A stretch of 64,000 nt of DNA from Chiloscyllium plagiosum (taxonomy: Eukaryota), in contig NC_057725.1 of NCBI RefSeq assembly GCF_004010195.1, positions 57,258,323 through 57,322,322 on the forward strand, read 5' to 3'. A program made the translations under genes and the position numbers. This document shows, in pieces, positions 1-64,000 of this stretch; within the stretch, counting starts at the first letter, position 1; each line of letters begins with the position of its first letter. The notes under the pieces were generated by a model. The model was not told where the DNA came from and made no database searches. It saw nothing but the letters and a program-made list of their open reading frames with translations.

Positions 1-3000
1 GCTCCCTCTTATTAGGTATTGCTTTATCCTGCATGAATAAGGGAAGAATGTCAGCGATTATTGGGCACTGTGATTGTAATAACATGAGACACATCTGAAT
101 AACCAGAGGAATGTGGAGACAGCAAGAGGTAGCTTTCAGGCTGCCCATATTAGTAGATATGTGAAGGTGAGATGGAGGATCTGGATGTTAGGCCTGAGTA
201 CCAGGGCATGCTTGTGGACATGTGGTGCATTGAGCAGTGAGAGCTGATGACATGGTGAATTGTCATGAGAAGATGCATTCACTGTTCATGACCACCCAGG
301 CAGGGCTATTAGTCTTTCTTGAGCATTGTTGCCAGGTCCTCGGTGACCTGTGTGATGACATGTTCCCAATGGTTTCCGAGCACACACCCCCATGGACTAT
401 GACATCTTTCATTTCCTCCCTGTCCATTCTCCTACAGTTTACAGTATTGAAAGACTACATTGGCGCAGTGTTACATCCAGTTTCCTGTGGCACCCAGGTC
501 TTTTATTTTAAAAGCTCTTCCTTTGTGATTGACATCATTTGCCATTTATATCAGCTAAGTACCAATTAAAATGCTCGCGATGTGTGAAGGCCACTGGTTT
601 TCCTCTGCTTGAATCCAAACTGTAAATGAGCAAACTCCTCTTAAGTGGGCCACATGACAGATATTATGGGATGCACAGGAGAGAACGTTAAGAGAGTCTG
701 CGATTTAGTGGGCAGAAGAATGCCTCACCATACGACAGTGCCCAAAATACACATTATGTACACTGAAGTGGCTGAGCAATTTCAGTTTTAGGCATGTTCT
801 ACATTGTGTGCCCTGGCCCCTGTCGTTCAACTTGGATTTTATTTATTGAGAAATTCATCGGTTGTTCGGTAGCACAGGAAAGTTGAAAAGAGTTAAAAAC
901 AAAGGAAGGGAGAACAGGATAAACCCCAAAGGGAAATAAATCATCAATGGAGAAGGTTGATTTCAGAAGCATAGACATTTATTGTAAGGAAAACTTGAAG
1001 AACTAGAGAGTACCTTTCTTCTGTGGAAATGCTAGGAAAATTAGGCCTACTATTCCAATCTCCATCTCACACTCTCCTCAGCCTTTGTCCTGTCGACACC
1101 ACTGTAGGCACTACAAGTGCTAGAAGCCAGAAAATTGGTCTGCAGTTCCAATATTCCACCTTTATACCTTGAAGACTGAAATCCTACAAGGCGATATAGT
1201 TTGAAATGGTATGAGACCTGGGATAGTTTCAGGAAATTCTTTGAATTGAAGAAGGCAGGGTAAACGCTTCAATTATTTCTTTCCATTCTTGCCTCACTGT
1301 TTAGCCCTTGTATTTGAGAAATGAATTGCGGTTGTAATTTTGGGGTATTTTTGCCACTGAAAGGTCCCTTGCCACCTTTTCTGATTCTGCAGGGTGATTC
1401 CTACTGCAGTAGGGTCAAACAGTTTCTTTCATTATTCTGGTCAGTTCCCTCACATTCTTACGGGAATCCAGAAGTTTACCCAGCAAATCAGAAAACACAC
1501 TGCAGACCCAAGGATGGGCCACGATTGTCCAAAGATGGTGTTTGTGGAAGACCAGCCTGTGCCAAAAAAGCAGAGTCCAACTGAGAGTGCCATCGCTTTT
1601 GAAGCTCCCAGATGAGATGGGTTATTGCAAGAAATGAAATAAGCTTTCTTTCAAAAGTTGCTATTTCTGCTGACTCAACCCTCAGAAATATCTTCACCCC
1701 AGAGCTGATTTCCCTGTAACTTTAGAATGTTGAGCACCAGTGCCTACATTAAGTTGGATCTTCACAATATATGTCACAAATAAATCTGGTGCAAACTTGC
1801 TTGTACTAGGAACCAAACTTCTACACTTAAGTCTAACGTTCCTGTAGTTCCAGACCCATACATTAGAAGAGAATTTGACACTGGACCGTGGGACTGAATC
1901 AACAATGAGTAAACAAGATGGCGGCACACAAGTAAAACTTCTCACCCATTGCCACTTCCTTGCCCTTTCTGAGCCAACTGCTTAGAGAGCTGTTACTAGA
2001 TGGGCACCAGTGCCACTTTGTACCTGGCAGGGTGAGGTGATGAAGGGCAGTTGAACACTAGTCCATCAAAACTTTGAGTCTGTGATGTTAGCCAAAGAAG
2101 GACTAATGATGATTGTGAAGAATATTAAGCAGTAATAAAGAGCAAGAGCATCAAGTAAGACATTGAAAAATTTGAATCTATCAGTCTTTGCACATGTGTT
2201 TTCTGTTGCCAGGCAGTGGAGCTGTTTCACTGTAAAGAATATTGCTGGTATTGCAAATCATATTCATCCTAACAGCAGTGCTGATGAGGTTAGGCCAATT
2301 TTGGTGCTTGTCTCCTTATGCTATACTAATGGTGTTTACTCTCCCCACATATTCCAAAACCACTTAGGAAATCCAATATCTTTTTGAGTATGTCTGGCCA
2401 GGTCTGAGAAACTGAATGGAACATCAATGGATTCTTCCTGCATGAATTAGATTTGGAAGAGATTGTGTAAATTGACAATATGCGAAGCAGTGCAGAGAGC
2501 TACATTTTAGAAAAGGGGTGTTGAGACTTCCATTGGACTTCTGGATCATAAATCTGAGCTTCTGTTGGGTTTCTTTTCAGCGAGATTTCACAGAATTTGT
2601 TCAGAGCAACGCAGATGATTGCGAAAAGTTCAAGCACAGATTATGTCGAGTGTAAATTGAGTTTCTCCAATAATTTGCGCTCTTTTGAGAAAACAAACCA
2701 TGCAGCAATCCCTGCAGCAAAATTGGCCAGCCCCTGCTCCACACCCCACTCTGAACTCCAAGCGCTGAGCATTGGTGATTCGCAGTAATAATGGTGAATT
2801 GCCACTTAGAAGAAAGCTCTCAATATCAGTTAGTTCTTCTGAGCACAAGGGACTGAATTGCTGATAACTCTGAAGATGCAGCATGTCATAGAGTCATACA
2901 AAACCCCGCACCTACTCTTCTGATCCTGCCACCACCAATACCACCCCCCCATCCCCTACCCAACATCCCACCATCCCGCTAAAATTACACAAGGGTTAAA

Positions 3001-3080
3001 GAGGCTTTGGGTGACTGCCTGCCCTCGGACCAATTGAAACTCTGAAGTGACCGAGGTCCCATTTATATCTTTCTCCTCTC

Positions 3081-3745
3081 ATCCATGTCCTCTACCCTAG
3101 GAAAAAGACCTTGGCTATTCACCCTATCCATGCCCCTTATGATTTTATAAACCTCTGTAAGGTCATTCCTCAGCTTCCGATGCTCCAAGGAAAATCACCC
3201 TAGCCTATTCAGCATCTCCCTACAGCTCCAGCCTTCCAATGCCCACAGCCTCCTTGTAAATATTTTCTGAACTCTTTCAAGTTTCACACCATCCTTCCTA
3301 TAGCAGGAGACCAGAATTGAATGCAGTATTCCAAAAGTGGCCTCACCAGGGTCCTCTACAGCCGTAACATGACCTAACAACTCAAATATTCAAGACACTG
3401 ATGAATGAAGGCAAATGGCCAAATGCCCTCTTCACCACCCTGTCTGCCTTCACCTCCACTTTCAAGGAATTATGCTCTGCACCCCTAGGTCCCTCTGTTT
3501 AGCAACACTCCCCTGGGCCCTACCATTAACTGTATAAGTCCTGCCAGATCCTTACCAAAATGCAATACCTTACATTTATCAAAATTAAACTCCATCTGTC
3601 ACCCCTCGGCCCATTGGCTCATCTGATCAAGAGATAAACCATACTCACTGTCCACTACACCTCCAGTTTTGGTGTCATCTGCAAACTTACTAACCAACCC
3701 TCCTATATTCACAACCAAATCATTTGTATAAATAATGAAAAAGGC
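3081..3745 (-). mobile_element. CR1-clade (HER1-like) LINE fragment, RT C-terminal region
   Basis: Minus-strand translations contain SKFADDTK and LERVQKIFTR…LNRLG; frameshifted. Confidence 0.88.
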
Positions 3746-3795
3746 AAGTTGGACGAAAGGGTCTGTTTCTGTGCTATATATAACTCTATGACTCT
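3746..3795 (+). mobile_element. HER1-like LINE 3' tip
   Basis: aagttggacgaaagggtctgtttctgtgct…ctctatgactct matches the 3' ends at ~15750-15810 and 51525-51580. Confidence 0.75.
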
Positions 3796-3797
3796 GT

Positions 3798-4830
3798 GTC
3801 CCTGGTTTTAGACTCCACAACCACAGGTAACATCCTCCCTGAGTCGAGTCTGTCCAGCCTTGGTAGAAGCTTATATGTTTCAATCAGGCACCTTCCTACC
3901 CTTTTAAACTCTAGTGAGAAAAAGCCCAGCCAAACCAATCTCTGTTCATATGACCGTCCTCCCATCCATGGTGTCAACCTAGTGAACCTCCGCTGTTCTC
4001 CCTCTGTGGCATGCATGTTCTTTTTGAGGTTGCACACAAAACCCCAGGTGAAGTCTTGCCAAAGCCCAGTAAACTACCATAAGATTCCCCTATTTCTGAA
4101 CTGGGATAGGCTCTCATTGAAGGCCAATATGCCACTTGCCTTGCTAATTGTTTGCTGCGCCGGCCTGTCTACTTGCTTTGACTGGTTTTTATAAAGATAC
4201 CCAGAGCCCTCTGTACATACGTACTTACCAAAATATCACTATTTAAATAATACTCATTCTTTTTGGTTTTCACACCATATAACTTCACCTTTTGCCACAG
4301 TGTACTGCATTTGCCATGTGCTTGCCCAATCACTCAACTTGTCTAAATCACCTTGCAGCCTCCTTACACCCTCATCACAGCTCACATCGAGTTTTTGTCA
4401 ACAGAAAACTAGGAAATGTTGCATTTGGTTCCCTCATCCAAGTCATTTATATTTATTATAAATAACTGTGGCCCAAGCACTACCAAGCACTAATCCTTGT
4501 GGTAACCATACTCGTCACTACCTATTGGTCAGGAAACAATCCATTTATTCCTACTGTCTGTTTCCAGTCTATAAACCAATTTTCAATCCATGCCGTTACA
4601 TTATCCCCTATCCCATGTGCTTTAACATTACCCACTAACCTCGTATTGAGGGACCTTAGCAAAACCTTTCTGAAAATCCAAATACATCAAACCCACTGGT
4701 TCTCCCTTATCTATTCTACTAGTTACATCCTCAAAAAACTCCAGTAGGTTTATTCACCCAGGGTTTCCCTTTCATAAATCCAAGATGGCTTGGGCCAATC
4801 ACATTAATGCTTTCTAAATGTTCTGTTCTC
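3798..4830 (-). mobile_element. Older CR1 LINE fragment (second family)
   Basis: Minus translation EGEQRRFTRLTPWM…SYEQRL…GFFSLE…LIETYK, typical of the CR1 ORF2 C-terminus; further decayed RT sequence to ~4830. Confidence 0.8.
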
Positions 4831-5310
4831 ACATCTCTTGTATATTTTTCTGCCTGTGAGCTTCTTACCTTTCTGAATTTTATTTCTATCTTTGTTTCTC
4901 CTTCCTCCATCTCCCTTGCTCAGGTTCCTATCCCCCTACCATTCCAGTTTAAGGCCTTCTGACAGCATAACCCCTCACCCCTTCCCAGGGATTGCCCGCT
5001 TGGTGTCTGAGTCTGGACAACTTTTTGTTGGGTCGCATAAAGTCCTGTCTGATTGGCTGGCAGCTCCCTGAAGTGGGACTTCCACCATAGGTAGAAAGGA
5101 GTACTTGCAGTCATGTCATGGTGCTTAGTGTCAAGTACCTGTGGAGGCAAGTTAGCCCCTCTGACTTTTCATCTGGAAGGGTGGGTATGCATGTGAGGTG
5201 ACTGCAGAGCTCCTGTTAAATCTAGGCCCACACACTTAAAAGCTTTTGGCTATCATAGTTTGATAATTTATTAAGCAATAGAAGAATACGGATCATTGAA
5301 ATGAAGACAG

Positions 5311-5393
5311 TTTTAGTATAGAAGGGCAAAATTTATCAGCATTGGCTTGGAAGGCCGAAGGGCCTGTTCCTGTGCTGTATTGTTCTTTGTTCT
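5311..5393 (+). mobile_element. CR1 LINE 3' tip
   Basis: ggccgaagggcctgttcctgtgctgtattgttctttgttct: CR1 3' hairpin plus octamer-like tail. Confidence 0.7.
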
Positions 5394-6053
5394 GACTGAA
5401 CACTACCCCAAAATAATTAGCAAATGGTTCTGCATGGTTTCCTAAAAGCCATTTGCATTTATTTCAATTCATTTAACTCATGAGAGGTCGAATAGAGTTT
5501 GAAATACTTTGCTTTGTGGTAAATGCATTTTAGTTCCATTAATCAAATTGTGCACAAGTTGCCACTCTGGAGTATGTCAATAATACTGAGGCATTTTTAA
5601 AAATGTATGTCTTCAAACACTGCCGATTGCACTGGATAGTGGCAGATCATCTGTCCTGTGAAGTCACAGGATGTTTCTTTTTGTGGTCTATGGTCTGGAT
5701 CCTGGGATCACAGCCTAAACAGAAAGGGGTCTTCCATTTAAAGAGTGATAAGAGGAAAGTGTTCTTTCAGAAGGGTGATCTTGGAAATTCTCCTCCCTAA
5801 AGGTCCATTCAATATATTCAAGGTTTAGTTGGAAAAATGTATTTGGTATATGAGGAAGAATGGAGCAGCAAAATGGAGTTAAGGCTATAATTACATTAGC
5901 GTTAGCTTGATGGGTGAATGCCTTGTCCTGCTTCAATTTCTTATATTTTTAAGTGGCTTGCAAATTGTTTAAAAGGGAAAAAAAAAAGTCTGAGAGGCAA
6001 AAACACCTTATAACTAGCATAAATTTGGAGTTGCATCCGAATCATTACCAAAT

Positions 6054-6359
6054 GGGGCGGTATGGTGGCTCAGTGACTAGCATTGCTGCCTCACAGCACC
6101 AGGGACCCAGGTTCGATTCCAGCCTTGGGCGACTGCCTGTTTGGAGTTTGCATATTCTCCCTGTGTCTGCGTGGGTGTGCTCTGGTTTTCTCCCACAGTC
6201 CAAAGATGTGCAGGTCAGGTGAATTGGCCATGCTAAATTGCCCCACAGAATTAGGTGCAATAGTCAGAGGGAAATGGGTCTGGGTGGGTTTCTCTTCGGA
6301 GGGTCGGTGTGGACGCGTTGGGCCGAAGGGCCTGTTTCCACACCATAGGTAATCTAATC
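6054..6359 (+). mobile_element. HE1-type tRNA-derived V-SINE
   Basis: A box tggctcagtga, B box ggttcgattcc, V-domain core (ggagtttgca…tcccacagtccaaagatgtgcagg), CR1-like 3' end and taatct tail; possible TSD ccaaatgg. Confidence 0.92.
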
Positions 6360-6500
6360 CAAATGGAAAATCCTATCCGAATGTATCTGTTTCTTATTAA
6401 TATTGTATCTCTTAACTTAAAATCATGTAAAATAATACGTATGCAACTCTTATTTGTTTGCTGAATTAATTGTTAATTCTATTTTTATCTTATTTCCTAG

Positions 6501-6547
6501 ACTAGACCAGTCCTTAGGAAAACCAACCATGTTCCTCTCTGTCTCAG
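6501..6547 (+). CDS. KCNQ1: KCNQ1 coding exon, orthologous to human exon 14 (47 nt)
   Basis: Acceptor tttttatcttatttcctag|, donor |gtaact. Reads (ag)A CTA GAC CAG TCC TTA GGA AAA CCA ACC ATG TTC CTC TCT GTC TCA G = LDQSLGKPTMFLSVS, versus human LDQSIGKPSLFISVS. Same length and phase as the human exon. Confidence 0.96.
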
Positions 6548-6829
6548 GTAACTTTACTAACCAGTTAATATAATCTGACAAATGGGTTCAAACTGATCTC
6601 CAGTGTGGAAAGGTTTTATGCCTCACCCTCATTCAATGTCTCAGGGTTACGTAAGTGACCAGATAAGGCATACAGGGCAGAGAGCTCTCACATTGCATTA
6701 CAGTCTGCTGGTTTAGCTGATCACAGCCGAGACACAACATACTGACTGCAATAATTTACATTTACAGAAGGTTGTTAACATCCTTCTTGTCTGCTCTGCC
6801 CGAAGGCAGGTCCTTGACTTTTTGTCTAC

Positions 6830-7022
6830 TGATGATTCATCTGGGGTTAGTTTTCTTGGCAACTTCTGTGTTCGTGGTAGTTTGCCAATCGCCTTCTACT
6901 CACAGGGGCAGGGCAAGGAGGCAGGCTCCAGGCCTACCTCAACTGGAATGAAAATCAAACCCATGCTCTTGGCGCTAATATGAACCACATGTTAATCATC
7001 GAGCCAACTGAGCTAACGACTC
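6830..7022 (-). mobile_element. Degenerate tRNA-derived SINE (not HE1)
   Basis: Reverse complement begins gttagctcagttgg (A box) … gggtttgattt (B-box-like); 3' part has ggcaaactac…tgccaagaaaac. Confidence 0.55.
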
Positions 7023-7135
7023 CCCAACCCCCTTCACATAACACAATGTCCTAGAGTGCCTCACAGTGATGAAAGAAAATAACAATGCACCAAACAATGG
7101 TGGAAGTAGTATTAGAAGCAGAAGGTGAAAGTCCT

Positions 7136-7500
7136 AGTCATAAAGTCATAGAGATTTACAGCACAGAAACAGACTCTTCGGTCCAACTTGTCCATGTTGA
7201 CCAGATATCCCAACCTAATCTAGTCCCATTTGCCAGCACTTGGTCAATTTCCCTCTAAACCCTTCCTATTCATATACCTATCCAGATGCCTTTTAAATGC
7301 TGTAATTGTACCAGCCTCCACCACTTCCTCTGGCAGCTCATTCCATACACGCACAACACTCTGCATGAAAAAGTTGCCCCTTAGGTCCCTTTCAAATCTT
7401 TCCCTTCTCACCCTTAACTTTTGGCCTCTAGTTCTGGACTCCCCCTCCCTGGGGAAAATACCTTGTCTATTTAAATATCCATGCCCCTCATGATTTTAAA
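7136..7500 (-). mobile_element. HER1-like LINE 3' fragment
   Basis: Tail gtcataaagtcatagag; near-identical in reverse to 15430-15810 and 51220-51580. Confidence 0.9.
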
Positions 7501-7547
7501 TAGAAGGTAGGTTTTAAGGAGGCTTTTGAGAAATGGAAGTGGGATAG

Positions 7548-7783
7548 TGTAGTGATTGGATTGAAGTTGGCTAGGTGGATCTTGTTGAGTATGAGATCCC
7601 TGATTGGGATTATTGATTTGGACCAATGAGGGAGCCCAGGCTGACAGATTAAAAGCTGGAGTCTCCGAGTGTCTCCTCGCTTTCGGGACTGGCTATGAGC
7701 TGGCTGGTCAGAGTCCACGCATAGTGCACATGTAAATAAAAGGTGACTTGGTGATAGGATACCAGCCTCTGTGCAATTATTTA
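7548..7783 (+). mobile_element. Solo LTR (236 bp)
   Basis: Starts TG; CCAAT/ATTGG boxes, attaaaa, aataaa near 7735; flanked by perfect 5-bp TSD GATAG (7543-7547, 7784-7788). Ends TA instead of CA. Confidence 0.72.
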
Positions 7784-7948
7784 GATAGCTAGGAATGGAG
7801 GGGCTTGAAGAGGCACTACCACAGAGTAGGGTCAAGGCAGCTGAAGATGCAGGGAGTGAACAGCCCATGGTGGGAAGGAAGCATGACGTAGTGCAGAATG
7901 GAGGACAGACAACAAAGTTTTAGTTGGGTTGCAATAACCGAAGACACT

Positions 7949-8286
7949 ATAGAATCCCTACAGTGTGGAAACAGGCCCTTCAGCCCAACAAGTCCACACT
8001 GACCCTCTGAAGAGTATCCCACCCAGACTCATTCTCCTATATTTACCCCTGACTAATGCACCTAACCTACACATCCCTGAACACAGTGAGCAATTTAGCA
8101 TGGCCAATTCACCTAACCTGCACATCTTTGGATTGTGGGAGGAAAGCAGAGCAACCAGAGGAAACCCACACCGACAAGGGGAAAATGTGCAAACTCCACA
8201 CAGATGGTCACCTGAGGCTGGAATCGAACCCAGGTCCCTGGCGCTAAGAGGCGGCAGTGCTAACCCCTGAGCCACCATGCCGCCCC
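7949..8286 (-). mobile_element. HE1-type V-SINE, full length
   Basis: Reverse complement of the HE1 pattern: ggaatcgaacc (B box), ctgagccacc (A box), V-domain, gaatccctacagtgtgg tail. Confidence 0.92.
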
Positions 8287-9635
8287 AGATAGGGTGGTTT
8301 CTCAATCATTGAGGAAGAATTGTGCTGCTGTCTCTTGAGACTGCTAGATGTAAAGAAAGTACTAAATGCCTCCCGTGGTCCAGAATGGGCTGGAAACTGA
8401 GGTGGGGATTATTTTCTTCCTTTGCTGTAGAGTGCTTTTAGTGGGGTCTCCAGTAGAGAGAAGAGAAAGCAATTGGCAGGGGCTTTTTGTTTAAGCTTGA
8501 AATCTTGGGTCCGGCGAGAATTCAGAACAGGACGGGGTGAGCTAGCAGGTGTGGAGTGTAGGTGATGATCCAGGGAACACTGTTGGGACATGCTTGGAGA
8601 CTGGAAGTTGCTATGACCAGGCTTGGCTGTCGTCCTATACAAGACCAAATTGTATCAGCATTCAGTTCTGTATGATAATTGTTGTTTGGGTGGTGTATCA
8701 GAAGTGGAATCAGATGTCAGCCAATAGACCACGCTGTCAGGAAGGGAAGAGAGGTGAAAATAGCTGTGATTGAAAGGAGAGGAATGGAAAGGAGCCTCCA
8801 GTCCACAGTTTAAATTTGGGGTAGAATCTAGTAGAGGTTGACTAAGCAAAAAATATGACTTTGGGCTGTACAGTGCCTGCCCAAGATCCTTGAACTTGTT
8901 GTACTGATGGAGACAGAACGCAGGACCTACTGGCACTGACCTAACAGTTTCATTTAGACAAGCTACAGAAAAGCTGCATTGAAAATGGTCCACGATTACA
9001 GTTCAAAGTGTGTGTTATGAGGATGCAGAAATGTAGAAAAACTGTTTTAGCGTCAGGTCTGTGCTGCACTTGGCCCTTCAGTCCAATTTTGACATTGCAT
9101 GCAAAATATGGAGAATACATTATCCCCCAGCACTGACTCCTTTCTCCACTGAATATGACAGAAAAAAATTCTCAGATAGGATATTCACTCAAGCCACTTA
9201 AGTATGTTTTTATTCCTGATATGCCTTGTTTTGCTCAAAATTAGACAGTATTTGGTTGACCTTATCTGACCTTATCAAGAACAAAATGCAGATTTAATTC
9301 ATTTCTCGAGGGTAAATAGACAGTTTTACATCTTACCCAGTTCTTTCTTTATTAAAAGGTTAAAAACATGCATCAATTATAAAACCAAAGATGTAGCAAC
9401 CCATTGCAGCCTGAAAGCTAATCTCATTTGCAATAAGGGCCATTTGGTCTGGAAGAAAGATCATTTCAAATGTGAATTTGGTACTTTAATGAGCTTTGCG
9501 GTGCTTTTGATACCGCTTATTTTTGTCAGTCCTAAAAATATTTAAACAAGTGTATCATAGCCATTTTCTGTAAAATCATTTTAAATATACAGCCACAAAT
9601 AATGAGTTAATCCTCCTTCTCATGGTGTATTTCAG

Positions 9636-9697
9636 AAAAAAGCCAGGACAGGGGAAAGAACACAATCGGGGCAAGACTTAATAGAGTAGAGGAGAAG
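9636..9697 (+). CDS. KCNQ1: KCNQ1 coding exon, orthologous to human exon 15 (62 nt), start of helix D/assembly region
   Basis: Acceptor tatttcag|, donor AAG|gtaaga. Splices in frame to 6547 giving [21 protein letters not shown], versus human [21 protein letters not shown]. Ends in phase 0. Confidence 0.97.
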
Positions 9698-10611
9698 GTA
9701 AGACTGCTTTACAGTTCACACTGCACGAGGTTGTAAACACAGATCTGGCTGCTTGAGTTTGTGAAATCTTGATGCCGAACAGGAATTGCAGTTTTACGGG
9801 CATTCTGATGAATTTGACAAGGGTGCGCACATCCAGTTTGCTTCAATGTTTATACGGGGTATGGGAGTTTACAAAAGGACTATTGTGACAGTGCAGCATC
9901 CACATTCAACTCTCCTGTGGGCCTAATTGCAGCCTGGTGAAATAGGAAAGGAGAGAAACAAAGCAAGCCATTGCTGTATCCCTTGCCCTTCCAAGCGAGT
10001 GAATCATTATTGCATGCCCCACTCTCTCAGCCACAGTTGCTTGCATCACCCGAACGAGGAACTTGATCGTCTCACATTGATTCCAAAAAGATGCCTTGAA
10101 AGTCCTTCCGTGTATAGGCTTCAGCAATCTGAAACAATGAAATTTGAAATGTGTGGTGATTGTTATAATGGCTGTGCCGGTGTAATGAGTTTACCAGGGG
10201 AACGTGAATTGTTTGCACCACATTATGGCATGTTGGACGTGAGTATGGGCAGTGTTTGCTGGGACTCCAGGCTGTCTTCTCCTGCTCCTGTAGACTTTGG
10301 CAGCTTTGTGCAATATGGCTCTTTTATATGTCAATCATCTAATGTTCGCTGACTCACAACCGAGCAATGCTTACAAGAGGGCAGGAAGTATAGAATAATG
10401 AGTGACGGATATGTCAAATTTATTGCAAGGTTATAATCCTAGCTTGGGATGCAGCTGATCAGGAAGTGTAGCACCTGTCCACATACTGAGCCAGAAATAC
10501 GAGACAAGGATTTGATTTAGCTGTTGACCTATGTTTGCACGTTTCGCTTCAGCAACCAAGATAGAGGATAACAAAAATAAATAGATTTGTGCTCTGGACT
10601 ATTAGTCCTAT

Positions 10612-10833
10612 ATTCGAGAGTGTGGTGCTGGAAAAGCACAGCAGGTCAGGCAACATCCGAGGAACAGGAGAATCGACGTTTTGGGTATAAGCCCTTCATA
10701 AGCTCTTTTCTGGTGCAGTGTTTACACCGGAAATGTCGACTCCCCTGCTCCTCGGATGCTGCCTGACTGGCTGTGTGTTTCCAGAACCACACTCTCAACT
10801 CTGATCTCCAGCATCTGCAGTCCTCACTTTCTC
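10612..10833 (+). mobile_element. Short Penelope-type fold-back element, family A
   Basis: Inverted arms (~10614-10695 vs ~10725-10797), unpaired tail …cagtcctcactttctcc, TSD ctattag(t/c)cctat at 10599-10611 and 10834-10846; decayed hammerhead cores. Confidence 0.82.
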
Positions 10834-12732
10834 CTATTAGCCCTATTGTTAACGTGGAGGAATCTTTCAGAATCACAGGTCATTATCAAAGTCTCAAGAA
10901 GAGCAGACAGCACAGCAGGTTGTTAAATGAAATAGTCCTCTCGATTCCATCCATTGGAAATTAGTGGAAAGAAAATTGTTTGCAGAAAATTGAAGAAAAT
11001 TGACAGGTAGCACTGACCTGATTGTGCGATTGCAGCACCCATTGTATTCAAGATGCTGCTTGGGCGCTTTGTAAAGTTTTGGCTCGATCATCAGGGCTTA
11101 CTCATAAAGAATGAGAACTGGGATGGTTAGCAGCCCGACATTGTGCGGTCAGAGTGGGTTAACAGTTCGAGGAGAGTTGTTTACAATCTTAAGAACAATC
11201 AATACAGAGCATCAGTTATTCAATGCAGATCTTGACCTGTGTAACAAGACTACATGTTTTCATTCCTTTTTGTTTAAAATTGTGGAGATGTTTCATGAAA
11301 TGCAAAATAAAGAGTTGCATGTTACATCATTTTGCTTTGCAGTTTGAAAATCTTTAGACTTCGATACATTTCCGTCAGTGTCCTTTGAGTACATGCTACC
11401 ACTTTATTGTTATCAGATGTGACTTCAAAGACTAGAAATTTTCAGTACAGACTTGGGGACTTCCAGCTCTTCAGAATCTCAGTTCTAAAAAGAAATCACA
11501 ATTATTGTTCTCCCTGCCATTTCTCAGAATGTCAAAGCTTTGTGGTTCCAAACTGTGTTTGTGGGTGAATTCCAAAGTCAGTGGAAATTCCCCCAAGTAT
11601 GCTGCCCCTGTATTCATTAACCAGTTTCCCCTCATTTGGACTGCACTGAGTCTCACTGAATATGCACCTAACAACCATCATCGGAGTCTAAATTGCAGTT
11701 TGTTGTGCTTTCATATTTTCATCCTTTGCTGTCCCTATTGACATTTGTGTGTGCATGTCTGAGTGCGGGCTGTGTTAAGTATCCCCCGAACAAGTTTGCC
11801 TACTTTTCCAAACAAACACTTAATGCAAGAAAACATTGAAATCTGGAAATAAGGCAGAACCTTCCATCATGCAGTCTACATTCCTTGTCAGGTATGGAAG
11901 GTGCTTCCACTTGGTTGTGAGACTTCACTCGTGTATTGTCATCCTCGGTTTATTACGTATCCATGCGCTAGTAGTTGTGGTGAGGGTAGGCAGGAGGTCC
12001 TGGTGCCTACGGTTAACTCTTGGAGTCAGTGGGTCCAGTGCCATATTTAAATGGTGCCCAGACAGCAGCTCACTCACAGCGAACCAAAAGCATCACATTT
12101 GCCTGTGTTTGCCACTATCTTCCCTCACCCAACCTCGCCCCTCTCCCACCACCACCATATCCAAAGGTATGACAGACATGACAGGCGATGGCCTCTCATA
12201 AAGCGTTGCCCAACAGCAGACAGAAGTGCAGGGTTCACTTCTCCCAGCATCTAGGGAACAGGAGAATCGACGTGTGATCCAATGGCAAGGAGAGATCTGC
12301 TTTGCACTTTCTTTGCAGCTCTCCCACTTGCACCACCCAAAATCTCTGCCTCATGGCAACTCCAGATGCCATTCATTATCATCTTCACTGTGGCTCCTGA
12401 TTTTGCAGGGATCTCAATGTTACGGGGTCTGGGTCATGAAGCAACATTGTTGTCTTGTTTGCGTCACCATAGAGAGATGAACACACCTGAGAATGGTGCT
12501 CATGCAGTTAACTCATTGTCACATGGTCCTTGGAGAACCTCTAAGCCTCCTATTGTTGTGGAATTCCCAGTGAGGCCATCCATGCACTCTGTCTGAGTCT
12601 GCAACTCCCACACATTGTACCTGTCTTGCCACTATTACACTATTATAGCCACTCCCTAACACTCTCAGTATAGTCCTTTCGACCCAACCATTGACACTAC
12701 TGACCCTGCTGGTTAAGAACAATAATAGAGCA

Positions 12733-12930
12733 CCATAGAAACATAGAAAGTAGATGCGGAACTAGGTCTTACAGCTGTTTGAGCGTACTATGGCATTCAT
12801 TACTATCATCCAACCTGTTCTGCTTTTCTTCTGTGTCCTTTGATCCCTTTTGCCCCGAGTGCAATGTTGTGGCCTCAACTGCTTTCTGTGGTTAATGAAT
12901 TCCACTGGCTCAGTGTTCGCTGAGTGTCTC
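12733..12930 (-). mobile_element. Decayed CR1 3' end
   Basis: catagaaacatagaaa tail followed by CR1 3'UTR-like sequence. Confidence 0.55.
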
Positions 12931-13672
12931 TGAAACCTTTCCTGTCTGTAGATGCACCATTCAAATTCAGATACAACCTTTTAACCCTATTCTGGTTATC
13001 CTTTCTGCCCTTGGTCAGCCTCTATCCCCTGCACCCTTTACAATCCATCCTCCATGCCCACTAGATTGTCTGTCATTACATCACATCGATGACACTGCAG
13101 AAAGAGCACAATGCAGTGACCACTCACTCCAAAGTCCTGGACAATGACTACCAGGCATGGTTCTGAAGGCCCAGTACTGCTTATTTGCATAACAGGAACT
13201 TTATTCTGGTAAGCTGGCCTTCTCATGAGGATATATGACACATAAATACATGCGTTTACCCTGCCTCAACCCATCTTTAATGTTTGGAGAATTTAATTAC
13301 AAAAAAAAAGTTATCCTAACATCAGGATTCTGAATTTTGCCCATTCAAGCAGTTAAGTTCCCTCATTTGTCTTGCTTCCTGCTCCCAGGATCCACCCTTT
13401 AAAATCTTAAACACAGGGGGCACATTGTGATTTATGCCCTTGAGTAAGTAATCCAGTTAGTCCCACTCCTTTACTGTATCCCCATCAGCCCTCCAACTTC
13501 CCTTTAAATCAATTCATTCTTGGAGATCTCCTCCATTTCAGGCGGTGCCTTCCACACCATAGCACCCAGTTACATGAAAATAAAATTGGACTCACTTCCC
13601 ACACATTTGCAATTATTTGAAAAGTAACGATACCAATGAAAGTCAAATGGAAGCTCCCTTACCCTTGCAATA

Positions 13673-13893
13673 CAGTCAGTTCTTCTATTACGCAATGGCT
13701 GCATTGTTGTGCAACCCAGTGTTATATAAAAATCATGCTTTAGAAATGGTGTTTAAAGTGTTGCGATGCAATCGCATTACAGCCAATACACGTTTTAAAA
13801 GTTTGCACTTTAGTAACAGTGTCCACCAATCTGTCAATCGCATTATAGCGAATTTGCATTAACAAAACGCATGTTATAGCAGAAGTATTGGTG
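13673..13893. mobile_element. Tc1/mariner(pogo)-like MITE
   Basis: TA|cagtcagttcttctattac at left and imperfect inverted gttatagcagaagtattggtg at right; internal repeated cg/cattatag motifs; no ORF. Confidence 0.6.
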
Positions 13894-15291
13894 TCATTTA
13901 GTGCCACCCATAAAGATCACACAAGAAGCACGTAATGAAGAAAGTCCCACCAAGGTCACAGGCTTCAGTGTGTGGAAGAGACTTATCACATGCAATGCGT
14001 AGATGAGAAAGGGGACTTAGTTGCATGGGGCTCCACCAGGAACGTAATAATATTCTGTACAATCTCATGCAGTTGTTTACTGTTGGATTCTTGAAAGCAC
14101 CATAAGTTTTAAGGATGTCATGTATATGAAGACATTATTGGAGAGGTGTCACCTATATGAGAGCACTATTTCACATAACCCCTTTCAGTGTTTCTGAATA
14201 AAGCATGTAATTTTCCTTTTGAAACAGTTACCTGTAGAAAAGTATAATTGGATAGACAACAGAGATCTTGTCCATCTGGTTTTATCAGGAAATATCCTTT
14301 ATTGACAAGGTGCTTTGAAGTATTTATTCTGTACTATTAGAGTTGCGATATGTAGAGTGTAGGAAATGCACAAATTTGGCTTTCTGTCTTTGAGCACAAC
14401 TATGCTTTTTTATTGTTCTGACGTGTTTATTGTCCTTCTATCTCTATATCTTTTTTCCTTTCTCCACATGCCACCTCTCTCACTGACTATTCATGTCCCC
14501 TCTCTCTTTTTCTCTGGCCTCCTGACATGTCATAGGAGGGATCTCTTTTCTCCGATAGATATCAGCAGGTGCACTGCTCTTTCTGCCCGAGGTTTGACAT
14601 CAGCCCAGCAGCTCTAGGAATATTGCAGATTTTGTTTTCAATTTGAAATGAAAAATAAAGCAAAGCACAAAGTGATGGAGAAGTCTGGGGAAGTTGTTCT
14701 TGTGAGAATCTCTGTGCAGATTCTAGTCCTCCATTACTGTGCATTGTTGATTTAGATGCTCAATCATCGTTGTAAATCTTCTGATTATGACTGTGCAAGT
14801 AAACACACAATTGTTGTCTTTATTCTTTACTACATGCAACTACTTCCTCGTACAGTGAGATATTAGAAGAAAAACTTCAATTTTTTTTCCACTTCTTCCT
14901 GTACATTCTGCATGAGAAACCTATTCAGAAATTTGGTCAGTTGTAAGTCACTTGTCTGGAGAGTTTCCTTGTTCGGTTAATAGGCTCCCCTTTGTTTTTT
15001 CCTGTGAAACTGTTATTGTCTAGCCCTTAACTTACCAAATACTAATACATTCTTACTGCATAAAGCTGTGTTGATCTCTATCTCCATTGTGTAATAGTAG
15101 ACTGATATTTTAAGAACAGATGATGCAATGGTTGCTCATGGTCAGAATTGTGCAGTGTAACATGACGAGATGATCAGTATGTTATGAATGACATGTTGCA
15201 AATCCATAGGACATTTTTTTTGAGGAGCAGCCTCACGTAGTCTCTTATCATTGATGCTCACGTGAGCAGCACCCTTGTGTGATTGACACCA

Positions 15292-15812
15292 TCAGAAGGA
15301 AGTTGTGAAATTTGAAAGGATTCAGAAAAGATTTACAAGGCTGTTGCCAGGATTGGAAGGTTTGAGCTATCGGGAGAGGCTGAATAGGCTGGGGCTGTTT
15401 TCCCTGGAGCATCAGGGGCTGAAGGGTGACCCTCAGGTTTATAAATTCATGAGGGGCTTGGATAGGATAAATAGACAAGGTCTTTTCCCTGGAGATAGGG
15501 GAGTCCAGAACTAGAGGGCCTGGGTTTAGGGTGATAGGGGAAAGATTTAAAAGGGACCCTAAGGGGCAACTTTTTCATGCAGAGGATGGTGCATGTATGG
15601 AATGAGCTGCCAGAGGAAGTGGTGGAGGCTGGTACAATTACAACATTTAAAAGACATCTGGATGGAAAAAATGAATAGGAAGGGTTTAGACGGATTTGGG
15701 TCAAGTGCTGACAAATGGGACTAGATTAGATTAGGATATCTGGCCAGCATGGACAAGTTAGACTGAAGGGTCTGTTTCCATGCTGTACATCTCTATGTCT
15801 TTATGATTCCAT
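15292..15812 (+). mobile_element. HER1-like LINE 3' fragment
   Basis: FERIQKRFTRLLPGLEGLSYRERLNRLGLFSLE, WNELPEEVVEAG; ctctatg tail. Confidence 0.93.
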
Positions 15813-17179
15813 GTAGAATGGGCAGTCTATCCTCCAGCAGTGTGCTGAAGTGAACAATTTGTCCATCACATCACATAACAATTTGAAAATCTTTATTTAA
15901 AAACTTCCATCTCAGAGTACTTTTGTAGCTAGTAAAGAAAATTGAAGACACATACAAATGTTGGAGTACAAATGCTCCACATGCATTCACAGTACTGTCC
16001 TGAAGATTTAATCCATCATACCTGAAGACTGCAAAGCAATCTGAAATGATTGGTAATCCTAGTTGAGCAGCACATCATTACCACTGTTCAAAGATATGGA
16101 TTAATTCGTAAGCAATACCACAACGTAGCGCTGGATGAATGCCTATCTTCGAACAGCATTATGATATGTGTATGGTCATTGATTTTACATGGGAAGTGGT
16201 GTCTGTGTAGGAGGTCACACACCTATCAGCCAAGAAAACCTGTAATAGAGTGTAAAAACCTCTTTGAAAGCCTGTACAGCAAACATTTTGTTAACCGACA
16301 TTTATGAGATCAGGAGTGTGCCAATCGATCAACTATTCCAGTTGGTCAAGAGGTCCACATAATCAATGTCAAAACACACAGTAAGTAATACAAACATAAT
16401 GCAGGGGGTATATGCATCACTGTTATACTTTACTTACAATCTAAATCATGTAAATTATAATTTAACACCAGACAGTCTTCTCACTTACACACTCAGCTGA
16501 CTACTTGGACTTTGTGGACTTCACAATAATACCATAAACGTCCGGTATTTGAGGTATATAATTTTTGCTAGTTTGTCAACAGTGCCAGTCCATAAGGTGC
16601 CGGTTAAAACAAAGTTTGCTGCAGTTAATTTTTCAGCTTAAGTCCAAGCTCAGTTCAAAGTGAATACTGTGGCCCACTGCATTCCAGATTGAGCAAAGGC
16701 CACTGTTTCCCTTTTCCTCCAGCACACTCTGCCTGGGTCAAATGGAGGCTCAATTTTGCATTGCTCTGAGTTTGAGTCTTCCTCTTAAAACAAATCAATG
16801 AACTGAATTTTTCAACAGACTGAGTTTTTAACATGTAGTAGCACACACTTGGAGTCGTTAATGAGATGATGGCCTTTCTATACTAACAATCCACATTTAA
16901 CATGGACATTTAGCATGCCGAGACTGCCTGCCTGCCTCCCTAACCTGGCAATCTGGATCAGGATTCATTTTTGTCATGGTCGCACCTGCCAGTGCTCCTC
17001 TGCTGGCAGAAGTGGTTTCCTTCTCTGCAGGAATCCTCATGGCAGTAGGAACAAACATGGCAATCTAGAAAGCCAGCCAATGTTGACCAAAGGCCTTGAG
17101 AAACAGATCAACCTCAAAAAACTGATACCTCAAGAATGGACTGGATTATAAACCTACGATTGGAGAATGAGATGGAATA

Positions 17180-17815
17180 TGTTAAGGACCAGAACAAACC
17201 TCGTCAAAACATATCAAGGAAATAACCTAGACCCAGCTTTTATCTAAGTTAAAGACAAAGTGTACTTTGTTCTAAATGTGATTTGATTGGTCCACCACTA
17301 AGCTTTAAGAATAAAGTACACTTTATTCTTACAACACAGTTAAAATACAAACAAAAAAAATGAATTGGCATAACTTTATCTCTTTGAAAATACTTAACAA
17401 AATAATATATTATTTAAAAACTAATCCTCAACTGTACCAATATAGCAACATCCCATAAACACACCCTTGGAAAAGGCAAAACAAATTTCTCTCATGTGCT
17501 ATCTCCACCAGTACAGGAGAAAGTAACGCTGAAAGAAACAACCTCGCAGCAGAGACAGAGAGAGAACCCATCACCTTGGTCAGTAGCAGTAGAAACTTTC
17601 TCACTAACTGAAAGCAAAACTAAAACCCTGGGTCTGTGAGAGCCTGACCCCGCCCATTCATGCTTCCTCTGTCTAATTTAAAAAAACTCACTCAGGGAGC
17701 TCAAAGCAGTTTGCCCACTGCTTCTGCAGCAGACATTGCCGCACCACTGTGGAACCACCTTTCTCCAATAGAAATAGCACAGATTAAATCTCTTTTAAAG
17801 TCCAGTACTGTCACA
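17180..17815 (-). mobile_element. Solo LTR (636 bp), Gypsy-like by TSD length
   Basis: TGTTA…TCACA termini with 4-bp TSD AATA (17176-17179, 17816-17819); tttatt (minus-strand AATAAA) near 17322 and a GC box near 17650. Confidence 0.72.
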
Positions 17816-18555
17816 AATAGCACGGTTTGGCTTTGGCAAAGTGTAGTGCCTTAGCGAAGTAAGATGATTTGTTAAAAGTCCAAACAGGTCTTAGATGTTA
17901 AAGCTAAAATCAATCAGCAACTATTAACAGCTATTTAAGGCGTATTAACTGTGAAGTTGAATCTTATATATATAGAACCATTATTTAAATGTAAGAATTT
18001 CTAACATATCCTGAATTGGTATTTTGATTTTTGCATTTCTTCCCGCAAAATTTCATGATTATACTTCTGTTTATCCAGCACAAATGAAGGAATGCCGCAC
18101 ATAACTAACTACAGCTTAAGTTACAAGGCTGTGTAATCGGTTTATAAACAGGACTTGTATTGTCAGTTTTTTTTTCCTGGGATCTTGGCTGGTGAGGTGC
18201 TGATTCAGCTAGTTTACATCTCAATGTCAGCCAACAAGGTAGTTTTCTACAAAGCCACATATGTCTCTGTAGCTCAGTACGTGAAATAACATCATTCTAT
18301 CTCACTCATTTTTAAATAGCAACAAACACAGCTCCCAGTAACAGAATATCTGTTATCTCACCAATCACAAAAGCAAAAGATGCCTCCAGTTAAACTGAAC
18401 TAAAGGATCATGGGTATTCTCCAGATATTTATTAATTTGTGAAAACAACATAATGAAGATTTATAAAACAACACCTTTACCAAATTGGTGCACAGCCTTG
18501 ACTTTTTGTAGAGTGCATTTCACTATAGTACATCCATGAAAAAGGTTCAATCCAA

Positions 18556-18717
18556 GGGGCAATTTTCACTGGGCTGGATGTAAAACTGACCTTACACCCC
18601 ATCCAATATTACTCCTCATTGACTTCAATCCAAAGTAAATTCATTTTCTTTGCAAAACAACAGATTGAGCCATGCCCACCCACTACCCATCTATCAAGTT
18701 GAGTTAAAAATATCCCC
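18556..18717. mobile_element. Short MITE, PIF/Harbinger-like termini
   Basis: ggggcaattttcact … agttaaaaatatcccc imperfect TIR; central cattgacttcaat palindrome. Confidence 0.55.
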
Positions 18718-19029
18718 ATTGCTTATTTTTAAAAATCTTTCAAATTTTCAATGTTCAATGTATACTTGCAATGTTCTGCATGTATTCCACCTTTGTTCAG
18801 TTCATTTCGAGACCATCCCCACCCCCTAACCACTGAGGCTTTACCTTCTGTTAAACAGATATCTCTTTCCTATAATTACCTTTATTTAACCTTTTCCTAA
18901 ACAGCCCTCTTCCTCAGGTGCCTTTGATTCCTTGTTTGCTATTCTTTACAGTTGTACATTGTAAGGTGCTGACTGGCAATCATGCCTCTAACCTCACTTC
19001 GGAGATTTGCAAATAGAATCAAGGCTTGA

Positions 19030-19165
19030 CTCTTCATTGCATAATTGAGGTGCTGTCTTTCAGATGTGATGTGAAACTACCCTTTCAAGTGCATATGGTG
19101 CCGCTTAAAGAAGGACAATGACGTTCTCCCAGTATCCTGACCAACTTTCATTCTTTAACCAACAC
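19030..19165 (+). mobile_element. Deu-domain SINE fragment
   Basis: gaggtgctgtctttcagatgtgatgtgaaac…gttctcccagtatcctgaccaac resembles the DeuSINE (AmnSINE1/SacSINE1) central domain. Confidence 0.6.
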
Positions 19166-19402
19166 TGCAGTTTGTAGGCAGTGGTGCCAGCCATGAAACC
19201 TGCCTCTAAAGCAATAAAAAAAATCTGTGCATGAGAAGGGATCTAACTTGTTAGCTGGACTTGTGTTGAGTGAGCTGGAATGGGAGTCCTGCTTTTCTTC
19301 ACCCACAGCTGGGGTCAATTGCCTCTAGCACTAGGCCACCACAGTTAACTGAGTTCACATCACTGACTTCTTACTCTGGATTTTGAAGTCTTAATTATTA
19401 GG

Positions 19403-19530
19403 CAACCACCTGATGAAGGAGCAGTGTTCCAAAAGTTGGTGCTTCCAAATAAACCTGTTGGAGTATAACCTGATGTTGTGTGATTTTTAACTTTGCACAC
19501 CCCAGTCCAACACTGGCACCTCCAAATCAT
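19403..19530 (+). mobile_element. Penelope-type short element, family B, single arm
   Basis: cacctgatgaaggagcagtgttccaaaagttggtg…aataaacctgttgg…cacctccaaatcat; homologous to 39424-39617 and 63257-63448. Confidence 0.82.
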
Positions 19531-20081
19531 GGTGATTAGGTTAATAAAAATGAGGATTTGCTCTGTAAGTGACCTCAAACATGTCCTTCCTCTTTGTCAA
19601 TGGGATACTCAGTCTCTCATTGTCATGCCACATGCTGCTTCCTTATGCTCTGTATCTCAAAGCTGTGGATAAATAGTGGAAACAGAAATGCTTTGTCAGA
19701 TTCTACATATTAATTTGTTGATTTGCCAGACATTGAAGTAAATACTACTTTTACACTGCAATGTTTGTGCCAATAAGTGACACCCACTCCAGAAGCCAAA
19801 TGAAAATAAAACCCTGTTAATCTGCCTCCATGAAGTGACTCACTGCAGGTCTGAATGAGTGTTTTCAGACTTGGGAAAGGGACCTTTGCAGTTATTGAAG
19901 TACTCCCTGGAAAGTGCTTAGACAAAAACAGTGCCAGCCAAACTTTATACTTAGTAGTGGAAGAATCTGTAAGTAACATTCAGCGGAAACAAGCAGATTC
20001 TAAGTTAACTAATGGAGAAAAGAACAGAAACTAAATGCAAACTGAATAGAAATTTAATCATCTTGGACTCTCAGTTTGAAA

Positions 20082-20200
20082 AGCTGAAGAAGAGTTACAC
20101 CCGAAATGTTGACTTGTCCACCTCCTGACGCTGCCTGGTTTGCTGTGTTCTTCAGCCCCATGCTTGTCTACTTTGTTTTCCAGCATCCACAGCTTTTTTG
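20082..20200 (+). mobile_element. Penelope-type short element, family A-related
   Basis: ctgaagaagagttacacccgaaatgttgac…gctgcctgg…ttccagcatcc shares the core and tail motifs of family A. Confidence 0.65.
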
Positions 20201-20329
20201 GCACCATTCACAACCGTCAAGCAAGAGTAATATTCAGCAATACCAAGCTTCTAAAGGAGAGCTCTGCTCATGGGGGCATAGCTTCATGACCATGGATCAT
20301 AACCCCAAATAGAACATAGAACACAGAAA

Positions 20330-21093
20330 AGTACAGCACAGAACAGGCCCTTTGGCCCACGATGTTGTGCCAAGGATTAATCCGAATGCAAAATAAAATA
20401 ACTTAACCTATGCATCCCTCAATTCACTGCTGTCCATGTGCATGTCCTTCAGTCGCTTAAATATCCCTCATGACTCTGCTTCCACCACCACCACTGGCAA
20501 TGCATTCCATGCATTCACAACTCTCTGTGGAAAGAACCTTCCTCTGACGTCCCCTCTACCTTTCTCCTAATATCTTAAAACTATGACCCCTCGTGCCAGT
20601 CAATCCTGCCCTAGGGAAATGTCTCTGGCTATTGACTCTATCCATGCCTCTCATTATCTTGTATACCGTAATCAGGTCACCTCTCTTCCTCCTTCTCTTT
20701 AGAGAGAAAAGTCCAAGCTTAGTCAACCTCTCTTCATAAGGCAAGCCCTCCAGTCCAGGCAGCATCCAGGTAAACTTTCTTTGCACCTTCTCCAAAGCCT
20801 CTGTATCTTTCCTATAGTAGGGCAATCAGAACTGAACACAATATTCCAAGTGTGTCTCACCAGCGACTTATGGAGCTGTAGCAAAACCTCACGGCTCTTA
20901 AACTCGATCCCCCTGTTAATGAAAGCCAAAGCACCATATACTTTCTTAACAACCCTATCCACTTGGGTGGCAACTTTGAGGGATCGATGTACTTGCACAC
21001 CCAGATCCCTCTGTTCCTCCACACTGCCAAGAATCCTGTCTTTAATCCTATATTCAGCATTCGAGTTTGACCTTCCAAAATGCATCACTTCGC
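20330..21093 (-). mobile_element. CR1 LINE 3' fragment
   Basis: MHFGRSN…VEEQRDLGVQVH…; LEKVQRKFTWMLPGLEGLPYEERL; agaacatagaac tail. Confidence 0.93.
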
Positions 21094-21211
21094 AGTCTGA
21101 ACAACAAAATGATTCTCTCTCATCCTGGAATGCTGGAATTCGGTCACAATCAAAAACAATCTGAACAAGTGAATCTCAACCAATTTGTGACACAAAGAAC
21201 CTTGAAAGTTA

Positions 21212-21340
21212 AAACTGAAAGAAGTGCGGATGCTGTACATCAGAAATAAAAACAGGAATTGCCAGAAAAGCTCAGCAGGTCTGGCAGCACCTGTGGAAAG
21301 AAATCAGAGTTAAGCTTTCGGGTTGAGTGTCCCTTCCATC
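21212..21340 (-). mobile_element. Penelope-type short element, family A-related, decayed
   Basis: gcggatgctg…gaaaagctcagcaggtctggcagca…ttaagctttcggg parallels the family A antisense arm. Confidence 0.6.
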
Positions 21341-21606
21341 TTGAAAGTAACTGTTCAACTGTGACATTAACATTGTTGGTAACCCCCATAGCAACACCTG
21401 CAGAGTTCCACTATTTAACGTTCACAAACAATCTTGATACTGATCTGTCGATCTCTTTTTAAAAAGTTCACCTTTTTAGACTTGCACACAGATTAGAAAT
21501 AAAAAGTATGTATATTGTGTGACTGATCCTTCCCCTATTTAGTCATGAATGAACTCGCTTTCTATTAACTCAAAAAAGCCTGGTTAAATTGGCTCCTTTA
21601 ACAGCA

Positions 21607-21790
21607 GGAGAAAGTGAGGACTGCAGATGCTGGAGATCAGAGCTGAAAATGTGTTGCTGGAAAAGCGCAGCAGGTCAGGCAGCATCCAAGGAGCCCTTCC
21701 TGAAGAAGGGCTCATGCCCGAAACGGCGATTCTCCTGCTCCTTGGATGCTGCCTGACCTGCTGCGCTTTTCCAGCAACACATTTTCAGCT
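21607..21790 (-). mobile_element. Short Penelope-type fold-back element, family A, young
   Basis: Tail ggagaaagtgaggactgcagatgctggagatca at left, then perfect inverted arms (21640-21693 vs 21738-21791); TSD gctccttt(c)aacagca at 21592-21606 and 21788-21803. Confidence 0.88.
21697..21732 (+). ncRNA. Minimal hammerhead motif, cleavage triplet mutated
   Basis: CTGAAGA-A-GGGC tcat GCCC-GAAAC-GGC; the sister copy at 50034 has GTC here. Confidence 0.6.
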
Positions 21791-23091
21791 CCTTTCAACA
21801 GCATAAATTCATTTGAGTCTGGGAGGAAGGCATCCGCATGGGATAGCAGACATTCTTAATTTAAGATTGGTATGAGCAACCGAGGGATAGGAAAATAAAA
21901 CCAGGGAGCTAGTTCCTCCTGCCTCCACCCAAGGGCTTAACAATTTTGGGTAAACTTAACAAACTGGGAAACCTCCTCTGGGATCTGGGTGAAACAATGC
22001 TGACTGGAGCTGTCATTTGTGGTTCTCAGTGAGCTGCAACTAGTGAGCTTCATACTTTGGCTGTTAGATTGCCATTGTTCAATTTGGTATCACGTGGTCT
22101 CCATAGATAAAGTGCTCAGATAAATGTAATTCAAGATAATGAAATGGAAAATGTGTCAAAGCTTTTCAGTGTTCTGCTTCAGCCACAGGATGATGCTCTG
22201 TAATGTAGACACTATTCTGATCGTATGTTATGATAAGGGGGCCTGCTCCCATTCTCTCTGTCTTTAGGAGTCTGACAGCTGATTAACACAGAGCCCCAAC
22301 CATTCCTTTGACTTTTCTTTCCTCCTATTCTGAACGCACAGCCTGGAATTTTCTCGAGCCTTTCAGTGCACGTCCACTGTCAATCACACATGGCCCCAAG
22401 CTCTCTAGGCCTGGTTCTTTGGTTGCAGATATTATTAAGGTGGAAGCTTAGCTCAAATCAAATCAAGTTCTGTAAAGGAAGAGTCAGACATGACTGGCCC
22501 CAGAATGGAGACTATATGTGGCAACACGCTGAGAGAGAGAGAGGTTTCCTGGTTGGTGGATGCGTGGGCTCAGCACAGAACTGAATGACTTCTAAACCTT
22601 CATTCCTTACCTGTTGCTCAATGGGATTGGACATAATACACCTGATCCTGGTAGGCCTCAAATTTTAAGCATCTGCCTTAGTAATCTCAAGATCACTGTC
22701 CCAGCAGCAACTTTTCTGTCTCCTTTTCATGGCTGCCTCCTGAAGTAGTTTCTGTCATGTAAGGACCTGTCAGAAAGTATGGCTTTTAGAGAATAGGGTC
22801 AGGCTGGAACATTCGGATCAGACTGAGCTTCAAGACTGAGGAGCACTGCTGCCCCGACTCTTGTTCTCTTGCCGTCATTTGGTTCAGCATCCCTGTGGTG
22901 CTTCCTGTACTTGCACCCCACCACCACCGATCCTTCGCCCCACCCCGTCAACTTTGAATCTTTGGTTGACAACAATTATTCATCAGGGAGATGTGTTTCA
23001 CTGTCATTGTATCTTTCCAAGTTCACATCCACTCCCCCCCCCCCCCCTCAGAGGGCAGAAGAGTCCTTATGTTAACATGTCATCAGATGTC

Positions 23092-23552
23092 TGACAGAGC
23101 AGGTTCGTTCAGCTAATACCAGGTATGAAGGGACTGCCTCACGAGGAGATATTGATTAGACTGGGCCATACTCATTGGAATATACAAGAATGAGAGTCAA
23201 CCTTATTAAAAACAGACTTGTAGGGACTTGACAGTGTAGATGCAATGAGTCTCGGACCCAAGAGTTTAATCTCAGAATAGGGAGTCATAAATTTTAGACA
23301 GGGATGAGGAGGAATTTCTTCTCTGAAGGTAACAAGTCTGTGGAATTATTTACCTTAGGGCTGTGAGGCCAGGTCATTACATATATTCAAGCCTGAGATA
23401 CACATATTTTTAATTAGTAAGGGAATCGATGTTGATGAGGAAAAGGCAGAGAAGTGGAGTTGATGGTTATTATATCAGCCATGATTTGAGTGAATGGCAG
23501 TGGATTTAATGGGCTGAGTAACTTACTTCTACTGCTATATCTTATGGTCTTA
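23092..23552 (+). mobile_element. Decayed CR1 LINE 3' fragment
   Basis: ataccaggtatgaagggactg…gaggaggaatttcttctctg…atatcttatggtcttat tail. Confidence 0.75.
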
Positions 23553-24750
23553 TAAAATCCAGTCAGAGTTTGTGCTTGCGTCACTGGGATGTGCCTTACA
23601 CCCCAGTCTTCTGACACCAAGGCAAAATTGCAACCACTGAACCTTTGCAGATAATTTTGCCAACCAAGCTCATGCTTCAGCTGTAGCAAATAAAGATCTG
23701 CATATTCTTCTTGTGGTGAAAAAGTATTTGTGTAAGCATTTACTGTATGGTGTTATCTGTTCAAATCATGCATGATTATTCCAATAATTGTCTCCTTTGA
23801 ATTTTCAAAGCATCATTGTGATAAGTTTACATATTTAAAACAAAATCAATCACTTAAGTATTGGAATACAGAGTAAAATCTCAAAAACTTGTAGATGACA
23901 CCAAACTTGGAGACATGGTGAACAACGAGAGTAAGAGAGACCCCCTGAAGTGCATTGTAATTATTTCCTTCCATCAAAGGGTCCGCTAGCATTCTGGTAA
24001 CTTGTTGTATTAATTAATCGAAGAGTTGATCTTTTGTTTGATCACCCCCATCCAATTTCTTCTTCTTTGAATCTGTGGCTGACTTCGTCATGTCTCAGTG
24101 AAGTGCCCGGAGACATTTCTCCTATATTAAATGCACCAGCAGAATGTAAGTTGATGCTTTGTGACAGTTCTTGAAGAGAATCTGCAGTAGATTTGAACGT
24201 TGTAAGGTGAAGTGGCAAGTAAGGAAGCTGTAATAAAAGCATAAATTGAGAGGTTGCAATGCTGTGTGAGAACGAGGTAAACATTAGATGAAGTGACAGG
24301 AGTTCACATCTCCTGCTATTCAACACTTGCATTAACACTAGCATCAATGCTGCATTGAGGCAGTCTGAAATTTATCCAGTAAGCGACTCAGCAGTTTGGA
24401 TCACAAAAGCCCCAAGTTCTGCTGAAACTGTTGGTTTTATTTGGGGTGTTTGCAGGGAATATCCGGTTAGCTTCAACAGTTCTGATTATGGAAAAAGGCT
24501 TTTGCCCAGATTACTATTTGGTAATCTTTGTTAGAAGTGGAAGTAAATGCTGAGTGACTGAGGATAGGGTGAAGCTTGTGATCCTTTGTTGAATTACCAG
24601 CAGCAATCCAGTCAATGGCGACATCAAAAGGTACTGCTTCTAGAAAGAAAGACCTTGTGTTTACATCGAGAATTTCAGATTTCTGAGAGTCCTTTACAGC
24701 CAATAAACTGAACTGAATGTTGTACTCTGAATAAAATGGCACCCAAATTC

Positions 24751-25204
24751 AGAGTCATACAGATGTACAGCACAGAAACAGACCCTTTGTTCCAACTCGT
24801 CCATGTTGACCAGGTATCCTAACCTAATCTAGTCCCATTTGCCAGCACTTAGCTCACATCCCTCGAAACTCTTCCTATTCATACACCCATCCAGATGCTC
24901 TTTAAATGTTGTATTTGTACCAGCCTCCACCACTTCCTCTGGCAGCTCATTCCATACACGCACCACCCTCTGTGTGAAAACGTTACCCCTTAGGTCCCTT
25001 TTAAATCTGTCCCCTCTCACCTTAACTCTATGCCCTCTTGTTTTGAACTCTCCTACCCCAGGGAAAAGACTCTGACTATTCACCCTATCCATGCCCCTCA
25101 TGATTTTACAAGCTTCTGTGAGTTCACCCTTCAGCCTTCAATGCTCCAGGAAAATGGCGCCAGTCTATTCAGCCTCTCCCTATAGCTTAAACCCTCCAAT
25201 CCTG
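24751..25204 (-). mobile_element. HER1-like LINE 3' fragment
   Basis: MRGMDRVNSQSLFPGVGEFKTRGH…RGNVFTQRVVRVWNELPEEVVEAG. Confidence 0.93.
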
Positions 25205-25264
25205 TACATAGTAAGATCCCATGTACAACTACGTGTTAATGACCATTTCATCTACATTAATAAT

Positions 25265-25405
25265 ATTGGTTGAGAGTTAAATATTGGTTTTGACGCTGGG
25301 GTGAACACTCCTGATCTTCTTTGAATAGTGCCGTGAGATCTTTCATATCTATCTGATAGAGCAGATGGGGACCTCACTTTAATAGCTCAGCTGAAATGGC
25401 ATGAA
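25265..25405 (-). mobile_element. Deu-domain SINE fragment
   Basis: ggttgagagttaaatattgg…ctttgaatagtgccgtgagatcttt is the antisense Deu core. Confidence 0.65.
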
Positions 25406-26084
25406 CTCCCATTTATCCTTTACAATAAACGCAAAGAGAGTAAGCTTCTAATCTTTGATGTTTTCATCTGATCAAGGTCCCTCCATCTTGGTTTGAGCTA
25501 AATTTTAAGATAGACTACTAAGTAACTGAAAACTGATTGCCTCTCCTAATCTGTGCACCCTGGATTAAATACAAGGTTGGAAAATGAGAAAAGAAATCAG
25601 GAAAAATGAAAACCACATGAAAATGACTGTGTGCGCACTAGATGTTGCAATCAAATGCTGATTTTGGGTTGCCTTGCTGTCCTGTCGCATACAGTTTTAA
25701 ATTAGTGTGTGAGAAGTGGAAAGTAGTTGTCCGTTTTATCTGGACCCAGAAGAGTTAATATTTCTGAGCAATTCTTCAATGAACTGCTGCATTGTTAAAT
25801 AATTAATTGGTCATGTTGTTGTGTTGCATCTGTGCTTAATGGTCTCTCGCTGCAGTTAACACATTAGGCTAAGTCCACAAGCACAATTTAATCACTCCAA
25901 AAGTAACTTAAGAAAAACATTTAAACCAAAAACATGTGTAACATATCTGCTCATCTTCTAAGGAAAGCACCCATGTCTCATACTTAGATTGAGCTAAAGG
26001 CAGTATATCTGATCAGAAAGACTCGCATGGTTTACACCTCACCCTGCCCATGGCTTCTTTGACATTGTTCATGCTTTTCAAAAG

Positions 26085-26968
26085 GCCGTAAGACATGGGA
26101 GCAGAATTCAGCTATTCGGCCCAGCAACTGTGCTCTACCTTTCAATGAGATCATGACTGATCTGAAAAAATCTCAACTCCACCTTCCTGCCTAATCCCTA
26201 TAACCCTTGATTCCCTTACAAAATCTGTCGAACTAGCCTTACATTTACGTACAGACCCAACCTCAACAGCCCCCTGTGGTAAAGAATTCCACAGAAACAC
26301 CGTACTTCGAGATGAGAATCTAACTGGATGACTGCTTACTCCTCTCCCACATGGGAATACCACCTCTCCACTACCTACCCTGTCAAGCCTCCTCAGCTCC
26401 TAAGAATTTTGTATGTTTCAATCAGGTTATCTCTCATTCTGTACTCCAGTGAGAACAAGCCCAGCCTAACCAGGCTCTTCTCATCAGAAAATTCCTCCAT
26501 ACCCGGGGTCAACGGAGTGAACCTTCTCTGGACTGCCTCCAATGTCTATATATCTTAGATATGGGGACCAAAACTGTTCACAGTATTCCAGGTTGTATCT
26601 AACCAGTCACTTGGTATAATTTTAGCAAGGCTTCACTATTTCATACTCCATTCCCCTTGGGCTAAAGGCTAACCTTCCATTTGCCTTCCCTGTTACCTGT
26701 TGAACTTGTTTTCCTGGTTTTCCTGCATTTTTCACATTGCAGTCCATCTGACAAGTGTGTTCCCAATCCATATATCCCCCCGCAGACGTGTTGTGTCGTC
26801 CTCACCAATTGCTTCCCTCCTTCTTTTTTGGTTTCCTCTACAAGCTTGGTGACCCTACCTTCTTTTCCCTCATCCAAGTCATTCGTAAACATTTTAAATA
26901 ATTATGGCACCAGCTCTGATCGCTGTGGTTCTCCACTAATTACAGGTTGCCATCCTCAAAATGCCCCA
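26085..26968 (-). mobile_element. Decayed CR1 LINE fragment
   Basis: FTNDLDEG…VTKLVEETK (decayed FADDTK), LWNSLPQGAVE; CR1 3' end at left. Confidence 0.82.
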
Positions 26969-28248
26969 CTTGTCTTGCTCTTTCTATCTGCTTCCAAGGA
27001 TATTGACTTCCGTTGGGCTGTAATTCCATGGGTGGTAATCAGACTCTCGATTCAATGGAACCTCAGATTGCATCAGGCAGAGAGTTCACAAAGGGAAGCT
27101 GCAACAACATTTTCCTGAATTGAACAAGAGCTTTATTTCCCAAACTCAGAGACCCTCATGCCAGTTTTAGGTTAAGGTTTAGAGTGAATCTAGCATCTAA
27201 TGTGCTAAATGATTTGCCTCCAAACAGACTCAGAAAATTTACCCTGTGCCTGAACAGTGAGGTCCTCGGTCCTCTTGATTTTGGGCCGAGGTCAATTCGC
27301 ACCGAGCTGTTGACAAAGCAACATTAGAAATTAGGCTGTTCGTGTAGGTAAATAAGGAATGGATGAGCAATATAGTTTTGGTTGAGGGTTGAGCAGAGGG
27401 GGAGCAAGGGTACCAGTCGGTAGATGAAGGGAAGGTCCACTTTTCCATAAGGACATGATGAGCACACCCACTCAGGTAACTCTAAAGTTTTACCACCTGC
27501 CAGTGCAACATCATACCCTGGGAGCCCAACCCAAGACAAGTGAATCCCTGAGGCAATGAAAAATCAGCCACAGATCCTGCAAGTCAGAATCCTACTTGGG
27601 ATAAATCACATGAGTTTGTAACTCATTCCTGGGGCAAGACACATCTATTTTGGCCGATATGGTGGGTACCACATTTCTGGTCAGAAATGTACGCACCATT
27701 CCCACTTCCCATGTTTGAAATGTAATAATCTAGTTAGCATTTTGAAACATACACTGTACTGTCGAACTTATAGTCAACAGTCTTTACAGTCAGGCTCTGG
27801 AACTGCCTAGCATTTTCTTTTGACAACTTCAACTCACTAATCCACTAATAATGTTAATAAAACCAATACGGCGTGCAATTTCATTGGTTTAATTTTACAA
27901 CCCTTACAAATAATTTCAATTAAAACAGCATGTTGAGTTGTTACTTCTCTCCTTCACCACCCTCCCCCATGCTCCCACCAGCACATTGTTGTTGTGAATT
28001 TGCAGTTATTTTAAACAAAGGTGGTGGTCCTTTGTTTAACCGGCAAGGCCACTGGCAGGAGCATGTATCACTCGGTCACTTATTCTCCACACTGGTCATT
28101 TAATATTGTCAGACACAACGTTTAAACTGGGTGTTTATTTGCAGCTGGATGTGGTTCCCACTTGCAACATGGCATTTCACTGTGCTGAGGCTGACTCTGG
28201 ACCGGGTAGTTCATTGCAATGGTCTAAGGCTACGACTGATTCCATGTC

Positions 28249-28365
28249 AGCTCTGATGAACAGTCATCTAGACCCGAAACATTAGCTTTCTCTCTCCAAG
28301 GGTGCTGCCTGACCCGCTGTGATCTCCAGTATTATTTGTTTTCATTCCAGGTTCCAGCATCGGCA
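28249..28365 (+). mobile_element. Penelope-type short element, family A-related
   Basis: agct-CTGATGA-a-cagtc atcta gaccc-GAAACATT-agct followed by gctgcctgacc…ttccagcatc. Confidence 0.68.
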
Positions 28366-29980
28366 TTGATGCTAGGCCTCCTTATCCTCTCTGCCCATCC
28401 CTGATGGTTCCCTCATGTCTCCAATGCTAACTTATGCTCCCATGTTCATCACAGGGGCTTTTTGTTTCCCCAAATGCCAACCTATGCACCCCACCTACCA
28501 CCATTGCCCTCCCTCCTCCATATAAACTCACTTACTATCTGTCATGGGCTAACTGCGGGAGCCGTGCTGACACAAAGTGAAGTCATGCTTCTTGATGATA
28601 ACACTACTTAAAAAATACACACATTGATTTTTGTTTTAGAAAGTTCATTGAAAATCCTCAACTGATCTCTTGTACAAACAAACATTTGTACCCTTATGGT
28701 TTTTGACAGCTTTGCCAGATCCAGAGGGTCTGTAATGTTTGAAATGTGATTTAGCTGTTTTGATTTACATGGTTAGAACAAGCATTGCTTGGGATTTTTT
28801 TTGTGGGGATCTGCTAATAGCACTGGGACTAGCTCTGGACTAGGGGTTTCTTTGTACAGAGGTAGGGCTCTCTAGATTAATATGGTTTTCTTTTCTTGTT
28901 TCAAACTGGATAGACTGAGCATTATCTTATGTTGAATTGTTACTGGTACTGACTGTGTCTCATTAACATGGCGTTAAGAACAGATGTTCCTTCAGAACTG
29001 TGATCCCACAGAATAACTCAATCATTCTTTTGATGTGGCTTACAGGGTGGAATGGTGAGCATTTGCACCATTAATTACTGCGACTAATGATATGTTTAAC
29101 CATCCCTTAATATTTGCAAGCATGTCTGCCGAGCAGAGAGTTGGACATCCTCTTATCAGCTGCTGTCACTGCCTCTATTTCTTTCATGTAATTAATATGA
29201 GTAGCTTGACTCTGGGTTTATGAAATAATCAAACTGTGTAAAAGAGGATCTAGAAATCATCATTCATTTCCCAGGACTACTTAATTATTGTCATCTTAAT
29301 GAAAGAAGAGTTGATCATTTTACTTCTGTTGGAGGCAGGGGGGGTTCATGGAGAAAGAACAAGTAAACCATGCTACCATGATATTTTTTGAGTGCAATTT
29401 TTCTCAACACATGCTGAGTTTGTAAATTAATACAGCCGCAAGCTTCATAAACCACTTTGTCATGGTCAGGGACCTTTAATGTGCAAGAAAACCAATGTTC
29501 AGACTTGTGCATCTGCACCCTTTTCCACACACAAAGGGCCTCTTCAATTCCCTGAGCTGAGAGCAATGTAAGTGACTGGGACAAACCTGGCTGCACCCTT
29601 CCAACAGTCTCGCAGTCGCACTCAGCACAGTGTGGCTGTGACAAGGTCTATGTTATATGAGCAGAAATGGTTGTTACCGTTTCCAAGTGCAAAACATAAA
29701 AATGCAATTTTATCAGGTTATACAGTGATTAAGCATTAAAGAAATTGAATAACTCCCCCCACAGATCTTAGCTCAGTGAACCCTTGGAAATGCTTTGAAT
29801 GGAATCATTAATCTCACGGGGTGGAAGCTTAAGCTTCAGACAGAGTAGATGTGTGGAAATTCCTAATTGTGTATTATTCTGATTGAGTGGATTCTCACAG
29901 AAAGTCAGGGGCAGCAGATTACACTTTCTCCATCTGACATATTTAAAATGGTTTCAATTTTCCTCGTGGTGCTCTCCAGT

Positions 29981-30012
<32 letters not shown>

Positions 30013-30040
30013 CCTCACTCACTCACACACACAATCACAC
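29981..30040. repeat. Compound microsatellite (CTGTCT)/(CT)/(CA)
   Basis: Directly visible; other short (CT)/(GA) tracts at 30549-30571, 31243-31258 and 61862-61885. Confidence 0.9.
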
Positions 30041-30134
30041 ATGAATCAGCAGCACAGATTTCCACAAGTGGAAATAAACACATGCTTTTTGATGCTTGAC
30101 GGGTGAAAACAAAAGTACTCAAAGTGAGTGTCTT

Positions 30135-30500
30135 TTGATAGCACCTGTCACAGACCCCAGGATGTCCCAAAAAGGTTTACAAGCCAATGAAGTATTGGTG
30201 AAGTAATAGTCTATGTTGTAACAGGAAAATGTGTCAGTCCATTGCAACAAACAGCAGTGAGGCCAGCTCATGTTTTTAACTGCTGTTCATGAGATACTTC
30301 TTGGCTGGAACACTGAAAGAACTGCTCCATTTTTCATTGATAATTTACACGCACATGAGGGAGCAGACAGAGCCTTGACTTTACATTCTAGCACCATCAT
30401 GGAAAACACAGACATGGTGGGTGAAAGGTGTTGTTCCTGCGCTGTACTATATTCTATCTTCAATGTCTCAGGCTTGAACCTCTTAACTGTGAAACAAGAG
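30135..30500 (-). mobile_element. Decayed Deu-domain SINE
   Basis: gatgtcccaaa…ttacaagccaatgaagta (L2-like tail) and catgagggagcagacagagccttgacttta (antisense Deu core). Confidence 0.5.
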
Positions 30501-33309
30501 GGCTACACCTTGAAGGTATAATATTCATATACTTCATGAGAACAGCTTTCTCTCTCTCTCTCTCTCTCTCTGCCACTATAGTTTTACTGCAAGTTTGACC
30601 GAGTTCCAGTTACAGTGATGGGGCATGAGCTAATATCGTGTCAGAGAAAATGTTAAATAGAATGCTGGCCGCTAACCTTTCAGATTGTTGATAGGATGTG
30701 GAAGGACAACTGAAGAGGGGAAGATTAATGCTCTTTAGGTGATGACTTTATGTCACAACCATTGACTTTGAAATATCGATCCTCTACAGATACAACGTGT
30801 CCTGCTTACAGTGTTTCCAGCCTTTGCCATTTCAGTTCAGATTTACAGCATCCATTGAATTTTGCTTTTTAATTCATAGACTATTTTTAAAAATCATTCA
30901 CAAGGCAAAGCACTAGGAGTGAAATCATCGCCCAACCACTTTTTGTGGGGAAAGTGACAGGCAGCTGTAGTAACTCTTCCATCCATCCAAAGCGAAAGGA
31001 AAGAAAAGAAAATTTGCTGAATGCTTCTTTCACAAAGCTATAGACAACAGAATTTAAATTTGACGCTTCAAAAAGTCAGCTGCAACTCAAGGCTAGCTCA
31101 ACAGGCAATATTATGCAGTGCACTCTACTCTCCAAGCCCGATAAGTGGGCCGCACATTGTAATGATTATTCAAAGGGCCTGGGCAATCTGACTCAGTTGA
31201 GCCTATGCGCAGGTGACAGGCAGAGAAAGGGGGAGAGAGGGAGAGAGAGAGAGAGAGACTCCAGCACTGAGGCTTCTGGAACCATCCATCAGAGCCACTC
31301 ATCCACGTGGGTAAGCCGCTAAAAGGAAAACAATAGTGTTATGTAACTGGCTTCAAGTGACACAGCCTATACTCATGAACAAGGGATACATCACAGGAGG
31401 CAAGAGCTGCTTAGGCATCCATTTTGCAGATAAAGACCTTTCTGTGACTATTCAAACCACTTTGTACTTTCGAAAGGGATTTCCTTTAGCAGTGTCTGAA
31501 CACTGAATGCACAGAGGCTGAAGGACTGAGCAGAGGGACCCTATCCACCATCCCCCCCCTCCCCCCATCTACTGCACCCCCATCGCTTTATGGTCCACTT
31601 CAAAGATTAACCAGTATATGATTAGAACATCAAGAGAAATCCCTGCAAATGCTGGTGCAATGATACAGAAGGATCAGGATAAAACTGTTTGAAGCCTTCA
31701 GATAATAATAGGATCAGTGACTGCAACACTGAATTTGATGGCACCATTTAAAAATGTCTTGCGCAGAAGAAACCAGAGGAAAATAGTCCCCAGCACACCA
31801 CCACCACCACCGCCTCCCCCCCACCCCCCACAAAGATTGTATAGGTTGATGGGAATTGCATTCTGTGCCTGGTGGGGAAAATGCCAAGTTTCTCCGAGAT
31901 AGTTTATTCAGTAATGTAGAATTACGAAATACTGTTCAATCCTATCCTCGTGGGGCTGACCATGCAGTTTATTTGGCAAAGGTGAGTGGTGTGAGGTTTG
32001 GAGGTTTGCACTGCTTAGTTGTATAACCTGGTTTGGCACTGTTTCTGATTTCTGTCTCTCACTGCCTTGTTTCCACCCACCATATCTCCCTCTCTGGCGA
32101 GTTTTTTGTTGAGAGAGTGTGTGTGTGTGTGTAAGCATTTTCTCCTTGTGTGTGAGTGAATGCACTTTCTCTGTCTCTACCTTGCAATTTCTGTTCATCT
32201 AATAAAAACAGAAAATGGTTGGCATACATTGCGACTCAGTAAAGTGAGTGATGGGCTAATGTTAGCAACAGTGACATTTCTTTAGATTGCACTCTCTCAC
32301 TCTTTTATACTTTCTCCTTCTTTGCTATTGTCTTTTTCTTTGCAAAATAAGGGCTGTTTCCCTTTTTGATAATACACTGTCTTTTTTTATTATTAATTGG
32401 GAGTCAAGCTTCTCCCTTGGTCAGATCCTACACTTACTCCAAAACCCCCTCATGAAGCAACTGAGTGTAAAAACCCAGCATTGTGCGTGCAGCAGAGAGC
32501 AGTAATCCATGTCCGGCATGGCTGCTTGTTCAGCGCCTGCTTCTCAAATACTTTGTTTTTGTTTAAAGTTTGGAACCGGGCCAGTCACTGAATGGCTTCA
32601 AGTTTCACCAACACTTGCAGAGGCATCCAGGACTTAAAGCTAAAGCAAAAGAAGGCAAACAGGGGAACGAAAGCGAACATTTAGAAAACTAACAGCAGTG
32701 TGTCTGAGCACAACACTACCTCAAACCTAGAAGATGCAGCCTCTATAATTTCCTTGGGCACCCAACATTTAATTGTTCTTTGATTCTTATCCATGTGACT
32801 TATGAGATTTGTTAGGATCTATCCCAAAGTGTGGTGGTTCCCACTGTGAGGATGGTTCCTCTCGGAAGTCTAAAAACTAAACAGCACCTGTAAAACTATC
32901 GGCGCCAGGCCTCCCGATTTCTAAACTTCCCTGTCCTCGAACCAGCTTAGACCTTGCAGGCAACCGTGTGCCCTGTCTGCCAGGCACTGACTGCTTTCAA
33001 AACCACACCAGTATGCTTGCTGAGCATCGATGGATTGCTCAGGCATTCTTTCATTCTCAAACTGATGTTCTGTCTTCTTTGTAAACAAAAATAAATGAGT
33101 ACCACAATGCGACACAAGGGCTTTCAATCTCTTCGTTCGCTGCTGGGAACGTTTGGGTTCAGCACTCGGGTTTCACGGAGTGGCTCAGAATGTGAGACCC
33201 AGGGAGCTGTGCTTCAAAGTCTAATACCTCCAAGCAGGTCACGTCGTGATGGGCTGAATGGCCTCTTTCTCTCCCACCCGTGGTGAATTTCTGTGATCTC
33301 TTGCAACCC

Positions 33310-33950
33310 CCTCTGACTGCCCTCAAGTCCCCACTCCAGAGCTTCAGCCACATGCTGACATCCCAGTGTGGTGTTGAGGGTGTGCCTTTTATCTTTCAGA
33401 ATGAAAGGTTAAGCCAACGTTTATACCAGGCCCCCCGGTTAGGCGGGCATAAAAATCCTCCATTACTAAATCAGGGTGGCATGGTGGCTCAGTGGTTAGC
33501 ACTGCTATCTCACAGCACCAGATTCGATCCCAGCCTCGGGCAACTGTCTGTGTGGAGTTCGCACATTCTCCCTGTGTCTGTGTGGGTTTCCTCTGGGTGC
33601 TCCAGTTTCCTCTGACAGTCCAAAGATGTGCAGTATAGGTGAATTGGCCATGCTAAATTGCCCATAGTGTTCAGGGATGTAGGGGTTAGGTGCATTAGTC
33701 AGGGGTAAATGTAGAGTAATACAGTTGGGGGAATGGGTCTGGGTGGGTTACTCTTCGGAGGGTCAGTGTGGACTTGTTGGGTCTCATGGCCTGTGAGACT
33801 CAGGTGTGGACTTGTTGAGTCTAATGGCCTGTTTCCACACTGTAGGGATTCTATGCTTCTCCTCAGCGTCCTGACCAATTAGGATCCTTCAGTAGACATC
33901 ATTAAAAGTGGATCCTATGATCATTGCCATTGTGCGATTTTGCTGTGACT
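33310..33950 (+). mobile_element. Deu-domain SINE split by an HE1 insertion
   Basis: aagtccccactccagagc…tctttcagaatgaaaggttaa… before the HE1; ctcagcgtcctgaccaat… resumes after it. Confidence 0.5.
33474..33860 (+). mobile_element. HE1-type V-SINE with internal ~30-bp duplication near the 3' end
   Basis: tggctcagtggttagc A box, ttcgatccc B box, V-domain; gtgtggacttgttg(g/a)gtct(c/a)atggcctgt occurs twice. Confidence 0.92.
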
Positions 33951-36900
33951 CCTACATCTTTTTTTTTGGCCTGGGTATTACACAGACTGACAATCATCAT
34001 CAGACTGCCACTGTATTCAATCTAAAACCTGTCTCTACACTGCTCCTGCTGGGTCTCCCTCAGTCAGCTTTCCCCAGAACTCAAATCCCATGGTGAACAC
34101 CATTGCGGCGCCATAGCATTAAGGGGAAACCGGGACTTGCTGCTTTTTTGTTTCAAATGCACTATTTGCTTTGCAGTAAGATTCAACATCCAGTGTAAAT
34201 GTGAGTGAATTGGTGAACGGATGAGTGAGTGTGGTAGGCAAAGGTGATGGATGGGTGAAGTTGGCAGGTGAGTCAGATGGCATGCAAGTAGGGTTGTAGA
34301 TGTGACAGCTACAGCTGTAGCTTAGGGTGGTCAGGCTGAGTTGAGGATTCAGGTTGGGGGGGAATTGTGGGGTAGTCAGTTCAGGAGATGGTGCATAATC
34401 GGAGGGAGGGAGTGTGGGTGTTGAAATGTATCAATGAAGGTAGTTGTGTGGGTGTGAAGGGAGTCAGGAGGTATTCTAGGTATTGGAGGAGGGCTGTACC
34501 TGAGTGATTGGGAGGGACATTTCGAGGTTCATTCAGAGTGAATGGGAGTGTCAGATGTTAGTATCTACCTAGAGCTTTCAAGCTATCTTACACTTCCTGT
34601 GTAACTATCCAAGTAAGTCAATCAGAGCTGTCTGAAGTCTTTAGTTGGAATATTCGTGGAGGGGCTCTGGAATCAGGAGAATTGCCCACTGGAAGGTCAA
34701 ACTTCCCAGGCAATTCCCACAGAAGTCAATGTGCCAGGATGTCTGCAGGGTCCCAATCAGCTTGTGCATCAGGGTTGTCAAGATTTAGGTCATTATAAAT
34801 ACCCTTATTTTACCTTGTTCTCTCTGAGGCAGAAATGATTTTATCGGTAAAAAACAAATTTACTGTTTTCGCTTCTGCTTATTATCTGTTGGGATGTGGC
34901 ACTGTCAGGGACAGAAGATTCTGTGGAGCAGGAAAGGGGAGCCTGGTCTAACCCATTTATCTGGCAAGGTAGAAATGGGTGGGAGAACAAGAAATATTAA
35001 CAGGTCAGAGAGATCGGAGCAAAATAAATTAAGTTTATTCTACAATTAGTCCATAAGTCCACTAAATCTCATTCTTGTAAGGTTCAGGTGTGGAATTTTA
35101 TTTTTGATGCCACTTGCTCAGTTATATCCTCATTGGCATCTTTTCTTTTCAGTAGACTTGAGTTAATTTTCAGTTTCAGTTAATTTTCTCTATTCTCAAT
35201 CCATCTCTAAATCCAGGAATTAATTTGTTTTCAATTATACACGTTGCTCGCTAAGTACCACTAGGATACGGAATTAATTGGAGGAATCATTAACCATTTA
35301 TTCTACGGTCCTGGTAATTGAGTGTTGCATATTAAAGCAAAGTCCCCGTTCTGTTCTCCACCCACTTGACCTCTCACCTAACCCCCGATTATAGTAAGAG
35401 AAAGCAGTCCTGTCATACAGTCATGGTAGGGGAGAGGCTAGAGGTGATGCTGGAGCTGTGCCAACGCACGTTCTGTGCCGCTGCAACTCTTGGTAAGCTG
35501 GCCCTACTTTCTTCCAATCCTATTCACCCATGACGAGTTCTTTAATAGCTGGATTGCTGGATCAGCGCAAAGTGCCACATAGAATTAGTGGGAGTGTGCA
35601 CGGGAGCGGTGCTTCCAAAAGGCTGCACTAAATATTCAAGGCAATGAGTTTGATTTGCAACCTTTGACACTGACAACCAGAGAACAGCCACAGTTGTATG
35701 TTTGCTTTTAACACTAGCTTCCCTCTTAATAAACTGCTCTAATTCATGTCAACTTTCTAACTGTACGTACATATTTCTTCTTACTGTTCTCCCCTCACTT
35801 TGCTCATCTTTTCCCTCTTTCTGATTTTCCCTTTCCTTCTCCTTCATACTTCTAATTTTGTTTGTCATCTTGTTCATGTCCCCCCTGAGCATTCAGACTT
35901 TGTAAATAAAATTGTCAAAAAGCTTCAAATTCACCTCCGGGAAACTTTAAGCAATGAGAAACAAGACAACAAAGTGCTTGGACGAGGAGTATTATATAAC
36001 TTTATATTTCTTTCCCCTTTGTGTCCATGGAGAAACAGATTAACTAGATTAGAAACTAGTGATGTGTTTCAGTCCTGTATATGGATCCTTGCGTGTACAA
36101 AATGGCTATGACATTCACCGACATTGCAACAGCAACTGGATATCAAAACGATTCATTTATATGGAGCCACTTTGGCATCTCTAAGAGATGTGATAAATTG
36201 CTATAATAGTGTAAGTTCTTTGACCTAACATTCATTTACTCCTGCTACAGAAGTTAGCATAAGTATCTTTAAAATTGACTTAATGGGTCTTGCATGATAG
36301 AATTGGCTTCCAGCTTAATTAAGTGATAAATTATTTACATTGAATTTTGGTCATTTGTTGTAAAGTAGCCAAACAGAAGAAGCCTACAGTCAGGGACAGG
36401 GAGAGAATCATGGACTGTAATGGTGTTCCTCCTTCTCAGCTCCTTATACCCACCCTGCCCTCACTTTTAACCTTCAACAGCTCATGTTGGATCCTAGAGA
36501 ATAGGATAACGGAACAAACATTTATTCGGAGATGTGATGATGTAGTAACAATGCCTTTTGTATTTGAGTTGACCAATGGTGTATTTGAACTCCCACAGAA
36601 GCAGAATAATAAGAATTCATCAATATACTGAACGATTAAATCTCTTTCACACTAAAGCCACAGCATTCAGGGAAAACATGACTTTCCTAAACGTGACAGT
36701 ATTCCAACTGGCACAAGACAACAGACATAAATTAGCAACAAAAGCTTTTTTTTCAAATAACACTTCTGCACACAGAATACCATCACCCTAAACATACCTT
36801 TCACAGATGCAAAAGGTCACAGTTAATGTGTTTCATTATATATGCACAAAGTTGGAGACATCTTCGGTAGGCAGTTGCTATTCTATCAACTGCATCTCTG

Positions 36901-37809
36901 TCATAATTGCAGGTTTACATTTGACAATTGATAGTGTTCAGCACAATTGCCATCTGCTATATTTTATCTTGATAAAGTAACTTCTAAAATTATATCACCT
37001 TAAGTTAGAGATTCCACATTAAGTTTCAAGGAACTCCTTAACTCAGTGATTTCAATTTTTCCTGGCCCCTAATAAGTTGAGTATTCCTTTGTTGGCAGGT
37101 TTAAAGCTGTGTTATCTCATTCAGAGCCTCTTTCTTCTCCCCTTATCTTGCAACCTCCTCCTTTCACGCCTCACAACTACCCTTTGCTGCCTCCTCTTTC
37201 CAGTTCCCCACCACCAACAGCAGCCACCAGACTTGGTTAAAGGAGACCCCCAGAGACTCAGATGTGCCCTCTATAGCGTACGCCCAGCTCAGTGCACCTT
37301 TCAGACCCAGACCCGGCTCATTCCACACCTCATCTTATCACCCAGGCCCAGATGACTCAATGCACTCTCCAACCCCTGGATACAAATCAATACAACCATC
37401 CCATTTGCTTCCCCACCCTCGAGGCCCAGACCCAGCTCATTGCACACTTCTGTGGCCTATCTGGCCTGATGCAACATCCCCACCAATAGCATCTCATCCC
37501 CTTCCTAAATGGCTGAATGCACCACCCCTCCTCCACACCGAAATATGCTGCAGAATAAGTAGTTAGCCTCATTCTAAAATTCAAATGAGCAATGCTGCTG
37601 ACTACAAGTAGGTTAGTTGTTTGTTCTATTGCCACTAAAACCAGAGAGGAGAATGGTTGAAGACCCAAGGGACTCCTGTATCAGGTTTTTTACACTCTAT
37701 CCTCTGTCACAACAGCCATTTTGCTGCAGGTCTGGCATAACATGTGGGACACGCTGAGTAAAGGAGAAAAGAGTTCTTTCAATACTAGATGTGAGTGAAC
37801 TAAAGGGTT

Positions 37810-38232
37810 TACATCACAATCTGCAGAGAATTGTGAACACAATCCAGTCCATCACACTAGCCATCCTTCCATCCATTGATTCCATCTACACTTCTCACTG
37901 CCTCGGGAAGGCAGCCAACAGCATCAAAGACCCATCCCACCCCGGTTATGATCTCTTCCAACCTCTTCCATCGGGCAGAAGATACAACAGCTTAAACACA
38001 TGTACAAACAGATTCAAGAACAGCTTCTTCTCCGCCGTTATTAGACTTCTGAATGGAGCTCTCAAATTTCAAATTTAATGTTGACCTCACTCTTTGTTCA
38101 GCTTCTCTGTCACTGGAACACTGTATTCCTCACTCTGTTCTATTTGCACTTTATATGGTATGATCTGCCTGTACTACATGCAAAACCAAACTTTTCATTG
38201 CACCTAGGTACATGTGACAAGAACATCTCAAA
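37810..38232 (+). mobile_element. Rex1/Babar-clade LINE 3' fragment
   Basis: LQRIVNT…KDPSHPGYDLFQPLPSGRRY…TNRFKNSFF…IRLLN is the characteristic Rex1/Babar ORF C-terminus, followed by a 3'UTR. Confidence 0.85.
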
Positions 38233-39059
38233 TAATCTTTCATGGTCATGTTATCGTTGGAGGCTTCCTTATGCAATAATTCATTTGATTAATAAATTGA
38301 ATTCAAATCTCCCAGCTCCCAAAGTGAGATCATGAAGTCATGTACGGAGATCATTAATCCAGGCACTGGAGTTTGCTGATCCAGTTACTGAGCCCATTGT
38401 TAGGAATAAACAGCGTTTGATTAATGAGCTGAGTAGGCCCCTTCTTTGCAGTAAGCTTCTGTGATTGGCTTCACTATAAGAGATGATTGCTGATTCCTGT
38501 GCTTTGTTCCTAACCTGAGGGTAACATTACATCTGGATCAGTCCAGTGCATAGTCGTCTTCCTTCCTGAATGGGTGGCCAGTACAGTTGGTGCTGTTGTT
38601 GACAGCTATGTTGAAAGATTGACAATCTCAATGTAACCATTGTGTGTTCTTTTAAATGATGACCAGCACATAATCTCATTTTTTTTCTGTTTTTGCTTAT
38701 CTCCGCTGGGATTTAACAGAAAATTAAATGTGATATTAATGACTCTTGCATGATATCTAAAACCGGCTTTGGGAGCTTTGAATTCTGTCTAAACTTATTT
38801 CTTCTGAAGAGATATTCATTTTTAGCAACTTTTATACGGGTGATGCGTTGGTTCACATGCCATCTGAATGCTGGCTCTAAGCATTTGAACTGTTGAAACT
38901 GAGACTCTTTGCCCCTGTGCCAGATAGACTCTGCGAGAGTGCAGAGGGAGAATGGATGAGAATGAAGTTGGCCTACAGCAGACATTATCGCAAATTGTCA
39001 GTCCTTTTCCACTTGCCAGCTTTTCTTGCTTATCACTCAGGACAAATCACACCTACCTC

Positions 39060-39192
39060 CTTATGTTTCCAGCAATGTGATTGACTCTCAACTGCCCAGT
39101 GAAATGGTCTAGGTAAGCCATTCAGTTCAAGGGCAGCTAAGGGTGGGCAATTAATGCTGGCCAGTCACGTCCCATGAGTGAATGAGAAAGAA
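39060..39192 (+). mobile_element. 3' fragment of the SINE/LINE family seen at 40340 and 47050
   Basis: ttgactctcaactgccc…gggtgggcaattaatgctggccag…cccatgagtgaat. Confidence 0.7.
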
Positions 39193-39423
39193 AGTACAAC
39201 AAGTGCCAGGTTTTACAGGATAAATGCTGGAAAACAAATAATGGATGGCAATCTTCCGGAAACTAGGCAGCATCATATAATGATTACAGCATTGAGGGAA
39301 GACATTTAGCATTGATGGAAGAGCAACTCCACTAGTCCCACTCCCCCACCACATCCTTGTAGCCTTGTGATGTTCCTCACTTTAGACAAGTGTCCAATTT
39401 TCTATTGAAGGTCTCAGTTGAAT

Positions 39424-39617
39424 TAAGTTAAAAATCACACAACACCAGGTTATGGTCCAACAGGTTTATTTGGAAGCACTAGCTTTCGAAGCACTGCTTC
39501 TTCATCAGGTGGCACTCCAAAAGCTAGTGCTTCCAAATAAACCTGTTGGACTGTAACCTAGTGTTGTGTGATTTTTAACTTTGTCCTCCCCAGTCCAACA
39601 TCAGCACCTCCAAATCA
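39424..39617 (+). mobile_element. Penelope-type fold-back element, family B
   Basis: Inverted arms 39425-39487 vs ~39519-39581, ~36-nt unpaired tail, approximate TSD tca(g/a)ttgaat. Confidence 0.85.
39477..39511 (-). ncRNA. Minimal type I hammerhead ribozyme motif, core intact
   Basis: Minus strand: CAC-CTGATGA-A-GAAGC agt GCTTC-GAAA-GC-TA-GTG. Stem I CAC/GTG, perfect 5-bp stem II, AGCT palindrome in place of stem III. Confidence 0.72.
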
Positions 39618-40339
39618 ATTGAATCTGTCCTCGCCATGTGCTCAGGCAGATCTGAAACATGCATGTGTAAAAATCTATAAGGTTTTCCTCAGTTCCCTGG
39701 TGCTTCTTCAAATCACCTGCATCAAATTTTCTCGACATTAGGTGAAAACCACTTTTTGTCAAAATGTCAGAAGCAAGAGAGATATTGTTCTGATGCCTCA
39801 GTAAATTTATCCCCAGCAATGCAAAACATGCAAGGCATCAGCCATGGTTCAGCGTGGGGGAGCATTGTCTCGGGATCTAAAGGCCTGAGTTTATATCCTA
39901 CTTCACTGATGTAAGCACAAAATCTAGACTGATGTTGCAGTACAGTCTGACAGCCCATTGCCATGCAGATGAAGACTGAGCGGCAGCCTGGGCTACTTAA
40001 TGGTGATTGATACCTGTGAAATGTTAAACCAGAATGAGTCAGCATCCTGCTGTAGTTAACAAATTAACAGGAAAGGAGAGAGATGGTTTAAGAAAGAAAG
40101 GTTGGTAGAAATAAAGCTAAATAATCCTCAACCATTTCAGAACCTGGTCAGTTGTATTATTTTTTTCTGAAATGTTTCCTCTTATTCTTTCTTTCCCCAT
40201 CATTTTTTTCTCACAATCTTCATCTCGTTCCCTGAAAGCTCCAGCTATTTCTGAGGTCCTGCAACTGTGTCCAGTACAGGAGCATCCTGGGACTTACATT
40301 AGGGATCACTCTCCTTAATTATCCACAGTCAATATATTT

Positions 40340-40705
40340 GGGCAGGCGATGGCCTGGTTATTATTATCGCTGGACTGTTAATCCAGAGATTCAGATACTG
40401 TTCTGGGGACCAAGGTTCAAATCCCACCATGGCAGATAGTGTAACTGAAATTCAATTAAAAAAATCTGGAATTAAGTGTCTAATGACGACCACAGATCCA
40501 TTGTCGATTGTTGGAAAAACCCATCTGGTTCACCAATGTCCTATAGGGAAGGAAACTGCCATCTTTAGTTGGTCTGACCTACATGTGACTCCAGACCCAC
40601 AGGAATGCAGTTGACTCTTAACTGCCCTCTGGGTAATTAGGGATGGGCAATAAATGCTGCCTAGCCAGCGATGCCCTCATACCATGAATGAATAAAGAAA
40701 AAATA
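40340..40705 (+). mobile_element. tRNA-derived SINE, second family, full length
   Basis: A-box-like tggcctggtta, B box ggttcaaatccc, 3' end gggatgggcaataaatgctg…catgaatgaataaagaaaa. Confidence 0.8.
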
Positions 40706-41659
40706 TAAGGCTTGGTTGTCTACATCAGGCATGAAAATTCTCCGGAGCTCACATATGCATTCACGAGGGGGCTGATGTTTTTACCAATTCGGTAAAGTTA
40801 TGTTCAAACATGGAGACTGTAAGGAATCTGTACATTAAAATACTTGGAATCTCTGGGATCTGAGCACACCTACAAAGATGAAGTCTGTATGGAATCTGTT
40901 GTCAAATATATTTTGGCAAGAATGCTATCAAAATCCTGTCTAGTGGTCTGCATGAGGACAATAAGTCAGTCTGGGGAGTTTAGTAGAATTACTCCACAGT
41001 TTTAACAGCTTAGTGACATAAAGAATGGGTTCTGAATGCACTCTATCTCACTATGGTATGACATGCCTTTAAGAAAGGTTTCTGACTGTGTTGACAGCTT
41101 CCATTTATTTTATCTGGAAACACAAGTAACTTGTAGTGATTCATTCCTGCACTGTTCATTTTCTCGTGATTACATTTAGTCACGGAAGCAGGAGGAGCTT
41201 AACTGTAAAGCACTGGCAGCCTCTGCCTGACTCTTTTGGGAAACCAGATGGTCGATGCCACATGCAATTCATGTCAGGACTAGTCAAAGCCTCACAAGAT
41301 CTCTGCTAAAACAGTTGGTTTTGAACTTGCAGCAGTTTCCATCTGCCATTGAAGTAAATGGGGAGAAAAGAGAGAGGGAAGATTTGCCGAGCACGGGTGT
41401 CTGTGCTCAGGAGATTTACGACTGATGCCATTTCTGAGTCTGTCACCCCTGGGTAAGATCAGGTTACTGAACAACAGAAAGCGAGAAGAAATTCCAGCGA
41501 ACTTAATCTGTGAAATAATCCATTGGCAAAGCTGTGTACATACACACATACAGATCCAGCACCAGCTATTCCATCCTTACTAGATGTGAGGTAAATTTTG
41601 TTAACGGCAGTGATGTTTAAACCTTCACAAACGTTCAATAACGAACATTCATGCATACT

Positions 41660-42025
41660 TAAACTCTGAGGCACTTGCACATAGGCATGCATACACAAAT
41701 ACAGACATGCATAGAGATTATACGGAGAAATATATAGAAGATATACATTCACATATGGATATTCACACACATACAAATAGACAGATGCAGACAAATAAAA
41801 GTGCATTCACACAAACACAAAGACATTTTTATACATAGACTCATGGACAAACTCACACACATGGAGAGATACATAGTTATACATACAGTTATCCACATAC
41901 AAGAAAAATGCATGCACACACTCATCCTGACAAATATATACACTCACAAATGCATGCACACATTTATTTGCACACACATACATACACACTTTGCGCCCAA
42001 CAGTAAACACACAGACATGTATGAA
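41660..42025. repeat. Degenerate (CA/TA)n low-complexity tract
   Basis: Long alternating purine/pyrimidine-rich run (catacacac, atacatag). Confidence 0.8.
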
Positions 42026-42555
42026 AGGCAAAGAGCCATTTGCACGTTATCCTGGAGGTAGAGGTGAATTTAATTATTTTTCTTGTCCTTTTTTTCTGTT
42101 TTTCCCCCTTTTAAAAATGGGTGATAGTGTTTTTTTCCCCTCAAACCCTGTTTCAGAAGTCCAATTTAAAATGCCCGACAGCAAATTCTTTCGGATTAAA
42201 ACAAAGTAGAGTTTATTACAACATTCAAAACTACAGAAATTGGTTCATGACACACTCCAAGAGAGAAGAAAAAAATGAAAGGAAAAGAGGTTATAAATTA
42301 CTGAAAAATCAAAAGATATCAGAATTAGTTGATGGAAGTTAAAAGTGCAGGAACTCAATGCCCAGTTGAGGTTCTTTCCTGGCTGTACACACAGGAATCT
42401 CTCTTTCGCTGGAGCTCAGACATAGCCTGATTGTTGGTGAAGATGTAGTATGTGCAAACTGGAAATTGGTTCACTTCACAGCTAGCACACAGGTGTCTTT
42501 CCAGAAAATAGACTTTTGTGAGGTACTGTGATCAGAGCCAGGTATTTAGCTAAGC

Positions 42556-43343
42556 TATTCCAACGAGCCACCACACACTGCAGCACAGACGAACTTCGGA
42601 AAACAGAGGAGAACCACCTATACAATGTATTCAAGAAGAACGGATACTCAAAAAATACAGTCCGCAGATTCCTCAAGAACAAACCACGACAAGCAGACCA
42701 AACACAGCCAGAAACCCTAACCACCTTATCATACATCAAAGAAGTTTCGGAAATGACAGCCAGACTACTAAGACCCCTCGGAATCCTAGTAGCACACAAA
42801 CCCACCAACACTCTCAAACAAAAACTAACAAACTTAAAAGACCCAGTACAACCCATGGACAAAGCCAACGTTATCTACAAAATTCCATACAAGGACTACC
42901 ACAAACACCACGTAGGACAAACAGGAAGAAAGTTAGCCACCAGGATACACGAACACCAGCTAGCCACAAAAAGACATGACTCTGTCTCCCTCGTAGCCAT
43001 ACACACAGATGGAAAAAAAGCACCTTTCGACTGGGACAACACATCTATCCTGGGACATGCTAAGCAAAAACATGCCAGAGAATTCCTAGAGGCCTGGCAC
43101 TCCAACCACAATGCCATAAACAAACACATAGATCTAGATGCCATCTATCAACCCCTCAGAAAACGAACAGGAAATGACATCACCACAAACCCCAGGAACC
43201 CCATCCAGGAGAAAGATGTAAATAGAAAGGAGGACACAACAGCTTCGCTTCACTTGGAGTTCGCCACTCATGATGTTACCTAGCCAGGTAATGAAATGTC
43301 TGGATATCAAACCTACAGCTCAGCGAGCAAACCTACACCCTAA
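42556..43343 (+). mobile_element. 5'-truncated Penelope-like retroelement (RT thumb + GIY-YIG endonuclease + 3' pLTR)
   Basis: Open frame with FKKNGY, NVIYKIP…HVGQTGR…RIHEH…FDW…AREFLEAWH…IN; perfect 12-bp TSD ATTTAGCTAAGC at 42544-42555 and 43344-43355. Confidence 0.93.
43264..43303 (+). ncRNA. Decayed minimal hammerhead motif in the Penelope 3' repeat
   Basis: CCA-CTcATGA-T-GTTACCT agcc AGGTAAT-GAAAtGTC-TGG. Stems I and II are intact; the core has G5>C and a CpG-type change. Confidence 0.62.
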
Positions 43344-43799
43344 ATTTAGCTAAGCCTGGAAGTGTTTACGATGATACAACCGGATGAATGAAAAGTCAAA
43401 GGTGTTTGATTAAAAGTGATTTTAAACAAACGAATAGTTTCAGGCATGAAGCAAACAAGGCAGTTTTGATGTTCCCTCATTCACAAACTATCATGTGTAG
43501 AAGATGACTATGCAGAAACTTGAACAATCGTGGGTTACAGTTTTTCAGAACTGGCTGATATACACACCTTGTTTATTGGTCCTTTCAGTTGGGTTGGCTA
43601 TAATGGTCATACAATGCAAGGTACATCACTTTCCAGAACCATTATGTGAGGGTTGGTTGTCTGGTTACTGCAGGGTAGAACTTTGAGAAATTGTGGTCAA
43701 TTGGCATCACGTGATCAAAGGTGTTCATGTCAGTCCAGTAAAGTGTTAATATTTAAGAAAATTTAAGGAATAGGATATTGTTATAAAGAACACCTGAGC

Positions 43800-44115
43800 A
43801 TTACAATACATAGAATACACATACAGACATACACATAGGTACACTGAAATGGAGACAGACTTGCACAGACTACAGATCCACATGTACAAATGCACAAATA
43901 AGGATACATACATAGGTGCTCACATAAGAGATACATGAACGCCCACACAGATATATAGAATCTGATACATGACTTACACCAGCAAAAATGCTGACATAAG
44001 TGCATGCATGCAAGTGAATGTACCTACAACTATACATTCACACAGATCCATGTTCGCAAACATATGTATATGCACACATGCCTATACACATGCACGCAAA
44101 TGCACATGTGTATAC
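43800..44115. repeat. Degenerate (CA/TA)n low-complexity tract
   Basis: Same composition as 41660-42025. Confidence 0.78.
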
Positions 44116-44619
44116 TTCAGATAAGGCAAACATGTAAGGGTGTCGAGATTTACTGATACGGGATCATAAATTCAACAATAATGTCTTGCCCTGTGTTTTG
44201 GGTCAATCCTCTACCTGTCCTGACAGACATAGCCTCAACTAGGCAGCGACAGAGACTGCAACGTCTGGCTTCTGTGTTTAGGGCTCAAGAGCGGGAGATG
44301 CAGTCAAGGGACTTGTTGCTGACTACTGCCCAGTGACCTTTACTGGATGAGTGATTATGTTGATGTATCAGCTGAGGTCTTGATGAAGCATAGTTGTATT
44401 CCACCACTATATGTGGAATCATGTTCATCAAGTATCAGCCAGCTGTCCAGAGGGAGGAGAAAATGGAGGGGAGTCAAATGCCAAAAGGTATTGGAAAGAA
44501 AGAGATTTTTTTAACACACATAAGATTTACAGAAAGATGAATGAGGTCCAGCAGTCAGGAATAATGTATACATTCAGCAAATTTCATTATATTCCAAAAG
44601 TGTTTCACAACCAATAATT

Positions 44620-44995
44620 GAAATGTACTTTTAAAATGTAGTCTATGTTGTTGTGTAGGTTAATACATCAGTAAAACCACACAAACACTGCCTTATAAAC
44701 AGGAATGAAGTGAGTAGCTAGATTATCAATTTTGTCTGCAAGATATATTTTGCCTAGAAAACTGAATTCCCATGTTTATCCATCAATATTGCAATGGGAT
44801 CTTTTATATCTGACTGAGAGGACAGATCCGGCCTTGGTTTAATATCTCATGTAAACAAAAGTGAGTACAGCACTTCCTCAGCAATGAATTGAAGTATGAG
44901 TCTGGATTGTGTTTTTGAGCCTCCAGTGTGGGGCTGGAACCCACATCTTCAGGACTGTCAAGTGAGAGCTATACCAACTGAGTAAAAGCCTGACA
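44620..44995 (-). mobile_element. Deu-domain SINE, near full length, decayed
   Basis: atgggatcttttatatctgactgagaggacagatccggccttggtttaatatctcat (antisense Deu core); tRNA-like head at right (ggaaccc…ccaactgag). A more decayed copy lies at ~45290-45640. Confidence 0.65.
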
Positions 44996-45810
44996 CCAAA
45001 TTCCACTTTGCACGATGGATACCTGTGAAAAGTCAAAAGCAGTCTCCAATACATATCACATGTAGTTGTAATAGCTTATTTCAAGTTTATTTTTAGGGAA
45101 AACAAATTTAAAAACAATGCGACTAGTGGCTAGCTCCTGCTGATATTTAGTATGAGTCCTCTGTTAAAATCACACCAGTCATTAGTTGAAATGCTATAAC
45201 CCCATTTTCTCTCTTCTGGATCCTGGAGGACCTATTGAGGTAAGTTTCCAGTTTTTCATGGTGCAGATACTCGTGGACATCTGAAATCTGGAACGAAAAG
45301 AACTTCCATTTCTATATCGCTGTATCCAAATGATTTTTGGCTGATCTCACAGCCAATCATTATTGATTAAAATATAGTTGCTGGATCAAAACCAGAAAGC
45401 CAGTAGGCCCAGCAAAGACCCACATGCAAGAAGTAAGATAAATGATCAATTATTTGTTCATTGAGAGATGAATGTTACCTAAGAGAGACTAACAGAACTA
45501 TTGCCTGGGATTGTTTTGCATCTACTGCATCAGACAGGGCAGCTAGTTGAGTTGTAAACTGTAAGGAACCATCTGAGATAGTGCAACCCTACAGGGAATT
45601 CCCAACCTCTGAAAGTGATGGTGTAGAGTACAGAAGGTGAGTCCACCTGTGGAGAAGCCAAAAGCAAGTGACCATTATCATTAGAGTAACTAATGAATAC
45701 AAAAAGGAAATCCTTCTCTACATAGAGACCAGTGAAAGTATGAAGCTCACCACAACAGGGAATGGGTTGAAGTGAATCGTATGTGGAAGCAGTGAAAAGA
45801 ATAGCTTAAA

Positions 45811-46910
45811 TGACAGATGCAATATAATGTGGATAAATGTGAGGTTATCCACTTTGGTAGTGAAAACAGGAAGGCAGATTATTATCTGAATGGGGATAGG
45901 TTGGAAAAAGGGGAAGGGCAACAAGGTCGGTGTCCTTGTAGACCAGTCACTGAAAATAAGCGTGCAATTGTGGCAGACAGTGAAGAAGGCAAATAGTACC
46001 TGACCTTCATAGCGAGAGGATTCAAGTACAGGAATGGGGACGTCTTTCTGCAACTGATCAACCACACCTCGAGCATTGTGTGCAACCTTGGTCTCCATAT
46101 CTGAGGAAAGATGTTCTGGCTGTGAAGAGAGTACAACAAAAGTTTACCAGACTGAACCCTGGGTTGGAAGTTGACATATAAAGAGTGACTGAATCAGTTA
46201 TGCCCATTATAAGAATGATTCAGGATCTGATAGAAACCTATAAAACCCTAACAGGATTAGACAGAGTAAATGGGGAAAGGATATTTCTAATGACCCAGGA
46301 GTCCAAAACCAGAGGTCACCGTCTAAGGATAGGCCATTTGGGACTGTGTTGAGGATAAATGTCTTCATTAAGGAGTAGTGCACCTGTGAAATTCTGTGCC
46401 CCAGAAATCAGCCAAGGCCAAAACATTGTTTTCAAGAAGGAGTTAGATATATTTGTGGGTGGCACGGTGGCACAGTGGTTAGCACTGTTGCCTCACAGCG
46501 CCAGAGACCCGGGTTCAATTCCCGCCTCAGGCAACTGACTGTGTGGAGTTTGCACGTTCTCCCCGTGTCTGCGTGGGTTTCCTCCGGGTGCTCCGGTTTC
46601 CTCCCACAGTCCAAAGATGTGCAGGTCAGGTGAATTGGACATGCTAAATTGCACGTAGTGTTAGGTATAGGGGTAAATGTAGGGGTATGGGTGGGTTGCG
46701 CTTTGGCGGGTCGGTGTGGACTTGTTGGGCCGAAGGGCCTGTTTCCACACTGTAATGTAATCTAATCTAAAATCTAAAATTTCTTAGGGCTAAAGGGATC
46801 AAAAGGCATGGAGAGAAAGCAGGAACAGGGTTCTGAATTGGATGACCAGCTATGATCATATTGTGTGGCAGAGTTGTCAAATGGCCAAAAGGCCTACTCC
46901 TACTCTTACT
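45811..46910 (+). mobile_element. CR1 LINE 3' fragment interrupted by HE1
   Basis: ataaatgtgaggttatccactttgg (KCEVIHFG) … continues after 46779 to the 3' end ggcctactcctactc. Confidence 0.85.
46457..46779 (+). mobile_element. HE1-type V-SINE, young copy
   Basis: tggcacagtggttagc, ggttcaattcc, many intact CpGs, (taatc/aaatc) tail. Confidence 0.95.
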
Positions 46911-47049
46911 CTTAATTTAAACGAAGCAAGGTCACCAAAAAAAAATGGAAGGATCATCTCTTTTAGTAATATTCCTGCTTAAGGCATAAATATTAACCAG
47001 GCAATGATGGGAGGAGACTTGCGTGAATCCACCCAGAAGGAAATGAGCA

Positions 47050-47290
47050 GCAGAGGCATGTTCCCCTCCAAGCCACACATCATCCTGACTTGGAAATATA
47101 TCACTGTTCATTCACTGTTGCTGGGTCAAAATTACAGAATCCCCTCCCTAAAAGCACTGTGGGTGTACCTATATCCCAAGGACAGCAGCACTTTAAGGCA
47201 GCAGCTCACCATCACTACTTTCTCCATGACAATTAGCAATGTGAAATGAATGCTGGCTCAGACAACAAAGGCCACATCTCATGAATTTAA
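47050..47290 (+). mobile_element. Non-LTR retrotransposon 3' fragment
   Basis: gttcccctccaagccacacatcatcctgacttgg…cactgtgggtgtaccta…gcagctcacca…aatgctggc; homologous to 50550-50730. Confidence 0.7.
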
Positions 47291-47617
47291 ACTTTTTTCT
47301 TAAAAACACAGGCATCGATCTGTCGGGCTGATTGGTCTATTCTTCTGCTATGAGTTTACATCTTAGAATCATTGAATGGTTTCAGTTTTTCAACTCTACG
47401 GTGCAAGAACAATTTAGCTAGTCCCACTCCCTGTCCTCTTCCGTGGTCACCATGAACTTGTTTGTCCCCTTCAGATTCTTATCTAATTCCTTTTTGAAAG
47501 CCATGAGTGAATCTCTTAGCTGAAGCATTTCAGGTCCAAACTGTTTGCATTAAAAAAAAGAAAATTTCTTCATGTCAGTTTTAACTACTCTGCCAATCAC
47601 ATGCAGTTAATGTCCTC

Positions 47618-47950
47618 CGGCCAGCATGGTGGCTCAGTGGTTAGTACTGCTGCCTCACAGCACCACGGACTCGGGTTCAAATCCACTCATGATCTCCTAT
47701 ATCTGCATGCGTTTCCTCCAAGTGCTCCGGATTTCATTCCACAGTCCACAGATGTGCAAGTTAAATGGATTGGCCATGTTAAATTACCACATAGTGTCCA
47801 GGGTGGACACTAGGTGGATTAGCAGGCTAGGTAAGTTAGCCATGGGAAAGGGTTACAGGGACAGGGTAGGGGGACTGAGACTGGGTGGGATGCTCTCCGG
47901 AGGGTCAGTGAGGGCTGAAGAGCCTGCTTCTACACTGTAGAGTTTCTATG
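47618..47950 (+). mobile_element. HE1-type V-SINE, decayed
   Basis: tggctcagtggttag, gggttcaaatcc, cacagtccacagatgtgc. Confidence 0.82.
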
Positions 47951-50013
47951 GTTCTTCACCCATTTGCCAATTGGGACACGTTTTGCGTATCTCCTCCGAA
48001 AGGCCTCTCGTCATTTCAAAAGCTCGATTAAGTCTTCTCTCAGTCTCTCCCTTCCAAAGGAGAACAGCTCAAATCTATCCAGGTGTCCAAGCCCACCTCT
48101 CCTCTGAGAGATACTTGGGTGGCTCTGAGAAAAGTCTCTCTGTTCAGATGGTTTTAATGCCTTTCTTTGTGGATGTTACTTTAAGGTTTGCTGCATTCAG
48201 CTTTTTTCTGATACGAGGCATCCTTCCAGCCTAAATTCTAGCAGATTAGAAGATGAAGTTTGGAAGTTTTTTGAATATACTTAAGGATTGCAACCCTGGC
48301 ACCTTCTCCGGATTTTCTCCAAATGTCTGTTTTCTTCAGACATTTAATCCGGAAATTTTTCATTCCACTTTCAGTCCCCTGCTTATAAAGCAGATGCAGT
48401 GCCCTGATATAATGGAGCTTTTCCTGCTGATTTCCCTAAACTGCAAGATTCTGAGTCCTGTTTGCCCACTATCGGGAGCATGCCGTGACACGATTGTGCA
48501 TGGTACACCACTACCAAGAAGGGAGAAATCGCAATTCTAGTACATGGCTTCTACCTGTCGCAGCATGGCATGAAGAGAGTTTGACATTGTCTGTGTTTGC
48601 ATCTGCAAAGAAACATTCCAGATCACGGGAGAAAAAATTGTCAATGCTGGGAGACAGGGTGAGAAATTTTATAAAGTAGGCAAAGATTACTGCTTTCTCT
48701 CCCTGAAATGTAGGGAAGAATTGAAAAATGTTTGACTGTATTGATTGTCAATTCCTTGTAAGAACCCAGGCTGGGATTAGGTTGCTCCTTTAATCTGTAA
48801 TTGTCAGCAAGTGAATGGGTAATTACATGGGACTCTGCGTGATTGTGAATTGTTTGTTGGCCCAGTGTCGCTGGGTAATTGACTTCGAGAGTGGGGTGTA
48901 CTCATGTGTGAAGCATATTGCAGGACTTTTGTCACACAAGTGAATGCAGATAGAGGAAAGGGTCGCATTCATGAGGCCTCTATCTGTGACCTTACAGGAT
49001 TTTACAAAGATGGCAAACTCCAGTGGCAAATATTTAAAATGATTCAAACTTATAGTTTAGTTTAGGTGCCTGCACAACCCCATGCTTAATGAAGTCATCC
49101 ATGATATCTTACAAAGTGATGCATTGCTTAATCATCTGAAAATAGCACAAGAATCAACTTGAGATTTTAATAAAAGCTGACAATTGCTTTTTAACAACTT
49201 AGTAAACAGGGAATTTAATGCCAAGTATTTTCTCAACCTTGGTTATGCTGAACAATAGATTATTATCAAAGTGGATAATTGGAAGACTGTGCTATACCAA
49301 ATTACATTTCTGATCACTGATTAATAAGACATCTTTGATATACATTTGATCTGCATACTTAGAACCACAAAGTATTTGCTCACGAAGGAAGTGAGCAAGT
49401 CGATGTTTCCTGGTTGTCCTGCTCAAACATGTTGTCACCCACCTCTGGAGTGGTAGGACTGAAACCCCAAGCTACCGGTCAAGAATCGTGGATACTACCA
49501 CTGCATTACAACGGCCGTTAGGAAGTGAATAAGTAGAGTCGTCTTCAGCTGCTTCGTCAATGGCATTCCTTCTGTCATAATGACAGAATTGGGGATATTT
49601 GCTGAGGACTGCACAACATTCAGCATCATTCACAACTCCTCAGTTTGTTAGAGTTTTGATAAGTAAGGGGGAAAATGGTTATCCGGGTAGGCATGAATGT
49701 AGATTTGTGGTTATGAACAGAGTGGCCATGATCTTCTTGACTGGCTCAAGGGACTGAATGACCTAATCCAGATCTTTGTTTGTAAGTTTATATATGTCAA
49801 TATGCAGCAAGACTTGGAACACAATCAGATTTGGGCTGATAAGGGGCAGTAATACTTGCATCACACAAGTGCCAAGCAGTGACCATCTCCTGCAAGAGAG
49901 GATCTCAGCATCACCTCTTGACATCTGACAGAATTGCAGTTGATAAATCCCACACCATTAACATCCTGGCATTACTAATGAGCATAAACTGAACTAGACT
50001 AGCCATATATATA

Positions 50014-50186
50014 GCAGCATCCAAGGAGCAGGAGAATCGACGTTTCGGGCGTAAGCCCTTCTTCAGGAAGGGCTTATACCTGAAATGTCGATTCTCCTGC
50101 TCCTTGGATGCTGCCTGACCTGCTGTGCTTTTCCAGCAACACATTTTTCAGCTCTGATCTCCAGCATCTGCAGTCCTCACTTTCTC
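50014..50186 (+). mobile_element. Short Penelope-type fold-back element, family A
   Basis: Inverted arms 50014-50061 vs 50067-50114, end …cagtcctcactttctcc, TSD ctagccatata(t/a)ata at 49999-50013 and 50187-50201. Confidence 0.88.
50034..50069 (-). ncRNA. Minimal type I hammerhead ribozyme motif, core intact
   Basis: Minus strand: ttc-CTGAAGA-A-GGGC ttac GCCC-GAAAC-GTC-gattc; ACGT palindrome; stem I is very short. Confidence 0.68.
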
Positions 50187-51080
50187 CTAGCCATATAAAT
50201 ACTAATGGCTACAATAACAGATCAGAATCTTGCAGCAAGTTACCCACCACCTGACTCCCCACAGAATGTCCACCGTTAACAAGGTGCACATCAAGAATGT
50301 TATAGAATACTCCCCACTTGACTAGATGAGTGTGGTTCAAACAAGAACAATAAAGCTGAATAGTCAGGAATAAGATGTCAAATTCATTAGTATTCCATCG
50401 AGCACCTTAAAACGTTTACTCTGTCTATCACTAGCACACAGCAGAGCTATACTATGTATTGCAATTCTGTTTTCCTTTGACATAACCTTCCAAATTCATG
50501 ACCTGTACCACTTAGAAGTACAAGGGCATGAAAATATCACTATGTGCAAGTTTCCCTCCAAGCCACAAACATCATTCTAACTTGGCTATCCCTTCATTGT
50601 TACAAGGTCAAAACTCTGGAGCTCTCTTCCCAGCAGCACTGTGGGTATACCTAAATCAGGTGAACTGGAGGGCAACTCACCAACATCTTTTTTAATTGCA
50701 GTAGTTACAATTGAGAAATAAATGCTACCATGTTTTTTTTTAATGTAAAGGACTGCATGAAGTACAATTGCTCGTGTTGTGTGTAAGTTGTTTTCTACTG
50801 CAGTTTGTATACATGCTGCCAATGTCAGCAGTTTCTATTGAACAACATGCGGTTAGTTGTAGACATAACTTGTGCAACAGGTTACCAACTTATGAATAAG
50901 CATTTTCAGGGTGTATTGGCTTATTACTGAGAAACACCAGTTCTGTTATAAAACCTGTCATTGTTATCAAGTCTATTTATGCAGTACAAATACAGTTGTT
51001 TTTTAATGGGAAATGCAAGCATGTTATACCTAGGTGAAGAACAGAATGGTTCCTTTCTTTTCCTACTCCTTTTTTTGAAC

Positions 51081-51582
51081 GTGAAAGGCTTCAGAAAAGA
51101 TTTACAAGGATGTTGTCAAGGTTGGAATGTTTGAGCCAAAGGGAGAGGCTGAATTGTCTAGGGCTATTTTCCCTGCAGCATCGGAGGATGAGGGGTGAAC
51201 TTGTAGAAATTTATAAAATTATGAGGGGCTTGGATAGGGTGAATAGTTAAGGTCTTTGCCCCAGAGTAGGGCGGGGGTTCCAAAACTAGACTGTCTAGGA
51301 TTAAGCTGAGAGGAAAGATTTAAAATGGATCAAAGTGTCAACTATTTCACACAGAGTGTGCTGCATGTATGAAATGAGCTGCCAGAGGAAGTGGTGGAGG
51401 CTGGTACAATTACAACATTTAAAAAACATCTGGATGGGTGTATGAATAGGAAGGGTTTAGAGGAATATGGGTCAAGTGCTGGCAAATGGGACTTGATTAG
51501 GTTGGGATATCTGGTCAGCATGGACAAGTTGGACATTCGGGTCTGTTTCCATGCTGTACATCTCCTTGATGCTATGACTATA
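51081..51582 (+). mobile_element. HER1-like LINE 3' fragment
   Basis: Collinear with 15310-15810. Confidence 0.9.
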
Positions 51583-52491
51583 ATAGGTTTTTAATTTTAA
51601 AAAAATGTTTGCCAAGTCAGTCAATATTTAGCTGCAACTGTGAAGGACACAGACTGGTTTCCTTGTACATTTGCTCAAAGAAGACTATGGTATTTATTGT
51701 ACTTAACACCTTTGCTAAATTTAAAATAAAAGGCTACTAGTCTCACACACATGCTTTCAAGGATTCATATATGAACACATATGTGAATTACAAAGTGAGT
51801 GGACAGATTAAGTAGTTTGTAAAAGTCAAAAGAAACCAAGTTTGATAGATTGATGCCTTGCATGGCTTTAGACTGCGCTTAAGAATCTATCTAAACTCTG
51901 TGTCAGGACGTTTTAAATATATGGACAGATGGTTTCTATTTGGTTTCCCTGAATCAGCAGTTGCTGAGTTGATTTTTAGATTCTGCCTGTGGGGTAGCTG
52001 ATCAAACAATAGGCAAGGCACAAGCCTGCAGACGGGTAGTGGGAGGGGCGGTGCCCACGAAGAAATCCTGGCTGTGTGTTCTCTTACTGGTTTGGAGGAG
52101 TAGTTCTTTTTCAAACACAAAGGGAAATTAGTTGGCCATCAAATGATATCCCTTCACCAACTGAGCAGTTAACTAAACATGTTAACATAATGAGTTGATT
52201 CCAGGTCCATTGTTCAGATAAGGTTAAATTATTGCTGCTCAGGGTCCAGAGTGATTGTGCAAAGACTTTTTCCACACCCAGTGTTGACTGGCTGTTTTGT
52301 GAATGGGTAAGGACACGGTATCATTTGTAGTCCTCTAAGGTTATTGTCTCTTCTAGACCGTCTGTGACTCCATCTTTAATAATTTTGAATTCTTTAATAG
52401 TGTGGCAATGCAAATGTTTAAGTCATTTCTAAGAGATGCTGCTGTTTTTGATGTTTTAAAGGGCAATCAGAAATTTCAGGTGAATAAAACA

Positions 52492-52577
52492 GAGGCAAAT
52501 GGGACTAGTTCAGTGTGGTCAGCATGGACGAGTTGGACTGAAGGGTCAGTTTCCGTGCTGTATGACTCCATGACTCA
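52492..52577 (+). mobile_element. HER1-like LINE 3' tip
   Basis: ggcaaatgggactag…ggtcagcatggacgagttggactgaaggg…tatgactccatgact. Confidence 0.8.
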
Positions 52578-52852
52578 AATAGATAAATAATCATTTCTAA
52601 TGCAAAGCATTATAACAGTGAGGGAGACAGGAAGAGGCCATAGAAAGTAATCACCATGTTTCCATATATGAATCAAGTCACTGAGAAATCCACATAGGCA
52701 TTGTGTGAAATGCACACTCTGGTCTGAATGTAAAGGCTACATCATTGGCCAGAAACCACATATCAATTTAACACCATTTATTAGATTATGGAAACGAGTT
52801 TTCTGCAGTGCAACTCTTGATGGGGTTTTGAAAGATATTGATGAGAAGATAG

Positions 52853-52948
52853 ACTTAGCAAGTCACTCCCCACTGTTCCCTGAGTGTTTAAAATGGGTCA
52901 AGCCTGAAATGAGATTAGCTTTTTGCTGTTCGTTTATTAATTCAGGTT
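52853..52948 (+). repeat. 96-bp direct repeat, copy 1
   Basis: Ungapped match to 54050-54145 with 8 mismatches by my count. Confidence 0.92.
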
Positions 52949-53600
52949 ATCGGGATCATAGTGGAAACCAAGTTTAGCTTGGACTATGGCATTATGTCTA
53001 GATGTCACAAAGGGTAATTTGGATTTTCACACCCCTTTCGGTAAGTGCGAAGTCCTCATGCAAGCAAAACTCATGGCGTATAAGACACATGTACAACTGG
53101 TTCTCTATTTCCAAACAGCAATGCGTGCAATTTAGTATCTATTTCCAGCTCATCAGGCAAGATATTGATCAATTAGTGACAGTGGAAATTCTGCTTCAAG
53201 ATAGGAAAGATCTGATCTATACTGAGCTCTCAATGAAAACCCGGGAAAGGAAGAAGATCTCTTCACCAAAGGAGCAGACAATGGCTTCTATTAAACCGTG
53301 AGTGAACAAGCTACAAAAAGAAGATGCAGTTTCATGTTCATTTCTAATTTTCTAAATTACAAGGAGCTTAACTGTGTTTTCATTATCTTTTCACCCTCCT
53401 CTTCTATTTTCCAGTTGTTTTTGCCTCCTGCAGGAGGTTATAAGACTGCTGGTTAGGGAGGTGAAATGTGGAAGAGATTGGCAAGGGGAGAGAGAGTGGT
53501 TGTCATGCCTCAGACATTCTAACTGTCAGACAAAACTTGCTTTCGAGCTGGTCATTCCTAAACAGGCGTTCATATTGCAACTTTTGGAAATGACTCCCAA

Positions 53601-53910
53601 AGTGGGTGACATGGTGGTTCAGTAGTTAGAGCTACTGCCTTGTAGTGCCAGGGACCCAGGTTTGATTCCACTCTCAGGCAACTGTTCGTGTGGAGTTTGC
53701 ACATTCTCCCCATATTTTTGTGAGGTTGGTCCAAAGACATGCAGGTTAGGTGGATTAGCCATGCTAAATTGCCCACCGTGTCCAGACTGAGTTGATTCGC
53801 CTTGGGAAATGCAGAGTTGTAGGGCAGGAGGGTGGTTCTGGGTGGGATGTTCCTGAGAGGGTCAGTGTGGACGTGATGGGCCGAATGGCTTGCTTCCACA
53901 CTGTAGAGAT
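53601..53910 (+). mobile_element. HE1-type V-SINE, decayed
   Basis: tggttcagtagttag, ggtttgattcc, gtgtggagtttgcacattctcc. Confidence 0.85.
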
Positions 53911-54049
53911 TTGCTTCTAACCTTTATCTCCTAGAGAATAGCAGGCAATGTTACTTTCGTGTATTCTACTCTCCACATTTTAAGACCAGATGGCTTCCCC
54001 CACATTCCAGACAAGAGAGATGGTAACCAGTGTGCATTACCACTGGAAC

Positions 54050-54145
54050 ACTTGGCAAGTAGCTCCCCACTCTTCACTGAGTGTTTAAAATGGGTCAAGC
54101 CTGAAATGAGATTGGCTCTTTGCTGTTGGTTTATTAATTCAGGTT
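54050..54145 (+). repeat. 96-bp direct repeat, copy 2
   Basis: Shares ctgagtgtttaaaatgggtcaagcctgaaatgagatt and gtttattaattcaggtt with copy 1. Confidence 0.92.
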
Positions 54146-54834
54146 CATGTTGTTAATAAAAGGTATAGTGTAACGGTGGAGAGAATTTATCAAGATAAAT
54201 GTAGCGTGTGTAATGAACATTGTTGTGATAACATCACATGGTATCAGTTCTTGTTTGAATAGCCTACAATTCAGCATTAGTGGGGGAGGGGAATTAATAA
54301 TCTCTCCTGAACACACGTCGTTGTTATTTATTAAAGGACAGAGATACAGAAAGCTTAGCGTAGTTTCAAGTATAAATCATTTCTGGAGGTCTTCAATCAA
54401 TCCACTCACTTGTAGTCTATCATGGACTCTGATCCACTGCTACTTGACCTTTCATTGACGTAGAATCTGATTGACTGGAAAGAATAGCTATTTCTTTTTA
54501 CAACAAATGAGATTAAAAGGGTTTATTCGACAGAAGTGTTTACAGTTGTGAAGGGACGGGATTGAATAGATGTAAACATTTACTGTTCCCAGTGATTGGA
54601 GGGGTTTGGAGCGACTGGGCAAAGATACAAGATTAAATGTACAGTACAAAGTTTCAGTATGCAAGCAGGAGAGGTTAACACTATGTTAGATCGTGATTGA
54701 AGGGAATTGAAGGGAGCTGAAGAGATACCAGGACAAAGCAGACACATGAAATTAGGTCTGCTGCTTGGATGGCAACAGTGAACCAGTTATGTCACAGACT
54801 TCTTTATGAGAAAACGTCAAATTTTTTTCTATTT

Positions 54835-55165
54835 TTACGATAAAGGCCAGCATTTGTTACTCATCCTTAACTGGTTTTGAAGTGAATGGTTTCTTAGGCC
54901 ATTTCAGAGGGCAGTTAAAAGTTAACCACATTGCTACAAGTCTGGAGTCATATGCAGACCAGACCAGACAAGGACATCAGATTTCCTTCCCTCAAGGTGT
55001 TTGGGTTTTTAGCATTTTCATGCTCACCATTACCAAGACTCTCTTAATATCCCAGGCTCACTTAAGTGCCATCAGTTGTAATGGTACGATCTGAACATGT
55101 ATTCTGGGGCATTGATAATCCAATGGCATTCTCACGGTCCAGAGCTCTGTTGCTAACTCCAGTTA
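54835..55165 (-). mobile_element. Decayed copy of the 40340-type SINE
   Basis: ggccagcatttgttactcatccttaa…cagaggggcagttaaaagttaacc…tctggagtcatatg is antisense to 40580-40670. Confidence 0.65.
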
Positions 55166-56094
55166 ATTCAACAATAGCTTGATCTAAAGTAGAGACAGCA
55201 TAGAGCCTTAAGCTGACAACCCTATTTTCAGGTGCTCACCACCTCCTCTCCCCACCACCACCACCACACCCACTGCCCACCTCTCACATCCACCCACCCC
55301 CACTCCCCACACATTCCCAGTCAGACCTGCTTTGCCTTTTCCCAAGAGCCTTGCGAGATGTAAGAGTTCATGAATGGTGCGTTAAATGAGAGGGGAGGAC
55401 TGCAGGGCGAGGCCTCTTAATCTGAGGCTCCAGGTAAAGCAATGCCTTGCAAAACAGATACTTTGTCGACTCCAAAATGTACATGTGTCAGGTCATGACC
55501 TCAAATTGACCAGGTTTGTGACCTGTTCCGGAGGTTGCGCGACTTTCCTTGAAGAACATGTTTGAAGCAACTCGTCGTAAATCTTCCAGAGTTTTTTTCC
55601 ACATCTGGGAATAATTTACTGCCCTTGTTACACATGATTCCAGTAAAATATCCTAATTGCCTATCTCAGCACAAAGTGTACAAAAACGCAGACAATCATT
55701 TCATTTTAAACAGTGGAATTCTTCATAAATTAGAAAAATTAGTACACTGTGCGTTATTTATAGAGGCTTGGGCAGCCATTGAATCTTTTGGAAGATGTTA
55801 CAAATTTTTTCCATTCGTATTGTCTTGCCATCTCAAGCTCACCTGCAGCTGCTGTGTCTTCACCAGTATCACTTAGAATATTATTTCTGGAAAGGTTTTG
55901 GATAGCTCTCCTTCTTAATTTGTCTCTCCTCCTTGATTTGCCTCTCCTCCTTTGAAGGGAAGCCCCAGCCTTCCCTTTGTGCGTCCAAATGCCACTGGTG
56001 GGGTTGAGATTGGGAGCTCGTTCCTCCCCGATCCACAGTCACCACCCAACATTCCAAAGGTAGACAATCAATGTGGCTCCATTGGGAGTGAGAT

Positions 56095-56410
56095 GGCGTG
56101 GGTTCATATCTTACTTGTCAGACCTGAGCATGCCATTTATGCTGACACTCCTATGCTAATCCTGAGGGAATGCTCACAGTTGGGGATACCACCTTTTGGA
56201 TTGGCCATCAAAGTGAGGTGTCATCTGCTCCCCTCAGAGGGACTTAAAAAAGATGGCGTGGCTCTAATTTGAAAGGCAATCGACTTTTTCCTGGTGTACT
56301 TCAAACCAAAATTCAGCAAGCAAATTATTTGATCACTCATATCATATCATTTGTAAACCCTCGATATGCTCAAAATGCTTGTGTTTCCTACAATATAAAA
56401 ATGACTCTAC
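56095..56410 (+). mobile_element. Deu-domain SINE, decayed
   Basis: gctgacactcc…tgagggaatgct…catctgctccc…aaaagat…ttcctggtgt. Confidence 0.5.
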
Positions 56411-56416
56411 TTCCAT

Positions 56417-56745
56417 TGGGCGATACAGTGACTCAGTGGTTAGCACTGCTGCCTCACAGTACTAGGGATCCAGATTCGATTACAGTCTTGGGTGACCTGT
56501 TTGGGTGGAGTTTGCACAAACCCCAGTGTCTGTGTGGGTTTCCTCTGGGTGGTCTGGTTTCCTTCCACAATCCAAAAATGTGCAGGTTAGGTGAATTGGC
56601 CACATTAAGTTGCGCATAGTCTCCAAGGATGTGTAAGCTGGGTGCCTTATTCATGGGGAATGGGTCTGGGTGGGATACTCTTCAAAGGTTCAGTGTGAAC
56701 GTGTTAGGCCAAATGGCTGTTTCCACACTGTAGGAATACTATGAA
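56417..56745 (+). mobile_element. HE1-type V-SINE
   Basis: tgactcagtggttagcactgctgcctcac, V-domain, gtttccacactgtagg end. Confidence 0.87.
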
Positions 56746-58073
56746 AATTGTATTTTTAAAATCATAAAATATGCACAAGCAAGGCTTTCTTTGCTTTCTG
56801 TTATCTTTCCTTTATCCGAACGTTTAAAATACTGGCTGTTGTGCAAATGGGTTCAGGTGTAGGGTTGAATAGATAACCTTCTTTGGAGTTAGTTTGTTAT
56901 AATTACATGCTCCTTACCTCCCAGTAACCAATCACTTTCCCAATTATGCAGGATGCGTTGCTTATATTGCAGACCCTTGATTTCCTAACCTAGACCGCTA
57001 ATTTGGACCACAGGGGCCAGAGATGCTCCTGGTCATGGCCAGACCTTAGCAGGATTCAGTATCAACAGAAACAAGAGGAAATATAGGTACAGCTCTAAGC
57101 TTCTTGCTGAGGAAGTCAGTGGAAAAGGTCTCAGGAACGGAAGAAAGACTTTCAAGGAAGAAAGAACGTTCATCTTCAATTTTCCGATATCTGTACCTGC
57201 CACAGTTCCTCTTGAGTTCCAGGGACAGACATTGGCCAATGTTCTCTGGATTCCTCAATTGATATGCAGGTTCCTCAATGAAGTGCAATAAAGAAGGCAT
57301 GTATAAGGTTAGGATAGGCATCTCATAACTCTTTAAATGTCACCTGCTGGAAATAAAGATGAAATGTGGCCTCTATCCTTGTAAACTGTCCTGAAGCCTA
57401 CAAGAATGAGCCACCCAGGACGATAACCATAAGACAAAGTGATTTTTTTTTTGTTTGAACCCTAACATTAACTAGTTTTAAAGATATTGGTGATGGGGCA
57501 AAGAACCATATGGATGGGTAGGATAATTGGAAGTGAGAGATTATGTGAGTTGGCAATCCCAGTTCATTAGTTGTTGTTACTTTACAGTCCAGTGATTCAC
57601 TGATGGATTAAACAGAAGTCATTGGAAGCCATAACTCAATGAGCCTCGAATGGACTTTATCCCCCTGACAAGCAGTTGCTATGTTTCCATATATCTTCAT
57701 TCCTTGAGATATCAACCTCTGATTTTCAAGTTGTTTCTTAACAAAAGGAATATTAGGTAAGGACAATTTTGAGACAAAAAAAAGTCATCAGTAACACAAA
57801 ATGGATGGCATCCATTGATTGCTCATAAAAAGACCATGGGCATTGAAGAATCATGATATGCAAGGGGGTGAAAAGTTATTGGGGATAGGCAGGAAAGTGG
57901 AGTGAGCAGATCAGCCATGATCGAACTGTGGGGCAGATTCGAGGGGCAGAGTGGCCTATTCCTATCTCATATGCTTGTAACTTGATGTTGGACATGGTGG
58001 TTAATAGGTGCAGCGTGATGTGGCCCAAATTGCGCTGCGATTTCCACTCCAGGGTCTTTCACTTCAAACTTGA

Positions 58074-58630
58074 TGGTCAGAATTTTTCCCAGAGGTGGTG
58101 GGCCCATCCACTGGCTGGAACATTAAGGGCCAGTCGGCCTCTTGCAGCCCTGGAGTTACCAGCAGATTTACCATTGCCAGGGCCCTGACTGCATGGGCCA
58201 TTAACTTCCATCCCTATCTGGTAAGATGCGCAGTCCCCAAGACTAGCCAGTCAATTAGAGGTGGCCACTGCTAGGGGAAGGGGCCAGTGGAATTGGCTAG
58301 ATTATGAGTAAAATGGGGCAGCCTTGTCAGGGCCTAGCAAGGGTGGGGGGAGCAGGCCTGCAGGTGTTGATGTCTGTGTGGTTGGGATCCTGGCTGGTGG
58401 GGAGGCAAGGGGGTGTAGTTTGGGGCTGTATTCAACATTGGGGCTGGGAATGTGCAGGAGAGAGGGCCTTCATTAGGTATAGGGTGCCTAGGCCGCAGCC
58501 AGGATTTGACCAGTGACTCCAGGAGGATTGGCCACTTCAGGGCCTCACTTGGCTTAAAGGGAAGTGCCACTTGACACCCGAGGAAGATTCACCACGTGGT
58601 GTGGTAAAAGGGTGTGTAAAATTCCAGCCA
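58074..58630. mobile_element. GC-rich non-autonomous DNA element, PIF/Harbinger-like termini
   Basis: tggtcagaatttt … aaaattccagcca imperfect 13-bp TIR bounding a GC-rich block. Confidence 0.5.
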
Positions 58631-60477
58631 ATATTTCTGAGCAGGAAATATCACATTTGAATAGGCAAAAATATCTTTGGAAGGAGTGGAACAACAGAGC
58701 AGTTTGGGAACAAACAAATGCGGCAGTTGAGACAACTGCCAGGTTATTCTTCCAGCTGTGTTTCATACATACTCACAAAATGAACTGTCACATATTGCTC
58801 CAGGGAAGTGCACTCTAACACCTTGCTGTGATTCAGGTTGCTGGGGCTCTGTCAGTGATGCCCAACGAAAAATCAAAGTGTTCCCTATTCCATAAGTGTA
58901 ATCCTCTCTGCATCCACAGGAAGCTGGCATTTAGAATTGCCATTCAGAATTCATCGTTCATGACTAATTGTCAAGTCTCACTGTGAACAGAATGGTGTCT
59001 CTGAAAGATGTGAGTCCTCACTGTAAACAAATATGACACATGGTCTCAGTCTGAAATGTAACGTCTGCTTGCTTTCTGCAACCTCTTGCCATGTGTGGAA
59101 CCTTTCGGTGAGTTGAAGGCTGATGTTGTGAGGTGTTAAAATGTGACTCTGTGTCCTCAGTGACTACTTTACTCGCAAGCGTTGGGAATGATGTCATGTT
59201 CCCTTTGGACTAACATTGTTTGTCAAACGTGTCTTGAAACCCAATCTCAGAAGATATCACCGGCTGGCACCTACTAAGGTGACTGTAAGGCAACTACTAA
59301 AGCAATATTTAGTGATGGACTATTTGTTGCTTGGCACCTCAAAGGAGTAGCTGACATCCTAGGCCCTTTAAAAACTACCAGAGAGAGGATACGCCTGCTT
59401 TTTGGTTAGATTTTAGCTTAATTCATGATTTGAAAGAACGCTATTTAAATTTTGTATGTCAACTAAACTCCCAAAACCTTTATCTTTTCAGCCTGGTTTG
59501 CATTTGAGCTTTCACTTTATAGGTCTGCGGAGGTAATGCACTGAACCATAGTATCTGCATTTTCATCACTGACTGACTTGTGAGAAAGCAATTTCACTAT
59601 GGTACCCTTCCTGCAACCTGACATTTTGGCCAATGCACACTCATACCACTGTGAAGTCACTACATCACGATAAAGAGAATGGATATGTCCATGTCTGACG
59701 ATTTCATGATATAACCTTACCACTAATGTCCTTAGGTGCTAGTGGGGGATGTCATGCAGTGAGGTATGCCCTAGAAAGGAAGCTAATCATAGTTACAAGT
59801 GTAACAGCCCATGTCATCTGAATGAATTATGTATTTTTGGAAGGCTCAACAAAACTCAGGGATGAGTTCAGAAATGCATACAGGTGCTGCCAAGATCATC
59901 AGCAGAAAATGCTGCTACCTTCAGGTCCTTGTGACATTCCCTTTACTTCCTCCCTTTTGCTAACTGGTTACATCAGCCGTAAAACACTCCCAAATCTTCT
60001 CCCATCCAAATCCTGAGTGGAGGGAGAAAACTGCAAATGGTTGTGCTGTTTACTTCAAGATGGGTGGCCAATCTCCATGCCATAACCTCAGAGGCTGACA
60101 CAGTAACATCATATTACTAACTACTGTCACCACACCTATTTTACGTTTGCATGGGGGGGTGGGGAAAGAGGGCAGCGCAGGTGGAGACTGATTTTCAGAC
60201 AGAAAGTCCAAATCTTAAAAATCTCGAATGGCTAGGAGACTGTCCTTTCACCTCTCAGTCTGAGCAACTGAGAGATTTAACTTGTGCTCCAATAGGCTTT
60301 GGATGGATGGGTTAATTTTCTTCCATAACTGTTCTTAAAGTATGAATACATCTTTAAGAAGCAAACTTGTTTCTTTTATTTTTATAATAATGACTGAAAT
60401 GCTGCAAAAATTTAGTAACTGGTGTGCTTTTTAATGATACTCACTTGTTCTTCAAGTGTTCTTCAACTGTGCCTTCG

Positions 60478-60795
60478 TGGATGGCACAGTGGCTCAACGG
60501 TTAGCACTGCTGCCTCATCTTTGAGCCAGGAGCCTGGGTTCAATTCTAGCCTCGGGTGACTGTCTGTGTACAGTTTGCACATTCCACATGGGTTTCCTCT
60601 CACAGTCCACAGATGTGCAGGTTAGGTACATTGGCCATGCTAAATTGCCCCATCATGTCCAGGCTAGGTAGATTAGACATGGGAAATGTAGGGTACAGGG
60701 ATTGGCTGGGGTCTGGGGGGAATGCTCTTTGGTGGGTTGCTGCAGCCTCGATGGGCTGAATGGCTTCTTTCGCACTTTAGGGATTCTATGATTCT
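60478..60795 (+). mobile_element. HE1-type V-SINE
   Basis: tggctcaacggttagc, gggttcaattct, cacagtccacagatgtgcaggttagg, gggattctatgattct tail. Confidence 0.87.
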
Positions 60796-61344
60796 CTCAT
60801 TGAATGCCTTCCATCTGATGTTTGTCCACATTGCAAAATCCTTTTTGAAAGTATAGGCCAGATGCAGAAAATAAAATGTGCAGCATAAGCCACCTTCACA
60901 TGATAGGTATCCCTTACAATAAATCTAATCCAACTTGTAAACCTATTTTAATACAAAAGTAAGTAATGTTGGAGTGATAGTCATGCTTTGGTTTGCTTTT
61001 GCCTCACTAAGCATGTGATGCAATCAACCTCCAGATATTTGGCTTTGTGTACTATATCATAGGCTTCACATGAATCAATAGTGTGACCTTCTGCTGTCCA
61101 CCCTTTGTCATGGAACAGAGCATTCTGATCCACTGCAGTCAGAGTTAAGGGCTCTGTGACCTTTATTTTTTAATGTAGTTGATTTTTTTTCACACATTGA
61201 ACAGATCAGTATGTAGCAAAATTGTCCAGAAGTACTGACAAGGCTGCACAAACTGATTAAAACTCTGAAATGAATAGTTTAATATGAAAATCTTACTACT
61301 TTCAATGGAACAAACCAATGTTCCACTCACTGTGCTTGAGGTAG

Positions 61345-61730
61345 TAGTATTCAATCCTCTCAGTCAGAAGGTTGAAGGTTCAAGTCCTACTTTACGACTT
61401 CAGCACGATGATCTATGCCAAGATTCTGATGCAATACTGAGGCAGCTTGACTGCTCCATCTTTTGGAGTGACCTCTTATTCAAACTAGGCCTTGTCAGCC
61501 CTATTAAATAAATGTAAAAGATGCCAGATAACTACTTTAAGAAGAATGGGGAAAGTCTTCCCTAGTGTCTTGGCCAATGTTTATGCTTCAAGACATATCA
61601 TAAAAACAGATTTTCAGGTCATTTATCAGATTGTTGACCGTGGGCGATTGCGATGTACAAATTAGCTGCTGTGCTTTCTATAGTGCAATAGTGCCTTAAT
61701 TGACAGTAAACTACTTTGGAGCATATGGTG
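61345..61730 (+). mobile_element. Deu-domain SINE, near full length, decayed
   Basis: agtcagaaggttgaaggttcaagtcc head; atgtaaaagatgccag…aagaagaatggggaaagtcttccctagtgtcttggccaat core; actttggagcat tail. Another copy at ~63130-63590 is split by family B. Confidence 0.62.
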
Positions 61731-61834
61731 GTCACATGACCTTGGATCATAGACCTGAATCACTGATAGCTATATTGAACTTGTAATAGCAATGCATGAA
61801 TCTTGTTTTCTAAAAAGGGGAGATCCAGCCAAAA

Positions 61835-62690
61835 TGTAACCGCAGAAATAAATTAATTGGCGAGAGAGAGAGAGAGAGAGAGAGAGGAACCTGGAATGTC
61901 ACACCTGATGGTATCAAGGAAGCTTCAAAAGAAAATAAAAGCACAACTAAACTAATCTTTTATGAGTATGTTAGACTGTGAACATGATTGAGCAATCTGG
62001 GCAAGAGGAATGTTTGCGTTTTGCCATTGCAAGAATGTACAAGGACAGGGGTTAAAAGCCAGTTTTGACACTGATTTATATGTGCTAGTGGATTAAAGTG
62101 AGCCAGACTGCTGACTTTCCCATGTATTAGCCTGGATCTGAGTGCTAGTATGCAATGGAAGTCAAGGGAAAAAAGCATTCACTCGTCACCACTCGATCAC
62201 TCTTGTTCCGAGTGCTGGTCTCCAAGCAAAGTGAAAAGAAATAAGGACTCTCTCACTCTCTGCTGGAAGAAAGGTAGCAAACCAGTCAGAAGGGATTAGA
62301 CCAAAAGTATTTCAGCTAAACTGCAAAGCTAAAAGTCTCAAACCGACTGCTCAATTATCAATGTTTCACTTCACAAATGAAGCATAGACTGATCTGTATA
62401 TGTTATAACTTTGATCTTTTATTAGATTCACCCTTTAATGTATAAACTGTGTGCTGTGTTGGTATCTCTTTTTGGGTTTAGTAAGTAATAAACTCACTCT
62501 TCAGTTAACTCAAGAAAGCATGGTTAAATGGTGCAATTTTAAAAGGGAAATTAATTTGATCAGTTAAAAAGGCATCTAAAAAGAGGGCATCATTTTGAAT
62601 TAACCTTGTTACAAACAACCAAGAGAACAGGTTTAGTAAAGAAGGGGAACCAGTTTTAACTTCCTCACTTGGGATAGTTTGGGGGTACCC
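61835..62690 (+). mobile_element. LTR-like element (boundaries uncertain)
   Basis: Begins tgtaac near a purine tract; aataaa at ~62487; the distal part is homologous to 21540-21942. Confidence 0.4.
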
Positions 62691-62751
62691 CTGTCTTAAA
62701 CCATATTAAATTGGGGAACTTTGCCAAGAATTTGGTCATGAATCCTACAAT

Positions 62752-63075
62752 CCCCATAGCATAAAAAGAGGCCATTTGACCCACCAAGTTTGCAACAACC
62801 CTGCAAAGAGCATCGTACCTAAACCTAGTCCCCTACCTTATTTCCATAGCCCTGTATTTCCCATGGCTAATCCACCTAGCCTGCACACTATGGGCAATTT
62901 AGCATGACCAATCCAATTGACCTGCATATCTTTGGACCAGAGCACCCAGAGGAAACCCACGCAGACGCAGGGAGAGCATGGAAGCTCCATACATACGGTC
63001 ACCCAAAGCTGGAATCGAACCCAGATCCCAGGTGCTGTGAGGCAGCAGTGCTAATCATTGAACCACCATTCCATA
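62752..63075 (-). mobile_element. HE1-type V-SINE
   Basis: ggaatcgaaccc, gcacccagaggaaacccacgcagac, gggcaatttagcatg. Confidence 0.88.
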
Positions 63076-63256
63076 TAGGCTATGTAAATGCAGCTCTTTC
63101 TTTCCTCTTGAATAAGCAACTAACCTAACTGGGTGTCTGGGTGCACTCTTGTCTTTGAGTCAGTAGGTCTCAGCTTCTAGCTCCACATTTTGGCAAATAA
63201 CACAGGTTGATATGCCAGTGTAGTACCAAGGTTGTGTGCTGCACTTTGTTAAGTGC

Positions 63257-63448
63257 CATGATGTAGAGGTGCCAGTGTTGGACAAAGTTAATAGTCACAT
63301 GACACTAGGTTATAGTCTAACAGGTTTATTGGAAATCACAAGCTTTCATCACAGCCTCTTCACCTGATGAAGGGGCAGCTGTCTGAAAGCTTGTGATTTC
63401 TAATAAACCCGTTGGACTACAACCTGGCGTCATGTGACTTCTGACTTT
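63257..63448 (-). mobile_element. Penelope-type fold-back element, family B variant
   Basis: Tail at left (catgatgtagaggtgccagtgttggac), inverted arms ~63284-63348 vs ~63384-63448; inserted in a Deu SINE; taagtg on both flanks. Confidence 0.8.
63360..63396 (+). ncRNA. Minimal hammerhead motif, core intact, stem II weakened
   Basis: TCAC-CTGATGA-A-ggggcagctgtct-GAAA-GC-TT-GTGA; stem I is 4 bp; AAGCTT palindrome. Confidence 0.55.
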
Positions 63449-64000
63449 CTAAGTGAAATTTTCCAGATGAGAAATTTAAATGAGCTGTCATACTCCACCT
63501 TGTGTTGATATGAGAGATGCTCCAACACTCAAAAATGAGCCTGGGAATTCTTCCTCAAGTCTTGGCCAACATTTATCCCCAAACTCTAGGTCGAGGCAAT
63601 GTCTTCAGTTACCAACCATTAGGCAACATGTTTAATTGTTGCATCTTCTGCTGCTACTCTTTCAGAGATTGGCTGTGTCAGCATAAGCCACAAGTTCAAA
63701 TCTGGACCCTTACTGGGTGGTGAGTCTCAATGTCCCATTTGGCAGAAACAGACGGGACTGAACTGTGGGAGCTTTAAGTGTGCTTGTTTCGCTTGTTGTA
63801 TCTGAACTGCGATTTGTATAACCAGTCAGATATATGAATAATACAATACCATTTTCAGTCTCTGTTAGTAATTTCTTTTTATTCCATTCAATCATGTAAA
63901 ATAATTATGTTACAGCATTTAAGTTAAATCTGCAGAACACCATAACATGGTGAAAACAAATGTCAGTGGTGCTCTGGTTACATTGAAGAGAACTGAAAAG

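Follow-up and report, generated by a model that had tools for sequence, protein, structure and literature searches.

Minimal hammerhead ribozymes (min-HHRs) have been documented in the Penelope-like elements (PLEs) of Metazoa (Cervera and De la Pena 2014, PMC4209133). In the sections of that survey used for comparison here, most min-HHRs are solo copies, which the authors call 'probably related to truncated PLEs', and sharks are not named. PLE insertions have a 'typical Penelope structure', with an inverted pseudo-LTR (pLTR), a junction palindrome, an optional 31 bp tail and an 8-10 bp TSD (Arkhipova 2013, PMC3846280; also Craig 2021, PMC8557442). For PAc, a Poseidon element of Anolis, two internal RT start sites that bound the tail have been identified in vitro and extension of both strands shown (Frangieh 2024, PMC11167929); inverted products and poly(A) are not treated in the main text of that paper. 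The non-LTR retrozymes (Cervera 2020, PMC7229834; Li 2026, 10.64898/2026.07.22.740005) are short, non-coding, PLE-derived or PLE-dependent and carry type I hammerheads.

The window analysed here, 64,000 nucleotides of the Chiloscyllium plagiosum genome, contains short elements that resemble all of these. As in the min-HHR survey (PMC4209133), their motifs have a type I core, an extra nucleotide between 9 and 10.1, G10.1-C11.1 and a palindromic 15.2-16.2 without loop 3, and there are several families per genome with mostly solo copies. Stem I is, however, shorter (2-4 bp) and the density is far higher, with ~1 strict match per 21 kb in this one window; genome-wide totals, obtained by different methods, are ~9,000 for Xenopus and ~4,000 for the coelacanth. 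With endonuclease-positive PLE insertions (PMC3846280, PMC8557442; Schostak 2008, PMC2377424), the elements share a head-to-head inverted pLTR, a junction palindrome, a 30-40 bp tail on one end, a TSD and 5′ truncation, but they retain only the last 85-130 nt, without an ORF, their TSDs are somewhat longer, and their 5′ ends, like their junctions, cluster along the front edge of the hammerhead. PAc RT, whose activity was measured, starts 111-118 nt into the ORF, with the cut site at 26 (PMC11167929), a spacing similar to that of the long ends described here, where the RT starts are putative. Retrozymes differ in being tandem repeats that give rise to circles, with canonical hammerheads in Cervera 2020 (PMC7229834), whereas the elements in the window lie scattered, each a single arm or an inverted pair, and have tails and TSDs.

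Layout and abundance of the elements

All nine elements listed in the preliminary description were located at their places. They are 110-225 bp long, occupy ~2.3% of the window and are listed here with two further, core-less remnants.

10612..10835, + strand: family A palindrome whose left, inverted arm is the short one; the long arm carries the tail and a decayed core (10710); TSD 10599-10611 / 10834-10846 (13 bp, p=0.0012)
12245..12273, - strand: family A remnant, 29 bp, without core (E 0.0012)
19403..19530, + strand: single arm of family B1, with a tail; it begins 7 nt ahead of its core (19410; G12>A, H17>G); 6 bp TSD without significance (p=0.16), termini agreeing with read loose ends
20084..20200, + strand: A-related single arm; starts at the core, 5′ strand of stem I absent; TSD not found
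21212..21339, - strand: single arm of another A-related family; 5′ end within the core; TSD 21201-21217 / 21340-21353 (p=0.0016)
21606..21790, + strand: family A palindrome; the short arm has the core at 21700 (U16.1>G), the long inverted arm has the tail and has lost ~25 bp; TSD 21592-21606 / 21788-21803 (p=0.0002)
28249..28366, + strand: single arm from the third of the A-related families; core at 28253, stem I of 4 bp, a stem II pair broken; TSD not found
30783..30853, + strand: old A-related remnant without core (E 8e-5; best match in a reversed-window control, E 0.4)
39425..39615, - strand: family B1 palindrome; the short arm holds an intact motif (core at 39508), the other arm has the tail and no core; TSD 39414-39423 / 39615-39624 (p=0.025)
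50014..50188, - strand: family A palindrome; a very short arm holds an intact motif (core at 50066, GUC), the other arm has the tail and no core; TSD 49999-50013 / 50187-50201 (p=0.0002)
63258..63449, + strand: family B2 palindrome; the short arm holds the core at 63364, with a weak stem II, and the other arm has the tail and no core; 6 bp TSD without significance (p=0.16)

The elements previously grouped as 'A and relatives' do not form one family; those at 20082, 21212 and 28249 are no more than 73-78% similar to family A, and this only along part of each element, and at least four families are present. Family B consists of two subfamilies (B1 and B2). The element at 20084 occupies the same place in organism B. 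TSDs are significant for five of the nine elements (10-17 bp), weak for two and absent from two.

Five of the nine are head-to-head palindromes, a feature absent from the preliminary description. One arm is ~35 nt longer in four of these five, the extra length corresponding to the Penelope 'tail', and in four of five the tail is on the arm that lacks the core. The arms meet at microhomologies of 1-4 nt at the front edge of the core, with four junction types among the five palindromes; the junction and polarity are identical at 21607 and 50014. Arms within a palindrome carry common subfamily letters and match within, not across, elements. The 5′ starts of the nine elements fall from -10 to +5 nt relative to the minimal hammerhead core, and the 3′ ends in families A and B fall into two fixed classes ~35 nt apart; counted from the cleavage site, one is at ~+55 to +63 nt and the other at ~+89 to +99 nt. 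No element end coincides with the cleavage site itself, and the window has no tandem arrays of hammerhead-bearing units.

Read depth, a rough guide, suggests ~10^5 copies for each main family, in agreement with the very large genomic population anticipated from the window. The tail end of family A has mixed flanks in 1796 and in 1095 contigs (agreement 0.33-0.34), and so have the B tail end (919 contigs) and the position just before the A core (968 contigs). This was seen in run X1 and again in X12, with contig counts overweighting unique flanks. Short ends of family B are at 19489-19495, and RNA of the families is present on both strands. Joints of B ends to A ends that resemble nested targeting are probably contigs spanning unique DNA between two repeats and were set aside.

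Hammerhead motifs and the coding Penelope

A strict minimal-hammerhead descriptor has three matches in the window (50066-, 39508- and 63364+), where 20 dinucleotide shuffles averaged 0.15. If one core mismatch is allowed, there are six, versus 1.35 in shuffles: the strict three, the motif at 43267 described below and two probable chance matches. Only three of ten motifs pass the strict descriptor, a correction to the recognisable hammerhead claimed for most of the elements, and most of the others are one or two changes away. The defects are U16.1>G at 21607, G12>A with H17>G at 19403, G5>C at 43267, broken stems at 28249 and 20082, and damaged or cut cores at 10612 and 21212. Read majorities restore the motif at 21726, where T makes up ~98% of the read depth, and at 21313, where the consensus of loose ends gives an intact core in the family of the 21212 element.

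Stems I and II covary across families, in support of the preliminary description. Anchored pairs in stems I, II and 15.2-16.2 are canonical in 63 of 72 cells over ten motifs (shuffled mean 41.9, maximum 55 in 10,000), and in 43 of 49 for the seven less related motifs (shuffled mean 27.3, maximum 37), although this statistic is not a clean probability because the anchors were set by hand and the copies are related. Covariation is mainly between families, with one compensatory pair within B1. An extra nucleotide follows A9 in all motifs, the first stem II pair is G-C or G-U in eight of ten, and the loop-less palindromic stem III is ACGU in family A and AGCU in family B and 21212, all consistent with the minimal type I hammerhead with palindromic stem III initially described. 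A search of Rfam returned no hammerhead family, only sub-threshold matches to miRNA precursors, four of the palindromes among them.

In the palindromes at 50014, 39424 and 63257, a hammerhead-compatible fold is predicted to lie 25-37 kcal/mol above the MFE, while at 21607 it is predicted to be only 3 kcal/mol away. That three palindromes are predicted to bury the ribozyme, together with the four types of centre, argues against self-propagation. RNAalifold gave a conserved 7 bp helix downstream of the hammerhead in A-type families; with almost no compensatory change (one of 14 pairs, and one of 11 in B), this helix is unproven.

The third version of the motif, reported for a coding Penelope, is present at 43267.

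42556..43343, + strand: 5′-truncated Poseidon-type Penelope; C-terminal part of the ORF (endonuclease region) and pseudo-LTR
43264..43303, + strand: hammerhead in the Penelope pseudo-LTR; core overlapping the last codons, stop codon in loop II, G5>C

The ORF fragment matches the Chiloscyllium punctatum RT protein P0001 at 58%, and homology to RT-bearing proteins, one with a weak GIY-YIG match, supports a parent ORF with PLE RT and GIY-YIG for the 43267 motif only. A perfect 12 bp TSD, read by eye, surrounds the insertion (42544-42555 / 43344-43355). Pfam returned nothing for five ORFs of the window at E 0.001; when the limit was relaxed to E 1, the Penelope ORF gave no more than two sub-threshold matches, both irrelevant. 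Viral contigs (0 matches) and metagenome contigs contained no relatives of family A or B and no parent ORF for either; 119 metagenome loci with a 19-letter pattern had neither an upstream hammerhead nor likeness beyond ~38 bp and were dropped as chance.

Origin of the elements

The elements are probably ORF-less, dead-on-arrival insertions of the pseudo-LTR ends of several Penelope-like families, made by the RT and GIY-YIG endonuclease of the parents. They have the published PLE insertion anatomy minus the ORF and, therefore, are neither a DNA MITE nor a tandem retrozyme; this anatomy, and the same type of motif in the pLTR of the coding Penelope, support the Penelope-type origin that had been proposed. 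Of the two forms in which it was offered, 'extremely truncated PLE insertions' fits, whereas a retrozyme-like retro-MITE fits poorly with elements that have no tandem units in the window, no end at the cleavage site, four types of palindrome centre with arms matching inside each element and, in three intact palindromes, a ribozyme predicted to be buried. Stubs of this kind are already described in the literature and the catch alone is therefore ordinary. Its value is in scale and geometry, as hundreds of thousands of near-minimal insertion products record the start and stop points of Penelope RT, and the Penelope transposition cycle is still unresolved (PMC8557442, PMC11167929).

In such an insertion, the endonuclease would cut both strands with a stagger and RT would start internally at one of two sites, copying only 85-130 nt. 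Why RT stops is less certain, the best candidate, to which we give somewhat under even confidence, being a template RNA with its start immediately before the hammerhead. The transcription start in D. virilis is 46 nt ahead of an intron of 75 nt whose end is at helix I, and the template RNA therefore need not begin at the core. A single priming event would yield a single arm, and each palindrome would be built anew at its insertion, either by priming on both strands with microhomology joining or by fold-back and then trimming. As the tail is on the core-less arm in four of the five palindromes, simple fold-back of a target-primed cDNA cannot yield them, and twin priming may be the remedy. The hammerhead would be inherited cargo that does not set the ends of the stubs; any activity it has would be that of a dimer within the parent RNA, with help from protein. 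Counting against this explanation, the viral and metagenome contigs gave no RT or endonuclease ORF for family A or B, 21607 and 50014 have their junction and polarity in common, as for a propagating palindrome, and a significant TSD is missing from four of the nine elements.

It is unlikely, but worth weighing, that some stubs, single-arm or palindromic, are non-autonomous masters, SINE- or MITE-like, transcribed and recopied in trans by Penelope proteins. The very high copy number, the sharp ends, the identical junction of 21607 and 50014 and the family RNA on both strands would all agree with masters, and there are precedents, as pLTR sequence alone is enough for trans mobilisation in Adineta (PMC3846280) and putative non-autonomous PLE derivatives are known in Chlamydomonas (PMC8557442). 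However, masters would not be expected to show four junction types in five palindromes, with arms that agree within but not between elements; PAc requires RNA that reaches 172 nt into the ORF, past the RT start sites, which a stub ending at the tail lacks; and family B RNA is polyadenylated ahead of both ends, as described below. Much less probable is that the elements are monomers of non-LTR retrozymes, whose unit RNA is freed by ribozyme cleavage, circularises and is reverse transcribed. Known retrozymes derive from PLE pLTRs, have a type I hammerhead, occur as monomers and are found in the one chondrichthyan sampled, but the window has no tandem units and no end at a cleavage site, its motifs are minimal rather than canonical, the palindromes are predicted to bury the fold, and tails and inverted arms are features of PLE insertions. 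That the palindromes are DNA-transposon MITEs whose TIRs resemble hammerheads by chance is highly improbable, and this possibility, raised in the preliminary description, is largely refuted: five elements are indeed long inverted repeats with flanking TSDs, but their arms are unequal, ending at different positions, so that each element has two ends of unlike sequence, the TSDs range from 10 to 17 bp, a single arm can also have a TSD (21212), the stems covary across families and the same type of motif is present in the coding Penelope pLTR.

Polyadenylation within family B

Family B has a polyadenylation signal, present in all five B arms and represented by the single-arm element.

19448..19453, + strand: family B poly(A) signal (AATAAA) with a GU-rich tract behind it

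In one poly(A) library (run X21), 905 RNA reads are polyadenylated 13-15 nt behind this AATAAA, inside both element ends; 420 of them have their poly(A) loose end behind 19462 and 485 behind 19468, and the reads may come from any copy of the family and not uniquely from 19403. RNA ends do not accumulate elsewhere in this library, which is of a type that would not show ribozyme cleavage ends. The 20 nt downstream of the poly(A) ends contain 2-4 A. Family B thus acts as a polyadenylation site, which is new here, and shark transcripts may gain many 3′ ends and long hairpins from it. A poly(A) site inside both termini also offers an inexpensive way to tell which copy of the repeat serves as template, and its position would fit copying from the uncut 5′ repeat of a parent mRNA ('strong-stop').

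Tentatively, the pseudo-LTR might then be organised as a retroviral-like U3-R-U5, with the mRNA starting just before the hammerhead and polyadenylated ~30 nt after the cut, so that both RT start sites would survive only in the 5′ copy. The stubs would be integrated 'strong-stop' cDNAs, full-length copies would arise by read-through or a repeat jump and palindromes by twin priming of an RT dimer, and ~10^5 B copies would scatter working poly(A) sites, each behind a latent ribozyme. A further 418 family B RNA reads extend upstream of 19403, partly into common sequence (agreement 0.65), and many B copies or transcripts are therefore longer than the stub in the window.

Penelope-type stubs and their hammerhead motifs

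The window is animal DNA rich in repeats, and all nine small elements reported in the preliminary description are present in it, together occupying 1,460 of the 64,000 bases. They are named here by their start positions, an arm being one copy of an element.

Elements and coding fragment
10612, 21607, 50014: family A, head-to-head palindromes
39424, 63257: family B, head-to-head palindromes
19403: family B, single arm
20082, 21212, 28249: families related to A, single arms
42556-43283: coding Penelope fragment, with a hammerhead at 43267

Among 882 candidates, 11 matched the ORF fragment at 42556-43283; the top match, an RT protein of Chiloscyllium punctatum (P0001), is 58% identical across 243 residues, which makes a shark the most likely host. 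Its homologues carry RT, with a weak GIY-YIG match in one, and the fragment, which we take to be Poseidon-type from the motifs of that clade, has by eye a perfect target-site duplication (TSD) of 12 bp. At 43264-43303 the last codons of the ORF overlap the hammerhead core, with the stop codon within loop II; the C-terminus of P0001, TEDVT, is compatible with an intact core there.

A strict hammerhead descriptor gave three matches in the window versus 0.15 in 20 shuffles. Stem letters differ from family to family, the stem III palindrome alternating between ACGU and AGCU, and with hand-set anchors 63 of 72 cells hold canonical stem pairs versus 41.9 in shuffles, so that covariation across copies, whose absence the preliminary description had named as evidence against its reading, is present. 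Changes that should disable the motif occur in seven of the ten motifs, as expected of copies decaying neutrally. Where visible in reads, majorities restore the motif: T accounts for ~98% of read depth at 21726, and an intact core lies behind 21313.

Solo minimal hammerheads have been described as probable relatives of truncated Penelope-like elements (Cervera 2014, PMC4209133), and assignment of the nine elements to Penelope-type stubs, short ORF-less insertions, is well supported. These stubs are real, ordinary in kind and numerous.

A 7 bp helix is also kept in the A-type families despite other divergence; it closes downstream of the hammerhead, at a distance of ~55 nt. Compensatory change in it is nearly nil, and it is possibly an RT-binding structure.

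Approximate positions of the 7 bp helix
50108-50172
21225-21290
28305-28362
20127-20188

Population size

Four runs were aligned to 19300-22000, a region with four of the nine elements, and abundance was estimated by dividing the summed depth of contigs by the median depth of unique bins, a ratio that gives an order of magnitude, not a copy number. On this scale family A is at 1-5 x 10^5 (a palindrome may count twice), family B at ~10^5, the 21212 family at 4 x 10^4 and the 20082 family at ~10^3, and the very large population proposed earlier is supported, roughly, at order 10^5 for A and B. Mixed flanks accumulate at the A and B tail ends (the tail being an extra ~35 nt on long arms) and immediately upstream of the A core, with ~900-1,900 contigs per site, in two organisms, and an agreement of 0.33-0.35 among the best-supported positions listed; contig counts give excess weight to unique flanks. 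Contigs at the front of the A core have CCTCA upstream of the window's TTC, which places the start ~8 nt before the core in many independent copies. The 20082 insertion has an identical location in organism B, as probably do those of 19403 and 21607, which fewer than 31 letters bridge; no empty insertion site was seen in the runs over 19300-22000.

Two other repeat families are dispersed in the window. One, of ~300 bp with tRNA-like head motifs and about nine copies, is presumably a tRNA-derived SINE; the other is LINE-like and is taken by us to be CR1, its depth ratios over 20574-21119 being 1-6 x 10^4.

Other dispersed repeats
6055-6350, 7950-8290, 33466-33850, 46457-46760, 47619-47945, 53604-53911, 56418-56729, 60474-60776, 62850-63073: ~300 bp repeat
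3092-3297, 7135-7443, 15295-15806, 20310-21170, 24753-25154, 51078-51580: LINE-like fragments

Element ends and palindromes

Long arms end 89-99 nt past the predicted cleavage site, or at 80 nt in 63257, a copy with a 10 nt deletion; the single arm of 28249 ends at 83 nt. Short arms end at 55-63 nt, or 25 in 50014. In all nine elements, a set picked for carrying the motif, the 5′-end or centre, placed by eye, lies between 10 nt before the core and 5 nt into it. Compared with 5,000 random intervals, five of the nine elements have significant TSDs (10-17 bp), 19403 and 63257 have a 6 bp TSD only (p 0.16), and 20082 and 28249 have none.

Subfamily letters are common to both arms of one palindrome and absent from other elements, and the five palindromes have four junction types, joined at 1-4 nt microhomologies, with one junction common to 21607 and 50014. 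Together these exclude a single master palindrome; several masters, or arm conversion, would be compatible with both. In four of the five, a small sample that makes the pattern less than firm, the tail is on the arm without the core. As fold-back of one target-primed cDNA cannot pass its own start, the palindromes would have arisen by priming on both strands, or by fold-back and then trimming.

The hammerhead-compatible fold is predicted to lie 30 (50014), 25 (39424) and 37 kcal/mol (63257) above the MFE, and just 3 kcal/mol above it in 21607, a copy without U16.1. In 21607 the inverted arm (21606-21699) has lost ~25 bp, including the sequence complementary to stem II and the cleavage site. 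The motif is thereby left at the long hairpin's tip, and what remains of the arms is 54/54 identical. At 39488-39500, one base pair of stem II differs between elements: the short arm of 39424 has A-U, 19403 has G-C, and the C is retained in the long arm of 39424. The two arms of 39424 may come from different RNAs, or the difference may reflect hairpin repair.

A family B poly(A) site and the template

AATAAA and a GU-rich tract are present in all five B arms, AATAAA being 10 nt past the cleavage site in 19403. In X21, a single-cell poly(A) run (one library, ~2% of it read, with reads from any family copy), A-runs follow 19462 (420) and 19468 (485) out of 7,223 aligned reads. First mates there are mostly minus strand (938 vs 262). 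The template at this place lacks A-rich sequence. A further 418 reads extend upstream of 19403 into partly shared sequence, indicating that longer B copies are transcribed. As the two element ends lie ~25 and 63 nt beyond the site, polyadenylated 3′-ends cannot template stubs, and the template must be either RNA that reads through the site or the mRNA's 5′-repeat (putative strong-stop copying).

In PAc, an Anolis Poseidon element, RT initiates internally at two sites and both strands are extended (Frangieh 2024, PMC11167929). Given these data, the simplest account would be that the pseudo-LTR (pLTR) of a parent RNA is copied by target priming, and that copying ends at or near the start of that RNA; a stop at an RNA start is put forward tentatively, and twin priming would be a further, proposed step. 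Inverted pLTRs, junction palindromes, tails and TSDs have been described (Arkhipova 2013, PMC3846280; Craig 2021, PMC8557442; Schostak 2008, PMC2377424), as has a Penelope-like expansion in a whale shark preprint, and related literature exists (Li 2026, 10.64898/2026.07.22.740005; Cervera 2020, PMC7229834; PMC6765202; PMC8969392). Among papers outside subscription on shark Penelope hammerheads, pLTR polyadenylation, palindromic or twin-priming products and strong-stop copying, surveyed mostly by title and abstract opening, none was seen to describe these shark families, a B poly(A) site or a strong-stop model; the families may already be in supplementary family lists, Repbase or Dfam entries. 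No parent of family A or B was found among viral and metagenome contigs. The stubs offer one testable mechanistic lead. ATGG comes after two B long arms (19527-19534, 63256-63262), either by chance or as a possible parental start codon located at the tail end.
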